Assembly: GCA_002753335.1 (NCBI GenBank)
Contig: PEAD01000003.1
Location: forward strand, 62,001-126,000
DNA from: Nitrospirae bacterium MYbin3
GTDB taxonomy: Bacteria; Nitrospirota; Thermodesulfovibrionia; Thermodesulfovibrionales; Dissulfurispiraceae
DNA length: 64,000 nt
Reading direction: 5' to 3'
Shown here in pieces: positions 1 to 64,000 of this stretch. The translations under genes were made by a program, and so were the position numbers. The notes beneath the pieces are model-generated. The model had not been told where the DNA came from and searched no databases. It saw only the letters and a list, made by a program, of their open reading frames with translations. Each line of letters starts with the position of its first letter. Position 1 is the first letter of the stretch.

Positions 1-21
1 CCCATTTCCTGAATGTGAAGT

Positions 22-501
22 TTGTCAACAGGTGAGATAAAAGATCTTTTTAAACCTATTCCCGACGGCTTGATACTTGTCATCACCGTCGGGAATTCTT
101 TTCGTTCTGACGATGGTGTCGGTCCTTATATTTCGGCTAACGCTGTTGCTCTTCTTCCAGGAATAGCTGTTCTTAATGCCGGAGACAAACCCGAAAACAT
201 AATAGATAAGGCTGTCGAGCTTAAGCCAGCTAGAACTATAATAATTGACGCTGCAGATTTCGGCGGGTCTGCGGGCGAAATCAGGCTTTTGCCTGTCGAG
301 ATGATTCCATCCACTACTTTAAGCACACACACATTTCCCCTGCCTGTGGTCGCAAAAGTGATTGCTGAAGATACCGGCTCAGAAATATTTTTTGTGGGTA
401 TTCAGGCCAAGGGCATGGATTTTGGCGAGGGGCTTTCGGATGAAGTAAAGGCGGCGGCGGAGTTTGTTTTGAAATGTATTTCGGTTTCGCATGAATCATA
501 A
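22..501 (+). CDS. Hydrogenase maturation protease (HycI/HyaD family)
   Basis: GNSFRSDDGVG, IIIDAADFG and STH motifs typical of the family; TTG start uncertain. Confidence 0.88.
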   Translation: MSTGEIKDLFKPIPDGLILVITVGNSFRSDDGVGPYISANAVALLPGIAVLNAGDKPENIIDKAVELKPARTIIIDAADFGGSAGEIRLLPVEMIPSTTLSTHTFPLPVVAKVIAEDTGSEIFFVGIQAKGMDFGEGLSDEVKAAAEFVLKCISVSHES

Positions 502-538
502 TTTTTTATACCAAGATAAAAACATGTTATATTACTAA

Positions 539-1171
539 ATGGAACTGGTACCGATAAAGATCGACAACGGAGAGGAAAAAGCCTGGAATCAGGTCTGCGG
601 ACTTCCGCGCAAGGATGTCTGTCAGAAGACCGGAGCCGATTTTGATACTAAAGAAGGCGCTTACAGGCTCAAAAGTTTTGGCCGCGATTTCCTTGTAAAT
701 CCATGCGAAATGGGCATTAAGGGCACATCAGACAACTGCGGGCTGTTTTTGGGAAAGCTCAAGGATTTTTTCAGGATCGCGACCCTATGGTATATGAACA
801 GTGCTCTGGACATTCCTCAAACCGGAAGGCTTGTGCGTCCTGTTGATGTGAAGGGCGGCCACAGGTTTACGGTCGGCACGCATGTTCTTCCTCTCGATGC
901 TATTGCTGCAAAATTCGCTAAAGACCCTGAAGGCTTCATCAAAAAAGGACAGGAATACGGGGCCGAAGTTCTGACAGGCTATGGCGATGCCTATATAAAA
1001 CTATATCCGTTTCCGCGAGTTCCTGTAACAATGCTTCTTTGGCTTGAGGATGAGGAGTTCCCCGCAAAGGTGGATCTGTTTTTTGATTCAACCTGCGAAC
1101 TGCAGTTGTCACTTTCTGATGTGGTCTGGGCAGTATCAATGATGTGCTGTCTCATAATGCTCGAAGATTAA
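539..1171 (+). CDS. DUF3786-like domain protein
   Basis: C-terminal GDA...PFPRVPVTMLLWLEDEEFPAKVDLFFD resembles DUF3786 of anaerobes. Confidence 0.75.
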   Translation: MELVPIKIDNGEEKAWNQVCGLPRKDVCQKTGADFDTKEGAYRLKSFGRDFLVNPCEMGIKGTSDNCGLFLGKLKDFFRIATLWYMNSALDIPQTGRLVRPVDVKGGHRFTVGTHVLPLDAIAAKFAKDPEGFIKKGQEYGAEVLTGYGDAYIKLYPFPRVPVTMLLWLEDEEFPAKVDLFFDSTCELQLSLSDVVWAVSMMCCLIMLED

Positions 1172-1671
1172 TGCATGACGAACTCCTCGAAATAGTTGAC
1201 TCTGACGGCAATACCATAGCTACAGCCCCGCGTTCAGAGATTCACGGCAATCCTTCGCTGCTCCATAAAGTTGTTCATCTGCTTGTGTTCAACGATGCCG
1301 GAGAATTGCTGCTCCAGAAGCGCTCCATGAAAAAAGATGTTGCCCCCGGAAAATGGGATACCTCGGTCGGCGGCCACATATCGCCCGGAGAGGATTTGAT
1401 AACGGCAGCAAAGCGTGAAACAGAAGAAGAACTCGGCATAATTCCTGATAACCCGAAATTTTTATATTCATACATACATTCAAACTCGCATGAAAGCGAG
1501 CTTGTTTATACTTACTCCGGCACCTACAACGGGCCGTTCGAGTTCAACAGGGATGAGATTGATGAGGTTAAATTCTGGAGCCTTGATGACATAAAAAATG
1601 AGTTCGGCAGCGGCAGGCTCAGTGATAATTTTGAACACGAGATTAACAAGTATTTTGAGGCAACTGCGTAA
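1171..1671 (+). CDS. NUDIX hydrolase (isopentenyl-diphosphate isomerase type 1-like)
   Basis: LLLQKRS...PGKWDTSVGGH and Nudix box AAKRETEEELG; ATG at 1171 overlaps upstream TAA. Confidence 0.85.
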   Translation: MHDELLEIVDSDGNTIATAPRSEIHGNPSLLHKVVHLLVFNDAGELLLQKRSMKKDVAPGKWDTSVGGHISPGEDLITAAKRETEEELGIIPDNPKFLYSYIHSNSHESELVYTYSGTYNGPFEFNRDEIDEVKFWSLDDIKNEFGSGRLSDNFEHEINKYFEATA

Positions 1672-1680
1672 CCTTTTAAC

Positions 1681-2916
1681 CTATTTTCCCCATGTTGCGA
1701 TGAAGTCTTTGTATGTTGTTCCGAATGAGTCTTTAAAGGCCTGATTCAGGTCTGTTCCTTTGCCCATTGCCTGCAAGAAATCCTTAAGCCTGTATAAGCC
1801 GTATCTATCTACCAAATATGAAACAGCCGAATAGCTCTGCCAGTAGGCTATCCAGACTTTGTCTCCTCTAATGCCTGTAAATGTATTTTCAAGATAGGTC
1901 ATCGGGATTATCTGTCCGCTTTTCTTTTCGTATGGCGTCGAGAAATATTCTGCGAGCCCCTCGTTAATCCATAGGGGACAGCGCGATGTAAGCATATGAA
2001 CCAAAGCATGAGTGTATTCATGGAAAAGCACGCGCTTCAACTCCGGATCCTTTCCTTCGATGCCTCTGATAGGCAGCCTGATCTTTCCGTCATAATGGTC
2101 ATAAGCACCTCCTGCCCATCCCGGCGCTCTTGTGGTGTCCATGAAATCTTTAGTGGTGTAAAGAATAACCGTAACAGGCTGTTCAGGATAATAACGCAAC
2201 TCGCTGCCAACATGCCGGTATGCGTCTTCAAGCAGGCTCATCACGGTTCTGTTCACGCTGCCCTGCTCGTAGCCGTCGAAAACCACCTTAAAGTGGTTGG
2301 TGCTTTCGTTGATATAATCTTTCTTCGCCGATTTCTCCCGGTTAAGTCTGCTGAGTAAATGCTGCAGATCATCGTCTTTGCGGATAGAGAGCGCAGCCTC
2401 AGCATTTTTCAGGCTGCTCTTAAAATCGTCATTTTGATAGTACGCAAACGCGAGCATTTTTTTAGAATCAAAGTCATTGGGTTCGACAGCCGCATATTTT
2501 TCGATGTGCTCGATAGATTTGCTGAAATTTCCGCTGATCAGATAACAATAACCAATACCGAACAACGCGCGTTTGTCTTTGTCCTCGATTTCTTTTAACA
2601 GAGATATGGCCGAACTGCAGTCTTTCTGCTCGATTTTTTCAACAGCCTTCTTCAATACAGCAGCTGTTTCACTGCCGCTGTCTGCCGGTGCGGTTAATTG
2701 CGAAGGCGCAGAAGCGGACGGCAGCAGCTCCTGCATTTTTGGCAGTTCTTTTTCGGGCTCGTTTTTTTGTTCGGAGTGACGGGCTTGCTGCGACTGGACG
2801 GTGTTTTCTGCCACAGTTGCGGGTGCAGGCGCAGGTGGCTTTTTTTTGATGTAATAGTGACGGCCGATTAATATTATCAGGCATACAAACAATATGTTTA
2901 TGATTGTTCTGAACAT
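1681..2916 (-). CDS. Membrane-anchored TPR protein with peptidase MA-like zinc metalloprotease domain
   Basis: N-terminal TM segment, TPR-like helices, HEYTH zinc motif and WINEGLAEY. Confidence 0.8.
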   Translation of the reverse strand: MFRTIINILFVCLIILIGRHYYIKKKPPAPAPATVAENTVQSQQARHSEQKNEPEKELPKMQELLPSASAPSQLTAPADSGSETAAVLKKAVEKIEQKDCSSAISLLKEIEDKDKRALFGIGYCYLISGNFSKSIEHIEKYAAVEPNDFDSKKMLAFAYYQNDDFKSSLKNAEAALSIRKDDDLQHLLSRLNREKSAKKDYINESTNHFKVVFDGYEQGSVNRTVMSLLEDAYRHVGSELRYYPEQPVTVILYTTKDFMDTTRAPGWAGGAYDHYDGKIRLPIRGIEGKDPELKRVLFHEYTHALVHMLTSRCPLWINEGLAEYFSTPYEKKSGQIIPMTYLENTFTGIRGDKVWIAYWQSYSAVSYLVDRYGLYRLKDFLQAMGKGTDLNQAFKDSFGTTYKDFIATWGK

Positions 2917-2944
2917 TGCGTTTTCAAGTTACCCAAAAAACATT

Positions 2945-3082
2945 CACCACAGAGGGCACGGAGTAAAATTTAGTGTAAGAATAAATAAAAGACACAGAGA
3001 AAATATCCCAAAATTAAAACAAGAAAATCTCTGTGCAGTCTTTATTGTTTTTATAGTGTTCTTCTCTGTGTTCTCTGTGGTT
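2945..3082. repeat. Nested inverted repeat (REP-like ACCACAGAG...CTCTGTGGT element)
   Basis: caccacagagggcacggag (2945-2963) pairs imperfectly with ctctgtgttctctgtggtt (3064-3082); inner cacagaga / tctctgtg pair. Confidence 0.65.
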
Positions 3083-3140
3083 TGATTGCCGTTTTAGAAT
3101 GATAGCATAATATTTTGTGTTCCATGCTAAAATTTCTGTT

Positions 3141-3932
3141 ATGAAGACGGCGCTTACTATAGCAGGTTTTGACCCCACAGGCGGAGCCGGGCTTCAGGCC
3201 GACTTGAAGGTTTTTCACCGCTTCGGGGTTTACGGCCTTTCTGCTGTTGCGGCGTTGACCGCGCAGAATACTTTGAAAGTGGCATCAACCGCAGGCATTG
3301 ATGCTGGTCTTCTCGAAGAGCAGCTCAAAACTTTAATAAACGACATAAGGCCGGATGCATTAAAGACAGGCATGCTGTTTTCGAGGGATGCGGTATCTGT
3401 TGTGGCCAAAATAGTCAAGGGTTTTGCCCTCCAAAATCTTGTGATAGACCCTGTAGCTGTATCATCAACAGGCAAGAGCCTTGTTGATGATACAGCTCTC
3501 GACATGCTTAAAGAAAGGCTTTTCCCTTTTGCCAAGGTCATAACCCCCAATATTTACGAGGCTTCACTGCTTTCGGGCGTTGCTATTTGCGATGAGGAAT
3601 CTATCGAGTTTGCAGCTAAGGAGCTTAAGAAAACAGGCGTAGATGTTGTGATAATAACCGGCGGCCATTTTGACGGCATCAAGACAAAAAAGAAAAGTTC
3701 AGGCCGCACAATGGAGCTGATTTATGATGGGGTTTCTTTTAGCAGGATAAGGGGCAGAAAAATGCCGGGAGAATATCATGGAACAGGATGCGCTTTCTCG
3801 GCAGCGATTACCGCTTGTTTAGCAAAAGGGATGACTGTGTATGATGCGGTCAAGAAGGCGCGGAGATTTGTAGAAGGTGCGGTTAAGAATGCGGTTAATT
3901 TAGGCAAGGGAATGAGTCTTCTAAAAATGTGA
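3141..3932 (+). CDS. thiD: Hydroxymethylpyrimidine/phosphomethylpyrimidine kinase
   Basis: ALTIAGFDPTGGAGLQADLK, KTGML, ITPN, HGTGC motifs. Confidence 0.93.
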   Translation: MKTALTIAGFDPTGGAGLQADLKVFHRFGVYGLSAVAALTAQNTLKVASTAGIDAGLLEEQLKTLINDIRPDALKTGMLFSRDAVSVVAKIVKGFALQNLVIDPVAVSSTGKSLVDDTALDMLKERLFPFAKVITPNIYEASLLSGVAICDEESIEFAAKELKKTGVDVVIITGGHFDGIKTKKKSSGRTMELIYDGVSFSRIRGRKMPGEYHGTGCAFSAAITACLAKGMTVYDAVKKARRFVEGAVKNAVNLGKGMSLLKM

Positions 3933-3990
3933 TCTGTTTGCTGGTATAATATAAAGCAAGCTGAGGGGCAAGGGAAAAAGGAGGCTATTT

Positions 3991-5634
3991 ATGAATTTTA
4001 AAGACATGAGGATTAGCGCAAAATTAGGTCTGGGCTTTGGATTTTTGCTGGCAATTGTGTTGGTTATGGGGATTGTCGGCTGGTACGGCATAAAGATGCT
4101 TTCTGAAACCACCGAGAAGATACTTAATATTGACGCTAATGTGGCCGAAAATGCTGCCCGTGCCCGCGCAAATGTCGTGGGCATGAGAAGATACGAGAAA
4201 GACCTCTATATGGAAATGGGCATCAAGGCAGAAGAGGAAAAATATATTGAGCGGTGGAAGGCCGAAAACGAAAGCTTTAATAAAAGAGTGGCAGACCTCG
4301 AAAAGTATGTGGAAGACCCCGATCAAAAACAGAGGGTGAAGGAGATAAAAGCCGAGGTTGCTATATACGAGTCCGGCTTCAAGAAGATTTTGGATATGAT
4401 TTTGTCAAAGCAGATAACTGCGACACATAAGGCGCAGGACGAGATGGAAAAATATAAAGGCGCTGTGCACAAGGTTGAGAAGCTTTCAAAAGAGTTGGCG
4501 GACGAGGCCAACAAGCGTATGGATGCAGCGCTGCCTACGGTGCATTCGGTGAGAAAGAAGACCTCTGTAACTCTGCTCGTGCTTGTAATATTATCAATGG
4601 CTGTCGGTGTGGGATTCAGTGTTGTTATCGTAAAGGGGATAATGAAGCAGTTAGGTGCAGACCCATCCGAGGTTGTGGGTATAGCTGTCAGGGTGGCAAA
4701 AGGCGATCTCTCTATGAGCATCGAAACAAAATCCGGAGACACAACGAGCCTTTTGTCTTCGATGAAAGATATGGTTTCCAAATTGCGCAATATGATAGAT
4801 ACCATCAAAACCTCGGCAAGCAGCATGGCTTCGGCGAGCGAAGAATTAAGCGCAAGCTCTGAGCAGATGTCTCGCGGCGTATCGGAGCAGTCCGGCAGGG
4901 CCTCACAAATAGCCACCTCCTCTGCAGAGATGTCTCAGACCGTAGTGGATATAGCCAAGAACGCTTCTAATATAGCCTCTTCTGCCTCCAATACTACGGT
5001 CGTAGCTAAACAGGGCGAAGGCATAGTCGGAAAATCTGTAAATGAGGTTAAGGCGATAGCAGTAACGGTTGGCGAGTCTTCAAAGCTTATAACGTCGTCC
5101 TCGGAAAGGTCTAAGCAGATAGGCGATATAATAAGCGTTATTAAGGATATAGCGGACCAGACGAATCTTCTTGCGTTGAACGCCGCAATAGAGGCGGCCC
5201 GCGCAGGTGAGCAGGGCAGGGGGTTTGCGGTCGTGGCTGACGAGGTGCGCAAACTTGCCGAACGGACCGCAAAGGCCACATCCGAGATCAGCGATATGAT
5301 AGGCGCAATACAGCGTGAGGTGGGAGAGGCTGTCAAATCGATGGGCGATGCTACCGAAAAAGTGAATCTGGGGGTTGACGATGTTATAAAAGCGGGCGAT
5401 TCTCTCGGCGAGATTGTTGATAGCGTAAACAGTCTGCAGTCTATGGTCCAGCAGATAGCCTCGGCGACCGAGCAGATGTCAACTGTTTCGGAGACCATAA
5501 GCGGAGATATCGATACCATAGCCAATGTTTCGAGAGAAGCATCTTCCAGTTCGACACAGATAGCACAGTCGGCATTGGATCTTGCTAAGCTGTCTTCAGA
5601 GTTGCAGAAGGTTGTTGGACAGTTTAAGATATAA
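3991..5634 (+). CDS. Methyl-accepting chemotaxis protein (two TM segments, periplasmic four-helix sensor)
   Basis: [40 protein letters not shown] signalling hairpin. Confidence 0.95.
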
Positions 5635-5652
5635 AAAATTGGGAGGACGAAC

Positions 5653-6174
5653 ATGGATGCATTGATTCCTTCGGGAGGACAGTTTAGCGGTAAGGCGGCT
5701 ACGGATGGGGGACTTTTACAGCTTGTTACATTTAATCTGGATGACGAAGAGTACGCCATAGACATACTCAAGGTGCAGGAGATAAACAGGATGACCGCGA
5801 TAACCAAGATACCGAACGCTCCGTATCATGTGGAGGGCGTGGTCAATCTGCGGGGAAGGGTCATACCGGTGGTGAACCTCAGAAAGAAATTAGCAATGGC
5901 AGAAAGGGAGCACAACGAGCAGTCCAGAATAATGATAATGGATATTCAGGGCTCTATAATGGGGTTGATAGTTGATGCTGTATCAGAAGTCTTGAGGATA
6001 CCGGCAAATATCGTGGAGCCTCCTCCTCCGCTTTCTATGGGCATAAGCACAGAGTATATAAAAGGCATTGCCAAGCTTGAAGACAGGCTTATAATACTGG
6101 TTGACCTCGGAAAGCTTTTCGGCATAGGAGATATTGCGCTAATTGGAGAGGCTGCCACACAGACAGCCGCTTAA
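5653..6174 (+). CDS. cheW: Chemotaxis coupling protein CheW
   Basis: QLVTF...VQEI...GVVNLRGRVIPVVNLR...GLIVDAVSEV. Confidence 0.95.
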   Translation: MDALIPSGGQFSGKAATDGGLLQLVTFNLDDEEYAIDILKVQEINRMTAITKIPNAPYHVEGVVNLRGRVIPVVNLRKKLAMAEREHNEQSRIMIMDIQGSIMGLIVDAVSEVLRIPANIVEPPPPLSMGISTEYIKGIAKLEDRLIILVDLGKLFGIGDIALIGEAATQTAA

Positions 6175-6189
6175 AAGCTCGCCTTTAAA

Positions 6190-7551
6190 ATGTCTAAAGA
6201 CAAGACTGTGTTTCAGTGCCAGGGCTGCGGCTACAGCAGCCCTAAATGGATCGGTAAATGTCCGGACTGCGGCGCATGGAACAGTTTTGCTGAAGAAAAA
6301 CTATCCCCAAAATCTTTAAAATCGGGCAACTGGCAGAGCACATCATCAGAAGCCCAGCCTTTGAGCGCTGTTGCGGGCGGCAGGGAAAAACGAATCCCCA
6401 TAGGCATAGCCGAGCTTGATAGAGTCTTAGGCGGAGGGCTTGTGGCGGGCGCGGTCATACTTATCGGCGGAGACCCGGGCATAGGCAAATCAACCTTGAT
6501 ACTTCAGGCTGTAGGGCGCATTGCGGGCAAGATAGGCAGCGTGCTTTATGTGTCTGGCGAGGAGTCGCCGGAGCAGATAAAACTCAGGGCCGAACGGCTC
6601 GGCATAAATTCTGATGCAATAATCCTTCTGCCCGAAACTCTGGTCGAGAACATAACGGTTGCGGCCCAGGGCATGAAGTCTGCCGCGATGGTGATAGACT
6701 CAATTCAAACTATTTACACCGAAGAGCTGACCTCAGCCCCCGGCTCTGTCGGACAGATTCGCGAGTCTGCTGCGCGGCTTATGATGTTTGCAAAAAAGAA
6801 TCATGTTCCGATTTTTCTTATAGGGCATGTTACGAAAGATGGCGCCATTGCTGGGCCTAGGGTGCTTGAGCATATGGTTGACACGGTGCTCTATTTTGAA
6901 GGAGACAGGGGGCATCCATATCGCATACTCAGAACAATTAAGAACAGGTTCGGCTCTACGAACGAGATAGGCGTATTCGAAATGGGCGATGATGGCCTGC
7001 GCGAGATAAACAATCCTTCGGAACTCTTTCTTTCTGAACGGCCGCTAAATGTATCAGGCTCTACGGTCATTGCGAGCATGGAAGGCACGCGCCCTCTGCT
7101 TGTAGAGATTCAGGCGCTGGTGTCGCCTACCACTTTCGGGATGCCGCGAAGGACTAGCATGGGTATAGACTTCAATAGAGTGAACCTTTTGATTGCTGTT
7201 CTCGAAAAGAAAGCGGGCATACATCTGGGCGCTATGGATGTTTTTATCAATATAGTCGGCGGCTTCAAGGTTATAGAGCCTGCTGCTGACTTGGGAATTA
7301 TTTCTGCAATAATGTCGTCGTTCAGGGAAGTTCCGATAGACTCAAAGACCTTTCTTTTTGGAGAGGCAGGGCTTTCGGGAGAGGTGCGGGCTGTGGCTCA
7401 GGCAGAACATAGGCTGCGCGAGGCTGCCAAGCTGGGGTTTACACATGCGGTTATTCCCAAAGGCAATGCAGACAGGCTTAAGAATGATTTCGGGCTTCAG
7501 ATATCCGGAATAAAAAATGTCGAGGAACTTATTGACCGCCTTAGGGCTTAA
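6190..7551 (+). CDS. radA: DNA repair protein RadA/Sms
   Basis: C4 zinc finger, Walker A GDPGIGKST, KNRFG motif, Lon-like C-terminus. Confidence 0.97.
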   Translation: MSKDKTVFQCQGCGYSSPKWIGKCPDCGAWNSFAEEKLSPKSLKSGNWQSTSSEAQPLSAVAGGREKRIPIGIAELDRVLGGGLVAGAVILIGGDPGIGKSTLILQAVGRIAGKIGSVLYVSGEESPEQIKLRAERLGINSDAIILLPETLVENITVAAQGMKSAAMVIDSIQTIYTEELTSAPGSVGQIRESAARLMMFAKKNHVPIFLIGHVTKDGAIAGPRVLEHMVDTVLYFEGDRGHPYRILRTIKNRFGSTNEIGVFEMGDDGLREINNPSELFLSERPLNVSGSTVIASMEGTRPLLVEIQALVSPTTFGMPRRTSMGIDFNRVNLLIAVLEKKAGIHLGAMDVFINIVGGFKVIEPAADLGIISAIMSSFREVPIDSKTFLFGEAGLSGEVRAVAQAEHRLREAAKLGFTHAVIPKGNADRLKNDFGLQISGIKNVEELIDRLRA

Positions 7552-8164
7552 GCGCCCTGTTTTTTTATTTTTAGTTTTATTCATTGCTGTTTCGTGCGCC
7601 CCTAAACAGGCTGCAAGGCCTGTGCGCGAAGGCGTTGCACTGGAAGAACTTATCTCATCTCTCAAGAATATTCAGGCATTAGAGACGGTTATGACGCTTG
7701 AATACGAAAAGGGCGAAAGCATTATGAGCGGTGAGGCTTTTATGAATTTGTCCGCCAAGGAACTTAATTTGCGGGTTTATTATCTTGGATTTCTGGCCGG
7801 CGAAGTGAAAGAAAAAGAAGGCGTAATCGAGACGAACCCTAAGCTTGACAGGAATAAAAAAATATTGCTGACCGATGGTTTGAGGAGCAGCTTTTTCTGG
7901 TGGAATATTGCCGAATATACTCTGGAAAATGAAGATGACAGATATATTTTAAGAAATGATTTCAGAAAAGTAGTGATAGACAAAAAAATGCTTCTGCCTC
8001 TGATTCAGGTGATAGAAATGCCAGACGGAGAGAAGCTTACGGTATATTATGATTCTCCGGTTGTGCAGCCCGAACCTGCTTTATGGTATCAGTCTTCATT
8101 GAGGATTGAATACAGGCAGAGCATTGTTAAGGCCAAGATAAAATCTTTTTTGCCTCTCAGGTGA
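7517..8164 (+). CDS. Hypothetical lipoprotein (possibly LolA/LolB-like fold)
   Basis: Signal peptide with lipobox IAVSC; fold assignment tentative. Confidence 0.55.
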   Translation: MSRNLLTALGLKRPVFLFLVLFIAVSCAPKQAARPVREGVALEELISSLKNIQALETVMTLEYEKGESIMSGEAFMNLSAKELNLRVYYLGFLAGEVKEKEGVIETNPKLDRNKKILLTDGLRSSFFWWNIAEYTLENEDDRYILRNDFRKVVIDKKMLLPLIQVIEMPDGEKLTVYYDSPVVQPEPALWYQSSLRIEYRQSIVKAKIKSFLPLR

Positions 8165-8238
8165 GATGCGAATTTTTCTGCCTGTTTTCCTTTACAAAGC
8201 TTAAATTAAGTTGGTATTATACCAATTGAAAATCTGGT

Positions 8239-8259
8239 TGTTTTGAAATTTTCAAAACA
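8239..8259. promoter_or_regulatory. Perfect palindrome, candidate transcription-factor site
   Basis: TGTTTTGAAA-T-TTTCAAAACA, downstream of a TTTACA/TATTAT sigma70-like promoter and upstream of the 8313 gene. Confidence 0.45.
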
Positions 8260-8312
8260 CGGTATTTCAAGTATGAAAATAAGAAACACTTTATGTTAAG
8301 GAGGCTTTAAGT

Positions 8313-8888
8313 ATGCTGAAGAAAGTTTTGGTTGCAGGAATGATAGTTGCGATGGTCGCTGCCGTGGGCTGCAAGAAGAAAGAGGAAGCGCCTGCTCCGC
8401 AGCAGGGAGCACAACAGCAGTTGCCTGGCGGACACCCGCCAATGCCGGGAGCTCCGGGAGGCCAGCAGATGCAGGGCGGTCAGCCGGGAATGGCTCAGCC
8501 GGGCGGTGCACCAATGCCTAAGGCTGGAACACTAAAGGTTGTTGTTCCTGATTCGGTAAAGGGCAAATGGAGTGCGGTAAAGCTTATAGTTGAAGACAAG
8601 GCTTCGAAAAAGCGGCAGGAATATTCTGTGAATCTCAACAGCGATTTCAAGGTTCCGAATACAAACCTGAACATATCGGTTGGTGATTTTATGCCTGATT
8701 TCAGAATGGCAGACACGATCACCTCTGCTTCAAATCAGCTCAACAACCCTGCGGTTTATGTAAAAGTCACCGAAAACAACGCAGAGATATTCAAGGGATG
8801 GCTCTATTCCAAGTTCCCGACTATTCATCCGTTTGAGCACCCAAAGTTTGGAATTTCTCTTAAAGAGGCTGTTGCTAAAAAAGGATAG
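8313..8888 (+). CDS. DUF2155-like lipoprotein with Q/P/G/M-rich linker
   Basis: Lipobox AVGC, LPGGHPP motif, C-terminal FKGWLYSKFPTIHPFEHP; RBS AAGGAGG. Confidence 0.7.
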   Translation: MLKKVLVAGMIVAMVAAVGCKKKEEAPAPQQGAQQQLPGGHPPMPGAPGGQQMQGGQPGMAQPGGAPMPKAGTLKVVVPDSVKGKWSAVKLIVEDKASKKRQEYSVNLNSDFKVPNTNLNISVGDFMPDFRMADTITSASNQLNNPAVYVKVTENNAEIFKGWLYSKFPTIHPFEHPKFGISLKEAVAKKG

Positions 8889-8896
8889 TTCAACCG

Positions 8897-8930
8897 GAAG
8901 TGCAGAGGCGGTGGCCTCTGCACTTCTTTT
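8897..8930 (+). terminator. Rho-independent terminator-like hairpin
   Basis: 13-bp stem GAAGTGCAGAGGC/GCCTCTGCACTTC followed by a T-run. Confidence 0.75.
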
Positions 8931-8959
8931 GTTTAAAAAACGGGTAGGCACAGAGGCCG

Positions 8960-10519
8960 ATGACTACTAAAGAAATACCCTACCTTACGATCGAAGATTT
9001 TCCGAAAGTCCCGTTTGTTCTCGATGGGATTTCATCCCGCTTCATCCGCGAAAACAGAATAATTCCTCTTGAACTAAAAGAAAATGTGCTTCATGTTGCT
9101 ATGGCTGATCCTGATGACAGCAGCGTAATAGATGCCATGCTGGTTGCGACCGGAGCAGAGATGCGAGTATCCTCTGCCGACCCCAAAATAATCGACGATT
9201 ATATCTCTAAATTCTACGGGCATGAATCTCAGGATATAGGCCGCATTATCGAAGACATGGGAGAGCGAGGCGTTGAGCTTTTGAGAGATGAGGAGGAGGA
9301 TGTGGGACACCTCAAAGACCTCGCCTCTGAAGCCCCGATAATCAAGCTCGTAAACCTGCTCATAACCCGTGCTGTCGATGGCAGGGCGAGTGACATCCAT
9401 ATAGAGCCTTTTGAGGATGAGATGAAGGTCAGGTACCGTGTGGACGGCCTGCTGCATGACATAGAGACTGTGCCGAAGAAACTGCAGCCGGCGATTGTTT
9501 CACGCATAAAGATAATGTCGCGGCTTAATATTGCCGAGCGCAGGCTTCCTCAGGACGGAAGGCTCAAGCTCAAGGTTGGGGAAAAGGAGGTTGACCTCAG
9601 GGTTTCGACAATACCTGTTCTGCACGGCGAAAGCGTTGTGATGAGAATACTTCACAAGGAAAGCATCGTAATTGATCTGAACCGCTCCGGTTTCAATCCG
9701 GTTACGCTTGATGCCTTTGAGCAGGTGATAAAAAAGCCGAACGGAATAGTTCTTGTCACCGGCCCCACAGGCAGCGGAAAGACCACAACACTGTACGGTG
9801 CGATAGACAAAATAAATTCTCCTGACAAAAAAATTATTACGGTCGAAGACCCTGTGGAGTATCAGCTTAAAGGCGTCAACCAGATACATGTCAAGCCGCA
9901 GATAGGTCTGAATTTTGCAAACACTCTGCGCCACATAGTCAGGCAGGACCCTGACATAATAATGATCGGTGAGATAAGAGACCTTGAAACTGCCGAAATA
10001 GCGATACAATCCGCGCTGACCGGGCACCTTGTATTTTCTACGCTGCACACAAACGATGCAGCAAGCGCTATTACAAGGCTCATAGATATGGGGGTGGAAA
10101 GCTTTCTGCTTTCATCCACAATAAGGGGCATATTAGCGCAGAGGCTGGTGCGCGTAATTTGTTCCGACTGCAAAGAGTCTTATTCTTCGGCAGCTGACAA
10201 GGAAGGATTGCGGCTGCTAGAAAGCTTCCGCGACGACCGCTACATGATTTATTCTATAGACAGTGAAACCAAGCTCTACCGTGGCAAAGGCTGTGAGCGC
10301 TGCAACTACAGCGGGTATTTCGGCAGGACCGGCATATTTGAACTGCTTACTGTGGAGGATGACGTCCGCAGGCTTATAATCAAGAACACAGATTCAGCTC
10401 AGATTAAAGAGGCTGCTCAAAAGAAAGGCATGAAGCTGCTGCTCGACGACGGAATCGAAAAAGTTAAGGCCGGCATAACTACTCTGAACGAGGTGTTCAG
10501 GGTGACACAGGAATCATAA
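8960..10519 (+). CDS. gspE: Type II secretion ATPase GspE
   Basis: ASDIHIEP, Walker A GPTGSGKTTT, RQDPDIIMIGEIRD, tetracysteine motif. Confidence 0.93.
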   Translation: MTTKEIPYLTIEDFPKVPFVLDGISSRFIRENRIIPLELKENVLHVAMADPDDSSVIDAMLVATGAEMRVSSADPKIIDDYISKFYGHESQDIGRIIEDMGERGVELLRDEEEDVGHLKDLASEAPIIKLVNLLITRAVDGRASDIHIEPFEDEMKVRYRVDGLLHDIETVPKKLQPAIVSRIKIMSRLNIAERRLPQDGRLKLKVGEKEVDLRVSTIPVLHGESVVMRILHKESIVIDLNRSGFNPVTLDAFEQVIKKPNGIVLVTGPTGSGKTTTLYGAIDKINSPDKKIITVEDPVEYQLKGVNQIHVKPQIGLNFANTLRHIVRQDPDIIMIGEIRDLETAEIAIQSALTGHLVFSTLHTNDAASAITRLIDMGVESFLLSSTIRGILAQRLVRVICSDCKESYSSAADKEGLRLLESFRDDRYMIYSIDSETKLYRGKGCERCNYSGYFGRTGIFELLTVEDDVRRLIIKNTDSAQIKEAAQKKGMKLLLDDGIEKVKAGITTLNEVFRVTQES

Positions 10520-11716
10520 ATGTCCTTTTATTCCTACCGCGCCACCTCTATGGATGGTACTATCATGGAAGGCGTTATAGAGGCTGCAGATGAATCAGCG
10601 GCCTTTGAGCTGGTAAGGAGCAGGGGGCTTATCCCTTTAAAACTGGTTGCTCCCAAGGAAAGCTCAGGGAAAAAAATCTTTTCTTTTAAATCCACGAATT
10701 CTGACCTCTTAATGTTTACTACCGAGTTGTCCGCTCTTTTGAGCGCCGGACTCCCTATAGACCGAAGCCTCAACATACTTTCTGATATTTCTGAGAGCGC
10801 AGAGATGAGGAAGGTTATTCAAAATATTCTTAAAGCGATAAGGGAAGGCGGCTCCTTCTCTGATGCTCTTCAGCGCCACCCTGATATCTTTCCCAGAATT
10901 TATGTGAATATGGTCAGGGCAGGTGAGTCTGGGGGCGTAATCGATGCTGTTCTCGAGAAGCTCAACGAATTTTTAGAAACTAGCAAAGAGCTGAAGGACA
11001 GTGTTTTTTCGGCAATGATCTATCCGCTTATCCTTAGCTTCACCGGCGGCGTTTCGGTCATAATACTTTTAACGTATGTGCTGCCTAAATTTTCGGGTAT
11101 ATTTTCTGAGCTCGGCAGCACGCTTCCTGCATCCACGCAGCTTTTGCTATCTTTCAGCAGCGCTCTGCAATCATACTGGTGGATTTTTCTGACTCTGATT
11201 GCAGTCTTTTGGATAATAATCAAAAACTACAACAAGACGCCTGAGGGAAAACTGAAATTGGATTCAATCAAGCTGAAACTTTTAAGAGATGTAATAACAA
11301 AGCTGGAGACGGCGCGCTTCTGCAGGACGCTTGGCACTTTGATAAAGAGCGGCGTGCCGCTGCTTCAGGCGCTCAGAAACTCAAAGGATGTTATAAGCAA
11401 TCTGGCGATAGCCACGGCCATAGACAATGTATCAAAGGGGGCAAAAGAGGGAAAAGGTATTGCCGCCCCGCTTACAGAGGCTAATGTATTTCCTCAGCTG
11501 GCGCTCTCTATGATCAAGGTGGGCGAAGAGACAGGGCAGCTGGATGTAATGCTCATGAAGGTTGCTGTGACCTATGAGAAAAGTCTTCGTGTATCTGTCA
11601 GGAGGGTTGTAAGCCTGATAGAGCCTGCAATGATTTTGATAATGGGTTTGATTATAGGTTTTATTGTGCTGTCGATGCTGATGGCCATTTTCAGCATCAC
11701 CGATATGCCTTTTTAG
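10520..11716 (+). CDS. gspF: Type II secretion platform protein GspF
   Basis: Duplicated T2SSF domains (AGESGG, VGEETGQL) with three TM segments. Confidence 0.92.
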   Translation: MSFYSYRATSMDGTIMEGVIEAADESAAFELVRSRGLIPLKLVAPKESSGKKIFSFKSTNSDLLMFTTELSALLSAGLPIDRSLNILSDISESAEMRKVIQNILKAIREGGSFSDALQRHPDIFPRIYVNMVRAGESGGVIDAVLEKLNEFLETSKELKDSVFSAMIYPLILSFTGGVSVIILLTYVLPKFSGIFSELGSTLPASTQLLLSFSSALQSYWWIFLTLIAVFWIIIKNYNKTPEGKLKLDSIKLKLLRDVITKLETARFCRTLGTLIKSGVPLLQALRNSKDVISNLAIATAIDNVSKGAKEGKGIAAPLTEANVFPQLALSMIKVGEETGQLDVMLMKVAVTYEKSLRVSVRRVVSLIEPAMILIMGLIIGFIVLSMLMAIFSITDMPF

Positions 11717-11722
11717 CATTCA

Positions 11723-12166
11723 ATGAAGAAGACCGGCGGATTCACACTCCTGGAACTGATGATAGTTCTTGTCCTGATATCACTTATTCTTGGCCTGTCT
11801 GCAGCACTTTTTACAAAGACTCTTGGCAAAAGCTCGATGGATGCAACTGCGAGGGATATCATAGCGGCCGTGCGTGCTGCACGGGTCCTTGCACAGAATA
11901 ACGGTGTCAGCCAAAATATAGTCTTTGACCTCGAAACAAAGCGCTACTCGATCGAGGGGCGTTCAGAAAAGGTCTTGAGTTCAGGCATAGGTATTAAGAT
12001 CATTGATCCTCTTTATGGCGAAGTTATTAAAGGCAAATACAGTCTGACCTTTCATCCCGGCGGAGCTGTGGAAGGAGGCACGATAGTGCTTTCGGACACT
12101 AATAGGCGCATAAACATCCATATGGATCCGGTGATCGGTGCGGTCGAAATGAAGGCAGAATATTGA
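11723..12166 (+). CDS. gspH: Minor pseudopilin GspH-like
   Basis: Prepilin cleavage site GFTLLELMIV; operon position. Confidence 0.75.
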   Translation: MKKTGGFTLLELMIVLVLISLILGLSAALFTKTLGKSSMDATARDIIAAVRAARVLAQNNGVSQNIVFDLETKRYSIEGRSEKVLSSGIGIKIIDPLYGEVIKGKYSLTFHPGGAVEGGTIVLSDTNRRINIHMDPVIGAVEMKAEY

Positions 12167-12546
12167 AGGCCTCAAAAGGTTTTACTCTGCTTGAGGTGCT
12201 TGTAGCCCTTTCCATTCTGGGAATTGCGGTTTCTGTTGTGTTTCAGGTTTTCTCTGCCGGCTTGCGGGGCATCGCTGCATCCGAGGATTATGTGTTCGCT
12301 TCTGCAAAGGCTCTATCGAAGATGAGAGAGTTTACCGAAAGCGAAAAGTTTTCTGAAAAGTCATCAAGGGAGACCACCGATGACGGCTATACCGTTGATG
12401 TGAAGGTGTCGAAGGTGTTTAATGAAAGAACGGACAGGCTTCAGGTAGATATAGTAGAGATAGATCTAACGGTCAGCTGGACTAAAGGAATCAGGAATAA
12501 ATCAATAAATTTTAAAACACTCAAAACGGTCGGCAAGCAGATATGA
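12163..12546 (+). CDS. gspI: Minor pseudopilin GspI-like
   Basis: GFTLLEVLVAL; short length; operon position. Confidence 0.75.
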   Translation: MKASKGFTLLEVLVALSILGIAVSVVFQVFSAGLRGIAASEDYVFASAKALSKMREFTESEKFSEKSSRETTDDGYTVDVKVSKVFNERTDRLQVDIVEIDLTVSWTKGIRNKSINFKTLKTVGKQI

Positions 12547-13175
12547 TACGCTTCAAACGCAGTGCCGGTTTTACATTGTTGGAGTTGATGCTCTCGATGA
12601 CAGCCTTGAGCCTTGTGGTTGTCATAATCGCCGGCGCCATGAGGCTAGGATACAGGGCTGTTGAGTCGGGCGGGAAAAAGATAGAACTGCTCGAAAGGCT
12701 GAGAGCTTCGCTGAATATAATAGACGCACAGATTAGATCGCAGATACCGCTTACTGCCGGCGAGGAAGAATCTAAAAAATATTTATTCAAAGGCGACAGG
12801 GAATCGATGAGTTTTGCATCTAACTATTCGATATGGAGCGGACAGAGGGGATATGTTATGGTTGCCTATAAAGTGTCTTCTGAGTCCGATAAGTTTTCTT
12901 TGTACGCATCAGAGAATGTGATAAACCTTAAGGTTATGAATGAAACCAAGCTTTTGGAAGGGTTTGACGAGATAAGATTCGATTATTTCTATAAGGAGCC
13001 TGATGCTGAACAGGGCAGATGGACAGACCTCTGGAAGGAAGAAAATGGCCTGCCGGAGAAAGTGAGAATAACCATGATGTTTGACAAGAAAAGCTTTCCT
13101 CTTGTCGTACCGATAAAGGCGGTGGGCACATTGACGCCTCTTTTTGGGCAGATACCGGTTAATAAGCCGCGATGA
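12543..13175 (+). CDS. gspJ: Minor pseudopilin GspJ-like
   Basis: GFTLLELM; C-terminal W..W....LP.KV. Confidence 0.75.
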   Translation: MIRFKRSAGFTLLELMLSMTALSLVVVIIAGAMRLGYRAVESGGKKIELLERLRASLNIIDAQIRSQIPLTAGEEESKKYLFKGDRESMSFASNYSIWSGQRGYVMVAYKVSSESDKFSLYASENVINLKVMNETKLLEGFDEIRFDYFYKEPDAEQGRWTDLWKEENGLPEKVRITMMFDKKSFPLVVPIKAVGTLTPLFGQIPVNKPR

Positions 13176-14116
13176 AGATTCAGTTTAAAAAAAGTCGCGG
13201 CATAGCTCTAGTGCTGGTTCTTTGGGTGCTTGTGGTGCTTATTGTCACAGCCTTTTCATTTGCTTTTACGACGCGAACAGAGACTAATTCCACATTAGCC
13301 TTTAAAAATTCGATAGAAGAGAAGTTCTGTTCAGAGGCCGGAATCGAGAGGGGAGTAATGGAGCTCTTTTATAGAAGACAGAATTTGAATGTCGAGGGCC
13401 TCGAGACATGGAGGGCCAACGGTACTCTTTATAAAGGAACTCTTGGCGACTGCACGTATGAGGTGCGCATTACTGATGAGTCAGGCAAGGTGGACATAAA
13501 CACTATGCCTGATATAATATTAAAAAATTTATTACTGACGCTCGGGTTCGGTGCGGAAGAGGCGAACAGCATAACCGATTCTGTTATGGATTGGAAGGAC
13601 GCTGACGATCTGGTCAGGCTGAACGGCGCAGAGAGCAGTTATTATATGTCTCTTTCCAATCCCTACAAGGCAAAGAATGCTGATTTTGAGACGCTCGAGG
13701 AGTTGTCGCTGGTAAAGGGACTAACTGCTCAGGTCTTGAATGGGAGCGGTGAAAGAAAGGGGATAATGGGTTTTCTTACGGTTCATTCTCGGAGCTCTAT
13801 GGTCAATATTAATGCTGCGCCGAAAGAGGTTATAATGGCGATTCCGGGTATGAGCTTGTCTGTTGCAGATGCGCTTGTCAATTACCGTAGTGCAAAAGAG
13901 ATACAAAACATAAACGAGGTACAAACGCTTCTTGGCGAGGCCTATCCTATGGTTGCACTTTACGCTCAGGGTGGGGCCGGCGATATTTTTACCATAACAT
14001 CCACAGGCGTCAGAAAGGACGGCAAGACAGGCTACACAACCAGCGCAACCGTTGTGCTTAAGGACAACAAGCACAGGTTTGTGTATTACAAAAGCCCTGC
14101 TCAGGCAACACAATGA
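13172..14116 (+). CDS. gspK: Minor pseudopilin GspK
   Basis: GIALVLVLW lacking E5, DESGKVDIN, DWKDAD, NINAAP motifs. Confidence 0.9.
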   Translation: MKIQFKKSRGIALVLVLWVLVVLIVTAFSFAFTTRTETNSTLAFKNSIEEKFCSEAGIERGVMELFYRRQNLNVEGLETWRANGTLYKGTLGDCTYEVRITDESGKVDINTMPDIILKNLLLTLGFGAEEANSITDSVMDWKDADDLVRLNGAESSYYMSLSNPYKAKNADFETLEELSLVKGLTAQVLNGSGERKGIMGFLTVHSRSSMVNINAAPKEVIMAIPGMSLSVADALVNYRSAKEIQNINEVQTLLGEAYPMVALYAQGGAGDIFTITSTGVRKDGKTGYTTSATVVLKDNKHRFVYYKSPAQATQ

Positions 14117-15405
14117 ACAGTTCTATATCTTTAAAAGGTTTTTCTGACTCGGTCTCGGTTATGGCCGACAGGCTATCCGGGCTGCTGCGGCCGGTGGGGA
14201 AAGCTCTTATGGCAAATCATTTTGAGGATCTTCTTACAATGACGCGCAGTCTTTGCATCTCAATAGATGCTGAAGGCTTGACGGTGCTTTATGGCAAGAG
14301 GTCGTTTTCTAAGATGGTGTTGAGAGGCGTAAAGAGATACTCCTTTGATAAGGGAATCCCTGCTCCTGACAGTGTTGCCTCATACTCGTCCATTGCTTCA
14401 AATGAGCTGAACGCATCAGGGGCTGCTGTTGCTTTGGCAATCCCCAAGTCATGGGTCATGTTCAGGACCGCTGAGCTTCCTGCTGTTATTATGGAGAATA
14501 TATCAGAGGTTATTTCGCACGAAATTGACCGGTTGACGCCCTTTTCAAAGGATGAGGCCTTTTATGACTTCAGGGTTCTTGGTGTTTCTGAAGAAAAAGT
14601 AAATATACTTTTAGTTGCTGCAAAGAGAGATAAGGTGAAGCCGTATATTGATGCATTGGCCGAAAACGGTCTTGTTGTTTCTAAGCTTCTGTTTGATGAT
14701 CTGTCTGATGCTTTGAAGTCTGTCGGGCAGCCGCTTGCTGTGGATGCAGTTCTCGTGAAGTCCATGTCACAGAATCTTAACGAAGCGCTGGCTTTGAAGG
14801 CAGCAGGGGTTTTGATGCAGGCTTTAAATCCATCCGGGGGGATTGACCTGCTGACAAGCGGCTTCCGCATAAAGGAGAAAACCCCGCTTGCAGCTTCTGT
14901 TGCTTTAGCGTTGGCTGTTGCAGGCGCCTTGATATTTACGGCAGTTTATCCATACATAACCGAAGAGCGTAAGATAGAGGAGATAGATAAGCAGATAAAA
15001 ATAAAGAAGGAAGAGGCCAAGAAGGTAGAGAAGCTTAAGCAGGAAGCCGATGACCTGCAAAAAGAGATAACTACTGTCGAGGGTTTTAAGAAAACAAGAT
15101 ATATGACGGTGGATGTGTTAAAAGAGTTGACTTCTGTACTGCCTCATTCGGTCTGGCTTACGCGGACACGGATTACGGATTCGGGTGTGGAGCTTGAAGG
15201 CTACGCAGTAACCGCAACAGAGATGCTGCCTAAGCTCGAGGCGTCAAAATATTTTTTGAAGGCTGAGTTTGCGTCTCCTACGGTGAGGGACGCAAAGCTA
15301 AACTCCGACAGATTTTCACTGAAGATGGAGTTTGAAGGCCTTGAAAAGGCCGAGCCTGCAGATAATAAGACCGTAAAAGCCGCTAAAAAAGATGAAAAAA
15401 AATAA
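14113..15405 (+). CDS. gspL: GspL/PilM-PilN-like assembly platform protein
   Basis: Cytoplasmic actin-like region, TM segment, coiled coil, PilN-like periplasmic domain (LPHSVWLT...LEGYA). Confidence 0.7.
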   Translation: MNSSISLKGFSDSVSVMADRLSGLLRPVGKALMANHFEDLLTMTRSLCISIDAEGLTVLYGKRSFSKMVLRGVKRYSFDKGIPAPDSVASYSSIASNELNASGAAVALAIPKSWVMFRTAELPAVIMENISEVISHEIDRLTPFSKDEAFYDFRVLGVSEEKVNILLVAAKRDKVKPYIDALAENGLVVSKLLFDDLSDALKSVGQPLAVDAVLVKSMSQNLNEALALKAAGVLMQALNPSGGIDLLTSGFRIKEKTPLAASVALALAVAGALIFTAVYPYITEERKIEEIDKQIKIKKEEAKKVEKLKQEADDLQKEITTVEGFKKTRYMTVDVLKELTSVLPHSVWLTRTRITDSGVELEGYAVTATEMLPKLEASKYFLKAEFASPTVRDAKLNSDRFSLKMEFEGLEKAEPADNKTVKAAKKDEKK

Positions 15406-15943
15406 CACACTTATAATCACATTGCCTCTTTTGCTAATTGTAGCGGTTGGGGTGATTTATCAATACGGCTACCTCGGCATAAAATCGGGCATAGAATCTC
15501 TTTACGAAAGAGAAAATGCGAAGGTCAAGTCTCTCGAGAAATATGCAAATCTTATAGCAGAAAAACCTGAGATAGAAAAACGCATAGCAGTACTTAAGGA
15601 GATGAAAAAAGAGGTTGACACCAAGCTCATAGAAGGCAAGACCCCTTCGCTCGCTGCTGCAGCCTTGCAGGACAAGGTAAACGGTATAATAGTCGGAAGG
15701 GGCGGGCTCGTTACCAGCGGAAGGGTAAGCAAGCCCGAGGATTTAGGCGCTTTCAGAATGATAAGCGTCAGTATGGACGCTGCCATGCCTGACATGAGGG
15801 CATTAAACGATGTTCTTTACATGATAGAAACCCAGACACCTTATTTTATTTTAAAAGAGCTCGATATCAGGGTCAGGGACTATAGAAACCCCAAAGAGCT
15901 TATGGTAAGGTTTGACGTTGCCGCGCTTCTGAGAGGCAAATGA
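15392..15943 (+). CDS. gspM: GspM/PilO-like protein
   Basis: N-terminal TM segment, coiled coil, AAAALQ motif; follows gspL. Confidence 0.7.
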   Translation: MKKNNTLIITLPLLLIVAVGVIYQYGYLGIKSGIESLYERENAKVKSLEKYANLIAEKPEIEKRIAVLKEMKKEVDTKLIEGKTPSLAAAALQDKVNGIIVGRGGLVTSGRVSKPEDLGAFRMISVSMDAAMPDMRALNDVLYMIETQTPYFILKELDIRVRDYRNPKELMVRFDVAALLRGK

Positions 15944-15944
15944 T

Positions 15945-16553
15945 ATGAAGATGCTGCGATATCTGTTAAGAAACCTAAACACTCTCAACCTTATGTTGGT
16001 TGCTGTATTTCTGGTGATATTAAAATATCTTGCTATGCCGGCGCTTATACCGCAAGATAATTTTAAAACACCTGCACCCAAGAAAGCCGCTGTTCAGCTG
16101 CAGGCAGCAGCTTCTGACAATAAGACCTCTTCACCTCTTGACTATGCGCTGATAGCCGAGCAGAATCTTTTTCATCCCGAGCGCAAGATACCGATAGAGA
16201 GCAAAGATGACAACCAGGCGCCTAAGCCGGAGTTTGTTCTTTACGGCATATTGGCAACCGAAGATACAATGATAGTCTATCTCGAGGACAAAAAATCGTC
16301 ATCATCTTCTCCGGGGCGGGGGAAAAGGCAGCAGGCTTTGAAGCGTGGCGATACTTTAAGCGGTTTTAAGCTGGAATCTATAGAGGAAGACAGGATTGTA
16401 ATGACAAGGGGCGAAGAGAAGATTACGGTATTGATAGATGAAAAGCAGCGCCAGAGGCAGAAAGCTGTAACAGGTTCTGGAGGGACCGAACATAAATTGC
16501 CCCAGCAAACACAGCCGCAGCGTCAGCCGATCGTAGTTCAGCCAAAGAAATAA
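15945..16553 (+). CDS. GspC-like protein (TM segment + HR/PilP-like domain)
   Basis: TM anchor, NLFHPER, LYGI...LKRGDTLSGFKLESIEEDRIV. Confidence 0.6.
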   Translation: MKMLRYLLRNLNTLNLMLVAVFLVILKYLAMPALIPQDNFKTPAPKKAAVQLQAAASDNKTSSPLDYALIAEQNLFHPERKIPIESKDDNQAPKPEFVLYGILATEDTMIVYLEDKKSSSSSPGRGKRQQALKRGDTLSGFKLESIEEDRIVMTRGEEKITVLIDEKQRQRQKAVTGSGGTEHKLPQQTQPQRQPIVVQPKK

Positions 16554-16560
16554 GGATAGA

Positions 16561-18546
16561 TTATTTTCCGTTTGATTCTGTTGCAGACTCTTTTTCTACG
16601 GGAGCCAAGCTTTTCTGCAGATCTTTTTTGTTTATCTGTTTGGTTCTGTTTAGATATCCTGAAGAAACATCCTGCGCATCCTGCTGGCTTTTGATCACAT
16701 GGGTGGTTATCAGCATCAGCAGTTCTTTTCTCTGCTCGTATTTGTGTTTGTAACCGAACAGATAGCCCAATATAGGTATTTTGCTCAGGTATGGAATGCC
16801 GGCGCTGTCAGGTTTTTTGTCTTCCCGTATAAGGCCGCCTATTACAATAGTCTCACCGTCTTTCGTAACAAGATTTGTGTTGACTTCGCGCTTTGAAACA
16901 GCTACCTGAGCACCGCCCATAATAGTTATCAATGAATAATCCGAAACCTCAAGGGCAATGTCTAGAGTTACAAGTCCGCTTTCGTTAATCTGCGGCTTTA
17001 CCTTTGATATTATGCCTACATCCTTATATTGAATGGAGCTTGTCTGGGTGGGCGATACTCCTGTTCCGGTGGTAGCGGTGGTCAGAGATGTGAGGATAGG
17101 CACCTGATCTCCTATCTGTATCCTTGATTCGCGGTTGTCCAGCGCAAGGATATGCGGAGATGCGAGTATATTCACTCTGTTTTCGGTTGCGAGAGTATGT
17201 ATCAGATTTCTCACAACACCGGCAGCATCCTTTGCTATAAAGGCAAATTCACTTAATCCTGTAGTGCTTGTTACGGTGCCAAGATTCCCTTGGTTAAATC
17301 CGGTTTCGGTATTGACCTTAAGCTTGCTGAAGGCATCCATCCGGATATTTCCTCGAAGCGACCATTCTATACCGAACTTAAGGTCATCCGTTAGGGTAAC
17401 CTCAGCAATAAGCGCCTCGATCATCACCTGACGCGGGAGTATGTCTATTTTCTTTATCGTCTCTTCGATTGTTTTGTAATCTTCGGGAGTGGCAAGCACT
17501 ATCAGTGCATTCGTAACATCATCAGCGAATATTTTGGTTATGTCGGATACTATTGTTTCCCCGCCCTTTGGTATTCCCGTAACCTGCGGCTGCTGCGGCA
17601 CAGTAGCAACCGGCTGCTTTGTTGTCGTTGTTGATGTGGTTGTAGCTGTCTGGGGAGTGGATGATTTTGCGCCCAAAAATATCTGCTGCAGAATATTTGC
17701 GACATCCTTTGCCTTGCTGTTTTGCACAGGGTAAACGAAGACTTGCGGGTTGGTCTTTTTTGCCGACTCATTATCGAAGATGTCAACGAGATGCAAGAGG
17801 CGTTTTATGTTCGCATCCGTGTCAGCTATTATCACATGGTTGCTTTTGGTCACATCAATTATTAAGGCATTGGCAGAAAGAAAAGGGGTAAGAATTTTTA
17901 CAAGCTCTATCGATTGGATATACTTGACAGGGATGACCTGAATCAGGGCCTTGCCGATGATTTTCACCTTTTCGTATTCTCTGCCCAGTCCCAGGGGGCT
18001 TGGTTCGCGGGCTATATCAGCAATAGGGATTATCCTGTAGAGTCCTCCATCTTCAACAATGCCTATTCCGTTCAGTCTGAGTATTATCTGCATCAGCGGC
18101 AGGACATCCTCTTTAGATATTGGCGCTACAGACCTGAAGTTGACCTTGCCGCTCACCTTTGAGTCTATAAGATAATTGACCTTTAGTATGTCTCCGAAAA
18201 TTGTTTGAATTACAGAGAAAATATCTGCATCATCAAAATGAAAGCTCACCTGTCCTTTTTTCAGTGTGGATTGCTTTGTTTCTGCCTGCGGCGCTGCCGG
18301 CATCTGCGGCTGCTGCAAAGGCTCAACAGTAAGAGGCTCCTGTATTGTTGGCTGCAACTGTACAGGCTGAAGCTGAACAGGCTGAGTTTGCACCGGCTGC
18401 AGCTGGATTGGTTGAACAGGGTTCTTTATTATATTTGATGCAGGCGACTGTGGCGCTGCAGAAGGCTCCTGTGCTGCAAAGAGTGCCTCTGAATTTAAAT
18501 TTACGAGAAGGCCAAGCAGAAGGCCTAATGTTAAAATTCTGTACAA
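16561..18546 (-). CDS. gspD: Type II secretion secretin GspD
   Basis: N0/N1/N3-type domains, PRQVMIEALIAEV, GETIVIGGLI, GIPYLSKIPILGYLFG; TTG start with AAGGAG RBS; PVQLQ-type repeats in N-terminal linker. Confidence 0.92.
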   Translation of the reverse strand: MYRILTLGLLLGLLVNLNSEALFAAQEPSAAPQSPASNIIKNPVQPIQLQPVQTQPVQLQPVQLQPTIQEPLTVEPLQQPQMPAAPQAETKQSTLKKGQVSFHFDDADIFSVIQTIFGDILKVNYLIDSKVSGKVNFRSVAPISKEDVLPLMQIILRLNGIGIVEDGGLYRIIPIADIAREPSPLGLGREYEKVKIIGKALIQVIPVKYIQSIELVKILTPFLSANALIIDVTKSNHVIIADTDANIKRLLHLVDIFDNESAKKTNPQVFVYPVQNSKAKDVANILQQIFLGAKSSTPQTATTTSTTTTKQPVATVPQQPQVTGIPKGGETIVSDITKIFADDVTNALIVLATPEDYKTIEETIKKIDILPRQVMIEALIAEVTLTDDLKFGIEWSLRGNIRMDAFSKLKVNTETGFNQGNLGTVTSTTGLSEFAFIAKDAAGVVRNLIHTLATENRVNILASPHILALDNRESRIQIGDQVPILTSLTTATTGTGVSPTQTSSIQYKDVGIISKVKPQINESGLVTLDIALEVSDYSLITIMGGAQVAVSKREVNTNLVTKDGETIVIGGLIREDKKPDSAGIPYLSKIPILGYLFGYKHKYEQRKELLMLITTHVIKSQQDAQDVSSGYLNRTKQINKKDLQKSLAPVEKESATESNGK

Positions 18547-18680
18547 AGGAGAGCTCCTTGCATTATCATAAATATCTGTTCAGGATAATTTAGATGGAAT
18601 ATTTTGTCAAGTCTTGTTTTGTTTGATTGCGTTATGGTATATCTGCCTTCAATACTAAAGATACAGCGAGGTGTTAAGCA

Positions 18681-19109
18681 ATGAAATTTAAAAGTCTAAT
18701 ATTTAATAGAAGGGGTTTCTCTCTTGTAGAGCTTCTTGTGGTTATGGTCATCATAGGATTGCTGGCATCTTTAGTTGCGCCTAAATTATTTCCCAAACTG
18801 GGCAAAGGCAAGCAGGCTGCTGCAAAGGCCCAGATAGAGTTGTATGGTGAGGCATTGGATCACTTTAGGCTTGATACCGGACGCTATCCCACCACACAGG
18901 AAGGATTGAATGCACTGATAACTAATCCCGGCGGTGTTGCCAAGTGGGAAGGCCCGTATCTGAAAAAAGGTATTGCGGCAGACCCATGGGGTGCGCCGTA
19001 CATATATCAGGCACCCGGTACGCATGGAGACTATGATTTATCATCTTACGGAAGGGATGCAAAGCCGGGCGGCGAAGGTGAAGATGCAGATATTTTTAGT
19101 TGGCAATAG
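18681..19109 (+). CDS. gspG: Major pseudopilin GspG
   Basis: GFSLVELLVV, YPTTQEGLNAL, WEGPYL, DPWG, GGEGEDADI. Confidence 0.95.
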   Translation: MKFKSLIFNRRGFSLVELLVVMVIIGLLASLVAPKLFPKLGKGKQAAAKAQIELYGEALDHFRLDTGRYPTTQEGLNALITNPGGVAKWEGPYLKKGIAADPWGAPYIYQAPGTHGDYDLSSYGRDAKPGGEGEDADIFSWQ

Positions 19110-19266
19110 CCCATATTTTTTGCGTATATTTACACAACATTGAGGGTTTTCACTCATTTTTTGCCATAAAATCAGAATGCATTTAATTTCGTGTAAAGCA
19201 AATTTAACAGTTATTTCTCAAAAGAGTTCTATTTTAAACTTGGGTTTTAGAGGCAAGCAGCTAATC

Positions 19267-19282
19267 TGGTACAATAATTGCA
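19267..19282 (+). promoter_or_regulatory. Sigma54 (-24/-12) promoter
   Basis: TGGTAC-AATAA-TTGCA matches TGGCAC-N5-TTGCW with exact spacing, upstream of RBS GGGAGGG and ATG 19320. Confidence 0.75.
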
Positions 19283-19319
19283 AATACTTACACAGCAATT
19301 CCTATATCGGGAGGGAAAA

Positions 19320-22313
19320 ATGCTGGAAAATATACTAAAAAAGACAAGGGATGTGGATAGAAAATCAAGCCTCTTTGCATTGTTGCTGCTCGTGTTGGCG
19401 GCAGCTATTGCGGTAAGCAGCGTAGCTGAGGCTGCCTTGTCGGTAACAAATGCGCCTTCTATCTCTACACAATCTTATGGAAACCCGGTAAGAATTGCTA
19501 AAGACAAAGCAGGTCTTATATATGTAACAATCCCAAGATCAGGTAAGGTATTAATATATTCCCAGAATGGAGCGCTTTACAATTTAATAGAGAGTTCTTT
19601 TAGCAAGCCCCTGTCGATCGCAATTGACAATCAAAATAGAATATATGTTGGCGATGAAGCAGACGGCAGTGTAACGGTTATTGATTCCACCGGTAAATTT
19701 CTTTTTAAATTAGGTGTAGGTAATGGCGAGTTTGGGTTGCCGAACGATATAGCTATTTCATCCAGTGGCAATGCTTATGTTGTTGACAGTAAAAACAACA
19801 CCGTAAAGATGTATTCAAAAGAAGGGCAGTACTTGGGTGTGTTCGGTGGCATTGGTTCAGCTGAAGGTAAGTTTAATTTCCCAACAGGTATTGCAATAGA
19901 TGATACAAAGGGTGAGGTTGACGGAAGTGTTTATGTTGTTGACTTTAATAATGCAAGGGTTCAGATGTTTGATTTAAGTGGATCCTTTAAGAAGAGCTTT
20001 GGAAGTTTTGGAGACGCGGTTGGTCAGTTTGCAAGGCCTCAGGGAATTGCTGTTGCAGAGGGTTATGTTTTTGTAACTGATGCTTACAACGCAAAGGTTC
20101 AGGTTTACGACACGGCAGGAAACTATCAGAATAATGATATCGGTTCTTTTGGGACCGCTGTCGGAAACCTGAAGGTTCCTATGGATATAGTAAAGATCGG
20201 AACTAAGATTTATGTAACAAATTCGGACAACGCAAGAATAGAGGTATTTGAAGTAAAAGATCCTAATGGCCTTACAATAACACCGGCATCGGTTGTTTTA
20301 GATTACGTTATAGGTAAGGATTTTGCTATTTCAAGCAACGCTAATGTTGAGGCGCAGGGAACGACAGCGCTTTCGTGGACCGCAAGGTCAGATGTTGATT
20401 GGCTTACCTTTCCAGCTTCTGGCGATACCACTCAATCAGGTGTGCAGGTTTCTTTAAATCAGAATATAACCAACCTTGCAGAAGGTGTATATACAGGCAG
20501 AGTAATGTTTCAGGCTCAGAATGGATCTGATTATGTTTTGACCGTTACCGCAAATGTTAAGCAGAAATATGATCTCAGTGTATCTCCGGCAGCTTTAAGT
20601 ATCGCTTACAATCAGAATCTTGCATCAACAGCCAAGACATTGAATATTAGCGCAGGCAACGGAAAGCTTACATGGACAGCCGTATCAAGCGTTAACTGGT
20701 TGGATGTTGCCGCATCAGGCACAACTCCGGTTGCTATCCAAGCTGTGCTTAATAATAATGCAGACTATCTTGCAGCGGGTGTTCATTCAGCATTTGTCAC
20801 CATTAATGCTCCCGATGCATCCAACAGTTCAGTAACAATTCCGGTAACGCTGACAGTAAAGAAAATAGCGGTATCTTCCGAAAGCATAAGTGTAACCCAC
20901 AAAAAAGGCAGTGCGCTTGAAACTGTATCGGTTGCGATTTCGGGTGGTGTTAATTGGGTAGCATCCAAGGACGCCTCTAACTGGTTCTCGATTGCTCAGA
21001 CAGCAAGCGGTGTTGTTATGTCTCTTAATCAGTCGGTTGAGCAGATGGGTGGTGTATCTAATGGGTCAATAACAATTACGGTTGCTGATGGCTCTGCAGC
21101 AAACAGCCCGTTGGTTGTTCCTGTTTCGGTAAGCTCGATAAGCGCAGGCAAGATAGTGGTATCTTCTAATATTGATCAGTCTGTATTTAGCATAAGCGGT
21201 CCAGCAACACTTAGCGGCGCAGGAAAGGCTTGGGTAAAAGATGAAGCTGTTCCGGGCATATATACAATTACATTTAATAATATTCGCGGATACAGAAAAC
21301 CTGCTACAAAGACTTTTGAGGTATTCAGCGGAAACACAGTTACCCTTAATGGTTCTTACAAGCAGAATGCAGTTGCTAATGTTGTTGCGGTCACTCAGGG
21401 GCCGGGATCGCGGAACGATGCTAATGTTAGGCTTTTGGACTTAAACGGCAATCTTATAAATGAGTTCAGGGCTTTCAGTTCTAAATACGGAGCAAAAGTT
21501 GCTATGGGTGATGTTGACGGCGACGGATCATCAGAGATAGTTGTCGGCAGCGGTGCAGGTTCGGATATAGATGCGGCCGTTAAGGTGTTCAAGTACAACG
21601 GCTCGCTGATGGCTTCCATAGGTGCTATCGCAAATACCTCTTACGGCGCAAACGTAGCCGTGGGTGATATTGACGGTGACGGTACAAGCGAAATTGCGGT
21701 AAGCACGCTAGATGATGTGTTGAAAACGAATAAAGTTTCGATTTACTCGTATGACATTAGTAACAGACTTGTTGAGAAGGGATCAGTAACTATTGCTGAT
21801 GGCAGCAAATATCCTGCTAATATCGCATTTGGTGATGTGAACAATGACGGCAGGCTTGAGCTGATTGTTGTGGGGTCTAAGAATATCAGCACATATACTG
21901 TTAATGGCAGCGTTGTTGAACTTTACAACACTGTAGCATTGACCGTAAGCAGCGGCTTAGATTATGCTGCACAGATGACAATCAGTGCTGGTGATGTGAA
22001 TGGTGACGGGATGGATGAAATTCTTTTAGGATATGTTGATAATAATGATTCGGTAGTCGGCGTTTATAGCGGCAATATGTCAAGCTTTATGTATGCAGTA
22101 AATGTTTTTGCAAACGGCAAATCAGCGCCTTCCATATCTTGCATGGATTGGAGCGGCGAAGGCATAATGGAAATAATAGCGGGTCAGGGTGCAGCTTCTG
22201 ACGGAAGGTCGGCAGCTAGAATATTCGGTTCAGACGGTTCGCTGGTAAAAGAGATAAATGCCTTTAGGGCATCTAAATATGGCGTGAATGCAGCGTTCGG
22301 AGTTATAAAGTGA
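19320..22313 (+). CDS. Secreted NHL beta-propeller / BACON-like Ig repeats / PEGA-like / FG-GAP repeat protein
   Basis: Signal peptide; about six NHL repeats (F..P.GIAV..D..N.RVQ.F); W.A.S.V.WL BACON-like repeats; GDVDGDG/GDVNGDG FG-GAP motifs. Confidence 0.82.
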   Translation: MLENILKKTRDVDRKSSLFALLLLVLAAAIAVSSVAEAALSVTNAPSISTQSYGNPVRIAKDKAGLIYVTIPRSGKVLIYSQNGALYNLIESSFSKPLSIAIDNQNRIYVGDEADGSVTVIDSTGKFLFKLGVGNGEFGLPNDIAISSSGNAYVVDSKNNTVKMYSKEGQYLGVFGGIGSAEGKFNFPTGIAIDDTKGEVDGSVYVVDFNNARVQMFDLSGSFKKSFGSFGDAVGQFARPQGIAVAEGYVFVTDAYNAKVQVYDTAGNYQNNDIGSFGTAVGNLKVPMDIVKIGTKIYVTNSDNARIEVFEVKDPNGLTITPASVVLDYVIGKDFAISSNANVEAQGTTALSWTARSDVDWLTFPASGDTTQSGVQVSLNQNITNLAEGVYTGRVMFQAQNGSDYVLTVTANVKQKYDLSVSPAALSIAYNQNLASTAKTLNISAGNGKLTWTAVSSVNWLDVAASGTTPVAIQAVLNNNADYLAAGVHSAFVTINAPDASNSSVTIPVTLTVKKIAVSSESISVTHKKGSALETVSVAISGGVNWVASKDASNWFSIAQTASGVVMSLNQSVEQMGGVSNGSITITVADGSAANSPLVVPVSVSSISAGKIVVSSNIDQSVFSISGPATLSGAGKAWVKDEAVPGIYTITFNNIRGYRKPATKTFEVFSGNTVTLNGSYKQNAVANVVAVTQGPGSRNDANVRLLDLNGNLINEFRAFSSKYGAKVAMGDVDGDGSSEIVVGSGAGSDIDAAVKVFKYNGSLMASIGAIANTSYGANVAVGDIDGDGTSEIAVSTLDDVLKTNKVSIYSYDISNRLVEKGSVTIADGSKYPANIAFGDVNNDGRLELIVVGSKNISTYTVNGSVVELYNTVALTVSSGLDYAAQMTISAGDVNGDGMDEILLGYVDNNDSVVGVYSGNMSSFMYAVNVFANGKSAPSISCMDWSGEGIMEIIAGQGAASDGRSAARIFGSDGSLVKEINAFRASKYGVNAAFGVIK

Positions 22314-22330
22314 AAGGGAGGAGGATAGTC

Positions 22331-23434
22331 ATGCCGGCAATATTAAGATATAGTTTGGTTGCGATTTTTATGTTGGGGTTGCTGTTGGTTCCTTTCACAA
22401 AGACTTCAATGTCTATTGAGACCATGCCTCCTCATAGCCCTGAGCTGAACAACAGCATCACATGCGCTTCTTGCCATACGTTTAGTGATGCACTGGGCCC
22501 AAGCAGCACAAAATATGCAAATGACAACCTTTGTCTAAGCTGTCATAAGTCGGGAGGGCTGGCTTCAGCTTCGCCTTTTACTTCTAGCGATCAGGCAAAA
22601 CCGGGCATTGACAACGGAACATCTCACAGTTGGAGCGGGACGATGCCGGCTGCTGATAACACTAGTAATCAGTATGGATTAAGATCCGCTGCGAGCTTAA
22701 CACTAAATAAAGATACTCGCAGAGGAACTACACCGTTAAAAACCTCACTGACAAAATTCGGTGGTACTGTGGCTTGCTCTACATGCCACAATATACATAC
22801 TCACTGGGGCAGCACATGGGATCAGGGCCATGAAACTAAAGGCACAGCAACATCGGGTAGCACCACTACTTTAACCGATAGTTCTAAGAACTGGGCAACT
22901 AATCAGTTTGCAGACAATAAAACCTATTTGGTTTTTAGTGCAGTATATGGAGGGCTAAACGGAGGTCAGTACCGTTTAATTACGTCCAATACATCTACGA
23001 CATTGACTGTTGCGGCTTTCGGCAATACAATACCTGCCGGTGCAAAGTATTTCATATCTAAAAACAGACGTTTTCTCAGGGTTGACAATGCTGCAAACGA
23101 AATGTGTAATGACTGTCATTACTACAGGACAGCCGCCAGCGGTCAGGCTACCCAGACTAATGTTAGGACATGGAACAACGGATTGAAAAAGAGTCATCCT
23201 GTGAGTGTTCCTTTGGTAGGCGGTACTACATATAATTCGGTTCCACTTGAGCCTGCAGCTGCAAGCTTTGCTGCGCAAACTGGATCAAGGTATGCAAGCA
23301 ATGGTGGCACTGATAATAACACGTCAAACAACATGGTTTTTGATAATTCAACAGGAACTCCGAAAATCAGCTGTATGACATGCCATAAAGTGCATTTCGC
23401 AGACTCGGATTCGGCAACTAATGACGCTCCATAG
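22331..23434 (+). CDS. Secreted pentaheme cytochrome c (doubled-CxxCH type) with inserted beta domain
   Basis: Five CxxCH (CASCH, CLSCH, CSTCH, CNDCH, CMTCH); signal peptide; RBS GGAGGA before ATG 22331. Confidence 0.9.
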   Translation: MPAILRYSLVAIFMLGLLLVPFTKTSMSIETMPPHSPELNNSITCASCHTFSDALGPSSTKYANDNLCLSCHKSGGLASASPFTSSDQAKPGIDNGTSHSWSGTMPAADNTSNQYGLRSAASLTLNKDTRRGTTPLKTSLTKFGGTVACSTCHNIHTHWGSTWDQGHETKGTATSGSTTTLTDSSKNWATNQFADNKTYLVFSAVYGGLNGGQYRLITSNTSTTLTVAAFGNTIPAGAKYFISKNRRFLRVDNAANEMCNDCHYYRTAASGQATQTNVRTWNNGLKKSHPVSVPLVGGTTYNSVPLEPAAASFAAQTGSRYASNGGTDNNTSNNMVFDNSTGTPKISCMTCHKVHFADSDSATNDAP

Positions 23435-23467
23435 TATGAAACATATAAAATGCTCAAGGGGGAAAAT

Positions 23468-26400
23468 ATGAGTTACAAGATATCATCGAAGCTTACAGCA
23501 GTATGCGCACTAATAAGCTTCCTCCTGATTTCATATTCCATTACAAAGGCGGCCATCGGCGTCGGTGATGGTAATCTTTTGCGGCGCTCGCAAGAGGAAA
23601 CCTGTCATGCGTGCCACAAAACCGACCAGAATGCCCCCAACGATAACAGCTCAATAAAGACCCACAGCTCCGAATGGGCAGGCAGCTGTGATAACACTTC
23701 ATTTATAAGAAAAAGTGCTTGTATTAGTGCTGGGAAAGTATGGACTCAGAAATGGACCGGTTGGGGTGATAACACGACCGCAAAGTATGGAAAGATTGTA
23801 TGTACAACATGCCATACAGCGCATGATACATCAAATATATATCTTATAAAAGAAAACATCACTTCCCCCAAAGTTGGTGATAACTTTCCGGGGTCAGCAG
23901 TTGATTTCAGGGTTCTGACAGGTGTTGCAGGTACAACATTAGGTACTATGGGCGATGACAACATAACACATACAACGTCAACAAGGGTTTGCGAAGTTTG
24001 TCACACACAAACTAAATATCATAATTATAACAGGGCATCAAATATTGACAACTCACATAATAACGCAACTAACTGCGCTACATGTCATCAGCATAGCAGA
24101 GGTTTTGCAGCAGGCGGTGCATGTAATTCATGTCACGGTTCATCCGGTTCGACCGGAGCGCCGCTTATAGCAGGCGATTTGGTTACCGGCGGCAATGCAA
24201 CTGGATCAACAAACTATGGCAAACATCAAAAGCATGCTGCAGATCTAAACATTGCGTGCGATGTATGTCACGGCGCTTATGTTATGCCGGAAAATACAAC
24301 ACATGCTATTGACATTGGCTTCAGCGGCAATGCAGTAATAGGGGCAGTTGTTCCTTATTATAATGGTCAGACCACCGTTACTAATTATACCTATCGCTCA
24401 AATTCTGCGACGACAGGCAAAGACGGGTCGATGAATTGTACAGGAATATATTGTCATAGTAACGCACAAGGTGCTAATGGGTCTGGCACTCCAAGTTCAT
24501 TTGGAACGCCCTCATTTAGTTCAGCATCAGCCGCAATGACATGTGCTAGCTGTCATAAGGATATGAAAACAGATGCGACGCCAACAGGTAGTCATAAAAA
24601 ACATGCTAACGCATCTACTGGATATAATATGAGTTGCAGTGTTTGTCATACAGGCTACACAGATAATTCGACTAATGCATCTACTCACGTTGACAAAAGC
24701 ATAAATGTTGCCATTAATGCAACTTACGGTGGAACATACGCGGGCACATCGACACTGGGAGACGGTTATTCAACATGTTCGTCAGTCTATTGCCATTCCA
24801 ATGGTACTAATTTTGTTACTCCTGGAACACCAAATATCGCTCCAACATGGGGCAATACTTTAGTTTGTAATGGATGTCATGGCGATAACAGTAGCACTAG
24901 TGGTATGCCAAATTACACATCAGGTTCGCCTAAGGCCAATAGCCATTATGTTCATGTTGTTACTAGGTCGATGGGTTGTCAAAACTGCCATGCGGATACA
25001 ACAACAAGTGGTACTGCAATCGATAACAAAACAGCACATACAAATAAAGCCTACAACATAAATCCTACAGGTACTTATAATAGTCAGGCAGTCACTTTTG
25101 TTAAGAATGGCAATACTTCGCCGGTTTCTTGTAACACCATTAGCTGTCACGGCGGTCATGCTGCTGCATCAGTAACATGGGGTGTTTCTCCTTCATGTAA
25201 TAACTGTCATGGCGCTAGCAACAATGGTGATTTAAGTGGAAATCATGCAAAACATTATAATAGCGCAACACCAGCAACATCTCATACTGGAGCAGATAAC
25301 CATACCGGAAGTGGCTATGTTTTTGGTTGTGTGAATTGTCATCCGTCTGCAACCCATATTTCGGGTCCTGTATCAAATAATATTCAGGATGCGGAAGTAA
25401 ACGGAACAAAGCAGACTTCTGTTAACTATACTGCCGTACCGGCAAGCACAGCGACAGACGCTAAGGGTTTCCATTACACGCCAGGCACATGCTCCAACGT
25501 TTGCCATACAAAGGATGGCGTAACACTTGGTTCGGCCATTACAGCTACTCCTGCATGGAACGGCACGAATGCTCTAGGTTGCGGTTACTGTCATAGCAAA
25601 GCTGGAGATGGATCACCGACTTGGTCTTCGTCACACACTCCGCATATGTCTCAGGCAAATGTAACCTGTAACTATTGTCACAAGGCTACAGCCGATAACA
25701 ACACAACTGTCAGCAACCGTTCAAATCACCCGAATCAGAACGTGACGATTAACTTTAATGCATCAGCAGCTTCCAATGCAGCGGCTACATATAAAGGCAA
25801 TACTGCAGGCGGAGCCACTGTATATCAAACCACTGCTGGTACTTTTGGAACATGTGCGACCACAACATGCCACGGCGCATCATCACCGACATGGGGAACT
25901 GCCACAAGCAACGATACCTGCACAAAATGTCACGGTACTGGGACCGTTACGGTTAATGCCGCAAACAAGTATGTTATAGCGCCACCTAGAAATCTTGCAG
26001 GCGATAATGGAACAGCAACAGGCACCGGTCAGGTAAGCAATGATGCAAAGGTTGGGGCGCACCAGACACATCTGCGGTTGCTGAATGGTTTAAGGCTAGA
26101 TAACGAGACAATTGAGCAGCGTTGCGAATATTGCCACGGAACATTGCCTGTAAGCGGTATGCATGCAAACGGCAGCTCAACACCAGCATTCCAAGGCCTT
26201 GCAACCAAAAACGGGGCAATGTCAGCATCATACGCTAGCTCGACATGCTCGAACACCTATTGTCACAACCCAGCAGGGACGGGCGGAACACTTGCTTCAG
26301 GTAATGCCGGCACAGGTATTGCTCCTAGATGGGACAATGCATCTTATATAGCAGACGGTACGCTTAAGACAGAGGCTAACTGCAATGTTTGCCACAAGTC

Positions 26401-26929
26401 ACCCGGTACAGTTGCCGGTACCATAACAATTGCGGGAACAGACCACGCAAGTGTAGCAATTGGAGATAATTGCGCTGGATGCCATGGTCATAATGGTGAT
26501 ACAGCAGGTTCAGTAGGTCAGAGGCATATGGATGGCATTAAGTATGGTGCTGGGTCGTGTAATTCTTGCCACTGGTTTGACAATGCTACCGATGCAACTG
26601 CATGGACTACTACAAAGGGTTCCAGCGGGTTGCTTACAAACACTGCTTCGGCATGGGGCGCTCATAATAAGCATATTAACCATCTTAAGACGCGCTATGG
26701 TGTGTCGTGGACTAAAGATAATGTCACCTATGGTTCAGGAAGTTATAACTTGGTTTGCGGTGTTTGCCATACGCAGACTGGCTCTGAACATATGGTGGGT
26801 GCACGCAATATTAACTTTAATGACAGTACAGCACACCAGTTTGGTCTAAGTAAACCTATCTTTGACAATGTAACAACGCGAACTTGTTCTAATCTCGATT
26901 GCCATTTCAAGGCATCGCCAGTGTGGTAA
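23468..26929 (+). CDS. Large secreted CxxxxCH/CxxCH multiheme cytochrome c (about 27 hemes)
   Basis: Hand count: 20 CxxCH, 6 CX4CH, 1 CX3CH; Geobacter-type CxxxxCH...P.W...CxxCH repeats; signal peptide. Confidence 0.92.
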   Translation: MSYKISSKLTAVCALISFLLISYSITKAAIGVGDGNLLRRSQEETCHACHKTDQNAPNDNSSIKTHSSEWAGSCDNTSFIRKSACISAGKVWTQKWTGWGDNTTAKYGKIVCTTCHTAHDTSNIYLIKENITSPKVGDNFPGSAVDFRVLTGVAGTTLGTMGDDNITHTTSTRVCEVCHTQTKYHNYNRASNIDNSHNNATNCATCHQHSRGFAAGGACNSCHGSSGSTGAPLIAGDLVTGGNATGSTNYGKHQKHAADLNIACDVCHGAYVMPENTTHAIDIGFSGNAVIGAVVPYYNGQTTVTNYTYRSNSATTGKDGSMNCTGIYCHSNAQGANGSGTPSSFGTPSFSSASAAMTCASCHKDMKTDATPTGSHKKHANASTGYNMSCSVCHTGYTDNSTNASTHVDKSINVAINATYGGTYAGTSTLGDGYSTCSSVYCHSNGTNFVTPGTPNIAPTWGNTLVCNGCHGDNSSTSGMPNYTSGSPKANSHYVHVVTRSMGCQNCHADTTTSGTAIDNKTAHTNKAYNINPTGTYNSQAVTFVKNGNTSPVSCNTISCHGGHAAASVTWGVSPSCNNCHGASNNGDLSGNHAKHYNSATPATSHTGADNHTGSGYVFGCVNCHPSATHISGPVSNNIQDAEVNGTKQTSVNYTAVPASTATDAKGFHYTPGTCSNVCHTKDGVTLGSAITATPAWNGTNALGCGYCHSKAGDGSPTWSSSHTPHMSQANVTCNYCHKATADNNTTVSNRSNHPNQNVTINFNASAASNAAATYKGNTAGGATVYQTTAGTFGTCATTTCHGASSPTWGTATSNDTCTKCHGTGTVTVNAANKYVIAPPRNLAGDNGTATGTGQVSNDAKVGAHQTHLRLLNGLRLDNETIEQRCEYCHGTLPVSGMHANGSSTPAFQGLATKNGAMSASYASSTCSNTYCHNPAGTGGTLASGNAGTGIAPRWDNASYIADGTLKTEANCNVCHKSPGTVAGTITIAGTDHASVAIGDNCAGCHGHNGDTAGSVGQRHMDGIKYGAGSCNSCHWFDNATDATAWTTTKGSSGLLTNTASAWGAHNKHINHLKTRYGVSWTKDNVTYGSGSYNLVCGVCHTQTGSEHMVGARNINFNDSTAHQFGLSKPIFDNVTTRTCSNLDCHFKASPVW

Positions 26930-26940
26930 GGGGGATGGAT

Positions 26941-29520
26941 ATGATTACACTAAAAATGATAAAATCAAAAATTGCTGAATCGGGGATAGTTAGGAGCAAC
27001 AAACCTATAAGAGGGCGAGGTGTGGATAGAATGGGACCGATAAATACCGCTACTGAAAAAGGTACATCTTGGAAAATGCGCTTTAGCCTCGTGCTGGTTA
27101 TTGCCTTGCTCTGGTCTGCTTATATGTTTTTAGGAGTGGATGGTATAAACCAAGCGCAGGCATCGGGTGTAATAAATAGTTGCAACCCATGTCATGGTGA
27201 CAACAACAGTTTTAGGGACAACTCAACTCATAGAGATCCGGTGCTCGGCAGATTCCCCGGCTCGCATAACAAGCACGCTGATAACTCGACAGGGTATGGT
27301 TATGTATGTACTACTTGCCATATAAACAATACGACATTTGGACACCAGAATGACAATATAACCATGGCAAGTCCGATAACCGGTACTGCTGGAAGTTATT
27401 CAAGAGGCACCACATGGGTTAGGGATAATAACACTGGCGGTAAAGGCACTTGCAGCAATACATATTGCCACGGTGATGGTACTTCAGTTGCAACTGGTAA
27501 TGTAAAAGCCAATACATCTCCAACATGGGGCAGCAGTGGTCCGCTAGCGTGTTCAACATGCCACGGATACAGTCCGGCGTATGCAAATCTTAAAAAATCG
27601 CCAACCGCAGCAACCGGTACAAACTGGACATTACCCGCAGCTGTAACCAAGGATAATGGCACATATGCTACATATGCTAATACAGCACAGAACTATTTAT
27701 TTGCTACCAATTTGGGATATTCCACTTCAGATGTTCCAGACAACACTACAATACTTGGTATTGCTGTTATTGTTAGTGGAAATAGCGCTAATGCTACTGC
27801 CGCCAATCGCGCTATTAAGGTCGGTCTTACAAAAAATGGTACTGCAGTTGTTGGTACGACTCAAGCATTTATTCTGCCGCTAAATTATGATAGTCCTACT
27901 TTAAGCGGTGGTCCCGGTAGTTTATGGGGTACAACATGGACACCAGCAGAAATTAGGGCAACAACATTTGGGGTTGCTATCGCAGACAATGATACAACAA
28001 GCGCAATTTTTAAAATTAATTCTGCTAAAGTTGTTGTCTATACTACTGATGCCCCAAAGATGAACAGCCATCAGGGACCTAGCCACAGTGTGGCTGGTTG
28101 TGCAAAATGCCATAATAAAACTACGACCGATAATACAACCATTACTAATAATAAGATGCATGGTAGAGGCCAATATAGTGTAGATAATCAATCCGGAACT
28201 ACTTTTACTTACACATATAGCTCTGGTGGAGGCACATGCGCAACAATAAGCTGTCATGGCGGTGGTTCTGCACAGTGGGGTGGACAGCTTGGCTGTGTTA
28301 ATTGTCATAGCGCTGCAGTAAATACAACCGTAGCTAAGGCTCTTGATGCAGCGGTAACGACGCGGTCTGCTATAGTGCCATCATTTGTGGCTGCTTCAAG
28401 CCATGTTCGTTCAAGGGGCGGAACAGTGACCAATAATGACTGCGGTGTCTGCCACATGGAAGGCAGCAGCCAAACAGGGCTACCCAGTGCAACTTATCAT
28501 GGTAACGGATATATTGATCTGCGCGACCCAGATTCAGGAACAGCAATTACTGTAGCGACATGGTCAAATTCACCAGCAGGTCCCGGTAGCTATTCAAGTG
28601 GCGCTACCCCTTTAAACGATAATGCTACAACTACTAACAGGCTTGTCAGATTCAGCAGGAACCTTGCTAGTGCAACTCTTGAAGTTCAGGCTGTTTCAAT
28701 AATGATTAACCAGTGTCTTAAGTGTCATGATGCAAATGGTGCAAATGCAGCCGATAACTCATCTAGAGTTCCGGGAGGCACAGCTACTAAGCCGTTTGCC
28801 ACGACTGTAGCAGCAAACCCGTCAGGTGCTGTGCTTGATGTAGCAGCTCAGTTTGCGTCAACTAACAGGTCATATCATCCAATAACGGTTAAACAGAATA
28901 ATGGTTATGCTGGTGGTACGAGAATGCTGGCGCCATGGAATGCTGTAACTAAATCAGCTACCACTACAGTCTGGGGTCCGCTAATGACCTGTTGGGATTG
29001 CCATGCACCGAATGCTTCGACCGGCACTTTAACTACATCTGGCATTCATGGAGGTGCAGTTAATGGAACGGATGCTGTTCCGTTAAGGGGTAATGTGTAT
29101 ACAGCTGGTGGAACAACAGCAACAAACCTCTGTGCCAACTGTCATTATCTTAACCCCACTAACACAACTCATGGTACGGGATCTGCCTTAACAAGCTCTC
29201 CTAATGGTAGTATGACGTACTTTAACAACCAATGTTACTATTGTCATGGATCATATTCAACACGTGCAAGTGCCATTAGACCGTATGGTGCTGGCGATGC
29301 GCATGGATACAACACTCGTGTAGCTGGCGGTGCATTTGCTGCAGCTCAAGGTTATGCTTTTATCCGTCACGAGGGTTTTTACGGAGGTACATATAACCAG
29401 ACAGTAAAGCAAGTTGGTGCTACTACATATACCGCACAATGCTCTGGTGTGTCTAATACTACTGGCGGCGCTTGTAGTCGTGGCTCCATGGGTAACTACA
29501 CTCCTGGTGGTATCTATTAA
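26941..29520 (+). CDS. Secreted CxxxxCH/CxxCH multiheme cytochrome c (about 12 hemes) with inserted jelly-roll-like domain
   Basis: Hand count: 10 CxxCH and 2 CX4CH; signal peptide ending AQA; start uncertain (26941 has RBS AAGGGGGA). Confidence 0.9.
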   Translation: MITLKMIKSKIAESGIVRSNKPIRGRGVDRMGPINTATEKGTSWKMRFSLVLVIALLWSAYMFLGVDGINQAQASGVINSCNPCHGDNNSFRDNSTHRDPVLGRFPGSHNKHADNSTGYGYVCTTCHINNTTFGHQNDNITMASPITGTAGSYSRGTTWVRDNNTGGKGTCSNTYCHGDGTSVATGNVKANTSPTWGSSGPLACSTCHGYSPAYANLKKSPTAATGTNWTLPAAVTKDNGTYATYANTAQNYLFATNLGYSTSDVPDNTTILGIAVIVSGNSANATAANRAIKVGLTKNGTAVVGTTQAFILPLNYDSPTLSGGPGSLWGTTWTPAEIRATTFGVAIADNDTTSAIFKINSAKVVVYTTDAPKMNSHQGPSHSVAGCAKCHNKTTTDNTTITNNKMHGRGQYSVDNQSGTTFTYTYSSGGGTCATISCHGGGSAQWGGQLGCVNCHSAAVNTTVAKALDAAVTTRSAIVPSFVAASSHVRSRGGTVTNNDCGVCHMEGSSQTGLPSATYHGNGYIDLRDPDSGTAITVATWSNSPAGPGSYSSGATPLNDNATTTNRLVRFSRNLASATLEVQAVSIMINQCLKCHDANGANAADNSSRVPGGTATKPFATTVAANPSGAVLDVAAQFASTNRSYHPITVKQNNGYAGGTRMLAPWNAVTKSATTTVWGPLMTCWDCHAPNASTGTLTTSGIHGGAVNGTDAVPLRGNVYTAGGTTATNLCANCHYLNPTNTTHGTGSALTSSPNGSMTYFNNQCYYCHGSYSTRASAIRPYGAGDAHGYNTRVAGGAFAAAQGYAFIRHEGFYGGTYNQTVKQVGATTYTAQCSGVSNTTGGACSRGSMGNYTPGGIY

Positions 29521-29542
29521 GAATTGTAATCTAATTTAGATC

Positions 29543-29585
29543 TAATAAAAACGGCTCCGCTTTTTAAGCGGAGCCGTTTTTATTA
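29543..29585. terminator. Bidirectional intrinsic terminator ending the cytochrome operon
   Basis: Perfect 20-bp inverted repeat TAATAAAAACGGCTCCGCTT-TTT-AAGCGGAGCCGTTTTTATTA. Confidence 0.88.
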
Positions 29586-29629
29586 TGATACTCAGTAAAA
29601 TCATAAAATTTTGCTGGAGGTTAGTTGCT

Positions 29630-30994
29630 GTGAAAAAAACATCTGAATTTAACATTGTTGTTTTATTGTTAAGTATATTGATTGTTCTATCGGGTTCAGG
29701 CTGTAAGCAGGAACAATTAAATTCGCCAGTTATAGCTAATCCATCTCAAAATGATGTGGTATCAACCACGACAGTTCTTGACAGTTTCGCGGCAGGGGTA
29801 AATACTGATAACCTAATTATCGAAATGAATCCTTATGGAAAGGGTGTGGCATATATCGAATCGGTCGATGGCCAAATGAGGGTTGTCCATAATGGGAAAA
29901 AGGGAAAGCTTTATCAGGTGGTTGAGTCAAATATGGCTTTAAGCCCAGACGGCAGGCGGGTGGCCTATGGCGCCAGATTAGGAGAGAAATGGTTTATTGT
30001 AATAGATGGTAATGAAGAGGGGCCCTTTGAAGAAAAAGGACAACCTGTCTTTAGCCCTGATAGCAAACATGTTGCTTATGAGGCCAAAGTCCGTGGCCTT
30101 TGGCATATGTTTGTAAATAAAAAAGCGGGACCTAGTATTCCTGTGTATTTTAATGATAAGGCTACATTTAGCAGTGATTCAAGTCGATTGTTGTCTTTGG
30201 AAAATTCGGCAGACCATACAGGTATTGTTTTGCATGTGACTGACTTATCATTCAATAGGCTAGGTTATAGAATGGTTAGGGGGAAGATAATTGTAGTAGA
30301 TCCAACAAAGACAAGGATTGCTGCTGTTGACGTTATAAAAGGCAAACACAAGGTTATTGAATTCAGTTTTGGCCAGCCTGATAATGTAAAGGAGGGGGCT
30401 TTGTATGATGAAGTTTCGCACCTTGTTTTTGGCAGCGAGGGCAACTCGCTATCATATATCGCTAAAAAAGACGGGAAGTTCTATCTCGTATTAAACGATA
30501 AAGAAGAACTGATTCCTGATGGAACATATCCTTCACCACCTGTAATTCGTCCTGACAACAAGGGAGCAGGACTTCTAATTACCGGCAAGGATGGAGCTTA
30601 TTTTCACCAAGCTTTTTACAGCGACGGAAGTAAGAGAATCTTTTATAAGGAGTGCGGTTCACTTACTTACAGCAAAGATGGGCGATTTCATTCTTATGTT
30701 GCAATTAGAAATGAGAAATTTACTATTGTTGTTAATGGCAAGGAGGGGCCTTTTTTTGATCGAGTAATGGAACCACAATTCAGCCCTGATGGGAAATATG
30801 TTGCATATCGTGCACGGCATGGTGAAGAGCGCTTTGTTGTTGTGGCTGATACAAACGGCAAGATAGTAAAAAAACATTCCTCCTATGATAGGGTATTTGA
30901 AACTGTATTTACTGATGATGGCAAATCGATTGCCTATGGCGTGATAGATGGGGATAAGCTGATTTGGAAGGTTGAAAGGCTGGATAATAGGTAG
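29630..30994 (+). CDS. TolB/WD40-like beta-propeller lipoprotein
   Basis: Lipobox GSGC; repeated FSPDG..VAY.A motifs; GTG start after GGAGG. Confidence 0.75.
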   Translation: MKKTSEFNIVVLLLSILIVLSGSGCKQEQLNSPVIANPSQNDVVSTTTVLDSFAAGVNTDNLIIEMNPYGKGVAYIESVDGQMRVVHNGKKGKLYQVVESNMALSPDGRRVAYGARLGEKWFIVIDGNEEGPFEEKGQPVFSPDSKHVAYEAKVRGLWHMFVNKKAGPSIPVYFNDKATFSSDSSRLLSLENSADHTGIVLHVTDLSFNRLGYRMVRGKIIVVDPTKTRIAAVDVIKGKHKVIEFSFGQPDNVKEGALYDEVSHLVFGSEGNSLSYIAKKDGKFYLVLNDKEELIPDGTYPSPPVIRPDNKGAGLLITGKDGAYFHQAFYSDGSKRIFYKECGSLTYSKDGRFHSYVAIRNEKFTIVVNGKEGPFFDRVMEPQFSPDGKYVAYRARHGEERFVVVADTNGKIVKKHSSYDRVFETVFTDDGKSIAYGVIDGDKLIWKVERLDNR

Positions 30995-31093
30995 AATATA
31001 ACGGTCAGTAGTAAAGCAGTATTTCAGTATTTGCAGATTTCAATATGCTATTTTTAAAAGGTGACAATTAATATTTCTATGTAAGCGCTGAAG

Positions 31094-32344
31094 ATGAATA
31101 AACTAAAATGGAAGATTCTAGCAATTGTTCTTGTTCTGATATTTGGAGCTTTTTTTCGTTTTTGGTGCTCCTTTAGCGTTCCTACATATCAATTCGATGA
31201 AGGTCTTGTTGTTCCTGCGGCTAAGAGCTTGCTTCAATATGGAACAACTACTGAAATGCAATGGCTGCATCCTCATTTAAACCTTATCATTTTGTATAAC
31301 ATGATCAATGTTTTTGGCGATAATCCGTATGGTTGGAGAATAAGCAATATTTTTTTTGGAACGGTCTCAATTTTTCTAATTTATCTAATTGGCGTAAAGC
31401 TCTATCCAAACACTAAAGTCCCTATCCTTGCATCATGTATTCTAGCGTTTGACCCGTTTCATGCTCATTTTTCGCGTACTGCCTTTATGGAAATTCCGAC
31501 CAGCTTTTTCTTTTTGCTGTTTTTTTATTTTATGATCGAATATAGTGAAAATCGCCGTTCAGTCTTAGTTTTAGCCGGCATCGCATTGGGGTTGACAGTG
31601 GCTACCAAAGCCTATTATTTTTTTGCGATCCCGGTGGTTGTACTTTACACTCTCTACCGGGTGTGGCAGAGAGGAGATTTATCTCATCTTGTCTGGATAG
31701 ATTTTGTGGTTGCACTTGTTATTCTCCCTATAGGCATTTATCTTTTGTCTTACTTCCATTGGTTCGGCCGGGGATATACGCTTCCAGAGTTTTTCGCAAT
31801 GAAAATGGATGCAATTTGGCTGCAGCAGAATTTTTCATTAGATGATTTTGAAATCCCTTGGTACATAGAGGTAGGGGGAAAACCTTGGCAGTGGTTTCTT
31901 CGACCATTCATATCAGGACACCAGATATTTTCGGACGGTGAAAATGGTCGGTTTCTTCTGGAGATTAATAACCCACCTTTTCGTCTGATGGTGATACCTT
32001 CTTTAATTCTGGTCAGTGTATATGCATGGAGAACGAGAACCGTTCAGGAATTATTAGCTCCGATGCTTTTTGTTGTATGTTATTTTATTTTTCTGATAGT
32101 GGATAGACCTCTATTTAGCAGCAATTCTGTTGTATTACTGCCATTTGCATATTTAGCGGTTGCTAGTGCAGTTGTAATCTTTGCACGATGGCTAAATAGA
32201 GAAAAGCAGGTATATTCATTTTTTATATTCGGAGTCGTGGCCTGGGGATTATACACATTCCCTCTCATATCGGGAGAACTGGTCCCTATCTCTTTTTACC
32301 GCCCATTAATATCTATTGCAAGCATTATAAGGGCTTACTACTGA
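31094..32344 (+). CDS. Polyprenyl-phosphate-dependent GT-C glycosyltransferase (ArnT/PMT family)
   Basis: FDE acidic motif, HP, GWR, polytopic membrane profile, PWQW PMT-like loop. Confidence 0.8.
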   Translation: MNKLKWKILAIVLVLIFGAFFRFWCSFSVPTYQFDEGLVVPAAKSLLQYGTTTEMQWLHPHLNLIILYNMINVFGDNPYGWRISNIFFGTVSIFLIYLIGVKLYPNTKVPILASCILAFDPFHAHFSRTAFMEIPTSFFFLLFFYFMIEYSENRRSVLVLAGIALGLTVATKAYYFFAIPVVVLYTLYRVWQRGDLSHLVWIDFVVALVILPIGIYLLSYFHWFGRGYTLPEFFAMKMDAIWLQQNFSLDDFEIPWYIEVGGKPWQWFLRPFISGHQIFSDGENGRFLLEINNPPFRLMVIPSLILVSVYAWRTRTVQELLAPMLFVVCYFIFLIVDRPLFSSNSVVLLPFAYLAVASAVVIFARWLNREKQVYSFFIFGVVAWGLYTFPLISGELVPISFYRPLISIASIIRAYY

Positions 32345-32946
32345 TGCTCCAGAGGGGCATCACTATTGCTAGCATTGTTGTATTTACTACAAGCGTAGTT
32401 TTCCTTTCTTTTATTTATGGACCTTCTAAAAGAACTTTTGTTTCACCCGGAAAAGTTGAACTGCTCACCTCACCAATAGATATTTACGAATTTTGGCACT
32501 CAACAAAGGTTAGGGGGCGTGTAGCTGTCCTATTTACACGACATCTTGATTCTGAAATTGGACTGAGCGAGGAGCCAGGAGAAAAATATACCGAACTTGC
32601 AATGCGTCATGGAATTGTAAGAAAAATTTACCATGTTGTTCCGGATAGTGTGTGGCCGGTTGTTTCTGATAATTTATATCGTCGTAAATTTGCCCGTATT
32701 ACGTCATACGGCTTTGTGATGGCGCTTGCAAATGGAAGGATACATGTCCTCCCTCTTTCTCGTTTCAATCCAGAAGACGAAAAATCACTGATAGTTGTAG
32801 AGCCTAGTGTATGGAGCAGTGATGAACTTGCAAAGATTGTTAAATTGATTAAATCAGGAAATCTCAGAACAGATATTATTACTATTGTTAGAGGTTTTTT
32901 GTCTGATGCAGAAACTTTCCGATCTGTTCTGCCTCCTTCCATGTGA
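32344..32946 (+). CDS. Hypothetical membrane-anchored protein
   Basis: 200-aa ORF overlapping the GT-C stop codon; N-terminal TM segment. Confidence 0.65.
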   Translation: MLQRGITIASIVVFTTSVVFLSFIYGPSKRTFVSPGKVELLTSPIDIYEFWHSTKVRGRVAVLFTRHLDSEIGLSEEPGEKYTELAMRHGIVRKIYHVVPDSVWPVVSDNLYRRKFARITSYGFVMALANGRIHVLPLSRFNPEDEKSLIVVEPSVWSSDELAKIVKLIKSGNLRTDIITIVRGFLSDAETFRSVLPPSM

Positions 32947-32964
32947 AATGACCAGGGGACTATA

Positions 32965-33891
32965 TCAAAGTGAACGATACGGTTTTCGAAAAAAGCTCAT
33001 TCCATAAAGAGACAGATGTCGCATATACTTAATGTGTTTTCTTGTATATATGCCACTCAGCATAAAGCTTAAAACATGCAGGCTTTCCACAATAGGCAGG
33101 TAAAGATATGAGCGCTTCAATTGGCGGACAAATGAAGGATTGTATGGTGGATTTAAATATATAGTTTCCAGTGGCTCAAATCCAATTTCTTTTGCTAAAG
33201 CCTCAATTTTAGTTAAACTTACTGCCTCTTCCCTATCATCGAAGTAAACATCGTGACGGAGTGGGCTTATGTACAGAAGGCGGCGCAATATAAAAGCATC
33301 GTTTGGTTCAAATACAATGAGCACTCCCCCTTCCTCGAGAGCGATAAACGCTTCCTCAATTGCCAGGCTTCTTTGCTTTTCATTCAGATGATGAAGACTT
33401 ACCCAGAATGCTGCTGTCTGCAGAGTTTTGGGGGCAAAGATTGGTTTTGTTATATCTGCCCATATACGTCGCAGAGAGTGGGGAGCATATTTAAGTGTCG
33501 ACATGCTCGCATCACACACGAATACTTCTGCCTGCTCAAAGTTTTTCAGGATATATCGTGCGCAGTGACCTTCACCTCCTCCGAGTTCTGCAAAACGCAA
33601 GCCTGCTTTCAGCTCTACACCTGTTTTTTTTAGATGATTACATAGAAGTTTAATCATTTTCTGATAGAGGAGTGGCCGAAAGTATGAAAGCCCTCTGACG
33701 TTTAGATTATCAAAAACCTTCATCTCCTGATTAAGTGTGTCGTCAGCACTACTCCGGTCTAGTAGTAATTCGATTCCTTGCTCAACACTAAAAGATTCTT
33801 TTCCGTCGTTAGTTATAAGACGGTTATCTTGCAAGATGAGAGGCAAACGGGAGAGGGGACTAACTAGTACTGTGGTCTGTTTGTTGGTCAC
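32965..33891 (-). CDS. Class I SAM-dependent methyltransferase
   Basis: ELGGGEG motif I, SLHHL, GGVLIVFEPN; Trm112-like N-terminus. Confidence 0.8.
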   Translation of the reverse strand: MTNKQTTVLVSPLSRLPLILQDNRLITNDGKESFSVEQGIELLLDRSSADDTLNQEMKVFDNLNVRGLSYFRPLLYQKMIKLLCNHLKKTGVELKAGLRFAELGGGEGHCARYILKNFEQAEVFVCDASMSTLKYAPHSLRRIWADITKPIFAPKTLQTAAFWVSLHHLNEKQRSLAIEEAFIALEEGGVLIVFEPNDAFILRRLLYISPLRHDVYFDDREEAVSLTKIEALAKEIGFEPLETIYLNPPYNPSFVRQLKRSYLYLPIVESLHVLSFMLSGIYTRKHIKYMRHLSLYGMSFFRKPYRSL

Positions 33892-35108
33892 GGTGTGTTT
33901 ACTGGAGCATAAAAAAAGTGTTTTTCTAGTTCAGTAGCAACTTTTTCTGGCGTAATCGATGATAGGCAAACATTTTTTTCGCAGGTTTCAGCGTAAAGTG
34001 ACTGCTTGCTGTCGTAAACACACATGCATGGAGAGCAGTACAGGTTGTCTGGATAGAAGGATAGAGAGTTTTTGTTAACAGGTCCGTATAGCACAGGGGT
34101 TTCAGGGCCGAAAAATGCTGCAAGGTTTTTTCCATAAAGTGAGGCAATATGAAGTGGACCACTGTCGTTTGTAATGACGAGTTCTGCTAGCTCAATAAGT
34201 GCGAAAAGTTCTTTGAGAGTTGTATTTCCTGCACAGTTAATAATACGTGCATTGCGTTTAGCGACCTTATTGGAAATCCCCTCTACATATGCATGTTCTG
34301 ATTTGCTCCCTATCAGCAGATAGGTGTACTCAGGATGATGATCAGTCAGCAATTCAAGCAATGAGACAAAGTTTTGCTCCGGCCATTTCCTGAATGCAAA
34401 TAAATCTCCTGAATTAACGTTTATGAGGATGATTCGTTCGGATTTCATCAACTGGAGGCGGGACCGGAGACTTTCTTCCAGTTCCTCTCTAAACGATGGA
34501 AGGACAGACATATAATCTTCCGGCATGACTGTAAGATTAAGCCCAGAAGCATATGCAAGATAAATATCCGAAATATGTCGATAAAAATTGAATGTTACTT
34601 TATGAGTAAGAATGCCTTCAGGTCGAATTCTACGGTGATATAGACCGATTCTTATAGGTGCAGCTGAAACAGCCGAAATAAGCATGGGAAACTTCGCAAA
34701 AAATTCCAGATCGACCGACATATCGAATTTTGTCCTCAGTAATGCTATCGCAATCATGCAACAACTTTTTAAAAACGCAGAAACAGAACTTAGATCAGCG
34801 ATAAGTACTTCATCCGCTATACCGCATAGCGATATCACTTCCCGATAGGAGGTGGCTGTGACAAAAGTAATCTTTGCCTGTGGGTAGTTCCTGCGAAGTA
34901 TAGTAATGAGCGGTATTGAGTGTAGAATGCTCCCCATGCCAAAGTACTTCTGTATCAGTATCCGAGTTACCAGATTGTTTTTCTTTTTCTTTCGTGATGG
35001 CAGTAGAAGATGTTTTATTTGCAGTAGAATCCCGCAAATTCTGCAAAGGAACATTCCCAAACTATCATCGATTATCCTCATGAACCGATATGTCATATTA
35101 TCCACCAT
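33888..35108 (-). CDS. Glycosyltransferase family 9 (heptosyltransferase-like)
   Basis: GMGS, RKWP, ITNDSGPLHIA, FFGPETP, CSPC motifs. Confidence 0.88.
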   Translation of the reverse strand: MVDNMTYRFMRIIDDSLGMFLCRICGILLQIKHLLLPSRKKKKNNLVTRILIQKYFGMGSILHSIPLITILRRNYPQAKITFVTATSYREVISLCGIADEVLIADLSSVSAFLKSCCMIAIALLRTKFDMSVDLEFFAKFPMLISAVSAAPIRIGLYHRRIRPEGILTHKVTFNFYRHISDIYLAYASGLNLTVMPEDYMSVLPSFREELEESLRSRLQLMKSERIILINVNSGDLFAFRKWPEQNFVSLLELLTDHHPEYTYLLIGSKSEHAYVEGISNKVAKRNARIINCAGNTTLKELFALIELAELVITNDSGPLHIASLYGKNLAAFFGPETPVLYGPVNKNSLSFYPDNLYCSPCMCVYDSKQSLYAETCEKNVCLSSITPEKVATELEKHFFYAPVNTP

Positions 35109-35139
35109 TTACCATGTACTTGCCGCTGATGTGGCTGTC

Positions 35140-36645
35140 TCATAGGAGCCTTCTTATCATACCGTATATTCTTTCTTCTATGAGGAACTGATAAAGACCA
35201 TTCCGGAAACGGAAATTCGCAACAGGCCGATAAAACCAGGCCAATATTTTCAGCAACGCATACTTCAGGCTTTGTCCTGATGCCATTTTGAAAATTTTGC
35301 CATCTATGAAGTACATACATAAAAACATCATTCTGATAAATTTATTATGCTCCTTTGTCATCCATACCGGATTGTAATCCGATGCTTCTAGCTCGTATAT
35401 TCCCCACTTTTCCAGACTGTCTGGAGGTGAATACCCATGCAGCACCGCAAGTTCGTACAGTTCTGTCCCAGGCAATGGTCGTGGTTTGTTCAGCGGGATT
35501 ACTATACATTGTGGATTATCCTTGATCAACTGCAGGATGAGATTTCGTGTCATTTTTGTTTCTTCCAGCGTTTCTGTCGGAAAACCTACGATAAAATTAT
35601 AGTACGCAGTAATATTTGTATGGCGAGCGAGTTTTAAATTTGCCTCCAATATCTGCTCTGCTGTGATATTTTTACGCATAAGAGATAGCAGCCGATTGCA
35701 GCCTGATTCTGCACCTATATGCATAGTGTTAGTTCCTGCATCAGCAAGCTTGTTCAAGAAACTGTCGCTCATGGTGAGTATCTCGTTTATCCTAGCACCC
35801 CGGAAGCCCAATTTTATATTGATACCACGTTTTTTTATCTCGTCTATGATCGACTCTACGTGTCTAAGGTCTACGAATGAGTCATCATCGATAAAATAGA
35901 TCAGCGTAGCACCGTACTTTTTCTGTACCATGTCAATATGAGAAACAACCTCATCTACAGGGTAAGGCATCCATTTTTTTGCGAATTTGGCGTAAAGCAC
36001 AGGGGAACTGCAGAACGCACATTGGTAAGGACAACCCATAACACTATATATAGGGAATACAATGTCGTTTTTATTGACATGCTTATAAACAGTCATGTCG
36101 GGAATAATATGGTAAGGAATATGACGGTAGTTGATAAATTCAAATTCTGTGGCAATGTCGTTGTGATACACATGTCCTTGCTTGTCGCGCCACGACAGGC
36201 CTTTTATCTCTCGCAATGGTATGCATCCAGAGTTGCCGATGAGGTATAGGAAGAGCTCATGGAACGGCTGCGCGCCATAGCCTCTGATTATGTAATCAAT
36301 GGACTTCTCCTGCATAACATCCAAGGAGCTAAAAGTGGGATGCGGCCCCCCCCATACTATAGCCAGCTCTGGATATTTTGCCTTGACAGCAAGTGACAAT
36401 CTTAAGCTTTCAGTAACGGACACCCCGCTCATGACCGAAAAACCTATTATCCGTGTTCTTTTATTAATTAAGCGGAATAGTTCGGACTCATCAAAGGAAG
36501 GGTTAATTCGAGTATCAAGAATTTGCACTGGGAATTCATCCAGTACAACTCTGCTCGCGGCATACAGCAATCCAAGTGGAATCATCCGGATGAATGCTCC
36601 CGTAAGCGAAGTCTTTGGCTGGATCATGATTATTTCTGGTTTCAT
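35140..36645 (-). CDS. B12-binding radical SAM enzyme (class B methylase-like)
   Basis: PLGLLY, WGGPHPT cobalamin domain, GCPYQCAFC, GAESG; ATG overlaps upstream TGA. Confidence 0.88.
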   Translation of the reverse strand: MKPEIIMIQPKTSLTGAFIRMIPLGLLYAASRVVLDEFPVQILDTRINPSFDESELFRLINKRTRIIGFSVMSGVSVTESLRLSLAVKAKYPELAIVWGGPHPTFSSLDVMQEKSIDYIIRGYGAQPFHELFLYLIGNSGCIPLREIKGLSWRDKQGHVYHNDIATEFEFINYRHIPYHIIPDMTVYKHVNKNDIVFPIYSVMGCPYQCAFCSSPVLYAKFAKKWMPYPVDEVVSHIDMVQKKYGATLIYFIDDDSFVDLRHVESIIDEIKKRGINIKLGFRGARINEILTMSDSFLNKLADAGTNTMHIGAESGCNRLLSLMRKNITAEQILEANLKLARHTNITAYYNFIVGFPTETLEETKMTRNLILQLIKDNPQCIVIPLNKPRPLPGTELYELAVLHGYSPPDSLEKWGIYELEASDYNPVWMTKEHNKFIRMMFLCMYFIDGKIFKMASGQSLKYALLKILAWFYRPVANFRFRNGLYQFLIEERIYGMIRRLL

Positions 36646-37718
36646 CAGCAAGTTGTGTCCAGATCTTTTAAAGGAATAGGGTTGGTCGGATGACAATCTA
36701 TCCGGACCGGAACAGTCATTCCGGATAGCGGCTTGATATATTTTTCAATATAGTTCAAGTCTGAGCCGATAAGGCAATCTCGACTTCTCTTTTTAAATGC
36801 AGGAAAGTTTCTCATCCGTTTCCAAATCGTTTCGAGAGGTTCATAACGGACATTCCCGAAAGAAATATAGTTCATTCCACACCCCATTACATCCCCATAG
36901 CAGGAAATACTTAGTTTTTCTCTACCTCCAGGGCATTCCTGCCGCATAGAAAAATTGATGGTCCAATCCGATCGTACATGTGGATTTTGCTGCATATACT
37001 GCTGTACTCTCCTCCACTCTTCAGGGGTCAACAGCACGTCGTGCTCATTAGTCCAGTTTCCAGAAACGCAAGCAAGAGAAAATACTATCCCAATATCATT
37101 TTCTGCTGCATACTGTACCATCTCATCCATTTTTTTCAGTCCATTGTGCATGATTACAGTGCTAAGATAGACTGAGAAACCTTGGCGCTTCGCTTCATCA
37201 ATAGTCTCCATAACCTTATTGAAGTGTCCATCTGCTCCGCGAATTCGGTCATTTGACTGGGAATCGGTACTGTCTAGGCTGAGGTGTATGGTCTCGACGC
37301 CGGCTCGCTTTAGATCAATAAGGTAATCTTTATCCAGATTTAAAGAATTAGTAACGAGAGCGAATATCGTGTTTCTGGGATCCATGACGGCAAGTATGTC
37401 AAAAAGGTCCTTACGAAGGGTAGGTTCTCCTCCAGACAGTATGACCGAAAAAGCACCTAGATGTGATGCTTGTTTCCATATAGTTTCGTACTCTTTGACG
37501 GTCAAATAAGAGTCATTCTGCCTCTTCATACGCGATGCATAGCACATAATACATTTTGAATTGCATTCAGCAAGAAGTGCAAATTCAACAGTCCTTAGTA
37601 CAGGACGATTCAGAATGAGGGTTTTTGCATATCCTGACAATATTTTGGGGATCAGACTAATGCGCCGCTTGATAACTTGTGAGTGATAAATATAGTGCTG
37701 TATTTCCCTGATTATCAT
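36645..37718 (-). CDS. Radical SAM enzyme with SPASM/Twitch-like C-terminus
   Basis: CNSKCIMC, SGGEP, C-terminal CPGG...YGDVMGC...GN. Confidence 0.85.
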   Translation of the reverse strand: MIIREIQHYIYHSQVIKRRISLIPKILSGYAKTLILNRPVLRTVEFALLAECNSKCIMCYASRMKRQNDSYLTVKEYETIWKQASHLGAFSVILSGGEPTLRKDLFDILAVMDPRNTIFALVTNSLNLDKDYLIDLKRAGVETIHLSLDSTDSQSNDRIRGADGHFNKVMETIDEAKRQGFSVYLSTVIMHNGLKKMDEMVQYAAENDIGIVFSLACVSGNWTNEHDVLLTPEEWRRVQQYMQQNPHVRSDWTINFSMRQECPGGREKLSISCYGDVMGCGMNYISFGNVRYEPLETIWKRMRNFPAFKKRSRDCLIGSDLNYIEKYIKPLSGMTVPVRIDCHPTNPIPLKDLDTTC

Positions 37719-39316
37719 CGCAATCCTAAAGTGTTTCGAATGATTTGAACAGCATTCCTTGCTTTATGATAGGCGATCATCACCCAGTAAGGGAATGTGC
37801 TGTAATCTCCGAAGCGAGCCTGGTTAAAGGCTCGTCGCATAAGCATTAGTTTGTAAAGCAACGACTTCAACCAAGGTGCAGATACATCTTCTCTTCCCTT
37901 GATTAATTTTTTTAGATAACGCATGACGCAGGAAGGCGGCTTTATGATAGCGAAAACGCTAACAAGGTTGTTTAATAAAATAGGCTTGTATGAAAACATG
38001 TATTCTTTTTCCATGTGCTGCTCAATCAGGGAATAATCAGTTGCATCATCGCTTAAGGCAGTTCCGGGCATAAACTGTAAAGAAAATAAACTGATTGTAA
38101 ACGGCGCGGGTGTCTGGTGAAGGAAATCCAATGTCTGATAAAGTTGCTTATGTGTTTCAAATGGATTGTCAACTATCATTTCATATGAGGGGGCAACCAT
38201 TTTATCGCCAAAATGTGCCAGTACCTCCGTTGCCCTCCTGAGTTGCTTGGTCGTAACGGGTCGCTTGAAAAGTTTTAGTATATCATCACAACCCGATTCA
38301 AACCCCATTTTTATACGTACCAACCCTCCTTCTAACAGAACCCTAATCTTGTCCTCTTGAATGGATGCAGGATTTGTCCCGCTTAGTATGAACTTGATCC
38401 CAATCTCGTCTCTGAATTTCCTGGAGAACGTGGTCAGCGTAGTAAGATCCCGTCCAAGAAAGTTGCTGTCATAAAAGATCACATAATCCAACGGATACCT
38501 TAGTTGTGCTGCTTTAATCTCAGCAATGACATAATCAGGTGATGGACCACGGTAGTACGCATATGCGTGATCTAGATCTATAAATTTAGACTGTGAGCAG
38601 AAGGCGCAGCGATATGGGCAACCTACAGACCATATGGTATTGTAGGTTGTACCGACATGTCGGATCAATGTGGTTGGTGTTAATGGAATGAGTTGCCCAT
38701 CTGAAAAACTGAAGATAAAGTGCCCTTCAGTATCATAGTCCATAAAAGGCATTTGCTCCATTTCAGCAGGAGTCATAATGGGAACTCGTGGGTTTTTGAT
38801 GATTTGTTCATTTTCTCGTACCCACGTATTTGCCAGACCGCTAAACTGCGTATTGTATTGAACACGCTCAAGAAACTCTACGAAGGTTCTCTCTCCTTCG
38901 CCGAGGCATATGACGTCTGAGAACTCGATAGCATCCTCAGGGAAAATCGTGGGGTGATAACCTCCGATAATAATCTTGACCGTAGGCCTGAGCTTTTTCA
39001 CTTCCATGCATATAGTTCGGGCAATATTCCTCTGGACGCTCATAAGTGAAAACGCCAGTACATCCGCTTCGGCCAAAATCTCGGCTAGCCTGATTAAAGC
39101 ATAATCATTTCTGACATAATTGACATTGAAGTTGTCTCCAGTTTTCTGCTTCCACCAACTCCCGGCAAGTGAGGCACGATTTGCATCATCCAGAAAATAA
39201 ACAGACCGAACATTGTAGCCCGCTTTTTTTGCATTGGCTATAATTCGTCGAAACCCAATGGCAACCAAATTTCTGTCCATGCTCAAAGCATATATTTTCA
39301 ATGGACTAGATTGCAT
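37715..39316 (-). CDS. B12-binding radical SAM enzyme
   Basis: GGYHPT, GEGE, GCPYRCAFC, GFESG. Confidence 0.85.
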   Translation of the reverse strand: MQSSPLKIYALSMDRNLVAIGFRRIIANAKKAGYNVRSVYFLDDANRASLAGSWWKQKTGDNFNVNYVRNDYALIRLAEILAEADVLAFSLMSVQRNIARTICMEVKKLRPTVKIIIGGYHPTIFPEDAIEFSDVICLGEGERTFVEFLERVQYNTQFSGLANTWVRENEQIIKNPRVPIMTPAEMEQMPFMDYDTEGHFIFSFSDGQLIPLTPTTLIRHVGTTYNTIWSVGCPYRCAFCSQSKFIDLDHAYAYYRGPSPDYVIAEIKAAQLRYPLDYVIFYDSNFLGRDLTTLTTFSRKFRDEIGIKFILSGTNPASIQEDKIRVLLEGGLVRIKMGFESGCDDILKLFKRPVTTKQLRRATEVLAHFGDKMVAPSYEMIVDNPFETHKQLYQTLDFLHQTPAPFTISLFSLQFMPGTALSDDATDYSLIEQHMEKEYMFSYKPILLNNLVSVFAIIKPPSCVMRYLKKLIKGREDVSAPWLKSLLYKLMLMRRAFNQARFGDYSTFPYWVMIAYHKARNAVQIIRNTLGLR

Positions 39317-39320
39317 TGCT

Positions 39321-40382
39321 TCATCCCCTTCGGAAAAGAAACTTCAGGCTGTTTATTACTGTTTTTAGTTGAAAACTAAAAAGGTTATTAAATTCAGTTG
39401 ATCCTGCACAATAATGGCAGGGCAGATATTTTAGCCGTTCCCATGCTCCTCGCACTCCATGTTCCACTATGGAATAGGAAAAATCTTTACGCCCGAATTG
39501 AATAGCGCAGGGGTGCAGCATGCCTGAGGAGTCCAGCCAGCAGACGAGGTTTCCCATGATACATTTCGGATAGTATTTTTTCTGTACCTCGTCATCCGAT
39601 CGGATATAACTGTTATAGGCATGTTTTTCTGTCCATGAAATGATGTCACGCAACCCCTGTTCAGAATTGTTAGTCGGCATTCCTAGATGCTTTTGTTCCA
39701 GTATAGTTTGATACAATGCATGTACCTGCTCATTTGTAGCAAGGTTCTTGTCTATTGCAAAGCCCGTGGTGGCAGGGATGCAAAAGTTAAGATAGGTCTT
39801 ATATATATTCGCAAGATTTGTTAGAGGATTAAGCGTGTTTTCTACTGTTGCCAATCTTGTCAATACCGTGTGGAGATGGAAAGGAATACGGTGTTTGTCG
39901 CAGAGCTTCATCGCCTCTATTAGTGCCTCATAGACCCCTCTGCCGCGATTTGCCTCGGTAACTTCAGAATTCCCGTCAATGCTCAACTGTACTTGATCAA
40001 CTTGCCGGAGTGCTTCAAGATGTTGCCGGAGGTACATCCCGTTTGTAGTAATAGAACAATATGCGTTTTTTGCCTTAATATAGGTGATAATTTCGTCGAT
40101 ATGAGGGTGCAGTAAAGGCTCGCCGCCTTGCAGCATGAATACTCTTGTGCCAAGAGCGTGAAACTCATTTATGATGCTAAACAACTCTTGCACAGGCACA
40201 TCCGTGGCATGGCGGTTATCTTCATATGAATAGCAGTAAATACAGCGTAAATTGCATCTACTGGTAACGCTAAGTGATAGTACTACAGGGGTCCTTTCAC
40301 CAGTAAATTTATAACGTAGGGTGTTTATTGCAATGCTCAATAAAGTAGTATACATATCGCCATGGGGCAAAACTAGCTGCAT
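39321..40382 (-). CDS. Radical SAM enzyme with SPASM/Twitch-like C-terminus
   Basis: CNLRCIYC, GGEPLL, C...G.LHPC...CHYC; true start may be 40355. Confidence 0.85.
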   Translation of the reverse strand: MQLVLPHGDMYTTLLSIAINTLRYKFTGERTPVVLSLSVTSRCNLRCIYCYSYEDNRHATDVPVQELFSIINEFHALGTRVFMLQGGEPLLHPHIDEIITYIKAKNAYCSITTNGMYLRQHLEALRQVDQVQLSIDGNSEVTEANRGRGVYEALIEAMKLCDKHRIPFHLHTVLTRLATVENTLNPLTNLANIYKTYLNFCIPATTGFAIDKNLATNEQVHALYQTILEQKHLGMPTNNSEQGLRDIISWTEKHAYNSYIRSDDEVQKKYYPKCIMGNLVCWLDSSGMLHPCAIQFGRKDFSYSIVEHGVRGAWERLKYLPCHYCAGSTEFNNLFSFQLKTVINSLKFLFRRG

Positions 40383-41254
40383 TCTATTTTTTTAAATAGC
40401 ATTAACATTTCGCCTGTGTTGATTTTAAAATGATTCGCCCTCCAACGCTGAGGCAACCACTGTATGAACTGTACTATGGCGCGCGCTAACATATTTCGAT
40501 GATACCCATTAATGATATTAGAAATATAGTTGAGGGTTAGGGTTTTATAAGGGGTAGTGACAGTAAGAAGCTTAAAGTGAGATGAGCACATTTTCAATAG
40601 ATTAAATCTGTTGAAGTAATGAAGATGTTCGATTTTGTAATGCGGCCAGTATTTACCTAATAACCGGCATGTAAACGACGAGGTATCTGGTGTGACTATC
40701 AACATTAGGCCATTAGATTTAAGCATTTTGCTGAGCATAGCAATAAATTCTGGAGGGTCTGTCAAGTGCTCAAGGACGTCGGAAAGTGTTATAACATCAA
40801 AAAAACCGGCAGGGAAATCATCGTATTCTATGTTTTTTCCTTTGATTTTATGTTCCCCGAATAATTTTCTGCACAAGCTAACCCCTCGGGGAGAGACCTC
40901 AACGCCATATACATCAAACCCCATCTCTCGTGCAAGTGCCAACATCTCTCCAGTAGCGCATCCAACATCCAGAAAAGCACCGCGTTCTGCCGGTAGTTTA
41001 AGATAGTTTAAATAGCTACTGAAAGTTTTTTTTTTCATAGCCGATATTTCTTTATCTAATTGGTCTATTCCCCATACAGAATAATAATCTTCGTAGATTT
41101 TATTTAGGCTTTCCCTATCGGGCAAGGGCGAAAGAAACTGCAATGAGCAAAGACTGCAACTCAGTAACGACGATTTCCCGATAGGAAACAGTGCATTTAA
41201 ATCCATGCTCCCGCAAATACAGCATTTGACGAATTTTAAGTCTGTATTGGGCAT
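40373..41254 (-). CDS. Class I SAM methyltransferase with N-terminal Zn ribbon
   Basis: CCIC...CSLC, LDVGCATG, DVLEH, HLHYF. Confidence 0.88.
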   Translation of the reverse strand: MPNTDLKFVKCCICGSMDLNALFPIGKSSLLSCSLCSLQFLSPLPDRESLNKIYEDYYSVWGIDQLDKEISAMKKKTFSSYLNYLKLPAERGAFLDVGCATGEMLALAREMGFDVYGVEVSPRGVSLCRKLFGEHKIKGKNIEYDDFPAGFFDVITLSDVLEHLTDPPEFIAMLSKMLKSNGLMLIVTPDTSSFTCRLLGKYWPHYKIEHLHYFNRFNLLKMCSSHFKLLTVTTPYKTLTLNYISNIINGYHRNMLARAIVQFIQWLPQRWRANHFKINTGEMLMLFKKIECS

Positions 41255-41379
41255 TGAAATATCTTGAAAAAGTAATTAGTACAAGTTAAAAAGTTGTGCT
41301 TGTTTAGTATAAAAATATGCTTTTACCTTGTCGTGATGAGGCCAAATATATTTTATCGTATAATATTTTATCATATCTT

Positions 41380-41539
41380 GATGGAATTTGTAGAAACCTT
41401 CTAGGGTACTATCAAGGATGAGTTCTATATTGTGGTGTTCAGAAAAAACTGTACAGTACGCTTGAAGAGTTGCAGAGATACCTTAATCTGTGGTTGAATG
41501 AGTATTAACGAGGAACGAACCCACACAGGCAAATACTGC
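41380..41539 (+). mobile_element. Frameshifted IS481-family (integrase core) transposase remnant
   Basis: Across frameshifts it reads DGIC...TIKDEFYIVVFRK/LYSTLEELQRYLNLWLNEY/NEERTHTGKYC, resembling IS481 transposase C-termini. Confidence 0.72.
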
Positions 41540-41577
41540 TTAAGTCTTGGCGATTATAAATTAATGGTGATTATTTC

Positions 41578-43182
41578 ATGATTAATAAATGGCTGTTATT
41601 CTGGTCTGTCGTGATTATTGTTTTTGTCTGTTTTGCACCTGACTTGCGCAATCAATTACTTGACTGGGATGATAACGGCTATATTTATAATAATGAATAC
41701 ATAAGGTCGTTATCTTTTGAAACGGTCGTATGGGCTTTTACAGAGTTTTACTGCAATTACTGGGCGCCTCTTACATGGCTATCATTCTCTTTAGATTATG
41801 CTGTTTGGGGTATTAATCCTGTCGGATATCATTTGACAAACAACCTAATCCATGCCTTTAACGCGGGGTTGTTTTTCCTTATTGCATTTAATTTGCTAAG
41901 ACGATATGCGGTAGAGTATGGGGATTCTAGTGCTGGTAATCACACCTCTATGCTTTATTGCGCGGTCCTAGCAGCGCTTTTTTTTGGAATACATCCTTTA
42001 CGGGTAGAGTCTGTAGCTTGGGCCACAGAACGAAAAGATGTATTGAGTATGTTTTTCGGTCTGGGGGCTGTGCTTGTATATTTAAAATACACGAAATATG
42101 CGGATGCAATGCCCGGAGCTCGAAATCTCGGATTTTTATGTCGATCCACACATTATTGGGTCTTGCTGGTACTGTATGTATTGTCGCTGATGAGCAAGGC
42201 TATTTTGATAACGTTGCCGCTTGTTCTTCTTGTTCTTGACTGGTTTCCACTTAAACGCTTTAATCAGAAGAATAGTAAGCTTATATTTTTTGAAAAAATA
42301 CCCTTGGTTTTGATTGCCGTATTCATATCTAATGTTACGCTGCGTGCAATTGCAATAGAAAGCAAGACACTCTCTGAAATCAATATTCAAACACGCTTGT
42401 TGATAGCCTTTAAATCAGTAATCACTTATCTAGGCTTGATGCTTGTGCCGACGGATATAAGTCCTGTTTATTACCATCCGGGAAATGTAACAATAGGCTT
42501 TGATTATATTTTGTCAATTCTAATAGTTGTTTTGATATCATTTTATTGCGTATTGATTATGAGAAGGAGGCCGGTTTTTCTGGCGGTTTGGCTTGTTTTT
42601 TTGTTGACACTTAGCCCGATGCTTGGTCTTACGCAAAGTGGTCAACAGGAAATGGCGGCTAGATTTGCATATATCCCTTCGCTATCAATTTCTCTCTTGG
42701 CTGCATTGGGCGCCTTTGCTGTTCATTCAAGGGTTTCCGTTTTTAGCAAAATAAAATTACTTGTTCCAGTTTGTGTATTATTTGTATTGGCAACCCTTGC
42801 TTTTTTAACGGTTCGAGATATTGGGTTTTGGAAGAATGATATTGCTCTTTGGAGCAGGGTTATCGAACTTCAGCCACATATGTTTGGAAAGGCTTATTTT
42901 CAGAGGTCTCTTTTTTTGAATCTGGAAGGGGAATATCAAAAGGCATTGTCTGATGTTGATGAAGCACTCACTATAGCATTGCGGAAAAATTATGGCGGCA
43001 TACATGAGATATATGCACATCGTGCTAGAATATTTAAAAATATGAAAGACTATGATTCAGCAGTTGCTGATTTTGACAGGGCAATAGAATTATCTGGCCC
43101 CCCGTACAGTACCATATATAATGACGAGCGTGAAGCTCTAGAGCGCTTTGTTAAGGAAGCAGATTTGGCAAGTAAAAAATAA
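41578..43182 (+). CDS. TMTC-like GT-C membrane glycosyltransferase with C-terminal TPRs
   Basis: WDD motif, W.PLTWLS, HPLRVESVAWATERKDVL, multiple TM segments, TPR tail. Confidence 0.82.
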   Translation: MINKWLLFWSVVIIVFVCFAPDLRNQLLDWDDNGYIYNNEYIRSLSFETVVWAFTEFYCNYWAPLTWLSFSLDYAVWGINPVGYHLTNNLIHAFNAGLFFLIAFNLLRRYAVEYGDSSAGNHTSMLYCAVLAALFFGIHPLRVESVAWATERKDVLSMFFGLGAVLVYLKYTKYADAMPGARNLGFLCRSTHYWVLLVLYVLSLMSKAILITLPLVLLVLDWFPLKRFNQKNSKLIFFEKIPLVLIAVFISNVTLRAIAIESKTLSEINIQTRLLIAFKSVITYLGLMLVPTDISPVYYHPGNVTIGFDYILSILIVVLISFYCVLIMRRRPVFLAVWLVFLLTLSPMLGLTQSGQQEMAARFAYIPSLSISLLAALGAFAVHSRVSVFSKIKLLVPVCVLFVLATLAFLTVRDIGFWKNDIALWSRVIELQPHMFGKAYFQRSLFLNLEGEYQKALSDVDEALTIALRKNYGGIHEIYAHRARIFKNMKDYDSAVADFDRAIELSGPPYSTIYNDEREALERFVKEADLASKK

Positions 43183-43221
43183 GTAAATCAAGGCGCTTGT
43201 CCTATCGGATAGGGTAGTTTT

Positions 43222-43932
43222 TCATGTCTGGCGAACTAGGTGTCTTATAACATTTAGCAAGTACTTTACCCATACTTTAGAGACAATTACCTTTGATTTG
43301 CCACCCTTTCGCCTATATTCGTGGCTAGGAACATTTGCAACCCGATAACCGCAGGTTAACGCTTTCATGACCATTTCTTGTTCTATTGTGGTGCTGTTTT
43401 CAACCATATTTAGAGCAAGTCCTGCATCTCTAACTACAGCACGATACCCGTTTTGTGTGTCGCTCAATCTCACATTCCATCTATAGTTGATGGTTAAATT
43501 GATAAGCATACTGCCGGTCAGCCGGATTAATTCGGCTGCATCATAAAAGAGCTCATCACTGCCGCCTGTCATTCTCGACCCGATTACAATATCCGCTTGG
43601 TTTTGTCGTATCGGTGCCAGCAGTTTGGGGATGTCTGATGCTTCATGGGAACCGTCAGCATCAATGAATACTACGATAGGATTTGAGGCAATCTGCAATC
43701 CAAGACGAATTGCTGAACCTTTTCCCATGCCATTGTCTGTGACAACTTTTACTCCGGCCTCGTTTGCAATAAGCTTGGTGCGATCTTCAGATTTGCCATC
43801 TATTACAATAAGTTCATCGGCATATGGTTTTACCTGTTCCAATACTTCGGCAATTGTTTCTTCTTCGTCCAGAGTAGGCACAATGACGGTTACTTTCCAG
43901 TTGATTCGTGAGTCTTTTACTGTTAGATCCAT
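43222..43932 (-). CDS. GT2 polyprenol-phosphate glycosyltransferase (Dpm1-like)
   Basis: VPTLDEE, IDG.S.D.T, GKG, DADGSH, GSR, DTQNGYRA. Confidence 0.88.
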   Translation of the reverse strand: MDLTVKDSRINWKVTVIVPTLDEEETIAEVLEQVKPYADELIVIDGKSEDRTKLIANEAGVKVVTDNGMGKGSAIRLGLQIASNPIVVFIDADGSHEASDIPKLLAPIRQNQADIVIGSRMTGGSDELFYDAAELIRLTGSMLINLTINYRWNVRLSDTQNGYRAVVRDAGLALNMVENSTTIEQEMVMKALTCGYRVANVPSHEYRRKGGKSKVIVSKVWVKYLLNVIRHLVRQT

Positions 43933-45344
43933 CTTAAAAAACCTGGAATTTTGGAAATGAACGCAAACAGGTCTGAAGGTTGACTTATGTTATTTATCAA
44001 GGTGTTTATCACTTTTTTGGGGCTCAGGTACCACTTTAGCATCAGTTGCCGGCGAATCTTCATTATTTCTTTTGCTTTTATTTGGGGATAATTAAGTACA
44101 GATATATTATGTTCGAACTGTCTCCAGTCGGTTGTTGTAAGCCAGTTATTGTTAATGGCATCTGTATAAAGCTGTGTTCCTGGATAAGGTATAGCACAGT
44201 AATACTGCACAAAATCTAAGGCGAGGGATTTAACGAATTGCTCGGTATTTGATATTGTTTCCCGTGTTTCATTTGGAAATCCAATGATAACATGTCCTGT
44301 TACTTGTAAACCAGCATTCTTTGCGATTGATACGGCATGTCTAATCTGATCAAGAGTGATTTTCTTGTTTATCATGTTGAGGATACTTTGATTCCCTGAT
44401 TCTATGCCGAAAGCTATATTCCAACACCCTGCACGTCTTATGGCTGTCATTGTTTCGGGATCAACAGCATCAACTCGACTATTGCAGACCCATTTAATTG
44501 ACAGCCCAGCATTGATAATTGCATGGCATAGTTCAAGAACAAATTTTTTGTCGAGTATAAATTCTTCGGCCCAAAACATAAAATTGGTGATTCCAAAAAG
44601 TTCGACGTTATTTTTTAACTCCTGAATGATGGTTGCGACGCTACGACGGCGGGGTGTGCGGCCATAATAGACATAGGCATTGCAGAAAGTACAGCGATAA
44701 GGACAGCCTCGGTTGGTATTGACGAGGAGAAATTTCTCATTGTTTAGAGGTAGTCTGTAGTTCCCTGTGTCGATGAAAGACCAGTCTGGCATAGGCAGAT
44801 TGTCCATGTTGATAATCGGTTCACGGGCGGTCGTAACAACAAGCTTTTCGGAGTTGTCAAGAAATGCTATGCCAGCCACTGAATTTAAATTGCTCTTCAG
44901 TTTAATGCTTGCTGCAAGGTCTAGCGCGGTGTATTCAGGTTCGCCAATTATGCAGAAGTCTACACAGTTCTCTGTTAGCAAGGTTGGATATTGGCATGAT
45001 GGATGTATTCCAAATAGTACTATTATTGCTGAATGATTGTTTTGTTTTTTTATGCATTTTGCTGCATAAATGTCATCGTCAATGGTTGGAGTAGAGGTGT
45101 TTATATACACTATATCTGGAGCTATTAGCGCAATTGATGCAAGCATTTCTGAAAAAGAGGTTCCTGATGCAGGACAATCTTTAATTGTAACTATATGGCC
45201 GTTATTACGCAACAATGTGCCCATAGTAACTATGGTGATCGGCGACATGATATATCCCCAAGCGCCTTTGCGCTGCATGCAACGACCTTCTTTCACCATG
45301 ATTATATTGTCGCGCTGCGGTGGATTAAGAATTAGTATGTTCAT
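43923..45344 (-). CDS. B12-binding radical SAM enzyme (HpnJ/BchE-like)
   Basis: LNPP, GEPE, RGCPYRCTFC, FGIESG, PYPGT. Confidence 0.87.
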   Translation of the reverse strand: MNILILNPPQRDNIIMVKEGRCMQRKGAWGYIMSPITIVTMGTLLRNNGHIVTIKDCPASGTSFSEMLASIALIAPDIVYINTSTPTIDDDIYAAKCIKKQNNHSAIIVLFGIHPSCQYPTLLTENCVDFCIIGEPEYTALDLAASIKLKSNLNSVAGIAFLDNSEKLVVTTAREPIINMDNLPMPDWSFIDTGNYRLPLNNEKFLLVNTNRGCPYRCTFCNAYVYYGRTPRRRSVATIIQELKNNVELFGITNFMFWAEEFILDKKFVLELCHAIINAGLSIKWVCNSRVDAVDPETMTAIRRAGCWNIAFGIESGNQSILNMINKKITLDQIRHAVSIAKNAGLQVTGHVIIGFPNETRETISNTEQFVKSLALDFVQYYCAIPYPGTQLYTDAINNNWLTTTDWRQFEHNISVLNYPQIKAKEIMKIRRQLMLKWYLSPKKVINTLINNISQPSDLFAFISKIPGFLRWI

Positions 45345-45537
45345 TTTAACTTGGAATTGTATATGACTTTAATAAGTGGTAGTTTTTTGCTCTTTAAGTT
45401 TTGCTTTTTTCTGCAAGAAATCTTTCTTGTATATTGTGCTATTTTTTCGCTTTTGAACATATTTTAGTATAATATCCTATCATATTTTAATTGGTTTGTA
45501 GCCACAGTTTTATCTGAACGTATCATAAATTTTAAAT

Positions 45538-46311
45538 ATGAAGTATCTAAGAAACTATCTTATTTCTAGAATGCTGTATTTGTTGCGCAAACATAGCTTT
45601 GAGTCTCCTTTGTTGGACGTTGGGTGTGGCCCAGGCTATTATTTACGACCGCTTAGTAGCTTATATAATGCAACCGGAATAGATATTTCTGAATACGCAA
45701 TTGAATTGTGTGTTTCTGAGGGCTTGGAATGCAAATGTATATCCTTTTATGATGTTGAAGAGTCATATAATTCTATAGTATGTATAGATGTTCTGGAGCA
45801 TTTGCAAGCTGACATAAATTTTCTGGAGAAAATGTATGTCAGCTTGTCTCCAAAGGGCAAGATATTTATCGTGGTGCCTTCGGGACCTTTAAAGAAAGAC
45901 GATGTTTTTTTTGGCCATTATCGAAGATATGAAAGGAAGGAGATAATTGACAAAGTCCTCTCTTGTGGATTTAAGGTTTTGTATACTGAGTCTTTTGGTT
46001 ATCCTTTGTTGTATTACGCTAGGCTAATTTTTCTTGCACTGCATAATGGGAAAGCTGAGGAATATGGCTTGAGAAATAATGAAGACCGTTCATGCAGCAG
46101 TTCCTATAAACATTATGCAGACGACACTATCTTAGGGAAACTGTTTTGTAATCTGGCTAATGTATCAATCCTGAATTATGTGTTAAATCTTATATTGTCT
46201 GTTCAGCATTTATTTGCTTTTCAGAATAAGGGATTTGCCCAAATTGTAATTGCTGAGAAACCGGTGGAAGTTTTTAAAGGCGGCTTTAGCTATAAAAATT
46301 GTGATATGTAG
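45538..46311 (+). CDS. Class I SAM-dependent methyltransferase
   Basis: LLDVGCGPG, DVLEH, GHYRRY. Confidence 0.85.
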   Translation: MKYLRNYLISRMLYLLRKHSFESPLLDVGCGPGYYLRPLSSLYNATGIDISEYAIELCVSEGLECKCISFYDVEESYNSIVCIDVLEHLQADINFLEKMYVSLSPKGKIFIVVPSGPLKKDDVFFGHYRRYERKEIIDKVLSCGFKVLYTESFGYPLLYYARLIFLALHNGKAEEYGLRNNEDRSCSSSYKHYADDTILGKLFCNLANVSILNYVLNLILSVQHLFAFQNKGFAQIVIAEKPVEVFKGGFSYKNCDM

Positions 46312-46343
46312 AACGATAGATAATATTGTTTCAAAACTCGCTT

Positions 46344-47969
46344 ATGGCAAATAATATTCTTGCAAGATATCACGCTTGCTTTATACCAGCAAGCATAGTT
46401 CTGCTTGTCCTTGGAGTTTTTTTTCCAGTGCTTTGGCATGATTTCGTTGATTATGACGATTTCACCTTTGTTGTGCGTAACCCTAATATACAAGCAGGAG
46501 TGACGTTTGAAGGCATTATTTGGGCGTTCATGTCTGAGTATGAAGCAAACTGGATCCCATTAACCTGGATTTCGCATATGCTTGATGTGCAGTTGTTTGG
46601 CATGAATCCAGCGGGCCATCATTTTGTGAACCTTTTATTTCATATCGCCAGTACACTTCTGCTTTTTTCTTTTTTTAAGATGACAACTGGTGCCCTATGG
46701 CGCAGCGCAGCTGTGGCGCTGCTCTTTGCCTTTCATCCGCTGCATGTTGAATCAGTTGCCTGGGTGGCGGAGCGCAAGGATGTGCTCAGTGCCTTCTTCT
46801 GGATGCTGACCATGTGTGCCTATGTTCGCTACTCAGACAATCCGGGTGTTGTCAGATATCTGACTGTACTAGGTCTTTTCGTACTAGGGTTGTTGTCTAA
46901 GCCAATGGTTATAACCATGCCGTTTGTGTTGTTGATGATTGATTGGTGGCCTCTTGGCAGATTCAGTCCGGCAGGCTATGCAGAGGGTGTTTTGAAAAGA
47001 AGCAACCTTGCAAGATTGCTTGTAGAAAAAATACCGTTTATCATTCTGTCCCTTTGCTCGGGTGTCATAACATATATCGCCCATCAGGCTGACATCTCTT
47101 ATAAACTCTCGTTTGCTGAGAAAGTTGGAAGGGCAGTTGTGGCATATACATCCTATCTTGGCAAGATGTTCTGGCCGGCCAATCTTGCGGTTATTTATCC
47201 GTTTTCTGTTGAGCCGCCGGGTTTAGTAAAAATTATTATTGCAACAATAACTGTACTGACAATCACCGCCTTAGTATTTGTGATGCGGCAACGCGCTTCA
47301 TATCTTATAACCGGATGGATGTGGTATATAATTACTCTGCTGCCGGTTATTGGACTGGTGCATATTGGACATCATGCTATGGCAGATCGCTATACATATA
47401 TCCCGCTTATTGGTGTTTTTGTAATGCTTGTATGGGGCATTTCAGAGGTTTTAAAAAAATGGCATTTTCGAAAATTTATCCTGCCTATGCTGTTTTTGTT
47501 GACCCTTGGGGGAATTGTGCTAATTACACGGATGCAGCTTCAGCACTGGAAAAACAGCATCACACTGTTTAGCCATGCAGTTGAGGTTACCGAAAAAAAC
47601 TGGATGGCACATAATAATTTAGGGAAAGTAATTCTTGATGAAGGCAGAATAGATGAGGCTATAATGCATTTTACCAAGGCGGTGGAGGCTAATGCGTCCT
47701 TTGCATTGCCTTACTTGAATATGGGTTTTGCATACTATTATAAATATGAGTTCGAGTCTGCACGAAAAGCGTTTGAGAGCGCACTTTATGCTGACCCTAG
47801 CTGTCATCCGGCCCATTTCGGGCTTGGCCTAGTGTATCTGGGGATTGGCAACATGGGGCGTGTGCGGGATGAATATAACTATTTAGTGCGTTTCGGATCG
47901 AGCTATGCAGCTGAACTTATGAGTGCGATAATTAATTATAATAAACTGGTAGGCGCGAATCCCAGTTAG
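46344..47969 (+). CDS. TMTC-like GT-C glycosyltransferase with TPRs
   Basis: YDD, NWIPLTWISH, HPLHVESVAWVAERKDVL, ADRYTY, AHNNLG TPR. Confidence 0.85.
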   Translation: MANNILARYHACFIPASIVLLVLGVFFPVLWHDFVDYDDFTFVVRNPNIQAGVTFEGIIWAFMSEYEANWIPLTWISHMLDVQLFGMNPAGHHFVNLLFHIASTLLLFSFFKMTTGALWRSAAVALLFAFHPLHVESVAWVAERKDVLSAFFWMLTMCAYVRYSDNPGVVRYLTVLGLFVLGLLSKPMVITMPFVLLMIDWWPLGRFSPAGYAEGVLKRSNLARLLVEKIPFIILSLCSGVITYIAHQADISYKLSFAEKVGRAVVAYTSYLGKMFWPANLAVIYPFSVEPPGLVKIIIATITVLTITALVFVMRQRASYLITGWMWYIITLLPVIGLVHIGHHAMADRYTYIPLIGVFVMLVWGISEVLKKWHFRKFILPMLFLLTLGGIVLITRMQLQHWKNSITLFSHAVEVTEKNWMAHNNLGKVILDEGRIDEAIMHFTKAVEANASFALPYLNMGFAYYYKYEFESARKAFESALYADPSCHPAHFGLGLVYLGIGNMGRVRDEYNYLVRFGSSYAAELMSAIINYNKLVGANPS

Positions 47970-48036
47970 TATGTTGTAATGTTGAGCGCTTTTTTTATGC
48001 TGAGATTGCACACTATCTTCAGGAAAAAATGAGAAA

Positions 48037-49725
48037 GTGAAACGAGAATTTGCCAACATGACAATGCTATTGGAGAAGCGGCGAGAACTACTCTTTGGTG
48101 CTTTAGTTGCGATAATGGCTTTTTGTGTTTATGCAAATTCTCTTGGTAACGGCTTTGCTTTGGATGATGACAGCGTTATTCTAAATAATCCTGTACTTCG
48201 TGGCAGCCCTCTTTCACTTTTAAGCGCTATTGACACCACCAATGAGGCTCAATTATTACCCTTTTATCGTCCGTTTACATATCTTACATTTTATGTCGAG
48301 GGACAGCTGCATGGTTTTAACCCATTCTATATAAGGCTCTTTAATGTTCTTTTGCATACTGCTAACGCCTTGTTGGTATATTGTTTTGCAAGAACGCTTC
48401 TTAACGATAACAACGCCGCATTGCTTGCGGGTCTTTTATTTGCGATTCATCCGCTGCATGCAGAGGGGGTGAATTTTAATGCGGGCGGTCGGAATACTAT
48501 GCTGGCCTGTTTTTTTATGCTTTTGGCTTATCTGTTTCATAACAAAAGCGTTACACGGTGCAATCTCTTTGGGTCAATTGTAGGAGCGTTACTTTTTCTT
48601 TTCGGTCTTTTTTCAAAGGAGACTGCACTGATGGTGTTACCTTTTATCATAGTGCAGGAGATTGTGTACATGCGAAACAGTTCCAATTCACGGCTGGGTA
48701 TAATCTTTAGAATTGTTCCTTATTTAATAGGGGTAACATGTTATCTTGTTATGCGATGGGTAGCACTTGCAAAGTTTGGCATTCAGACAAGCCTGATTCC
48801 TGGAGTTGCTACTCAGAAGATACAAGATATGTATATAGTGCCTGAGATTACTGAGAGGTTGATTAATAATCTCTATATAATTCCAAAGTATCTATTAACT
48901 GTTGTTTTGCCTATATCTTTAAGCTCCAGGTACGAAATTCCTGGTGACTTTCATCTCTTGTCTTTGCAACTTGCCTTAGCTTGGTTGGTTATAATTATCG
49001 TACTTGGATGGCTTCTAACTAGGGGGCGAAGCTGGACTACATTCTCCGGATTGTTGTGGTTTATGCTATTTTGGATTCCTGTAAGTGGTATAGTTTATGT
49101 GCCGGGAGCATCCTTGGCTGATCGTTTTCTTTATATTCCAGCAATAGGTCTTTGGCTTGTTGCGGCTGACCAGTTTGTTCGATTTGTTACTGCTGGCAGT
49201 ACTGCACGCAAGTATGCTGTTTTTGTTTTAGTGATTTCTTTTATTATGTTGGCAATTTTGACTGTTAGACGCAATTTTGACTGGAAAAATAATATCACTC
49301 TTTATTCTAGCCTTGTAGAGAAATATCCTGAAAATGCTTATGGCCATGCTGGGTTAGGAAGCGCCTACTTCGGCGAAAGTAGAAACTCTAGTAGCTATCT
49401 GGTTTTGGCCGAGCAGGAACTCGAAAGAGCGCTAACATTATCGCCGACGCCTGCAACTTTTCCTGCTGCGCATAAACAGTTGGGGCATATAAAACAAAAC
49501 CGAGGGGATTACCAAGGAGCATTGTATCATTATAGCGAAGCTTTGGCGATCTTTCCTAATGACAAAGAAGCACGAATAAACCGTGGAATAGTATTCGAAA
49601 AGACTGGCAGGTATAAAGAAGCATTACAGGAGTATCAGTTTTTTCTTTCTGTACCGGGAGACAATAATATTTTAGGGTCGCAAGAGTATGCGAAAGATAG
49701 GATACGCGAACTTTCGGGCGATTAG
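48037..49725 (+). CDS. TMTC-like GT-C glycosyltransferase with TPRs
   Basis: LDD, YRP, HPLHAEGV, SKE, ADRFLY, TPR tail. Confidence 0.85.
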   Translation: MKREFANMTMLLEKRRELLFGALVAIMAFCVYANSLGNGFALDDDSVILNNPVLRGSPLSLLSAIDTTNEAQLLPFYRPFTYLTFYVEGQLHGFNPFYIRLFNVLLHTANALLVYCFARTLLNDNNAALLAGLLFAIHPLHAEGVNFNAGGRNTMLACFFMLLAYLFHNKSVTRCNLFGSIVGALLFLFGLFSKETALMVLPFIIVQEIVYMRNSSNSRLGIIFRIVPYLIGVTCYLVMRWVALAKFGIQTSLIPGVATQKIQDMYIVPEITERLINNLYIIPKYLLTVVLPISLSSRYEIPGDFHLLSLQLALAWLVIIIVLGWLLTRGRSWTTFSGLLWFMLFWIPVSGIVYVPGASLADRFLYIPAIGLWLVAADQFVRFVTAGSTARKYAVFVLVISFIMLAILTVRRNFDWKNNITLYSSLVEKYPENAYGHAGLGSAYFGESRNSSSYLVLAEQELERALTLSPTPATFPAAHKQLGHIKQNRGDYQGALYHYSEALAIFPNDKEARINRGIVFEKTGRYKEALQEYQFFLSVPGDNNILGSQEYAKDRIRELSGD

Positions 49726-49876
49726 ATTAGATATGATTAAGATGAGGAGCAGCTTTTCTCTTGTTTCTCCTTATTCTCCAATTCATTATAGCGATGGAAG
49801 GAGTGTCTATGCGTTTGCTTAGATGTATAGGAGCCATGCATTTCAAAAAAAATGATACAATTGAGGAATCATACTA

Positions 49877-50029
49877 ATGTTAAATTTTATGAAAGATCTT
49901 TTGGGTTTTATGCGGGAACGAAAAAAGTTTTGGCTGTTGCCCATTATCATTGTTCTGTTTCTATTAAGTATTTTGATGATTCTGACGCAAGGCAGTGCAG
50001 TTGCACCGTTTATTTATGCTCTCTTTTGA
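49877..50029 (+). CDS. SxtK-like / DUF5989 small membrane protein (50 aa, absent from the ORF track)
   Basis: MLNFMKDLLGFMRERKKFWLLPIIIVLFLLSILMILTQGSAVAPFIYALF with RKKFWL.P and APFIY.LF signatures; RBS GAGGA. Confidence 0.85.
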   Translation: MLNFMKDLLGFMRERKKFWLLPIIIVLFLLSILMILTQGSAVAPFIYALF

Positions 50030-50052
50030 AAAAATGATTTTACTTTTTAAAA

Positions 50053-51810
50053 TTGACCCGAATGACAACTGAACGCTCGCCAATGGTTTTCAAGTCTATG
50101 GATAGACGACACCTTGTCTTTTGGTTCCTGATGTTTCTGATCGTTATTGCCGGTATTGAGCTCGGCGCGCTGCTTATTGAGCGAGTAGAGAACTCTGTGG
50201 CGCGAAGCAAGAACCCATTTGTTGAATCAGTTAATCCGGCCTCGGCGTTTAAGATTGTGGATATTGGCGGAACTAAGATGGTGGTAAGATCTGAATTCCA
50301 TCCACTGATGAATACTGCGATGCAGCCGTTTCCCCTAAAGCGTCCGGAGGGAGGCCTTCGTGTATTCGTCCTAGGTGGCTCGGCCGCGGCTGGGTGGCCT
50401 TATCATGCTGGTGATACAAATATCAGTGCATTGCTCGAGCGAAAGCTTCGGATGTTATATCCGAGGCGACAGATTGAGGTGATTAATGCTGCCGCAGGAA
50501 CTTATGCTAGCCATAGGGTTAAGCTGATTTTCGAGGAAGTCCTTAGTTACAATCCAGACATTGTATTTCTTTACAATGGGAACAACGAGTTTCTGGAGAG
50601 TCTTGTCTATAGGCCGCAGAGACCTCAGGCACCGTGGGATCGTTCGGCTACAATTCGTCTAACATATCGAGCTGTAACGTCACTTATGGTTCCTCTCCCG
50701 CGTGTTGATGTGGGAAACTATGATATCAGCGCCCAGGTCCCGAACACACTCTCTTTCGCGTTTTCCAAGGCCTCGCTCTATCGAGAGGATTCGCGCCAGT
50801 TTCAGATGCTTCTTGAGCACTATCGGTTTAATCTAGAAGAGATGGCTAAAACCGCGCGTGCTGCCAAAGTTCCGCTATTCTTTCTCACCTGTCCTGTGAA
50901 TCTTAAGGATTGGGTTCCCAATGTTTCTAAGCATCGGAAAGATCTGTCTCTTGAGGATAAGGCGCGGTGGACAGGCCTATTTCGTGACGGATACCTCAAT
51001 ATTGAGAAAGGAAACTTCTCTGCAGCGATTGTTCCACTCAGAGCTGCTATCTCAATCGACGACGAATATGCAGAGGCCCATTACCGCCTTGCGGAAGCTC
51101 TTAGGCAAACCGGAAAGTGGGGCGATGCTAAGAATGAATACATACTAGCGCTTCAAAGAGATGCCTTTCCTTTTCGCGAGCTACCTGAGTTTCAAAATAT
51201 TTTGAGAGAAGTTGCTGCTAAGCAAGGAGTTCCTCTGGTAGATATAATCGCGCCGCTTGAGGCGGTTGCCGGGGAGGGTATTATAGGGCTTGACGTACTT
51301 ATCGATTACGTCCATTTGTCGGAGCGAAGTCAGGAGATTGTCTCTCATGAGATGGTGAAATCTCTTTTGATTCACGGATTGCTGCAGGGAATTTCTGCTG
51401 CCGATGTCGAACGTGTGCGTATATCGATTCCGTTGAAATTTTGGGCATTGAGGGATGTTATAGCTGCCGACCTTAAATACAACATGGCTATGATTATGCA
51501 CCAGTATGATAGGCTTGATGCGTTATATAAGGAGGCTGTTGAGATATTCAGCCGTGCAGCAAGGGAGGACCCATCTATTGCAGAGGACTGCAAGTGGAGG
51601 CTTGTTTCGTTTCGCCATATTCACTCGATAGTTGGGGCTTATCGAGATCTTCTGCGCGCTGAGAAACTGGGATTATTGGAGAAAACTTACACTCCAGAGG
51701 AAGCGCAACGAATATTTTTTGAATATCGCGATATGATACACCAGGTAAAAACTCCGAGTTTGTCTTGGGAGGAGTTCAAACAGAAGGTTCCCCAAGGCCC
51801 ATTCCAATAG
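50053..51810 (+). CDS. Membrane-anchored SGNH/GDSL hydrolase or acyltransferase with TPR
   Basis: Block I LGGS, EVINA, GNNE, DYVH; TPR YAEAHYRLA. Confidence 0.78.
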   Translation: MTRMTTERSPMVFKSMDRRHLVFWFLMFLIVIAGIELGALLIERVENSVARSKNPFVESVNPASAFKIVDIGGTKMVVRSEFHPLMNTAMQPFPLKRPEGGLRVFVLGGSAAAGWPYHAGDTNISALLERKLRMLYPRRQIEVINAAAGTYASHRVKLIFEEVLSYNPDIVFLYNGNNEFLESLVYRPQRPQAPWDRSATIRLTYRAVTSLMVPLPRVDVGNYDISAQVPNTLSFAFSKASLYREDSRQFQMLLEHYRFNLEEMAKTARAAKVPLFFLTCPVNLKDWVPNVSKHRKDLSLEDKARWTGLFRDGYLNIEKGNFSAAIVPLRAAISIDDEYAEAHYRLAEALRQTGKWGDAKNEYILALQRDAFPFRELPEFQNILREVAAKQGVPLVDIIAPLEAVAGEGIIGLDVLIDYVHLSERSQEIVSHEMVKSLLIHGLLQGISAADVERVRISIPLKFWALRDVIAADLKYNMAMIMHQYDRLDALYKEAVEIFSRAAREDPSIAEDCKWRLVSFRHIHSIVGAYRDLLRAEKLGLLEKTYTPEEAQRIFFEYRDMIHQVKTPSLSWEEFKQKVPQGPFQ

Positions 51811-52011
51811 AGTGAGGATTGTAAATTATATCTGAAAAATAATCGATTCAACGTAGCAAAGAATCTGACTGTATGCCGGTTGGACATGCTATAGCTATTA
51901 GTGCTATGTGCTTTTTGAAATTTATAGTGGTTTGTTTAAACTTTCGGTATAGCGAATGTTTGTTTGAAAAAGCATGGAAAAACTTATTTATGATAAAATA
52001 AAGATATATTT

Positions 52012-52800
52012 ATGAGAGGAGGAATAAACCATATGCAGATCGCATTGATTGTTTTGATATTGTCTTGTATTGTTGGGGGATCAACCGGTTGGGCTGAAGA
52101 GCAAACTATTATGACCGATCCAACTACAGGTATGGAGTTTGTTTTTGTAAAAGGTGGCTGTTTTGAAATGGGTGATGTCTTTGGGGGTGGTGAAAAAGAT
52201 GAGACTCCTGTTCATGAGGTCTGTGTTTCTGACTATTATATCGGTAAATACGAGGTCACACAGGGGCAGTTTCAAAAGATAAAAAAAGAATATTCTTTAG
52301 ATCTTCAGCAGTGCGGACTCGATTGTCCTGTTGGTAACTTAAGTTGGAAAATGGTGCAAGATTATATTTCTGCATTGAATGAAAAGAGCTCAAAACAGTA
52401 TAGACTGCCGACCGAAGCAGAGTGGGAATATGCTGCTAGGAGCGGGGGAAAGAAAGATAAGTGGGCAGGGACAAACAGCGAGGCAGAATTGACTGATTTT
52501 GTGAATTTTAATAAATCTGATGATAAGGCTTATGCTAAAGTTGGTAGTAGAAAACCAAATGGTCTTGGTATTTACGATATGAGTGGCAATGCTCAGGAAT
52601 GGTGCCAGGACTGGTACCATGAAGACTTTTATTCTAAGAAAATAAAGGATAATCCGACAGGACCTTCTACTGGTGTAATACGCGTTCTCCGCGGGGGGAC
52701 TTTTAATGATGATAAGATTTATGTAAGAACAACTGCAAGGAATAGTTCTTCGCCTGACGGGATTGATGGAGGGTTTCGTCTCGTGCTTCCTGTTAAATAA
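52012..52800 (+). CDS. Secreted FGE-sulfatase (SUMF1)-fold protein
   Basis: F.MG, RLPTEAEWEYAAR, GIYDMSGNAQEW, RGG, GFR; lacks the FGE catalytic Cys pair. Confidence 0.88.
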   Translation: MRGGINHMQIALIVLILSCIVGGSTGWAEEQTIMTDPTTGMEFVFVKGGCFEMGDVFGGGEKDETPVHEVCVSDYYIGKYEVTQGQFQKIKKEYSLDLQQCGLDCPVGNLSWKMVQDYISALNEKSSKQYRLPTEAEWEYAARSGGKKDKWAGTNSEAELTDFVNFNKSDDKAYAKVGSRKPNGLGIYDMSGNAQEWCQDWYHEDFYSKKIKDNPTGPSTGVIRVLRGGTFNDDKIYVRTTARNSSSPDGIDGGFRLVLPVK

Positions 52801-52895
52801 CAGTATGAGATTCTGTTAAGCGGCTGCCTTTGTTTCGGCCAGCTAAGAATTTTATAGCTATACTATTTCAAAATAAGTTTAAAGCAAGAAGTCTC

Positions 52896-54449
52896 ATGAA
52901 GTATAGTTGGTCATTTTCACTTCTGCTGCTGTTCATCGTTTTTGCAATATATGGAAATTCACTCGGGAATGATTTTGTATGGGATGATGCCGTTGTTATC
53001 GTCAAGAATCCTCTCTTGAAAGGGGATGCCCTTTCTCTATTTGCAGCCATAGACTCTGGTCGAGAGATAGATTTGACACCCTATTATCGGCCGTTGACCT
53101 TTCTCAGTTTTCTTGTTGAAGAACGTCTGCATGGCCTGAAGCCGTTTCCAATGCACCTCTTAAATGTCTTGCTTCATACGGTTAACGCATTTCTTGTTTA
53201 TCGACTTGCTCGATTTATTATCAAGGACGAACAGGCTTCATTTTTTGCGGCGCTACTTTTTGCAGTTCACCCTATAAGCAACGAAACGGTGGATTTTCTT
53301 TCTTGCCGCAATACATTGCTTGCTTGCTTTTTTGCACTTATGGCCTATCTTTTTCATATAAGAAGCGCTGTTGCTGGTGCGGTATTTTTTCTTGCCGCTC
53401 TTTTTTCAAAGGAAATAGGGTTGATGATTCTGCCGTTTATAGTAGCGCAAGAGATATCATCTGCCCGAAATATTTCAGGCTATAGATATAGGTCCCTCAT
53501 AAGGTTGATCCCTTATGTTTTCTGTACAGGTGCATATTTGGCTTTGCGGGGAAATGCCATTGATGCTGCTGGCGTCAAGATAGACATACTGTCCGGCCTT
53601 GGTACACGCCTTCTGGATAACCTTTATATTATTCCCCGTTATGTTCTTGCGATTGTATGGCCTTCATCCATCAGCATAAGATACTATGTTCCTGACGATA
53701 TTCATCTTTTAGCGCTGCCTCTTGTATTTGCTTGGATAGGCATATGCGGCGTGCTTGTATGGCTAATGATTCGTTGTCGCACCAAGGCAACACTTTTTGG
53801 ACTGGCTTGGTTAGTATCATTTTTGCTGCCGGTAAGCGGCATTATTCCAATCCCGAGTGCATCAATGGCCGACCGGTATTTGTATGTTCCTGCGATTGGT
53901 CTTTGGATTGTAATAGGAGATCAGTATTCAAGGTTAATTTCATCTCAGCTAAGATATCGTCGATACTTCTTGATTGCTTCAGTATTTATTCTTGTCTTTT
54001 TGTCAGTTGTTACCGTTATACGAAACAACGACTGGAAAAATGATGTTACGCTTTTCTCTCATTATGCTAAGCAGAATCCTGATAGCGCCTTTGCCCATCA
54101 CAACTTGGGCTGCGCCTATCTTGATAAGGTGGGAAATCTTGATGCTGCAGAGAGGGAGTTTTTTAAAGCTATTGATCTCAACCCCAGTTTCCCTCGGCTT
54201 TGGACGCAGATGGGGTATATAAGTTTGTTGAGGGGGAATTATGAGCTTGCTGTTAGCCGATATGATGAAGCGATCAGTCAGAACCCATTCGATGCTGAGG
54301 CTTATTTGAATAGAGCAATAGCATTTGATAGACTTGGGAAGTATGAATATGCGGTTGCTGATTATAGGCGTTTTCTTGCTATTCCCGGGAATGAATTGGC
54401 TGATGCTCGGCCTCAGGCAACAGAGCGGATGCGCGAGCTTGCAAAGTAA
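52896..54449 (+). CDS. TMTC-like GT-C glycosyltransferase with TPRs
   Basis: WDD, YYRPLT, HP...E.V, SKE, ADRYLY, AHHNLG. Confidence 0.85.
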   Translation: MKYSWSFSLLLLFIVFAIYGNSLGNDFVWDDAVVIVKNPLLKGDALSLFAAIDSGREIDLTPYYRPLTFLSFLVEERLHGLKPFPMHLLNVLLHTVNAFLVYRLARFIIKDEQASFFAALLFAVHPISNETVDFLSCRNTLLACFFALMAYLFHIRSAVAGAVFFLAALFSKEIGLMILPFIVAQEISSARNISGYRYRSLIRLIPYVFCTGAYLALRGNAIDAAGVKIDILSGLGTRLLDNLYIIPRYVLAIVWPSSISIRYYVPDDIHLLALPLVFAWIGICGVLVWLMIRCRTKATLFGLAWLVSFLLPVSGIIPIPSASMADRYLYVPAIGLWIVIGDQYSRLISSQLRYRRYFLIASVFILVFLSVVTVIRNNDWKNDVTLFSHYAKQNPDSAFAHHNLGCAYLDKVGNLDAAEREFFKAIDLNPSFPRLWTQMGYISLLRGNYELAVSRYDEAISQNPFDAEAYLNRAIAFDRLGKYEYAVADYRRFLAIPGNELADARPQATERMRELAK

Positions 54450-54589
54450 AATTGTTTTGTACTCTGCCAGTATTTTTTTGCTGATGAGAATCTCTTCTTG
54501 TTTACTGCCTTGCTTGGTAATATCAAATAATAATATCATCTTTATTGTCTCAATTCGTTTGATATTTCAGCTTGTCAGTTATGTGCACT

Positions 54590-54621
54590 TTGACAGAATT
54601 ACTTTATCATGATAGTGTAAT
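54590..54621 (+). promoter_or_regulatory. Sigma70 promoter with overlapping imperfect palindrome (likely TA autorepression operator)
   Basis: TTGACA at 54590; ATTACTTTATCATGATAGTGTAAT dyad covering the -10 region. Confidence 0.55.
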
Positions 54622-54644
54622 AATAAAAGGAGAGGAGGACAGAC

Positions 54645-54914
54645 ATGCTGACAAAATTAACTAGAGGAAATCAGATAACCATTCCCAAGCCTATAATTGA
54701 AAAATCTCACCTTAAGGCTGGCAGTGATTATCTAGAGGTTGAATACAAGCGTGGAATTATATGTTTAAAGCCTGTTGAGGTTGAAGAGAGAATAGCTCCA
54801 GAGATTTTTGAAAGGTTTCAGAGAGAGGTGTTAAGGAAAGAGCGAGGCGATGTGGAGGTAGATGCAAAGTCAGGAGAGGGATTCCTGTCAAAAAGAGCCA
54901 AAAGAGCAAGGTGA
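54645..54914 (+). CDS. AbrB/MazE-family antitoxin
   Basis: N-terminal KLTRGNQITIPK...GIICLKP swapped-hairpin signature. Confidence 0.8.
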   Translation: MLTKLTRGNQITIPKPIIEKSHLKAGSDYLEVEYKRGIICLKPVEVEERIAPEIFERFQREVLRKERGDVEVDAKSGEGFLSKRAKRAR

Positions 54915-55204
54915 AAGCATTTCTTTACAAGAAGTCATTTTTAAAGGCTTTTGATCAATATAATGCGTCTGAAAAAGCATTAATTATTTTTGCTGATAAA
55001 CAAGTCAGGCATTTCTATGTGATGCAGAAAGCACCGTATGGTTTAAGGATTAAGAAGCTTTTTGAGAAAGAAGGGGAAAAGACTTTTGAGGCAAGGGTGA
55101 CAGATAAAATTCGCTTGCTTTATGTAGAATCAGAGTTAGTGGTTTCATTCGCTTTTCTTGGCAATCATGAGCAAGTCAGGCGATATATAAAAAGTTTTAA
55201 ATAG
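54911..55204 (+). CDS. RelE/ParE-like toxin
   Basis: 97 aa, basic, F.K...LRIKKL...FEARV...RL...LGNH; 4-nt overlap with the antitoxin. Confidence 0.68.
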   Translation: MKAFLYKKSFLKAFDQYNASEKALIIFADKQVRHFYVMQKAPYGLRIKKLFEKEGEKTFEARVTDKIRLLYVESELVVSFAFLGNHEQVRRYIKSFK

Positions 55205-55295
55205 CAGATGTGAATTAGGGCTGAAATGAAAAATCAATTAGTATTGACAAGGTATTTTATATTTTTACATCTAACTACATATTTAGGATTATAGG

Positions 55296-56381
55296 ATGAT
55301 TTTTAAAAAAATATATGATTTTTTTTCCTCCTCCAAGCTCGCCATGTTTTTGCTTGTTTCTATTCTTGCATGCTGTGTTATTGGTGTAACCGTTATTCGG
55401 GGCGAAAAGGCATGGGAATTGATATTTAGTACGCTTTGGTTCAATTGTCTCTTGGTGCTTTTGGTCTTAAATGTAGCATTTTGTTTTTTCGGCAGGGTAT
55501 GGGGCAGGAAGGTGACGCTTATATCTTTTGGCATGATTCTTTTTCACCTGAGTTTTGTTTTTATGTTATTGGGTATTATCTATAACAGCCTGTTTTATTT
55601 CAGAGGGAATATCAGACTTACAGAGGGAGAGACTCTGCCGAGCGGCCAGCCTCAGAGCTACGATCTTATTTACCAAGGAAATTTATTTGACTTTTCGAAG
55701 TTGAAAGGCGATACGATGCTAATTAAAATGCATTCCGGTTATAAGGTTGACGGGATAGACAAGAGAGCTGCTTACGAGATTGCTGTTGGCGAGGGAATAA
55801 ATAAAAAACAGGGAATTATATATATTACGCACAATCTTGAACATAGAGGCTTTACATATTTTAATGACAAGGAGGGCTATTCTATTCTGGTTATACTTTA
55901 TGATAAGAATGGCAAGGAACTTTACGGTGCGCATATTCCTCTTCAAAGTCTAAAGCAGAAGGATGAGTCGTATTTTTACACTACCGGAACCAAAGAGGGG
56001 CCGGCAGCGTTTTCTTTTCCATTGGATATGGGCAAACCTCTATTTGATCTTCAGATTATATATAAGCCATCTAAGTTAGAGGACAGGAAGGGTAATGTTG
56101 CTTTTAAGTTATGGCCTCTTAAAATGGCAGATGCAAAATTAAATGATAAGCCTATCGCAGAGGGTGAGGTATTGATTGGGGAAAAGATTCTGATGGGTGA
56201 GTATTATCTTTTTGCAAAAGAGGTTCGTTATTGGGTCGGCATGAATGTTCGCTACGAACCCGGCAATCCGATTGTTCTTGCGAGTCTTTGGGTGGGACTT
56301 GCTGGAATAGTGATAACTTTTATAGGGAGGTTGATAAGGCGCAGTGGCGATTTTGCAGTTGATGGGGGACTGAAAAATTAA
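55296..56381 (+). CDS. resB: Cytochrome c biogenesis System II ResB/CcsB-like protein
   Basis: FFSSSKLA, F.T.WF..LL.LL.LN, G..LFHLS conserved His, LTEGET, V.YEPG + C-terminal TM segment. Confidence 0.72.
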   Translation: MIFKKIYDFFSSSKLAMFLLVSILACCVIGVTVIRGEKAWELIFSTLWFNCLLVLLVLNVAFCFFGRVWGRKVTLISFGMILFHLSFVFMLLGIIYNSLFYFRGNIRLTEGETLPSGQPQSYDLIYQGNLFDFSKLKGDTMLIKMHSGYKVDGIDKRAAYEIAVGEGINKKQGIIYITHNLEHRGFTYFNDKEGYSILVILYDKNGKELYGAHIPLQSLKQKDESYFYTTGTKEGPAAFSFPLDMGKPLFDLQIIYKPSKLEDRKGNVAFKLWPLKMADAKLNDKPIAEGEVLIGEKILMGEYYLFAKEVRYWVGMNVRYEPGNPIVLASLWVGLAGIVITFIGRLIRRSGDFAVDGGLKN

Positions 56382-56408
56382 TTGTGTTATTTGTCTAGAA
56401 GTTAAGCA

Positions 56409-58094
56409 TTGTCGACTAAATTTATCAACATCAATCCTATATTGACTACAAATTTTCTGAAACATCAGGATTTGTTTTTTTGCATACTGGCAGTATTCAT
56501 TGTCTTTTTCGTTTATGCCAACTCTTTGAATAATGGTTTTGTATGGGATGACACCAATGTTATCGTAACCAATCCGGCGCTAAGAGGACCTGCTTTTGAT
56601 GTATTCAATCGTATTGATAACACACGGGATTATGAAATGCTGCCGTATTATCGACCACTGACGATATTTACATTTATGGTTGAGGAAAGAATGTATGGGT
56701 TGAACCCAGCTTTTATGCATTTAGTTAATATACTGCTTCATTCTATAAATGCATTATTGGTTTATATTCTTGCACGGTCTTTTATAAGCCAAAACTATGT
56801 TGCTTTTCTGGCCAGCCTTTTGTTTGCAGTTCATCCTGTAAACACTGAAACCGTTAATTTCATTGCTGTTCGCAATAATTTATTGAGCTGTTTGTGCGTT
56901 CTTTCTGCATATCTTCTTTGTCGTAAAAGCATTATTGCGGACAGGCTGCACATTGCCTTTGCGGGAGCGAGTTTCTTTATGGCAGGGCTTTTTTCGAAAG
57001 AAACTACTATTATGGTTTTTCCGTTTATTATTGCATTGGAGTTTGCTGCACTTCGCGCTAATGCATTTCGTGCATTTGTGAGGCCGATAGTACGTTTAAT
57101 TCCATATGTTTTTGCATTGATTTTTTATCTTGGCATGCGCTGGCTGACACTTTCAAATCTTGGGATTCAAACAAGTATTATTCCGGGATTTGGAGCAGAA
57201 AAATTGCAGGGTTTTTATAAAATACCGGATTTGTGGTCGCGTCTGTTTGACAATATTTATATAATTCCACGTTATTTAATGACAGTTGTTTGGCCAACAG
57301 CTTTAAGCCCTAGATATTCTATTCCTGAGAGTTTTTCAGATCTTTTTTTGGAGCTCTGTGCTGCGTGGATTTGTATTATTGCGATGCTCTTCTGGCTTAT
57401 GACGCGAGGACGGAGCAAAACCACTATATTCGGTCTTTCATGGCTTATTGCATTCTGGATGCCTGTGAGTGGACTTGTGATGTTCCCAAGTGCACAGATG
57501 GCGGATAGGTATATGTATATTCCTGCTATAGGGGTATGGTTGATAGTTTCGGATCAGATTGGTAGATTGTATTTTTCTGTAAAAGATTCACACAAGTATT
57601 TTATTTCTGTTGTCGTGATTCTGCTTTTGCTTCTTGCCGGTTTAACGGTGAAACGAAATATGGACTGGAAAAGTGATATAACTTTGTTTGGGAGGTTTGT
57701 TGAACAATACCCAAATGATGCTTACAGTCATTTAGGTTTGGGTGATGCCTATTTTGGTGAGCGCAATATTGATAGTCGTTATCTCGATTTAGCCGAACCA
57801 GAATATAAAAAGGCGCTTGCATTGAAACCTGTCCTGCCGGGGGCACATACAAATTTGGGATATATTCGACTGGCAAAAGGAGACTATGAAGGCGCGGTAC
57901 ATTATTACACAATTGCCTTAGGGGGGTACCCTTTAGACAAGGAGGCATTATTGAACAGGGGAATTGCACTCGAAAACCTTGGGAGGCAGAAAGAGGCGGT
58001 TGAAGATTTTAAGAGATTTTTATCTGTTCCAGGTTACGAACTATCAGAGGCGCGGCCGTATGCCGAAGCAAGAATAATAGAACTTACAAAGTGA
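56409..58094 (+). CDS. TMTC-like GT-C glycosyltransferase with TPRs
   Basis: WDD, YYRPLT, HPVNTETVN, SKE, ADRYMY, AHTNLG; start uncertain. Confidence 0.85.
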   Translation: MSTKFININPILTTNFLKHQDLFFCILAVFIVFFVYANSLNNGFVWDDTNVIVTNPALRGPAFDVFNRIDNTRDYEMLPYYRPLTIFTFMVEERMYGLNPAFMHLVNILLHSINALLVYILARSFISQNYVAFLASLLFAVHPVNTETVNFIAVRNNLLSCLCVLSAYLLCRKSIIADRLHIAFAGASFFMAGLFSKETTIMVFPFIIALEFAALRANAFRAFVRPIVRLIPYVFALIFYLGMRWLTLSNLGIQTSIIPGFGAEKLQGFYKIPDLWSRLFDNIYIIPRYLMTVVWPTALSPRYSIPESFSDLFLELCAAWICIIAMLFWLMTRGRSKTTIFGLSWLIAFWMPVSGLVMFPSAQMADRYMYIPAIGVWLIVSDQIGRLYFSVKDSHKYFISVVVILLLLLAGLTVKRNMDWKSDITLFGRFVEQYPNDAYSHLGLGDAYFGERNIDSRYLDLAEPEYKKALALKPVLPGAHTNLGYIRLAKGDYEGAVHYYTIALGGYPLDKEALLNRGIALENLGRQKEAVEDFKRFLSVPGYELSEARPYAEARIIELTK

Positions 58095-58208
58095 TTTATT
58101 TTCTTAGAGGTGGCCCCCAAAGGTTGGACATCTTTAGGGCTGAGTTAAGGTGTAAACCGTAGCCATTCTTCACATGAAACTATATACTATCTAGACAACG
58201 GAACTGAA

Positions 58209-60188
58209 ATGAAAGATGAATTAACGCTTAGTAATGCCCTTCTGGATATTATTCCTGGGATAGCTTTGGTTCTTAAAAAACAGAGCCGCGAGATCGTTTT
58301 TTGCAATGAGGTTGCTCAGCAGATGGGCGCGGTTGTGGGCAAGACCTGCTTCGAGACTATCTGTAAATCTGACGATGCATGCCCTTTCTGCAAAGCCCCT
58401 GACCTATGGGAATCGGGTGAAAGACAGCAGGTTGAAGCCGAATACTTAGGCAGGTTCTGGGAAGGGATATGGCTTCCATACAACGATGATTTTTATCTGC
58501 ATTACCTTTTTGACATAACCGACCGAAAATGGACCGAAGATAAACTTAGAAAGAGCGAAGCTACCGCGCGAACCCTTTTGAATCTGCCAAACGCAGCAGG
58601 ATTTCTTCTCGACCGCAATGGTATTTGTCTGGATACCAATGAAACCTTGGCTAGAAGGCTTTCCAGAAATCGGATGGAGATAATAGGCAAGTTGATATGG
58701 GATTTTTTTCCAAAAGATGTTTCCGAAAGTCGCAAAGCTCATTTTGAACAAGTACTCATGGGGAAAAAGCAAGTTCGTTTTGTGGACGAGCGTCAGGGCA
58801 TGTGGAACGAAGCTGTTGTTACGCCGATACTTGATGATAATGGCGAGGTTGAGGTTGTTACTGTCTTTGGGTTTGATATTACGGAACACAAACGTGCGGA
58901 AGATCAGTTGCGGAATAATTTATATCTTTACAGTACAATCCTGCTTACTGCTATGGATGGTTTTTTGCTTATGGATCTGCAGGGCCGCATACTGGATGTC
59001 AATGAAGCCTATTGCCTTATGAGTTGTTATAGCAAACAAGAACTGCTGTCTATGGGGATTGCCGATCTGGAAGTTATAGAGACACCGGAAGAAGTAGCTG
59101 CACATTCACAGGAAATAATAGGCAAGGGCAAAGGTCGTTTTGAATCTCAGCATAGGCGCAAGGACGGTACAATTTTTGATGTGGAAGTAAGCGTTCAATA
59201 TCAGCCCATTGATAGCGGACGGTTCGTGTCTTTTTTGCGCGACATTACCGAGCGCAAAAAAATCCAGACAGAGCTTAATGATGCCAATGCATTAAATAAA
59301 AGCATAATTGACAACAGCACCGACTGTATCAAGGTTTTGGATCTAGATGGAAGGCTTAAATACATGAGCGTGGGTGGACAGCACCTGCTTGGGATTACTG
59401 ACATATCCAAGTATATAAATATGCGTTACGATAAGTTTTGGGAAGGTGATGATAATAAAAAGGCGATAGATGCTATTGAACAAGCTCTTCAGGGGAGGCA
59501 TGGCAGTTTCATCGGTTTTTGTCCAACGGCGGTCGGCACCCCAAAGTGGTGGGATGTTAATATATCTCCGATCAAAAATGATTCCGGAGCGGTCGAAAAA
59601 CTGCTTGCGACATCACGCGATATAACCGAGCGCAGAAATGTAGAACTCGAACTCGAAAAACACCGCAATAGCCTCGAATCATTGGTTTCTGAGCGTACCG
59701 AGCAGTTGGAGTTGCTAAATAAAAAACTGAACATTGAAATCACCGAGCGCAAACAGGCAGAAAAGGCGCTTGAAGAAACTAACAGCGCACTGAAGGTTCT
59801 TTTAAAGCGTAGAGAGCTAGACAAAATAGAGTTTGAGGAAAAGGTATCGTCAAATATAAAACTTCTTTTAACGCCTCATCTTGAGAAGGCCAAGAAAGCT
59901 ACCAGTAAGCATGATATTAATGTGCATTTAAATATTCTTGAATCCAACATAAAGGAGTTGGTCTCGTCTTTCGCTCTTAAATTGTCGTCAACACAGGTTG
60001 GATTGACCCCCAAAGAAATAGCGGTTGCAGGAATGGTTAGGGAGGGTTATCAAGATAAAAATATAGCTAAAGCATTAAAACTTTCGATATATACGGTCAA
60101 GGTTCACAGGAAGAATCTCAGGAAAAAGCTTGGTATTACAGGGAAAAATGTTAATCTCACCTCTTTTCTCTCCTCAATTAGTGAGTAG
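58209..60188 (+). CDS. Multi-PAS sensor with C-terminal LuxR-type HTH (one-component regulator)
   Basis: Four PAS/PAC units ending DIT(D/E)(R/H)(K/R); LTPKE..VA...TVKVHRKNLRKKLG. Confidence 0.88.
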   Translation: MKDELTLSNALLDIIPGIALVLKKQSREIVFCNEVAQQMGAVVGKTCFETICKSDDACPFCKAPDLWESGERQQVEAEYLGRFWEGIWLPYNDDFYLHYLFDITDRKWTEDKLRKSEATARTLLNLPNAAGFLLDRNGICLDTNETLARRLSRNRMEIIGKLIWDFFPKDVSESRKAHFEQVLMGKKQVRFVDERQGMWNEAVVTPILDDNGEVEVVTVFGFDITEHKRAEDQLRNNLYLYSTILLTAMDGFLLMDLQGRILDVNEAYCLMSCYSKQELLSMGIADLEVIETPEEVAAHSQEIIGKGKGRFESQHRRKDGTIFDVEVSVQYQPIDSGRFVSFLRDITERKKIQTELNDANALNKSIIDNSTDCIKVLDLDGRLKYMSVGGQHLLGITDISKYINMRYDKFWEGDDNKKAIDAIEQALQGRHGSFIGFCPTAVGTPKWWDVNISPIKNDSGAVEKLLATSRDITERRNVELELEKHRNSLESLVSERTEQLELLNKKLNIEITERKQAEKALEETNSALKVLLKRRELDKIEFEEKVSSNIKLLLTPHLEKAKKATSKHDINVHLNILESNIKELVSSFALKLSSTQVGLTPKEIAVAGMVREGYQDKNIAKALKLSIYTVKVHRKNLRKKLGITGKNVNLTSFLSSISE

Positions 60189-60369
60189 TTAATTGGGCTA
60201 ACTATTAGGTCCCCAATTTTTTGTCCTTGTAAAAAAGAAAAAATAAAAGTAGATTATACTGAGCTGTTTCTATCAGAGTTCTCTTTAATTTTATAGCCTG
60301 AAAAGGTTATGGATTGGTAGGGTAGAATTTTGATGAAAAAAGTTATTGCGAGGGTTAAGGGCTGAATCG

Positions 60370-61233
60370 GTGAAAAGAAAATATCTTTTTTTTGCTGCAT
60401 TAATCTTAGCGGTGCTCGCGTGTATAGGCGCTCCTTCTGTTATTCATGCACAGGAGCCCCTTATCCTTGGCTTTCCATCTTTCTTGTCAGCCACAGAATT
60501 GCATAAGCGCTTTGGTCCGCTTGCTGAACATTTAGGCCGCGAGCTGGGCCGGCCGGTTAAAATTCTTAATGAAGGCGACTATGAAGCCCACATGTACAGG
60601 ATAAAGAAGGGCAAGGTGGATATAGCCTTTTTGGGGCCGGCAGCTTATATCGCTTATACCAAAAAATTCGGCAAGGTTCCGTTGCTTGCGGTGTACGAGA
60701 CTGATGGCAAAAAAACTTTCAGAGGCTTTATTGTGGTGAACAAAGCAAGTACTATTACAAAGCTTTCACAACTTAGGGGGAAAAATTTTGCTTTTGGTGA
60801 TGCAAAGTCAACAATGGGGCATATACTGCCGCGCTATATCATGATGAGGTCCGGAATTGAGGTTAAACATCTCGGCAGACATGAGTTTCTTGGCAATCAT
60901 GAGAATATTGCTTTGGGGGTGTTATCCGGAAAGTTTGATGCAGGAGCTGTTAGAGAGGATATCTACAATACATACTCTAAAGAGGGTCTGAATGTTTTGG
61001 CAATAAGCGAGCCGATGCCTGATCATCTTTTTGTTGCGCGCCCCGGACTACAGTACAAGACGGTTAGCAAAGTCACTAAAATTCTTGTTTCTCTCAAGGA
61101 TACAGAGGATGGGCGCAAGATTCTCAGAAGCATGCAGAAGAACCTTACCGCCCTTATTGCTGGCAGTGATAAGGACTATGATTCATTGCGGGAAATTATC
61201 GATTACCTTGCAAAGGCCGGAGTTAAACTGTGA
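60370..61233 (+). CDS. PhnD-like phosphate/phosphonate substrate-binding protein
   Basis: Signal peptide; AFGDAKSTMG, GKFDAGA motifs. Confidence 0.82.
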   Translation: MKRKYLFFAALILAVLACIGAPSVIHAQEPLILGFPSFLSATELHKRFGPLAEHLGRELGRPVKILNEGDYEAHMYRIKKGKVDIAFLGPAAYIAYTKKFGKVPLLAVYETDGKKTFRGFIVVNKASTITKLSQLRGKNFAFGDAKSTMGHILPRYIMMRSGIEVKHLGRHEFLGNHENIALGVLSGKFDAGAVREDIYNTYSKEGLNVLAISEPMPDHLFVARPGLQYKTVSKVTKILVSLKDTEDGRKILRSMQKNLTALIAGSDKDYDSLREIIDYLAKAGVKL

Positions 61234-63392
61234 AGCCTTTCAGTAATACGCGTGTATTATGTATTTTCATCGTTGTTCTTTTCTGCTTTCTCTCTCTTAC
61301 GGCTTTACTGGTAGCGTATCAGCAGAAGGAGATTATGCGTAAAAACGCATATCGGGATATCGTTGAAGACAGTGAAATTATGGCATCTGCCTTGCTCGAA
61401 TCGATTCTTAAATCCGATTATGTTACTATTCGCACCATTGTTAAAGAAATGAGCAAGAAGCGCAATGAATTCCATGAGATAAGGGTGACATCGCCAAACG
61501 GCTTTGAAATTGCCGGTTATAAAAATAATAGGGTAACAGAAGGCGAAACCTATTCTGTAAATAAAGAAGTGATGTTTGAGCAGAAAAAGCTTGCAACTAT
61601 ATTTCTTCATGGCGACTACCATAGTGTCGATATTATGGTAGATCAGCTAAGGAACAGATTAATCTTTGCAGGCGTGGCAATTACTTTAATGCTAGGCTCA
61701 GCACTTTGGTTTTTGTTCCGTTATATGGCTATTGAGCCGCTTGAACAAACTGTAAATAACCGTACACAGGCCCTTTTGTATGCAAATAAAAAGCTTCAAA
61801 ATGAGATTGAAGAGCGTAACACTATACAGCAGAAGCTTATAGCAAGTGAGAATCGTTTTAAATATCTGATTTCGAAATCTCCCGCTATCATATATACCTG
61901 CAAGCCTGATGATGAAATGACCGTAACTTTTGTAAGCGAGAATGCCAAATCAATTTTAGGATATGAACCTCAGGTTTTTCTGTCTGATAATAAATTCTGG
62001 TCAGGCCGCGTTCATCCTGAAGATACTCCGAGATTTATGTCCGAATTAAGGGATGTGTTGTCCAAGGGCGGACATAGCCAGGAATACCGTTTTCTACACA
62101 GCGACGGATCGTACCGCTGGATTCGTGACGATATGATACTTGCATGCGCTGAATCAGGCGAACCTGTTGAAATACTTGGGTCATGCATCGATATCACAGA
62201 ACACAAAAAAATTGAAGAACAGCTCAGGCAGTCACAGAAAATGGAATCTATAGGAACGCTTGCAGGCGGCGTTGCACATGATTTCAATAATACACTGACA
62301 GCAATTATAAGCTATGGCACGCTTGCAAAAAGGCGCATAGACAATGACGAGACAACCCTTGAGTATATAAACGAGATGCTTAATGGAGCAAAGCGTGCTG
62401 CAGACCTGACGCAGAGCCTCCTTGCCTTCAGCAGAAAACAGATAATAAGCCCCAAGCTCCAGAACCTTAACAGCATAGTGGCCAATATGGAAAAGATGCT
62501 GCGCAGGATTATAGGAGAAGACATAAAATTCAGAGCTGTTCTTGACAGCAGAGATATTAATGTAAAGGTTGATACGGCGCAGATAGATCAGGTGCTTCTG
62601 AACCTTGTGACCAATGCCCGTGATGCTATGCCTGATGGCGGCGACCTTATTATAGAAACGAATATTGTGAATAACTGCTCCGAAGTGAATCTTTTAAAAA
62701 GCTCAGGGATCTGTGCGGTGTTGAGCGTATCTGATACAGGCAGGGGCATTGACCAGCATGCAATAGATAATATCTTTGAACCATTTTTTACCACAAAGGA
62801 GGTCGGCAAGGGCACCGGCCTTGGGTTGTCAATAGTTTACGGCATAGTAAAACAGCATGGCGGTGAGATAGCGGTTGAGAGCAAGATCGGCAAAGGCACA
62901 ACTTTTAAAATATATCTGCCTTTAGTGGATGCTGAAGGTGATGAGGAAGAGTCCGAGGCTGATATGCAGGCTCCCTTGGGAAAGGGCGAGACGATTTTGT
63001 TGGCGGATGATGATGCCGGCGTCAGAAAGGTTGTAAATCTGCATCTTACGATGAGCGGGTATAAGGTTATAGAGGCAGAAAACGGTGAAGAAGCTGTATC
63101 TAAATATATCGGAAATTTTCTTGAAAACAAGGAATGGGTGGACCTTCTTCTCATAGATGTGATTATGCCTGTCAAAAACGGTAGGGATGCATACGAAGAG
63201 ATTAAGACGATCAATCCTGATATAAAGGCTATTTTTATGAGCGGCTATACCGACGATATAATTTCGCAAAAAGGGATAGTTCAGGGAGGCTTTAATTTTA
63301 TGTCAAAACCCCCTGACCACGATGAACTGCTGAGAAAGATAAGAACGGTATTGGACAGGCATGACACTGCGTGTACTGCCTTGGGAGCATAA
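61230..63392 (+). CDS. Membrane hybrid sensor histidine kinase (PAS-HisKA-HATPase-REC)
   Basis: Two TM segments, PAS, AHDFNN H-box, NARDAM, DTG.G, GTGLGL, REC domain. Confidence 0.93.
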   Translation: MKPFSNTRVLCIFIVVLFCFLSLTALLVAYQQKEIMRKNAYRDIVEDSEIMASALLESILKSDYVTIRTIVKEMSKKRNEFHEIRVTSPNGFEIAGYKNNRVTEGETYSVNKEVMFEQKKLATIFLHGDYHSVDIMVDQLRNRLIFAGVAITLMLGSALWFLFRYMAIEPLEQTVNNRTQALLYANKKLQNEIEERNTIQQKLIASENRFKYLISKSPAIIYTCKPDDEMTVTFVSENAKSILGYEPQVFLSDNKFWSGRVHPEDTPRFMSELRDVLSKGGHSQEYRFLHSDGSYRWIRDDMILACAESGEPVEILGSCIDITEHKKIEEQLRQSQKMESIGTLAGGVAHDFNNTLTAIISYGTLAKRRIDNDETTLEYINEMLNGAKRAADLTQSLLAFSRKQIISPKLQNLNSIVANMEKMLRRIIGEDIKFRAVLDSRDINVKVDTAQIDQVLLNLVTNARDAMPDGGDLIIETNIVNNCSEVNLLKSSGICAVLSVSDTGRGIDQHAIDNIFEPFFTTKEVGKGTGLGLSIVYGIVKQHGGEIAVESKIGKGTTFKIYLPLVDAEGDEEESEADMQAPLGKGETILLADDDAGVRKVVNLHLTMSGYKVIEAENGEEAVSKYIGNFLENKEWVDLLLIDVIMPVKNGRDAYEEIKTINPDIKAIFMSGYTDDIISQKGIVQGGFNFMSKPPDHDELLRKIRTVLDRHDTACTALGA

Positions 63393-63394
63393 AC

Positions 63395-64000
63395 TTGCAG
63401 ATTGCCGGTTATAAAATAAATAACAAAATTCAGGAAGACGCTCAAAGCATTATCTGCCGAGGTTATAGAGAATACGACAATAGGCCGGTGCTTTTTAAGA
63501 TCGGGAAAAAGCAGCACAGCAGCAATGTTTCTTCTGATGGCATTTATAAATCGTATGAACTTTCGAAGAATCTTGATATTGATGGAATCTTGAAGCCGTA
63601 TGCTGTTGAGTGGCAGAGCGGGGTATCAGCTCTTGTGCTTGAAGATTTCGACGGCAGGCTTTTAAAGAATGCTGTCTCTGATAAATTCTTTGATACAAAA
63701 TCATTTCTGAAAACAGCGATAAATTTGTGTGACGCGCTTTCTTCAATCCATAACCACGACATTATTCATGGCGTCATTAAATCCTCGAATATCTTCATTA
63801 ACCAGGATCTCGGCAATGTAAAGTTTGTTGACCTGGGCCTTGCGATGCTTTTTCAGCGCGGAACACAGATACCGCGCTCCTATTATCCTGTGCTTGGCAC
63901 TGCGGATTATGTGTCGCCCGAGCAGACCGGACGGGTTGACTATCTTGTGGACAGCCGCACAGACCTGTATTCTCTCGGCATAATCTTTTACGAAATGCTT
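63395..64000 (+). CDS. Ser/Thr protein kinase-like domain (partial; probable N-terminus of a kinase-AAA-sensor fusion)
   Basis: Open frame from TTG 63395 (RBS GGGAG) to window end: LVLEDFDG, IIHGVIKSSNI, VDLGLA, YVSPEQTGR, TDLYSLG. Confidence 0.85.
   Translation, partial: MQIAGYKINNKIQEDAQSIICRGYREYDNRPVLFKIGKKQHSSNVSSDGIYKSYELSKNLDIDGILKPYAVEWQSGVSALVLEDFDGRLLKNAVSDKFFDTKSFLKTAINLCDALSSIHNHDIIHGVIKSSNIFINQDLGNVKFVDLGLAMLFQRGTQIPRSYYPVLGTADYVSPEQTGRVDYLVDSRTDLYSLGIIFYEML

Follow-up and report, generated by a model that had tools for sequence, protein, structure and literature searches.

A Nitrospirota locus for giant many-heme cytochromes and a predicted D-N-x-S/T sequon for their N-glycosylation

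Do the genes for type II secretion, giant cytochromes and sugar transfer that lie side by side in Nitrospirae bacterium MYbin3 form one integrated system? They occupy positions 8960..58094 of a window of 64,000 nt (PEAD01000003.1:62001-126000), by which we mean the whole stretch of DNA analysed, on contig C37 of the MYbin3 genome (G000). A preliminary description had read them as one pathway, in which the type II secretion system (T2SS) exports cytochrome filaments glycosylated by a neighbouring island. We consider it reasonably probable that the window is best explained as a locus of the Geobacter 'cluster 3' type, which combines genes for heme attachment and sugar transfer with those for giant many-heme cytochromes that are likely exposed at the surface.

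Gene content of the window

Family searches (Pfam and NCBIfam, over 49 window ORFs) and motif counts recovered every component listed in the preliminary description (Table 1), including six GT-C genes (five TMTC-like, one GT39/PMT) and 44 heme motifs, distributed as 5 + 27 + 12 over three cytochromes. It had also held that this is not an ordinary O-antigen or capsule locus, and the 49 ORFs indeed contain no Wzx, Wzy, WaaL or nucleotide-sugar family match. Four features are absent from that description: a ResB without CcsA in the window, an AbrB/RelE-like pair (the small ORF of which we take to be RelE-like; it has no family match), a 20-bp hairpin and the D-N-x-S/T motifs. Secretin, ATPase, platform, pseudopilins G-K and L/M/C of the T2SS are all in the window; GspD, GspE, GspG and GspM exceed NCBIfam cut-offs, and F, H-L and C were assigned by Pfam or sub-cut-off matches. 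No tRNA and no long terminal repeats were found, and GC differs between blocks (0.406 in the island vs 0.444). Therefore, the region is a mosaic and not a single mobile island. No RNA family or riboswitch reached the Rfam gathering score in the window, and the sigma70 and terminator scans gave results at chance level.

Table 1. Features of the window, with positions counted from its first nucleotide
Position	Strand	Feature	Basis or remark
8960..16553	+	T2SS gspE, F, H, I, J, K, L, M, C	Pfam/NCBIfam matches
16561..18546	-	gspD secretin, convergent with gspC	TIGR02517, 403 bits (cut-off 351)
18681..19109	+	gspG major pseudopilin	TIGR01710, above cut-off
19267..19282	+	sigma54-type -24/-12 site heading the cytochrome operon	TGGTAC-N5-TTGCA, one mismatch
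19320..22313	+	secreted NHL propeller-BACON-FG-GAP protein	no D-N-x-S/T
22310..23434	+	pentaheme cytochrome, distant OmcS-like core and small beta insert	5 CxxCH; 5 D-N-x-S/T
23450..26929	+	27-motif CxxxxCH/CxxCH cytochrome	TIGR01904; 15 D-N-x-S/T
26899..29520 (likely start 27076)	+	12-motif cytochrome	12 D-N-x-S/T, all 12 of its DN pairs
29543..29585		perfect 20-bp inverted repeat (hairpin) closing the cytochrome operon	likely terminator
29585..30994	+	TmcD-like beta-propeller with lipobox-like Cys, conserved core gene	family match
31094..32946	+	GT39/PMT-family GT-C and 200-aa UPF0489/arginase-like partner (lead only)	family matches
32965..41254	-	methyltransferase, GT9, B12 radical-SAM, radical-SAM, B12 radical-SAM, radical-SAM, methyltransferase	
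41578..43182	+	TMTC-like GT-C a	
43222..45344	-	B12 radical-SAM and Dpm1-like GT2	
45538..54449	+	methyltransferase, TMTC-like b and c, SGNH-TPR, FGE-sulfatase-domain protein, TMTC-like d	
54645..55204	+	AbrB/MazE-like antitoxin and presumed RelE-like small ORF	
55296..56381	+	short ResB, cytochrome-dedicated type	CcsA on C41
56409..58094	+	TMTC-like GT-C e	

The sigma54-type site ahead of the cytochrome operon, likewise noted before, is among 63 sites of its kind in 2.93 Mb. Sites of this type (one mismatch at most) precede 9 of 34 homologous NHL genes, compared with 0.07 expected from shuffles, and rpoN is present in the genome. These observations point to an operon that is likely sigma54-driven. 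In 64 of 71 loci an NHL gene precedes the pentaheme homologue, and the NHL protein of the window is likely an assembly or anchor partner of the cytochromes. The 27-motif cytochrome carries 20 CxxCH, 6 Cx4CH and 1 Cx3CH motifs and the 12-motif cytochrome 10 CxxCH and 2 Cx4CH. All three cytochromes lack a lipobox on inspection, and 22-25% of their residues are Ser or Thr.

The pentaheme protein shows likeness to the filament subunits OmcS and OmcE (6ef8, 7tfs). It has five CxxCH and five further conserved His in colinear bis-His heme motifs, and its profile aligns along OmcS residues 7-343 (E 2e-13). It differs from them in its five hemes, its beta insert and the middling Z scores of its model, 5.0 for OmcE (rmsd 3.3, 127 aligned) and 4.9 for OmcS (rmsd 6.3, 212 aligned), both below the level that stands out. 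These scores come from a second model, a first one from 16 sequences (pLDDT 50) having been set aside as unusable; the top fold matches of the second model fall on its small beta insert and carry no specificity. Filament formation is putative.

The conserved unit and its neighbours

In relatives, the genes for NHL, pentaheme and giant cytochromes, beta-propeller, ResB, CcsA, B12 radical-SAM, LuxE-like protein, membrane protein and BchE-like radical-SAM follow one another in a conserved order. In MYbin3 this unit is split, with the cytochrome/ResB half on C37 and the CcsA-LuxE half on C41. The CcsA-B12-LuxE-membrane-B12 set at C41:8121-14586 is 72-85% identical to that of G054 and contains a candidate CcsA partner for ResB, of which none was found in the window. 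A ResB orthologue occurs in 18 of 42 loci; all 18 also carry CcsA and the TmcD-like beta-propeller, and 16 carry the LuxE-like gene, with ResB/CcsA, LuxE-like and radical-SAM genes contiguous in 16 of the 18. The window-type T2SS is found in one of the 42. Over 251 genomes, ResB is present in 23 and close LuxE-like orthologues (at least 79% identity) in 22, 20 genomes being common to both. G001, a relative in the same genus, has Cx4CH cytochromes with no ResB or LuxE orthologue found, and the ResB/LuxE module is therefore not required.

Such a unit was catalogued in 2009 as Geobacter cytochrome-biogenesis 'gene cluster 3' (Gmet_0571-0601; GSU2880-2899, OmcA/H/G, OmcN; PMC2700814 Table S5). That table lists an NHL gene ahead of giant cytochromes, dedicated ResB/ResC pairs, and acyl-protein synthetase, radical-SAM, GT9 and GT2 genes. 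The likeness is one of gene classes listed, and the one sequence compared, the ResB of Geobacter argillaceus, is 66% identical to the window ResB. In MYbin3, the NHL gene and giant CxxxxCH cytochromes (TIGR01904 and PF09698 matches) and ResB are in the window, and CcsA, the LuxE-like gene and two B12 radical-SAM genes are on C41. The locus differs from cluster 3 in belonging to Nitrospirota, in its split over two contigs, in its five TMTC-like and GT39 genes, in the T2SS next door and in its D-N-x-S/T load. Moreover, a sigma54 site precedes the operon and no Rfam riboswitch was found, whereas GEMM-Ib controls omcAHG. LuxE together with a multiheme cytochrome and radical SAM was not found in the open literature under that wording.

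Cytochrome-plus-glycosylation clusters are also known. OmcE nanowire clusters followed by glycosylation genes were described in 2026, and glycosylated cytochrome filaments were proposed there (PMC13712944). Like these, the window has a cytochrome operon and then GT2/GT39, methyltransferase and TPR-protein genes. It differs in having no tetraheme OmcE, no paired short propellers and no large barrel-type gene (candidates lie on C59 and C52), and none of the window ORFs matches the barrel-position profile. Thus the combination, which the preliminary description did not know as a described system, is already present in these two sources, minus the T2SS.

The T2SS is the part that does not travel with the rest. 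Adjacency of gspD/E/F to the cytochrome module was seen in 1 of 78 loci and, in another locus set, 1 of 42, both being G001; the loci were selected because they matched genes of the cluster, many of the contigs are short, and related loci are not independent. In contrast, gspG is present in 31 of 41 genomes. We therefore reject the T2SS as a conserved cytochrome partner. The preliminary description itself took synteny in relatives as a test of its reading, and the T2SS link fails it. It is likely a widespread housekeeping block, a general secretion system that probably became a neighbour of the cytochrome cluster in one genus only. It may carry folded cytochrome cargo, but synteny does not support dedication to that cargo. 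In G018, a partial exception, a short NHL gene and a tetraheme gene lie upstream of gspG. Cytochromes, ResB, GT-C/GT2/GT9 and B12 radical-SAM genes do occur together in relatives from several families, and to this extent the idea of one system holds; the gsp genes do not join them, and the unit can occur without the island, as in G001, which keeps T2SS and cytochromes.

These comparisons make the integrated pathway of the preliminary description quite improbable. T2SS and cytochromes adjoin in both MYbin3 and G001, the window lacks a porin-like gene, and the Ser and Thr content of the cytochromes would suit O-glycosylation. Some support for a pilus-type export comes from the set of 42 loci, 3 of which have an MshL-like secretin system next to the cluster and 9 a pseudopilin-like gene within it. 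The Shewanella T2SS exports MtrC and OmcA, and here too a T2SS and outer-surface multiheme cytochromes would be found in one cell. Unlike that case, the window cytochromes have no lipobox and the T2SS linkage is not conserved. Moreover, the cytochrome operon starts at its own sigma54 site, and GT39 orthologues (G183, G131, G054, G071, G200, G037) have no window-type T2SS nearby.

Alternatively, the T2SS might be irrelevant and the cytochromes might leave by the route proposed for OmcE/OmcS, through the large outer-membrane protein of an OmcE-type cluster, which in MYbin3 lies on C59; we regard this as possible but doubtful. A porin route is favoured in PMC13712944, and secreted proteins of 560-760 aa that occupy the beta-barrel position of OmcE clusters form a family found once in MYbin3 and in 10 of 42 module loci, five of which built the profile and one of which is a partial match. 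However, the gene is missing from the other 32 loci, the family matches no barrel family in Pfam, a strand-pattern test did not set these proteins apart from controls, and a cargo of 0.9-4.5 thousand residues far exceeds OmcE.

Sugar-transfer cassette, D-N-x-S/T motifs and PglB

The island holds five radical-SAM genes (three B12, two radical-SAM/SPASM-type), three methyltransferases and a Dpm1-like GT2 without a membrane helix. Between 29500 and 49400 no DNA match to G001 is longer than 81 nt. The gene block at 32965..41254 recurs in the same order in G183 (64-86% identical), and orthologues of the B12 radical-SAM/GT2 pair lie beside GT39 and ResB in G131 and G054. Together with GT39 and the TMTC-like genes, these GT2, methyltransferase and radical-SAM genes form a variable cassette, probably exchanged horizontally. 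TMTC1-4 are O-mannosyltransferases for which uncharacterised prokaryotic homologues have been pointed out (PMC7801869). The window copies share with them the GT-C domain and TPR tail, the DD motif (5/5) and KE and DW (3/5); c, d and e have the full set (DD, KE, DW, ERxxY-like, TPR tail). They differ in that a and b lack DW and the KE glutamate and that ADRxxY replaces ERxxY. Among the best 60 matches listed for the TMTC profile against PDB sequences, only TPR matches appear. These proteins thus have the motifs of TMTC-type GT-Cs, and an O-mannosyltransferase role is putative.

The island GT-Cs had been taken for the cytochrome glycosylators, but the clearest glycosylation signal tracks an unlinked PglB instead. 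The three window cytochromes contain 32 D-N-x-S/T motifs vs about 2 expected (15, 12 and 5 vs 1.0, 0.5 and 0.2), and those of G001 contain 13 vs 1.3; 18 other cytochrome sets have 0-6 vs 0.6-4.9. Across the whole genome, 93 of 330 DN pairs in exported proteins have S/T at +2, compared with 137 of 1119 in cytoplasmic proteins (p 6e-11), 'exported' being assigned by a crude hydropathy rule. An independent PglB-bearing family (G039, 400 kb covered) gives 15/39 (OR 3.7, p 4e-4), and a pool of 22 genomes lacking the PglB clade 84/448 (OR 0.9). The enrichment in exported proteins is thus seen in all three genomes tested that carry the clade, representing two lineages, one genus and one family. In the genomic signal D at -1 gives 0.28, and D or E at -2 gives 0.14, the background. 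Two other candidates were rejected. A plain N-x-S/T excess is not a family trait, the ratio being near 1 in most relatives and the excess carried by D at -1. TMTC and GT39 are not the motif's cause: relatives with their orthologues lack the motif, and G001 has it without the island.

PglB is encoded outside the window, on C1 and C48. It has the STT3 membrane domain with the WWDxG core (WWDFG) and is similar to 3rce/5ogl (E 2e-13 to 3e-12), and the position of Arg331 reads Gly in the alignment. Bacterial PglB enzymes include the Campylobacter type (D/E-x-N-x-S/T) and relaxed Desulfovibrio enzymes, and the 16-heme HmcA is glycosylated (PMC4894442, PMC12229607), so a multiheme cytochrome is a known substrate. 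Here, in contrast, the signal is D at -1 with none of the Campylobacter-type acidic preference at -2, and there are up to 15 sites per protein. On these data the cytochromes are predicted to be densely N-glycosylated by an oligosaccharyltransferase that is encoded at an unlinked locus and follows an acidic -1 rule. Neither a D-N-X-S/T sequon nor N-glycosylation in Nitrospirota was found in the open literature under those wordings.

The motif might instead be a structural or repeat element, such as an Asx-turn or metal-binding loop, of unglycosylated secreted proteins in this lineage, with the island a general cassette for surface glycans that has nothing to do with the cytochromes. We regard this as unlikely. 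Three loci without the PglB clade have raised counts (L152 10/23, L133 5/10, L184 4/6), TMTC-like genes also occur on C34, C46, C48 and C66, one beside pilin genes, and the island is lower in GC. However, of the aligned D-N-x-S/T sites 0/102 are kept in non-PglB homologues and 4/27 in G001; the sites are at non-conserved positions, and therefore no shared fold explains them. Moreover, the excess shows specificity for D at -1, for exported proteins and for genomes with the PglB clade, and GT39 or TMTC orthologues lie within the cytochrome cluster in 11 of the 18 loci with a ResB orthologue.

A possible coated cytochrome wire

Under the cluster 3-type reading of the whole, the likely sigma54-driven operon would express the giant cytochromes, which would be exported via Sec and receive heme from the window ResB with the C41 CcsA. 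PglB would then likely move a lipid-linked glycan en bloc to the Asn of D-N-x-S/T, the cytochromes would probably be displayed on the surface as electron conduits, and the island cassette would attach and modify additional single sugars, either on surface proteins or on the glycan itself. The motif load and the PglB match are the new part of this picture. We lean slightly towards a PglB clade of Thermodesulfovibrionia-type Nitrospirota with a 'minus-one' sequon, for which the cytochrome wires of MYbin3's genus would have independently gained about one site per one to two hemes and hence a dense N-glycan coat; the conserved ResB/CcsA-LuxE-B12 radical-SAM module and the swappable GT-C cassette would add further modifications.

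The T2SS part matters little, as secretion plus glycosylation is no conserved unit. If true, an acidic -1 PglB would represent a third type of sequon rule in bacteria, useful for glycoengineering. The sites also bear on the role of glycans on cytochrome nanowires (insulation, anti-bundling or adhesion), since in OmcE only extra densities mark the glycan sites (PMC13712944). Here the sites would be predictable from sequence, and near-identical wire types with and without them would offer a natural comparison.

Gene content of the window and position of the T2SS

Every component that the preliminary description had combined into one integrated system (T2SS, cytochrome wire, GT-C/radical-SAM glycosylation and ResB) was found in the window, and its remark that no Wzx, Wzy or WaaL is visible agrees with family searches, which found none of the three in the island. 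Its interpretation holds up in part; the coupling of the T2SS to the other parts is not conserved among relatives. The three window cytochromes together carry 44 heme motifs (35 CxxCH, 8 Cx4CH and 1 Cx3CH), and a perfect hairpin lies directly 3′ of the three genes. Sigma54-type sites with at most one mismatch occur 5′ of 9 of 34 NHL homologues (0.07 expected), and the source genome (G000) encodes rpoN.

In Shewanella, outer-surface cytochromes are exported by a T2SS. The window T2SS is the sole close GspD-type system in G000, the other secretins being 27-31% alike. A gspG gene is present in 31 of the 41 genomes searched. Of 30 loci with 1.5-kb flanks, only those of G000 and its same-genus relative G001 have the long NHL gene after gspG. 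The pentaheme family was found in 20 of 251 genomes of the class. Across all GTDB species, gspD/E/F occur near it in 1 of 78 loci (49 of which contain more than 8 kb of upstream sequence), namely in the stretch from the same genus; 64 of the 71 loci having enough sequence carry an NHL gene upstream of the pentaheme gene. Among 42 longer loci, picked through matches to NHL, pentaheme, GT39 or ResB genes, a single one contains a window-type T2SS. These counts argue against the T2SS as part of a conserved unit; by sequence comparison, it is a neighbour of the cytochrome cluster in one genus.

Pilus-type export of the cytochromes is possible, because a different, MshL-like secretin system occurs in three and a lone pseudopilin-like gene in nine of the 42 loci. 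A large secreted protein stands at the position of the putative barrel of OmcE-type clusters in 10 of them, five of which built the profile. A divergent pseudopilin-like gene of 180 aa was found in 17 of 251 genomes. Genes similar to thiD-radA-lolB lie beside the T2SS in the window and beside a cytochrome supercluster in the related genome G040 (L099/L032, contig C5 of G040), hinting at an old insertion site.

Features of the window, of other contigs (C) of G000 and of loci (L) in other genomes; unprefixed positions refer to the window
Feature	Position	Observation
MCP-cheW pair	3991-6174	between thiD and radA; missing there in G001
T2SS	8960-19109	gspD inverted relative to rest; GspD, GspE, GspG, GspM above NCBIfam cut-offs
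Sigma54-type site	19267	5′ of NHL-BACON-FG-GAP gene; motif match
Pentaheme gene	22310-23434	Arg replaces the His of HFQR
Next 28 kb after cytochromes		TmcD-like propeller, GT39, five TMTC-like GT-Cs, GT2, GT9, five radical-SAM enzymes, three methyltransferases, ResB; family searches
Decayed transposase-like remnant	41380-41520	frameshifts and stop; between radical-SAM block and TMTC a; presumably IS481-like
Hydrophobic ORF, 51 aa, unlisted	49875-50030	5′ of SGNH-TPR gene; we take it to resemble small DUF5989-type genes of SxtJ/carbamoyltransferase cassettes
Toxin-antitoxin-like pair	54645-55204	inside island
Toxin-antitoxin-like pair	L022:8604-9708	directly after last cytochrome in G001
CcsA, B12 radical-SAM, LuxE-like acyl-protein synthetase, 112-aa membrane protein, BchE-like radical-SAM	C41:8121-14586	outside window; 72-85% identical to G054 proteins
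STT3/PglB gene 1	C1:192425-194479	WWDFG motif
STT3/PglB gene 2	C48:9187-11166	WWDWG motif; adjoins pilin genes
Likely pilin-glycosylation locus	C48:7959-13915	PglB after two pilin genes, ahead of GT2 and TMTC-like genes
Exported proteins with many D-N-x-S/T (per DN pairs)	C46:54712-55392; C50:1234-2349; C36:38907-43421; C46:46873-50190	5/5; 5/6; 5/5; 6/11
MSHA-like secretin gene	C21:88780-90501	two ORFs, possibly frameshift
OmcE-type cluster (by inspection)	C59:17977-26839	two NHL genes, PPIase-like, large secreted protein, 10-, 4- and 5-heme cytochromes
Lone tetraheme OmcE-like gene (by inspection)	C52:218-922
Divergent pseudopilin-like gene	L196:6631-14804 (G054)	inside maturation cluster, then MshL-like secretin system; also G090 and, at an edge, G071
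Single cytochrome, 4454 aa	L094:3217-16581 (G038)	64 CxxCH and 16 Cx4CH motifs
Other-phylum protein, 2902 aa	L152:9995-18703	21 hemes, 8 D-N-x-S/T; no match to C1 PglB in its genome

A conserved cytochrome unit and a variable insert

The gene order in relatives is giant CxxxxCH cytochromes, 12-motif cytochrome, TmcD-like propeller, short ResB, CcsA, B12 radical-SAM, LuxE-like gene, 112-aa membrane protein and BchE-like B12 radical-SAM. A ResB orthologue is found in 18 of the 42 longer loci; all 18 have the TmcD-like propeller and CcsA, 16 a LuxE-like gene and 11 TMTC or GT39 genes. Among the 251 genomes, 23 carry the ResB orthologue and 22 a close LuxE-like orthologue, with both in 20. In G000 this unit is split, and its half from CcsA to the BchE-like gene is on C41. 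The LuxE-like protein, 79-97% identical across families, is unusually conserved for an accessory gene.

The profile of the pentaheme family (98 sequences) aligns to OmcS residues 7-343 (E 2e-13), and the structure model (pLDDT 85) matches OmcE and OmcS with middling Z of 5.0 and 4.9, respectively. On its profile, the pentaheme is a distant relative of OmcS that may form filaments. The lost HFQR His, kept in most short homologues and also missing in G001, G008 and G201, changes its His-to-heme count from 11:5 to 10:5, which may be relevant to a role as cap or anchor.

Compared across genomes, the glycosylation genes of the window are a variable insert. The block from GT39 to methyltransferase has the same order in G183 (53-86% identity), and the B12-GT2-GT39-ResB set is present in G131 and G054. 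In G001 (99% complete), no DNA match to window 29500-49400 is longer than 81 nt, no ResB or LuxE orthologue was found, and only a 28-35% identical counterpart block exists, located elsewhere. The lower GC of the island (0.406 versus 0.444) and its raised four-fold-site identity to G183 (0.37-0.49 versus mostly about 0.3 for other genes) suggest an old horizontal exchange of its genes. Small toxin-antitoxin-like insertions are common in such clusters (also G191 and G173). Further TMTC-like genes of G000 are on C34, C46, C48 and C66. Three of the five window copies retain the DD, KE and DW motifs, in common with human TMTCs as described in PMC7801869.

D-N-x-S/T excess and the accompanying PglB clade

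The two giant cytochromes contain 41 and 28 N-x-S/T motifs (25.2 and 15.3 expected), numbers reached by none of 1000 shuffles. The whole excess is carried by D-N-x-S/T, which occurs 15, 12 and 5 times in the three window cytochromes (expected 1.0, 0.5 and 0.2) and is not present in the NHL protein of the window. The cytochromes of G001 have 13 (1.3 expected), and 18 cytochrome sets from 17 other genomes have 0-6 (0.6-4.9 expected). None of 102 alignments to homologues from these other genomes retains a site, and 4 of 27 are retained in G001; on these alignments, the sites are recent gains.

Throughout G000, S/T stands at +2 of DN in 93 of 330 cases in exported versus 137 of 1119 in cytoplasmic proteins (p 6e-11), the exported class being assigned by a crude rule. 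With the window cytochromes left out, S/T follows DN in 73 of 302 cases in exported proteins, and other Asn in 714 of 4895 (p 2e-5). This genome-wide count gave no signal from an acidic residue at -2 or E at -1. The motif-rich exported proteins on C46, C50 and C36 are candidate N-glycoproteins.

The C1 PglB matches 17 of 251 genomes: G000, G001, 12 of the 13 genomes in family f4 and three others of family f1, two of these weakly. A prediction test used 400 kb from G039, a genome of family f4: S/T followed DN in 15 of 39 cases in exported proteins, compared with a fraction of 0.14 among other Asn (OR 3.7, p 4e-4). The counts for stretches from 22 genomes lacking this clade are 84/448 versus 1646/8055 (OR 0.9); among these genomes, a more distant STT3 match occurs in G026 and, weakly, in G122. 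No STT3 match was found in G032, G038, G226, G173 or G090. Three loci raised without a PglB match (L152, 10/23; L133, 5/10; L184, 4/6) count against PglB, and the signal accompanying the clade comes from two lineages only. PglB/STT3 is the likely enzyme behind the signal, and N-glycosylation is predicted.

Proposed pathway and published clusters

Beyond the observed gene content, synteny, splitting of the unit and motif statistics, we propose the following course. The cytochrome operon would be transcribed through sigma54 and its cytochromes exported by Sec. Heme would be attached by the window ResB together with the CcsA of C41, a pair that may be specialised for Cx4CH; it is not required for Cx4CH cytochromes, because G001 has no ResB. 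PglB would N-glycosylate the cytochromes, and the island enzymes would transfer further sugars and tailor them. The cytochromes may assemble with the NHL protein and pentaheme and pass the outer membrane via either the T2SS or the putative barrel.

The window cluster has the same gene classes as Geobacter cluster 3, catalogued in PMC2700814 (Table S5), where dedicated ResB/ResC pairs were proposed. PMC13712944 describes OmcE clusters with 15-70 genes of the GT2/4/39, methyltransferase and TPR types behind them, and favours porin export. Long wires were predicted for OmcA/H/G (PMC11492766), omcAHG is under riboswitch control (PMC6456294), and cytochromes of this type are listed in proteomes (PMC8691401). 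The minus-two sequon rule, relaxed enzymes modifying one RDNAT site, and glycosylated HmcA are reported in PMC4894442 and PMC12229607, in the available parts of which an acidic -1 rule was not found. Neither the LuxE module, nor N-glycosylation in Nitrospirota, nor a D-N-X-S/T sequon turned up in the open literature searched with the wordings used. The window cluster belongs to a known kind, and conservation does not extend to the claimed coupling with the T2SS. The main worth of the finding is the D-N-x-S/T signal, specific and readily testable, together with the PglB clade that accompanies it.

Follow-up and report, generated by a model that had tools for sequence, protein, structure and literature searches.

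A D-N-x-S/T motif in exported proteins tracks a clade of PglB-like oligosaccharyltransferases in Nitrospirota and Deferribacterota

An excess of the motif D-N-x-S/T tracks one clade of PglB enzymes across two phyla, Nitrospirota and Deferribacterota, and the link between this motif and a PglB clade is new here. Because the excess appears where this one PglB branch is intact, the motif is likely a new N-linked attachment rule: D-N-x-S/T is probably the acceptor sequon of a PglB that would read Asp at −1; both the attached glycan and the enzyme's specificity are deduced. We call the enzyme C1-type after the contig that carries it in the host genome.

Results

The motif is concentrated in three secreted multiheme cytochromes

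The window, a 64,000-nucleotide stretch of the genome of Nitrospirae bacterium MYbin3, encodes three secreted cytochromes on the forward strand: a pentaheme c-type cytochrome of the paired-CXXCH type (374 aa, 22310..23434) and two CxxxxCH/CxxCH-domain cytochromes (TIGR01904/PF09698), one with 27 hemes (1159 aa, 23450..26929; 20 CxxCH and 7 wider CxxxCH/CxxxxCH motifs) and one with 12 (873-aa ORF, 26899..29520). The TIGR01904 model gave 96.4 and 61 bits for the 27- and 12-heme proteins against a cut-off of 27, and PF09698 matched them too; the real start of the 12-heme protein is probably ~60 codons into the ORF, ahead of a hydrophobic signal. A Type II secretion gene cluster (8960..19109), with GspE, GspD and GspG above their NCBIfam cut-offs and a GspC-like protein below, is, from its gene position, the likely export route of the cytochromes.

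In these three proteins, 32 of the 37 Asp-Asn dipeptides belong to a D-N-x-S/T motif, where 1.93 were expected (pooled Poisson p = 9e-28). The pentaheme protein has five of seven (Asp codons at 22610, 22655, 22913, 23312 and 23342), the 27-heme protein 15 of 18 (between 23642 and 26875) and the 12-heme protein 12 of 12 (27199-28764), all on the forward strand. The original prediction had counted the same values by hand, which were reproduced exactly, and the excess survived correction for composition: across 5000 shufflings of the residues, the motif count averaged 0.31, 1.06 and 0.58 and never rose above 4, 6 and 5 in the penta-, 27- and 12-heme proteins, respectively, each time short of the observed count. 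The internal negative control, an NHL/BACON/FG-GAP protein adjoining the cytochromes upstream in the same gene run (19278..22313, forward strand), has the motif in 0 of 3 Asp-Asn dipeptides, also as first counted, and 14 N-x-S/T against 13.2 expected. That a co-operonic secreted protein lacks any site is an observation that counts against an N-glycosylation reading.

The signal is narrow. D-N-x-S/T ranked first among all 400 a-b-x-[ST] patterns in the three cytochromes, and the runner-up (1e-5) was the heme motif. Ser or Thr follows Asp-Asn at +1 to +5 in 13, 32, 7, 11 and 12 of the 37 cases, making the signal specific to +2, and it requires both residues, as only 15 of 56 D-[not N]-x-S/T positions matched and N-x-S/T not preceded by Asp was not enriched (48/175, p = 0.11). 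Counts for an acid at −2 were 3/9 (D) and 2/3 (E), and all three Glu-Asn dipeptides are E-N-x-S/T, too few to judge. Each of the four possible Asp/Asn codon pairs occurs (11, 10, 6 and 5) and the flanks are unrelated, so the motif is not a DNA repeat. The flanks of the sites carry a weak, composition-based disorder signal (0.58 vs 0.53, p = 0.014). As first remarked, Pro never occupies x in the 32 sites, which is weak by itself because ~1 Pro was expected.

Exported proteins of the host carry the motif beyond the cytochromes

The motif had been proposed as a feature of cytochromes, a view too narrow for the host genome, where exported proteins at large are marked, including components of the pilus, linkers and one protein of a prophage. 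Behind two of the window cytochromes, the top outliers among 2729 ORFs are surface proteins: a PilP linker (5/5), a phage pIII-like protein (5/6), a pilin-like protein (4/5) and PilY1 (6/11). Within the window, the GspC-like protein has a single D-N-K-T site (16116..16127, forward strand), which falls in its low-complexity periplasmic linker.

When proteins were split by a crude hydrophobicity rule, those classed as exported, without the three cytochromes, had the motif in 80 of 408 cases (O/E 1.45, p = 1e-3) and those classed as cytoplasmic in 113 of 932 (O/E 1.04). In this exported set, Asp alone among the 20 residues was enriched at −1, and neither acid was enriched at −2 in exported proteins (O/E 0.85 for D, 1.05 for E). 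Pro at x occurred in 2 of 112 exported sites versus 7 of 113 cytoplasmic ones genome-wide. A DNA-level count for the whole genome gave 356 motifs against 303 in a shifted control, a weak signal.

The motif excess follows the enzyme clade across genomes

Cross-genome counts were drawn from family-targeted loci. At the cytochrome loci of 16 relatives, an excess was found only in G001 (11/11 and 4/7), which is also the sole one of these 16 with a C1-type enzyme, and at 40 pil loci the enriched ORFs came only from G001, G039 and G051, which are the three that carry the clade. Deferribacterota, of which 58 of 61 genomes have clade enzyme matches, showed 79 of 194 in long ORFs at PilY1 loci (23.6 expected), compared to 19 of 98 (20.0 expected) in Nitrospirota without the clade. 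In the exported class, the motif was found in 188/467 cases in Deferribacterota with an intact enzyme and 13/139 in those whose sole form is short and has no WWD, and in 34/60 cases in Nitrospirota carriers and 89/529 in non-carriers. With one protein per family, the median O/E was 2.49 (p = 7e-7) and 0.86 for intact and short-form Deferribacterota, and 3.04 and 0.86 for Nitrospirota carriers and non-carriers; the related genomes behind these comparisons are not independent and represent about three or four independent gains or losses.

At −1, the intact Deferribacterota select Asp (p = 2e-33; next best residue, 0.02), with Glu at an O/E of 0.67. The Thr:Ser ratio at +2 was 70:42 and 125:63 in carriers and 46:43 in non-carriers. 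An apparent switch to E-N-x-S/T in short-enzyme Deferribacterota (40/149, p = 2e-4) was lost once each family was represented by a single protein (median O/E 1.45, p = 0.2) and was set aside.

Some genomes with an intact enzyme show little signal at the sampled loci (G066, 4/30; G079, 3/23; G091, 1/11; G088, 1/8; G068, 0/4), and PilY1 had 0/4 in G061 and 0/3 in G074. G034, which has a 91-aa fragment 48% identical to the C1 enzyme C-terminus, gave no signal (1/14). In 79 metagenome loci, exported neighbours of clade genes reached 36/88 (O/E 2.8); ORFs classed as cytoplasmic there likewise exceeded expectation (28/135, p = 0.003), an excess only partly due to homologues that recur and to pieces of exported proteins.

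Such co-occurrence could also arise if a different enzyme or binding protein, travelling with the PglB clade, read the motif, for example for another modification of Asn or of Ser/Thr. The co-occurrence events are few, and our screen covered the PglB and GT-C families only, both of which leave room for such a reader; the exact N-x-S/T core with its Thr bias and the confinement to exported proteins speak against it. Moreover, the motif excess is gone where the PglB sits next to pepA like the intact one but is without WWD (inspected for 4 of 10 short forms). We thus judge a separate reader quite improbable.

The C1 enzyme resembles PglB but lacks the Campylobacter −2 determinant

The enzyme is encoded on another contig, outside the window, by a stand-alone PglB/STT3 gene (G000:C1:192425-194479) that matches PF02516 above its cut-off and is not within a pgl locus. 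Its predicted structure (pLDDT 90.3), with a GT-C membrane domain and a periplasmic domain in the STT3 fold, has C. lari PglB as its best Foldseek matches (TM 0.74-0.79, E = 2e-26), and in an alignment to this protein both acidic metal-binding sites (EL1 and the EL2 DxD), TIxE and WWDFG are present. The catalytic motifs are kept in 118-120 of 120 clade homologues and the Lys of the DK/MI column in 119. The enzyme scored 77.7 bits with the NCBIfam PglB equivalog NF050801 (cut-off 1300). Four PF02397 initiating sugar transferases were found in the host genome, none tied to the pathway of this enzyme. A second PglB-like gene beside pilins (C48:9187-11166) was rejected as the determinant: it belongs to a separate clade and is not needed, as G039 and G051 have matches only to the C1 type and none to the C48 type. 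In a small sample, relatives with only a C48-type PglB had the motif in 3 of 13 cases.

The PglBs of Campylobacter jejuni and C. lari (PDB 3RCE, 5OGL, 6GXC) thus share fold and catalytic motifs with the C1 enzyme, and their sequon, D/E-x-N-x-S/T, is likewise extended, acidic and located in flexible parts of exported proteins. The acid, D or E, is at −2 in Campylobacter, whereas here it is at −1 and only Asp, with no enrichment of D/E at −2. Identity between the enzymes is 19%, and Arg331, which is behind the Campylobacter −2 rule, is replaced by Gly (S, F, M and M in four close relatives). As Arg is kept in this column by 58 of 120 clade homologues, and as −1 is variously N, E, K and D in the tails of the long clade forms (710 aa or more), the −1 rule may not extend to the whole clade.

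A clade-typical Arg in G-R-[VI]-D-T-D, five residues past the Arg147 equivalent, is a weak candidate for the reader of the −1 Asp; two enzymes have Trp in its place, and their neighbours still show 2/2 and 2/3 sites. A literature search for what contacts the −1 side chain of the acceptor found nothing.

Alternatively, the same PglB might glycosylate ordinary N-x-S/T sites blind to −1, with Asp selected for turn geometry favouring occupancy, for a glycan-tailoring enzyme or for charge. In the accessible parts of the reports on them, Desulfovibrio PglBs are relaxed at both −2 and −1 (PMC4894442, PMC12229607), D. marinus DmPglB accepting nearly all −1 residues with a slight preference for Thr (PMC12229607). 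The PglBs of D. gigas and D. marinus resemble what is proposed for the C1 enzyme, according to these excerpts, in having no −2 rule and in acting on a multiheme cytochrome, in their case HmcA, which is N-glycosylated at a TANGT site (PMC4894442); this site has Ala at −1, where a single residue, Asp, is selected here. The lack of an identified −1 contact and the variable tails of the long clade members fit a −1-blind enzyme as well, and enrichment of Asp-preceded sequons is not occupancy. Against such an enzyme stand the absence of enrichment of N-x-S/T without Asp in the cytochromes and the gap between Asp and every other −1 residue in Deferribacterota with an intact enzyme. Human glycosites have Asp at −1 less often than expected, and there, in the portion of the preprint available, it is reported to lower efficiency (bioRxiv 10.64898/2026.09.03.749169). 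Overall, we consider a −1-blind PglB unlikely.

Proteins of Deferribacter abyssi, Calditerrivibrio and Geovibrio match the C1 enzyme at 38-43% identity. The PglB of Deferribacter desulfuricans, reportedly a characterised oligosaccharyltransferase (Mills et al. 2016, Glycobiology 26:398), probably belongs to the same clade, judging from these Deferribacterota matches. The citing literature, in its accessible text, describes altered specificity and mentions no −1 rule; the sequon result of Mills et al. 2016 might contradict or anticipate one.

Sites turn over among cytochrome homologues

Turns formed by Asx with Ser/Thr are frequent in loop-rich proteins, so that D-N-x-S/T might be a structural turn or a metal-binding motif of cytochrome folds. 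A few sites do fall on a family-conserved Asp, such as site 170 of the 27-heme protein (83 of 101 homologues). Elsewhere the sites are not kept: 117 of 119 homologous cytochromes, including those named from Geobacter and Geotalea, lack the excess, and the full motif is retained at 16 of 1455 aligned positions in non-signature homologues of the 27-heme cytochrome and at 5 of 45 in signature homologues, where a single gene accounts for two of the three rows. This turnover speaks against conserved structural turns, the outcome foreseen as fatal to a modification site, and the motif also recurs in unrelated folds and low-complexity linkers. The structural reading was dropped on these grounds and retains hardly any probability. 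None of the three cytochromes had a PDB sequence match at E 0.01, and the AlphaFold model of the 27-heme protein (pLDDT 38.5) is uninformative for site mapping; the glycan-coated 'wire' imagined at the outset thus gains no structural footing.

The neighbouring GT-C island and the motif differ in distribution

Directly 3′ of the cytochromes lies a glycosylation-type island (31094..58094) with genes for a PMT-family GT-C (31094), GT9 (33888), GT2 (43222), ResB (55296), methyltransferases, radical SAM enzymes and five similar TPR-tailed membrane proteins (41578, 46326, 48037, 52830 and 56409), which we take to be TMTC-like. This position, and the presence of island-type genes in all four Nitrospirota clade carriers, would suit O-linked glycosylation of Ser/Thr by these GT-C/TPR enzymes. 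Similar islands follow Geobacter omcE clusters, and in the available text they are reported to correlate with OmcE glycosylation (PMC13712944); the gene order there, as far as this text describes it, is also alike, with multiheme cytochromes beside an NHL gene and then a glycosyltransferase/TPR island (GT2/GT4/GT39-TPR in Geobacter). OmcE/OmcS nanowires are reported to be glycosylated on their surface (PMC9473688, PMC13712944). Unlike these, the window proteins are of TIGR01904 and paired-CXXCH types and have no PDB match.

With one island protein as query, TMTC-like GT-C homologues were found in 23 of 61 Nitrospirota genomes, 9 of the 15 cytochrome-bearing relatives without the motif among them; only 1 of 61 Deferribacterota genomes, where the motif is strong, had a homologue. 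On this one-query distribution the island was rejected as the motif determinant, contrary to the link first drawn, and because GT-C genes do not track the motif, an O-linked origin is very unlikely. Of the modification site originally proposed, selection on the motif stands, most likely for N-linked glycans. The motif enzyme is probably the stand-alone C1 PglB and not the GT-C island, which may glycosylate the window cytochromes at other sites.

Discussion

Under N-glycosylation by the C1 enzyme, the pre-proteins would cross the inner membrane by Sec. The enzyme would then move a lipid-linked glycan onto Asn, either ahead of folding and heme attachment or while these proceed; its WWD would hold the +2 Ser/Thr, and a basic residue would hold the −1 Asp. 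The Type II secretion system would next export the cytochromes, which would carry a glycan every 75 residues or so. Since no site would work without Asp, selection for more glycans would have led to the gain of D-N-x-S/T words in variable loops and linkers.

The clade is nearly unstudied and spans most Deferribacterota, some Nitrospirota, including magnetotactic ones, and many marine metagenome lineages. We are evenly divided on whether this widespread clade obeys a strict 'minus-one rule', with pili, secretion parts and extracellular multiheme cytochromes coated with dozens of glycans and resident phages adopting the code for the proteins on their own surface.

How sequons are extended is central to the study of N-glycosylation, and the enzymes described in the literature found, in its accessible text, either follow the −2 acidic rule or are relaxed. 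If our reading is true, D-N-x-S/T would join N-x-S/T and D/E-x-N-x-S/T as a third sequon code, and a −1 Asp rule would show how the peptide pocket is re-programmed. Glycoengineering would gain an acceptor motif that may be orthogonal to DQNAT, and for most of a phylum the glycoproteome would become predictable from sequence alone. Some extracellular electron-transfer cytochromes would then bear roughly one glycan for every two hemes, a density relevant to how soluble, protease-resistant and insulated they are.

D-N-x-S/T in the window cytochromes

The original prediction had counted Asp-Asn (DN) dipeptides followed by x-S/T in three multiheme cytochromes, and its counts were exact: 5/7 in the pentaheme protein (22310..23434), 15/18 in the 27-heme protein (23450..26929), and 12/12 in the 12-heme protein (26899..29520), with 0/3 in the NHL protein (19278..22313). 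The enrichment withstood correction for composition, with 32 pooled sites against 1.93 expected (p 9e-28), and D-N-x-S/T was the strongest of 400 comparable patterns in the three cytochromes pooled. The excess of S/T after DN was confined to position +2. The motif needs both Asp and Asn: an S/T stood at the corresponding position after 48 of 175 Asn that lack a preceding Asp (p 0.11), and in 15/56 cases where the residue next to Asp is not Asn. Codons and flanking sequence differ among the sites; the excess is therefore not a DNA repeat. The lack of Pro at x is compatible with a sequon, but it is not significant alone.

The genes follow a type II secretion cluster and the NHL gene and are themselves followed by a glycosyltransferase/TPR island with ResB. 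Within the otherwise plus-strand secretion cluster, gspD (secretin) lies on the minus strand, with gspG after it (16561-19109). The two long cytochromes are of the CxxxxCH/CxxCH-domain type (TIGR01904), and the 27-heme protein has named homologues in Nitrospirota and Geobacteraceae. No solved structure matched any of the three, and the predicted model of the 27-heme protein was unusable. A relative without motif excess (G050) encodes a 4454-aa ORF with ~81 heme-binding motifs (L062:3217-16581).

The reading of D-N-x-S/T as a structural motif was rejected, as the full motif occupied 16 of 1455 aligned site positions in non-enriched homologues. The 27-heme protein has 256 homologues; within the best 120, enrichment was confined to that protein itself, P0003 (11/11), and P0004 (8/9), and the full motif stood at just 5/45 aligned site positions in enriched homologues, two of these rows being one gene. 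Judging from these alignments, sites turn over while density is maintained.

The motif across exported proteins

We scanned 2729 mechanically called ORFs of the genome. With the three cytochromes removed, proteins classed as exported by a hydrophobicity rule (n=484) gave 80/408 (O/E 1.45, p 1e-3) and cytoplasmic proteins (n=1241) 113/932 (O/E 1.04). In the exported set, Asp was the sole residue enriched at -1, and acidic residues at -2 showed no enrichment. The motif, tied to cytochromes in the original prediction, is present there but belongs to the genome's exported proteins generally. Among its 30 multiheme proteins, only the window cytochromes were enriched, plus two others weakly. The genome outliers are PilP (five sites in a low-complexity linker), a 371-aa pIII-like protein encoded upstream of a Zot-family gene (5/6), a pilin-like protein (4/5), PilY1 (6/11), and a 1504-aa surface protein (5/5).

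The pIII-like ORF, an identity inferred from position and anatomy, lies outside the window in a filamentous-prophage-like gene run (G000:C50:134-3756), which also encodes a 361-aa ORF upstream of it (2/2), a 108-aa membrane protein, and the Zot-family ATPase. It seems that the motif of the host is used by the phage as well.

A candidate oligosaccharyltransferase

The genome has two STT3-family genes. One encodes a 684-aa PglB-like enzyme (G000:C1:192425-194479, outside the window; the C1 enzyme) and stands alone amid housekeeping genes; its structure model is confident and fits C. lari PglB. In terms of C. lari PglB residues, it retains the EL1 Asp, an equivalent of Arg147, DxD, TITE, and WWDFG, and its DK/MI column is occupied by Lys. 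An Arg lying five residues beyond the Arg147 equivalent, where PglB has Tyr, is shared by 106 of 120 homologues. Arg331 of PglB binds the -2 acid, according to PMC10859629; this position is Gly in the C1 enzyme, and Arg is kept in its column in 58/120 homologues. Named clade members include Deferribacter abyssi, Calditerrivibrio nitroreducens, Geovibrio thiophilus, and Ca. Magnetominusculus. The clade enzymes themselves bear D-N-x-S/T (70 sites in 16 alignment columns, 49/120 proteins, P0121-P0240), several of these sites lying in external loop 5 and the C-terminal domain.

The second, PglB-like gene (659 aa, WWDWG; G000:C48:7959-13632, L002) immediately follows two pilin genes and precedes a GT2 and TPR-tailed membrane proteins. 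It formed a clade apart in a quick tree of 18 rows, excluding five loci without an extracted ORF, and the locus may encode a glycosylation system dedicated to pilins.

Co-occurrence of enzyme and motif

Among 60 Nitrospirota relatives, G001, G039, and G051 had strong matches to the C1 enzyme. All 16 relatives with PF09698 matches contributed cytochrome loci (20 in total), and an excess was found in G001 only; the next best locus was in G038 (5/7, p 0.03). The pil loci of 40 of the 57 relatives with a PilP match held enriched ORFs only in G001 (3/3 and 2/3), G039 (6/6), and G051 (3/3). Long ORFs of PilY1 loci in 20 of 28 relatives without the clade gave 19/98 against 20.0 expected. G034, which has no motif signal, contains a 91-aa open frame that matches the C1 enzyme C-terminus at 48% identity (G034:C17:40667-40822), either a remnant or a contig-end fragment.

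In Deferribacterota, 58/61 genomes matched the C1 enzyme, ten with a 530-590 aa form only; G088 encodes a full-length form as well as a short one. Four of the short forms were inspected (530-582 aa; L118:9716-11464, L119:9259-10869, L120:9392-10984, L121:9188-10894); they retain DxD but have neither WWD nor the clade Arg, and three adjoin pepA, as does the full-length gene of locus L004. They are possibly dead or re-purposed enzymes of a Deferribacterota subgroup. Tandem duplicates of clade genes occur at L123:7866-11882 and in G068, G073, G083, G110, and G119; each pair shows differences in the clade Arg region or at other positions, and specificity could vary between the copies. Long ORFs of PilY1 loci gave 79/194 against 23.6 expected across all 14 Deferribacterota with a match.

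Pooled exported proteins gave 188/467 with the intact enzyme (21 genomes), 13/139 with the short form (10 genomes), 3/13 with no enzyme match (3 genomes), and 23/68 with a broken or partial gene (two genomes), and, in Nitrospirota, 34/60 in carriers, 3/13 with the C48 type only, and 89/529 in 48 other relatives, a co-occurrence resting on few independent events. With one random protein per family, median O/E was 2.49 (intact), 0.86 (short form), 3.04 (carriers), and 0.86 (non-carriers). Loci centred on prepilin-type genes gave 73/239 versus 12/134, with 22/36 from one locus. Exported neighbours of clade genes at 79 metagenome loci gave 36/88 (O/E 2.8; p 1e-4 per family).

Several observations count against this association. 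The signal was low at the loci taken from some intact-enzyme genomes (G066 4/30, G079 3/23, G091 1/11, G088 1/8, G068 0/4), and two PilY1 proteins of such genomes have no site. The metagenome "cytoplasmic" class was raised too (28/135), partly via repeated homologues and fragments. In long clade members, sequons of the enzyme's own tail are preceded by N, E, K, or D, and motif-bearing neighbours also occur beside two enzymes that lack the clade Arg. A switch to Glu in short-form genomes was rejected, its apparent signal vanishing after dereplication.

The GT-C island

The GT-C island (31094..58094) was not borne out as the determinant: with one island protein as query, homologues occurred in 23/61 Nitrospirota genomes, among them 9/15 of the cytochrome-bearing ones that lack the motif, and in 1/61 Deferribacterota genomes. 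The island resembles those after Geobacter omcE clusters, as described in PMC13712944, and it may add other sugars. Its 32965-45344 stretch includes five radical SAM genes, of which three are of the B12-binding type and two are SPASM-like, as well as a GT9, a GT2, and methyltransferases, and perhaps makes a modified sugar or lipid. Its TPR-tailed GT-C-like membrane proteins (41578-58094) are strongly expanded, with 8 matches in the own genome and 14-19 in each of G039, G040, and G051.

Proposed mechanism

We observe that the motif is present, that the enzyme is intact, and that the two co-occur; we infer the transfer, specificity, glycan, and export route. A C1-type PglB would transfer a glycan to the Asn of D-N-x-S/T on exported proteins in the periplasm, WWD reading +2 and a basic residue the -1 Asp, and the cytochromes would then leave via type II secretion, carrying as many as 32 glycans on ~2400 residues; we regard this scheme as likely. 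A Deferribacter enzyme was reportedly the subject of Mills et al. 2016, which may bear directly on the Asp(-1) claim. That work is cited in PMC6025236, PMC6494827, and PMC7313396. The -2 rule is covered by PMC4894442, PMC12229607, PMC10859629, PMC8342417, and PMC8479172, together with Desulfovibrio enzymes of relaxed specificity and the TANGT site of HmcA. Two further sources report Asp depletion at -1 of human glycosites (bioRxiv 10.64898/2026.09.03.749169) and glycosylated Geobacter filaments (PMC9473688). Searches of the open literature listed no paper on an Asp(-1) rule. D-N-x-S/T is a real, selected, lineage-specific motif and, if confirmed as a glycosylation site, would be a new variant of bacterial N-glycosylation.
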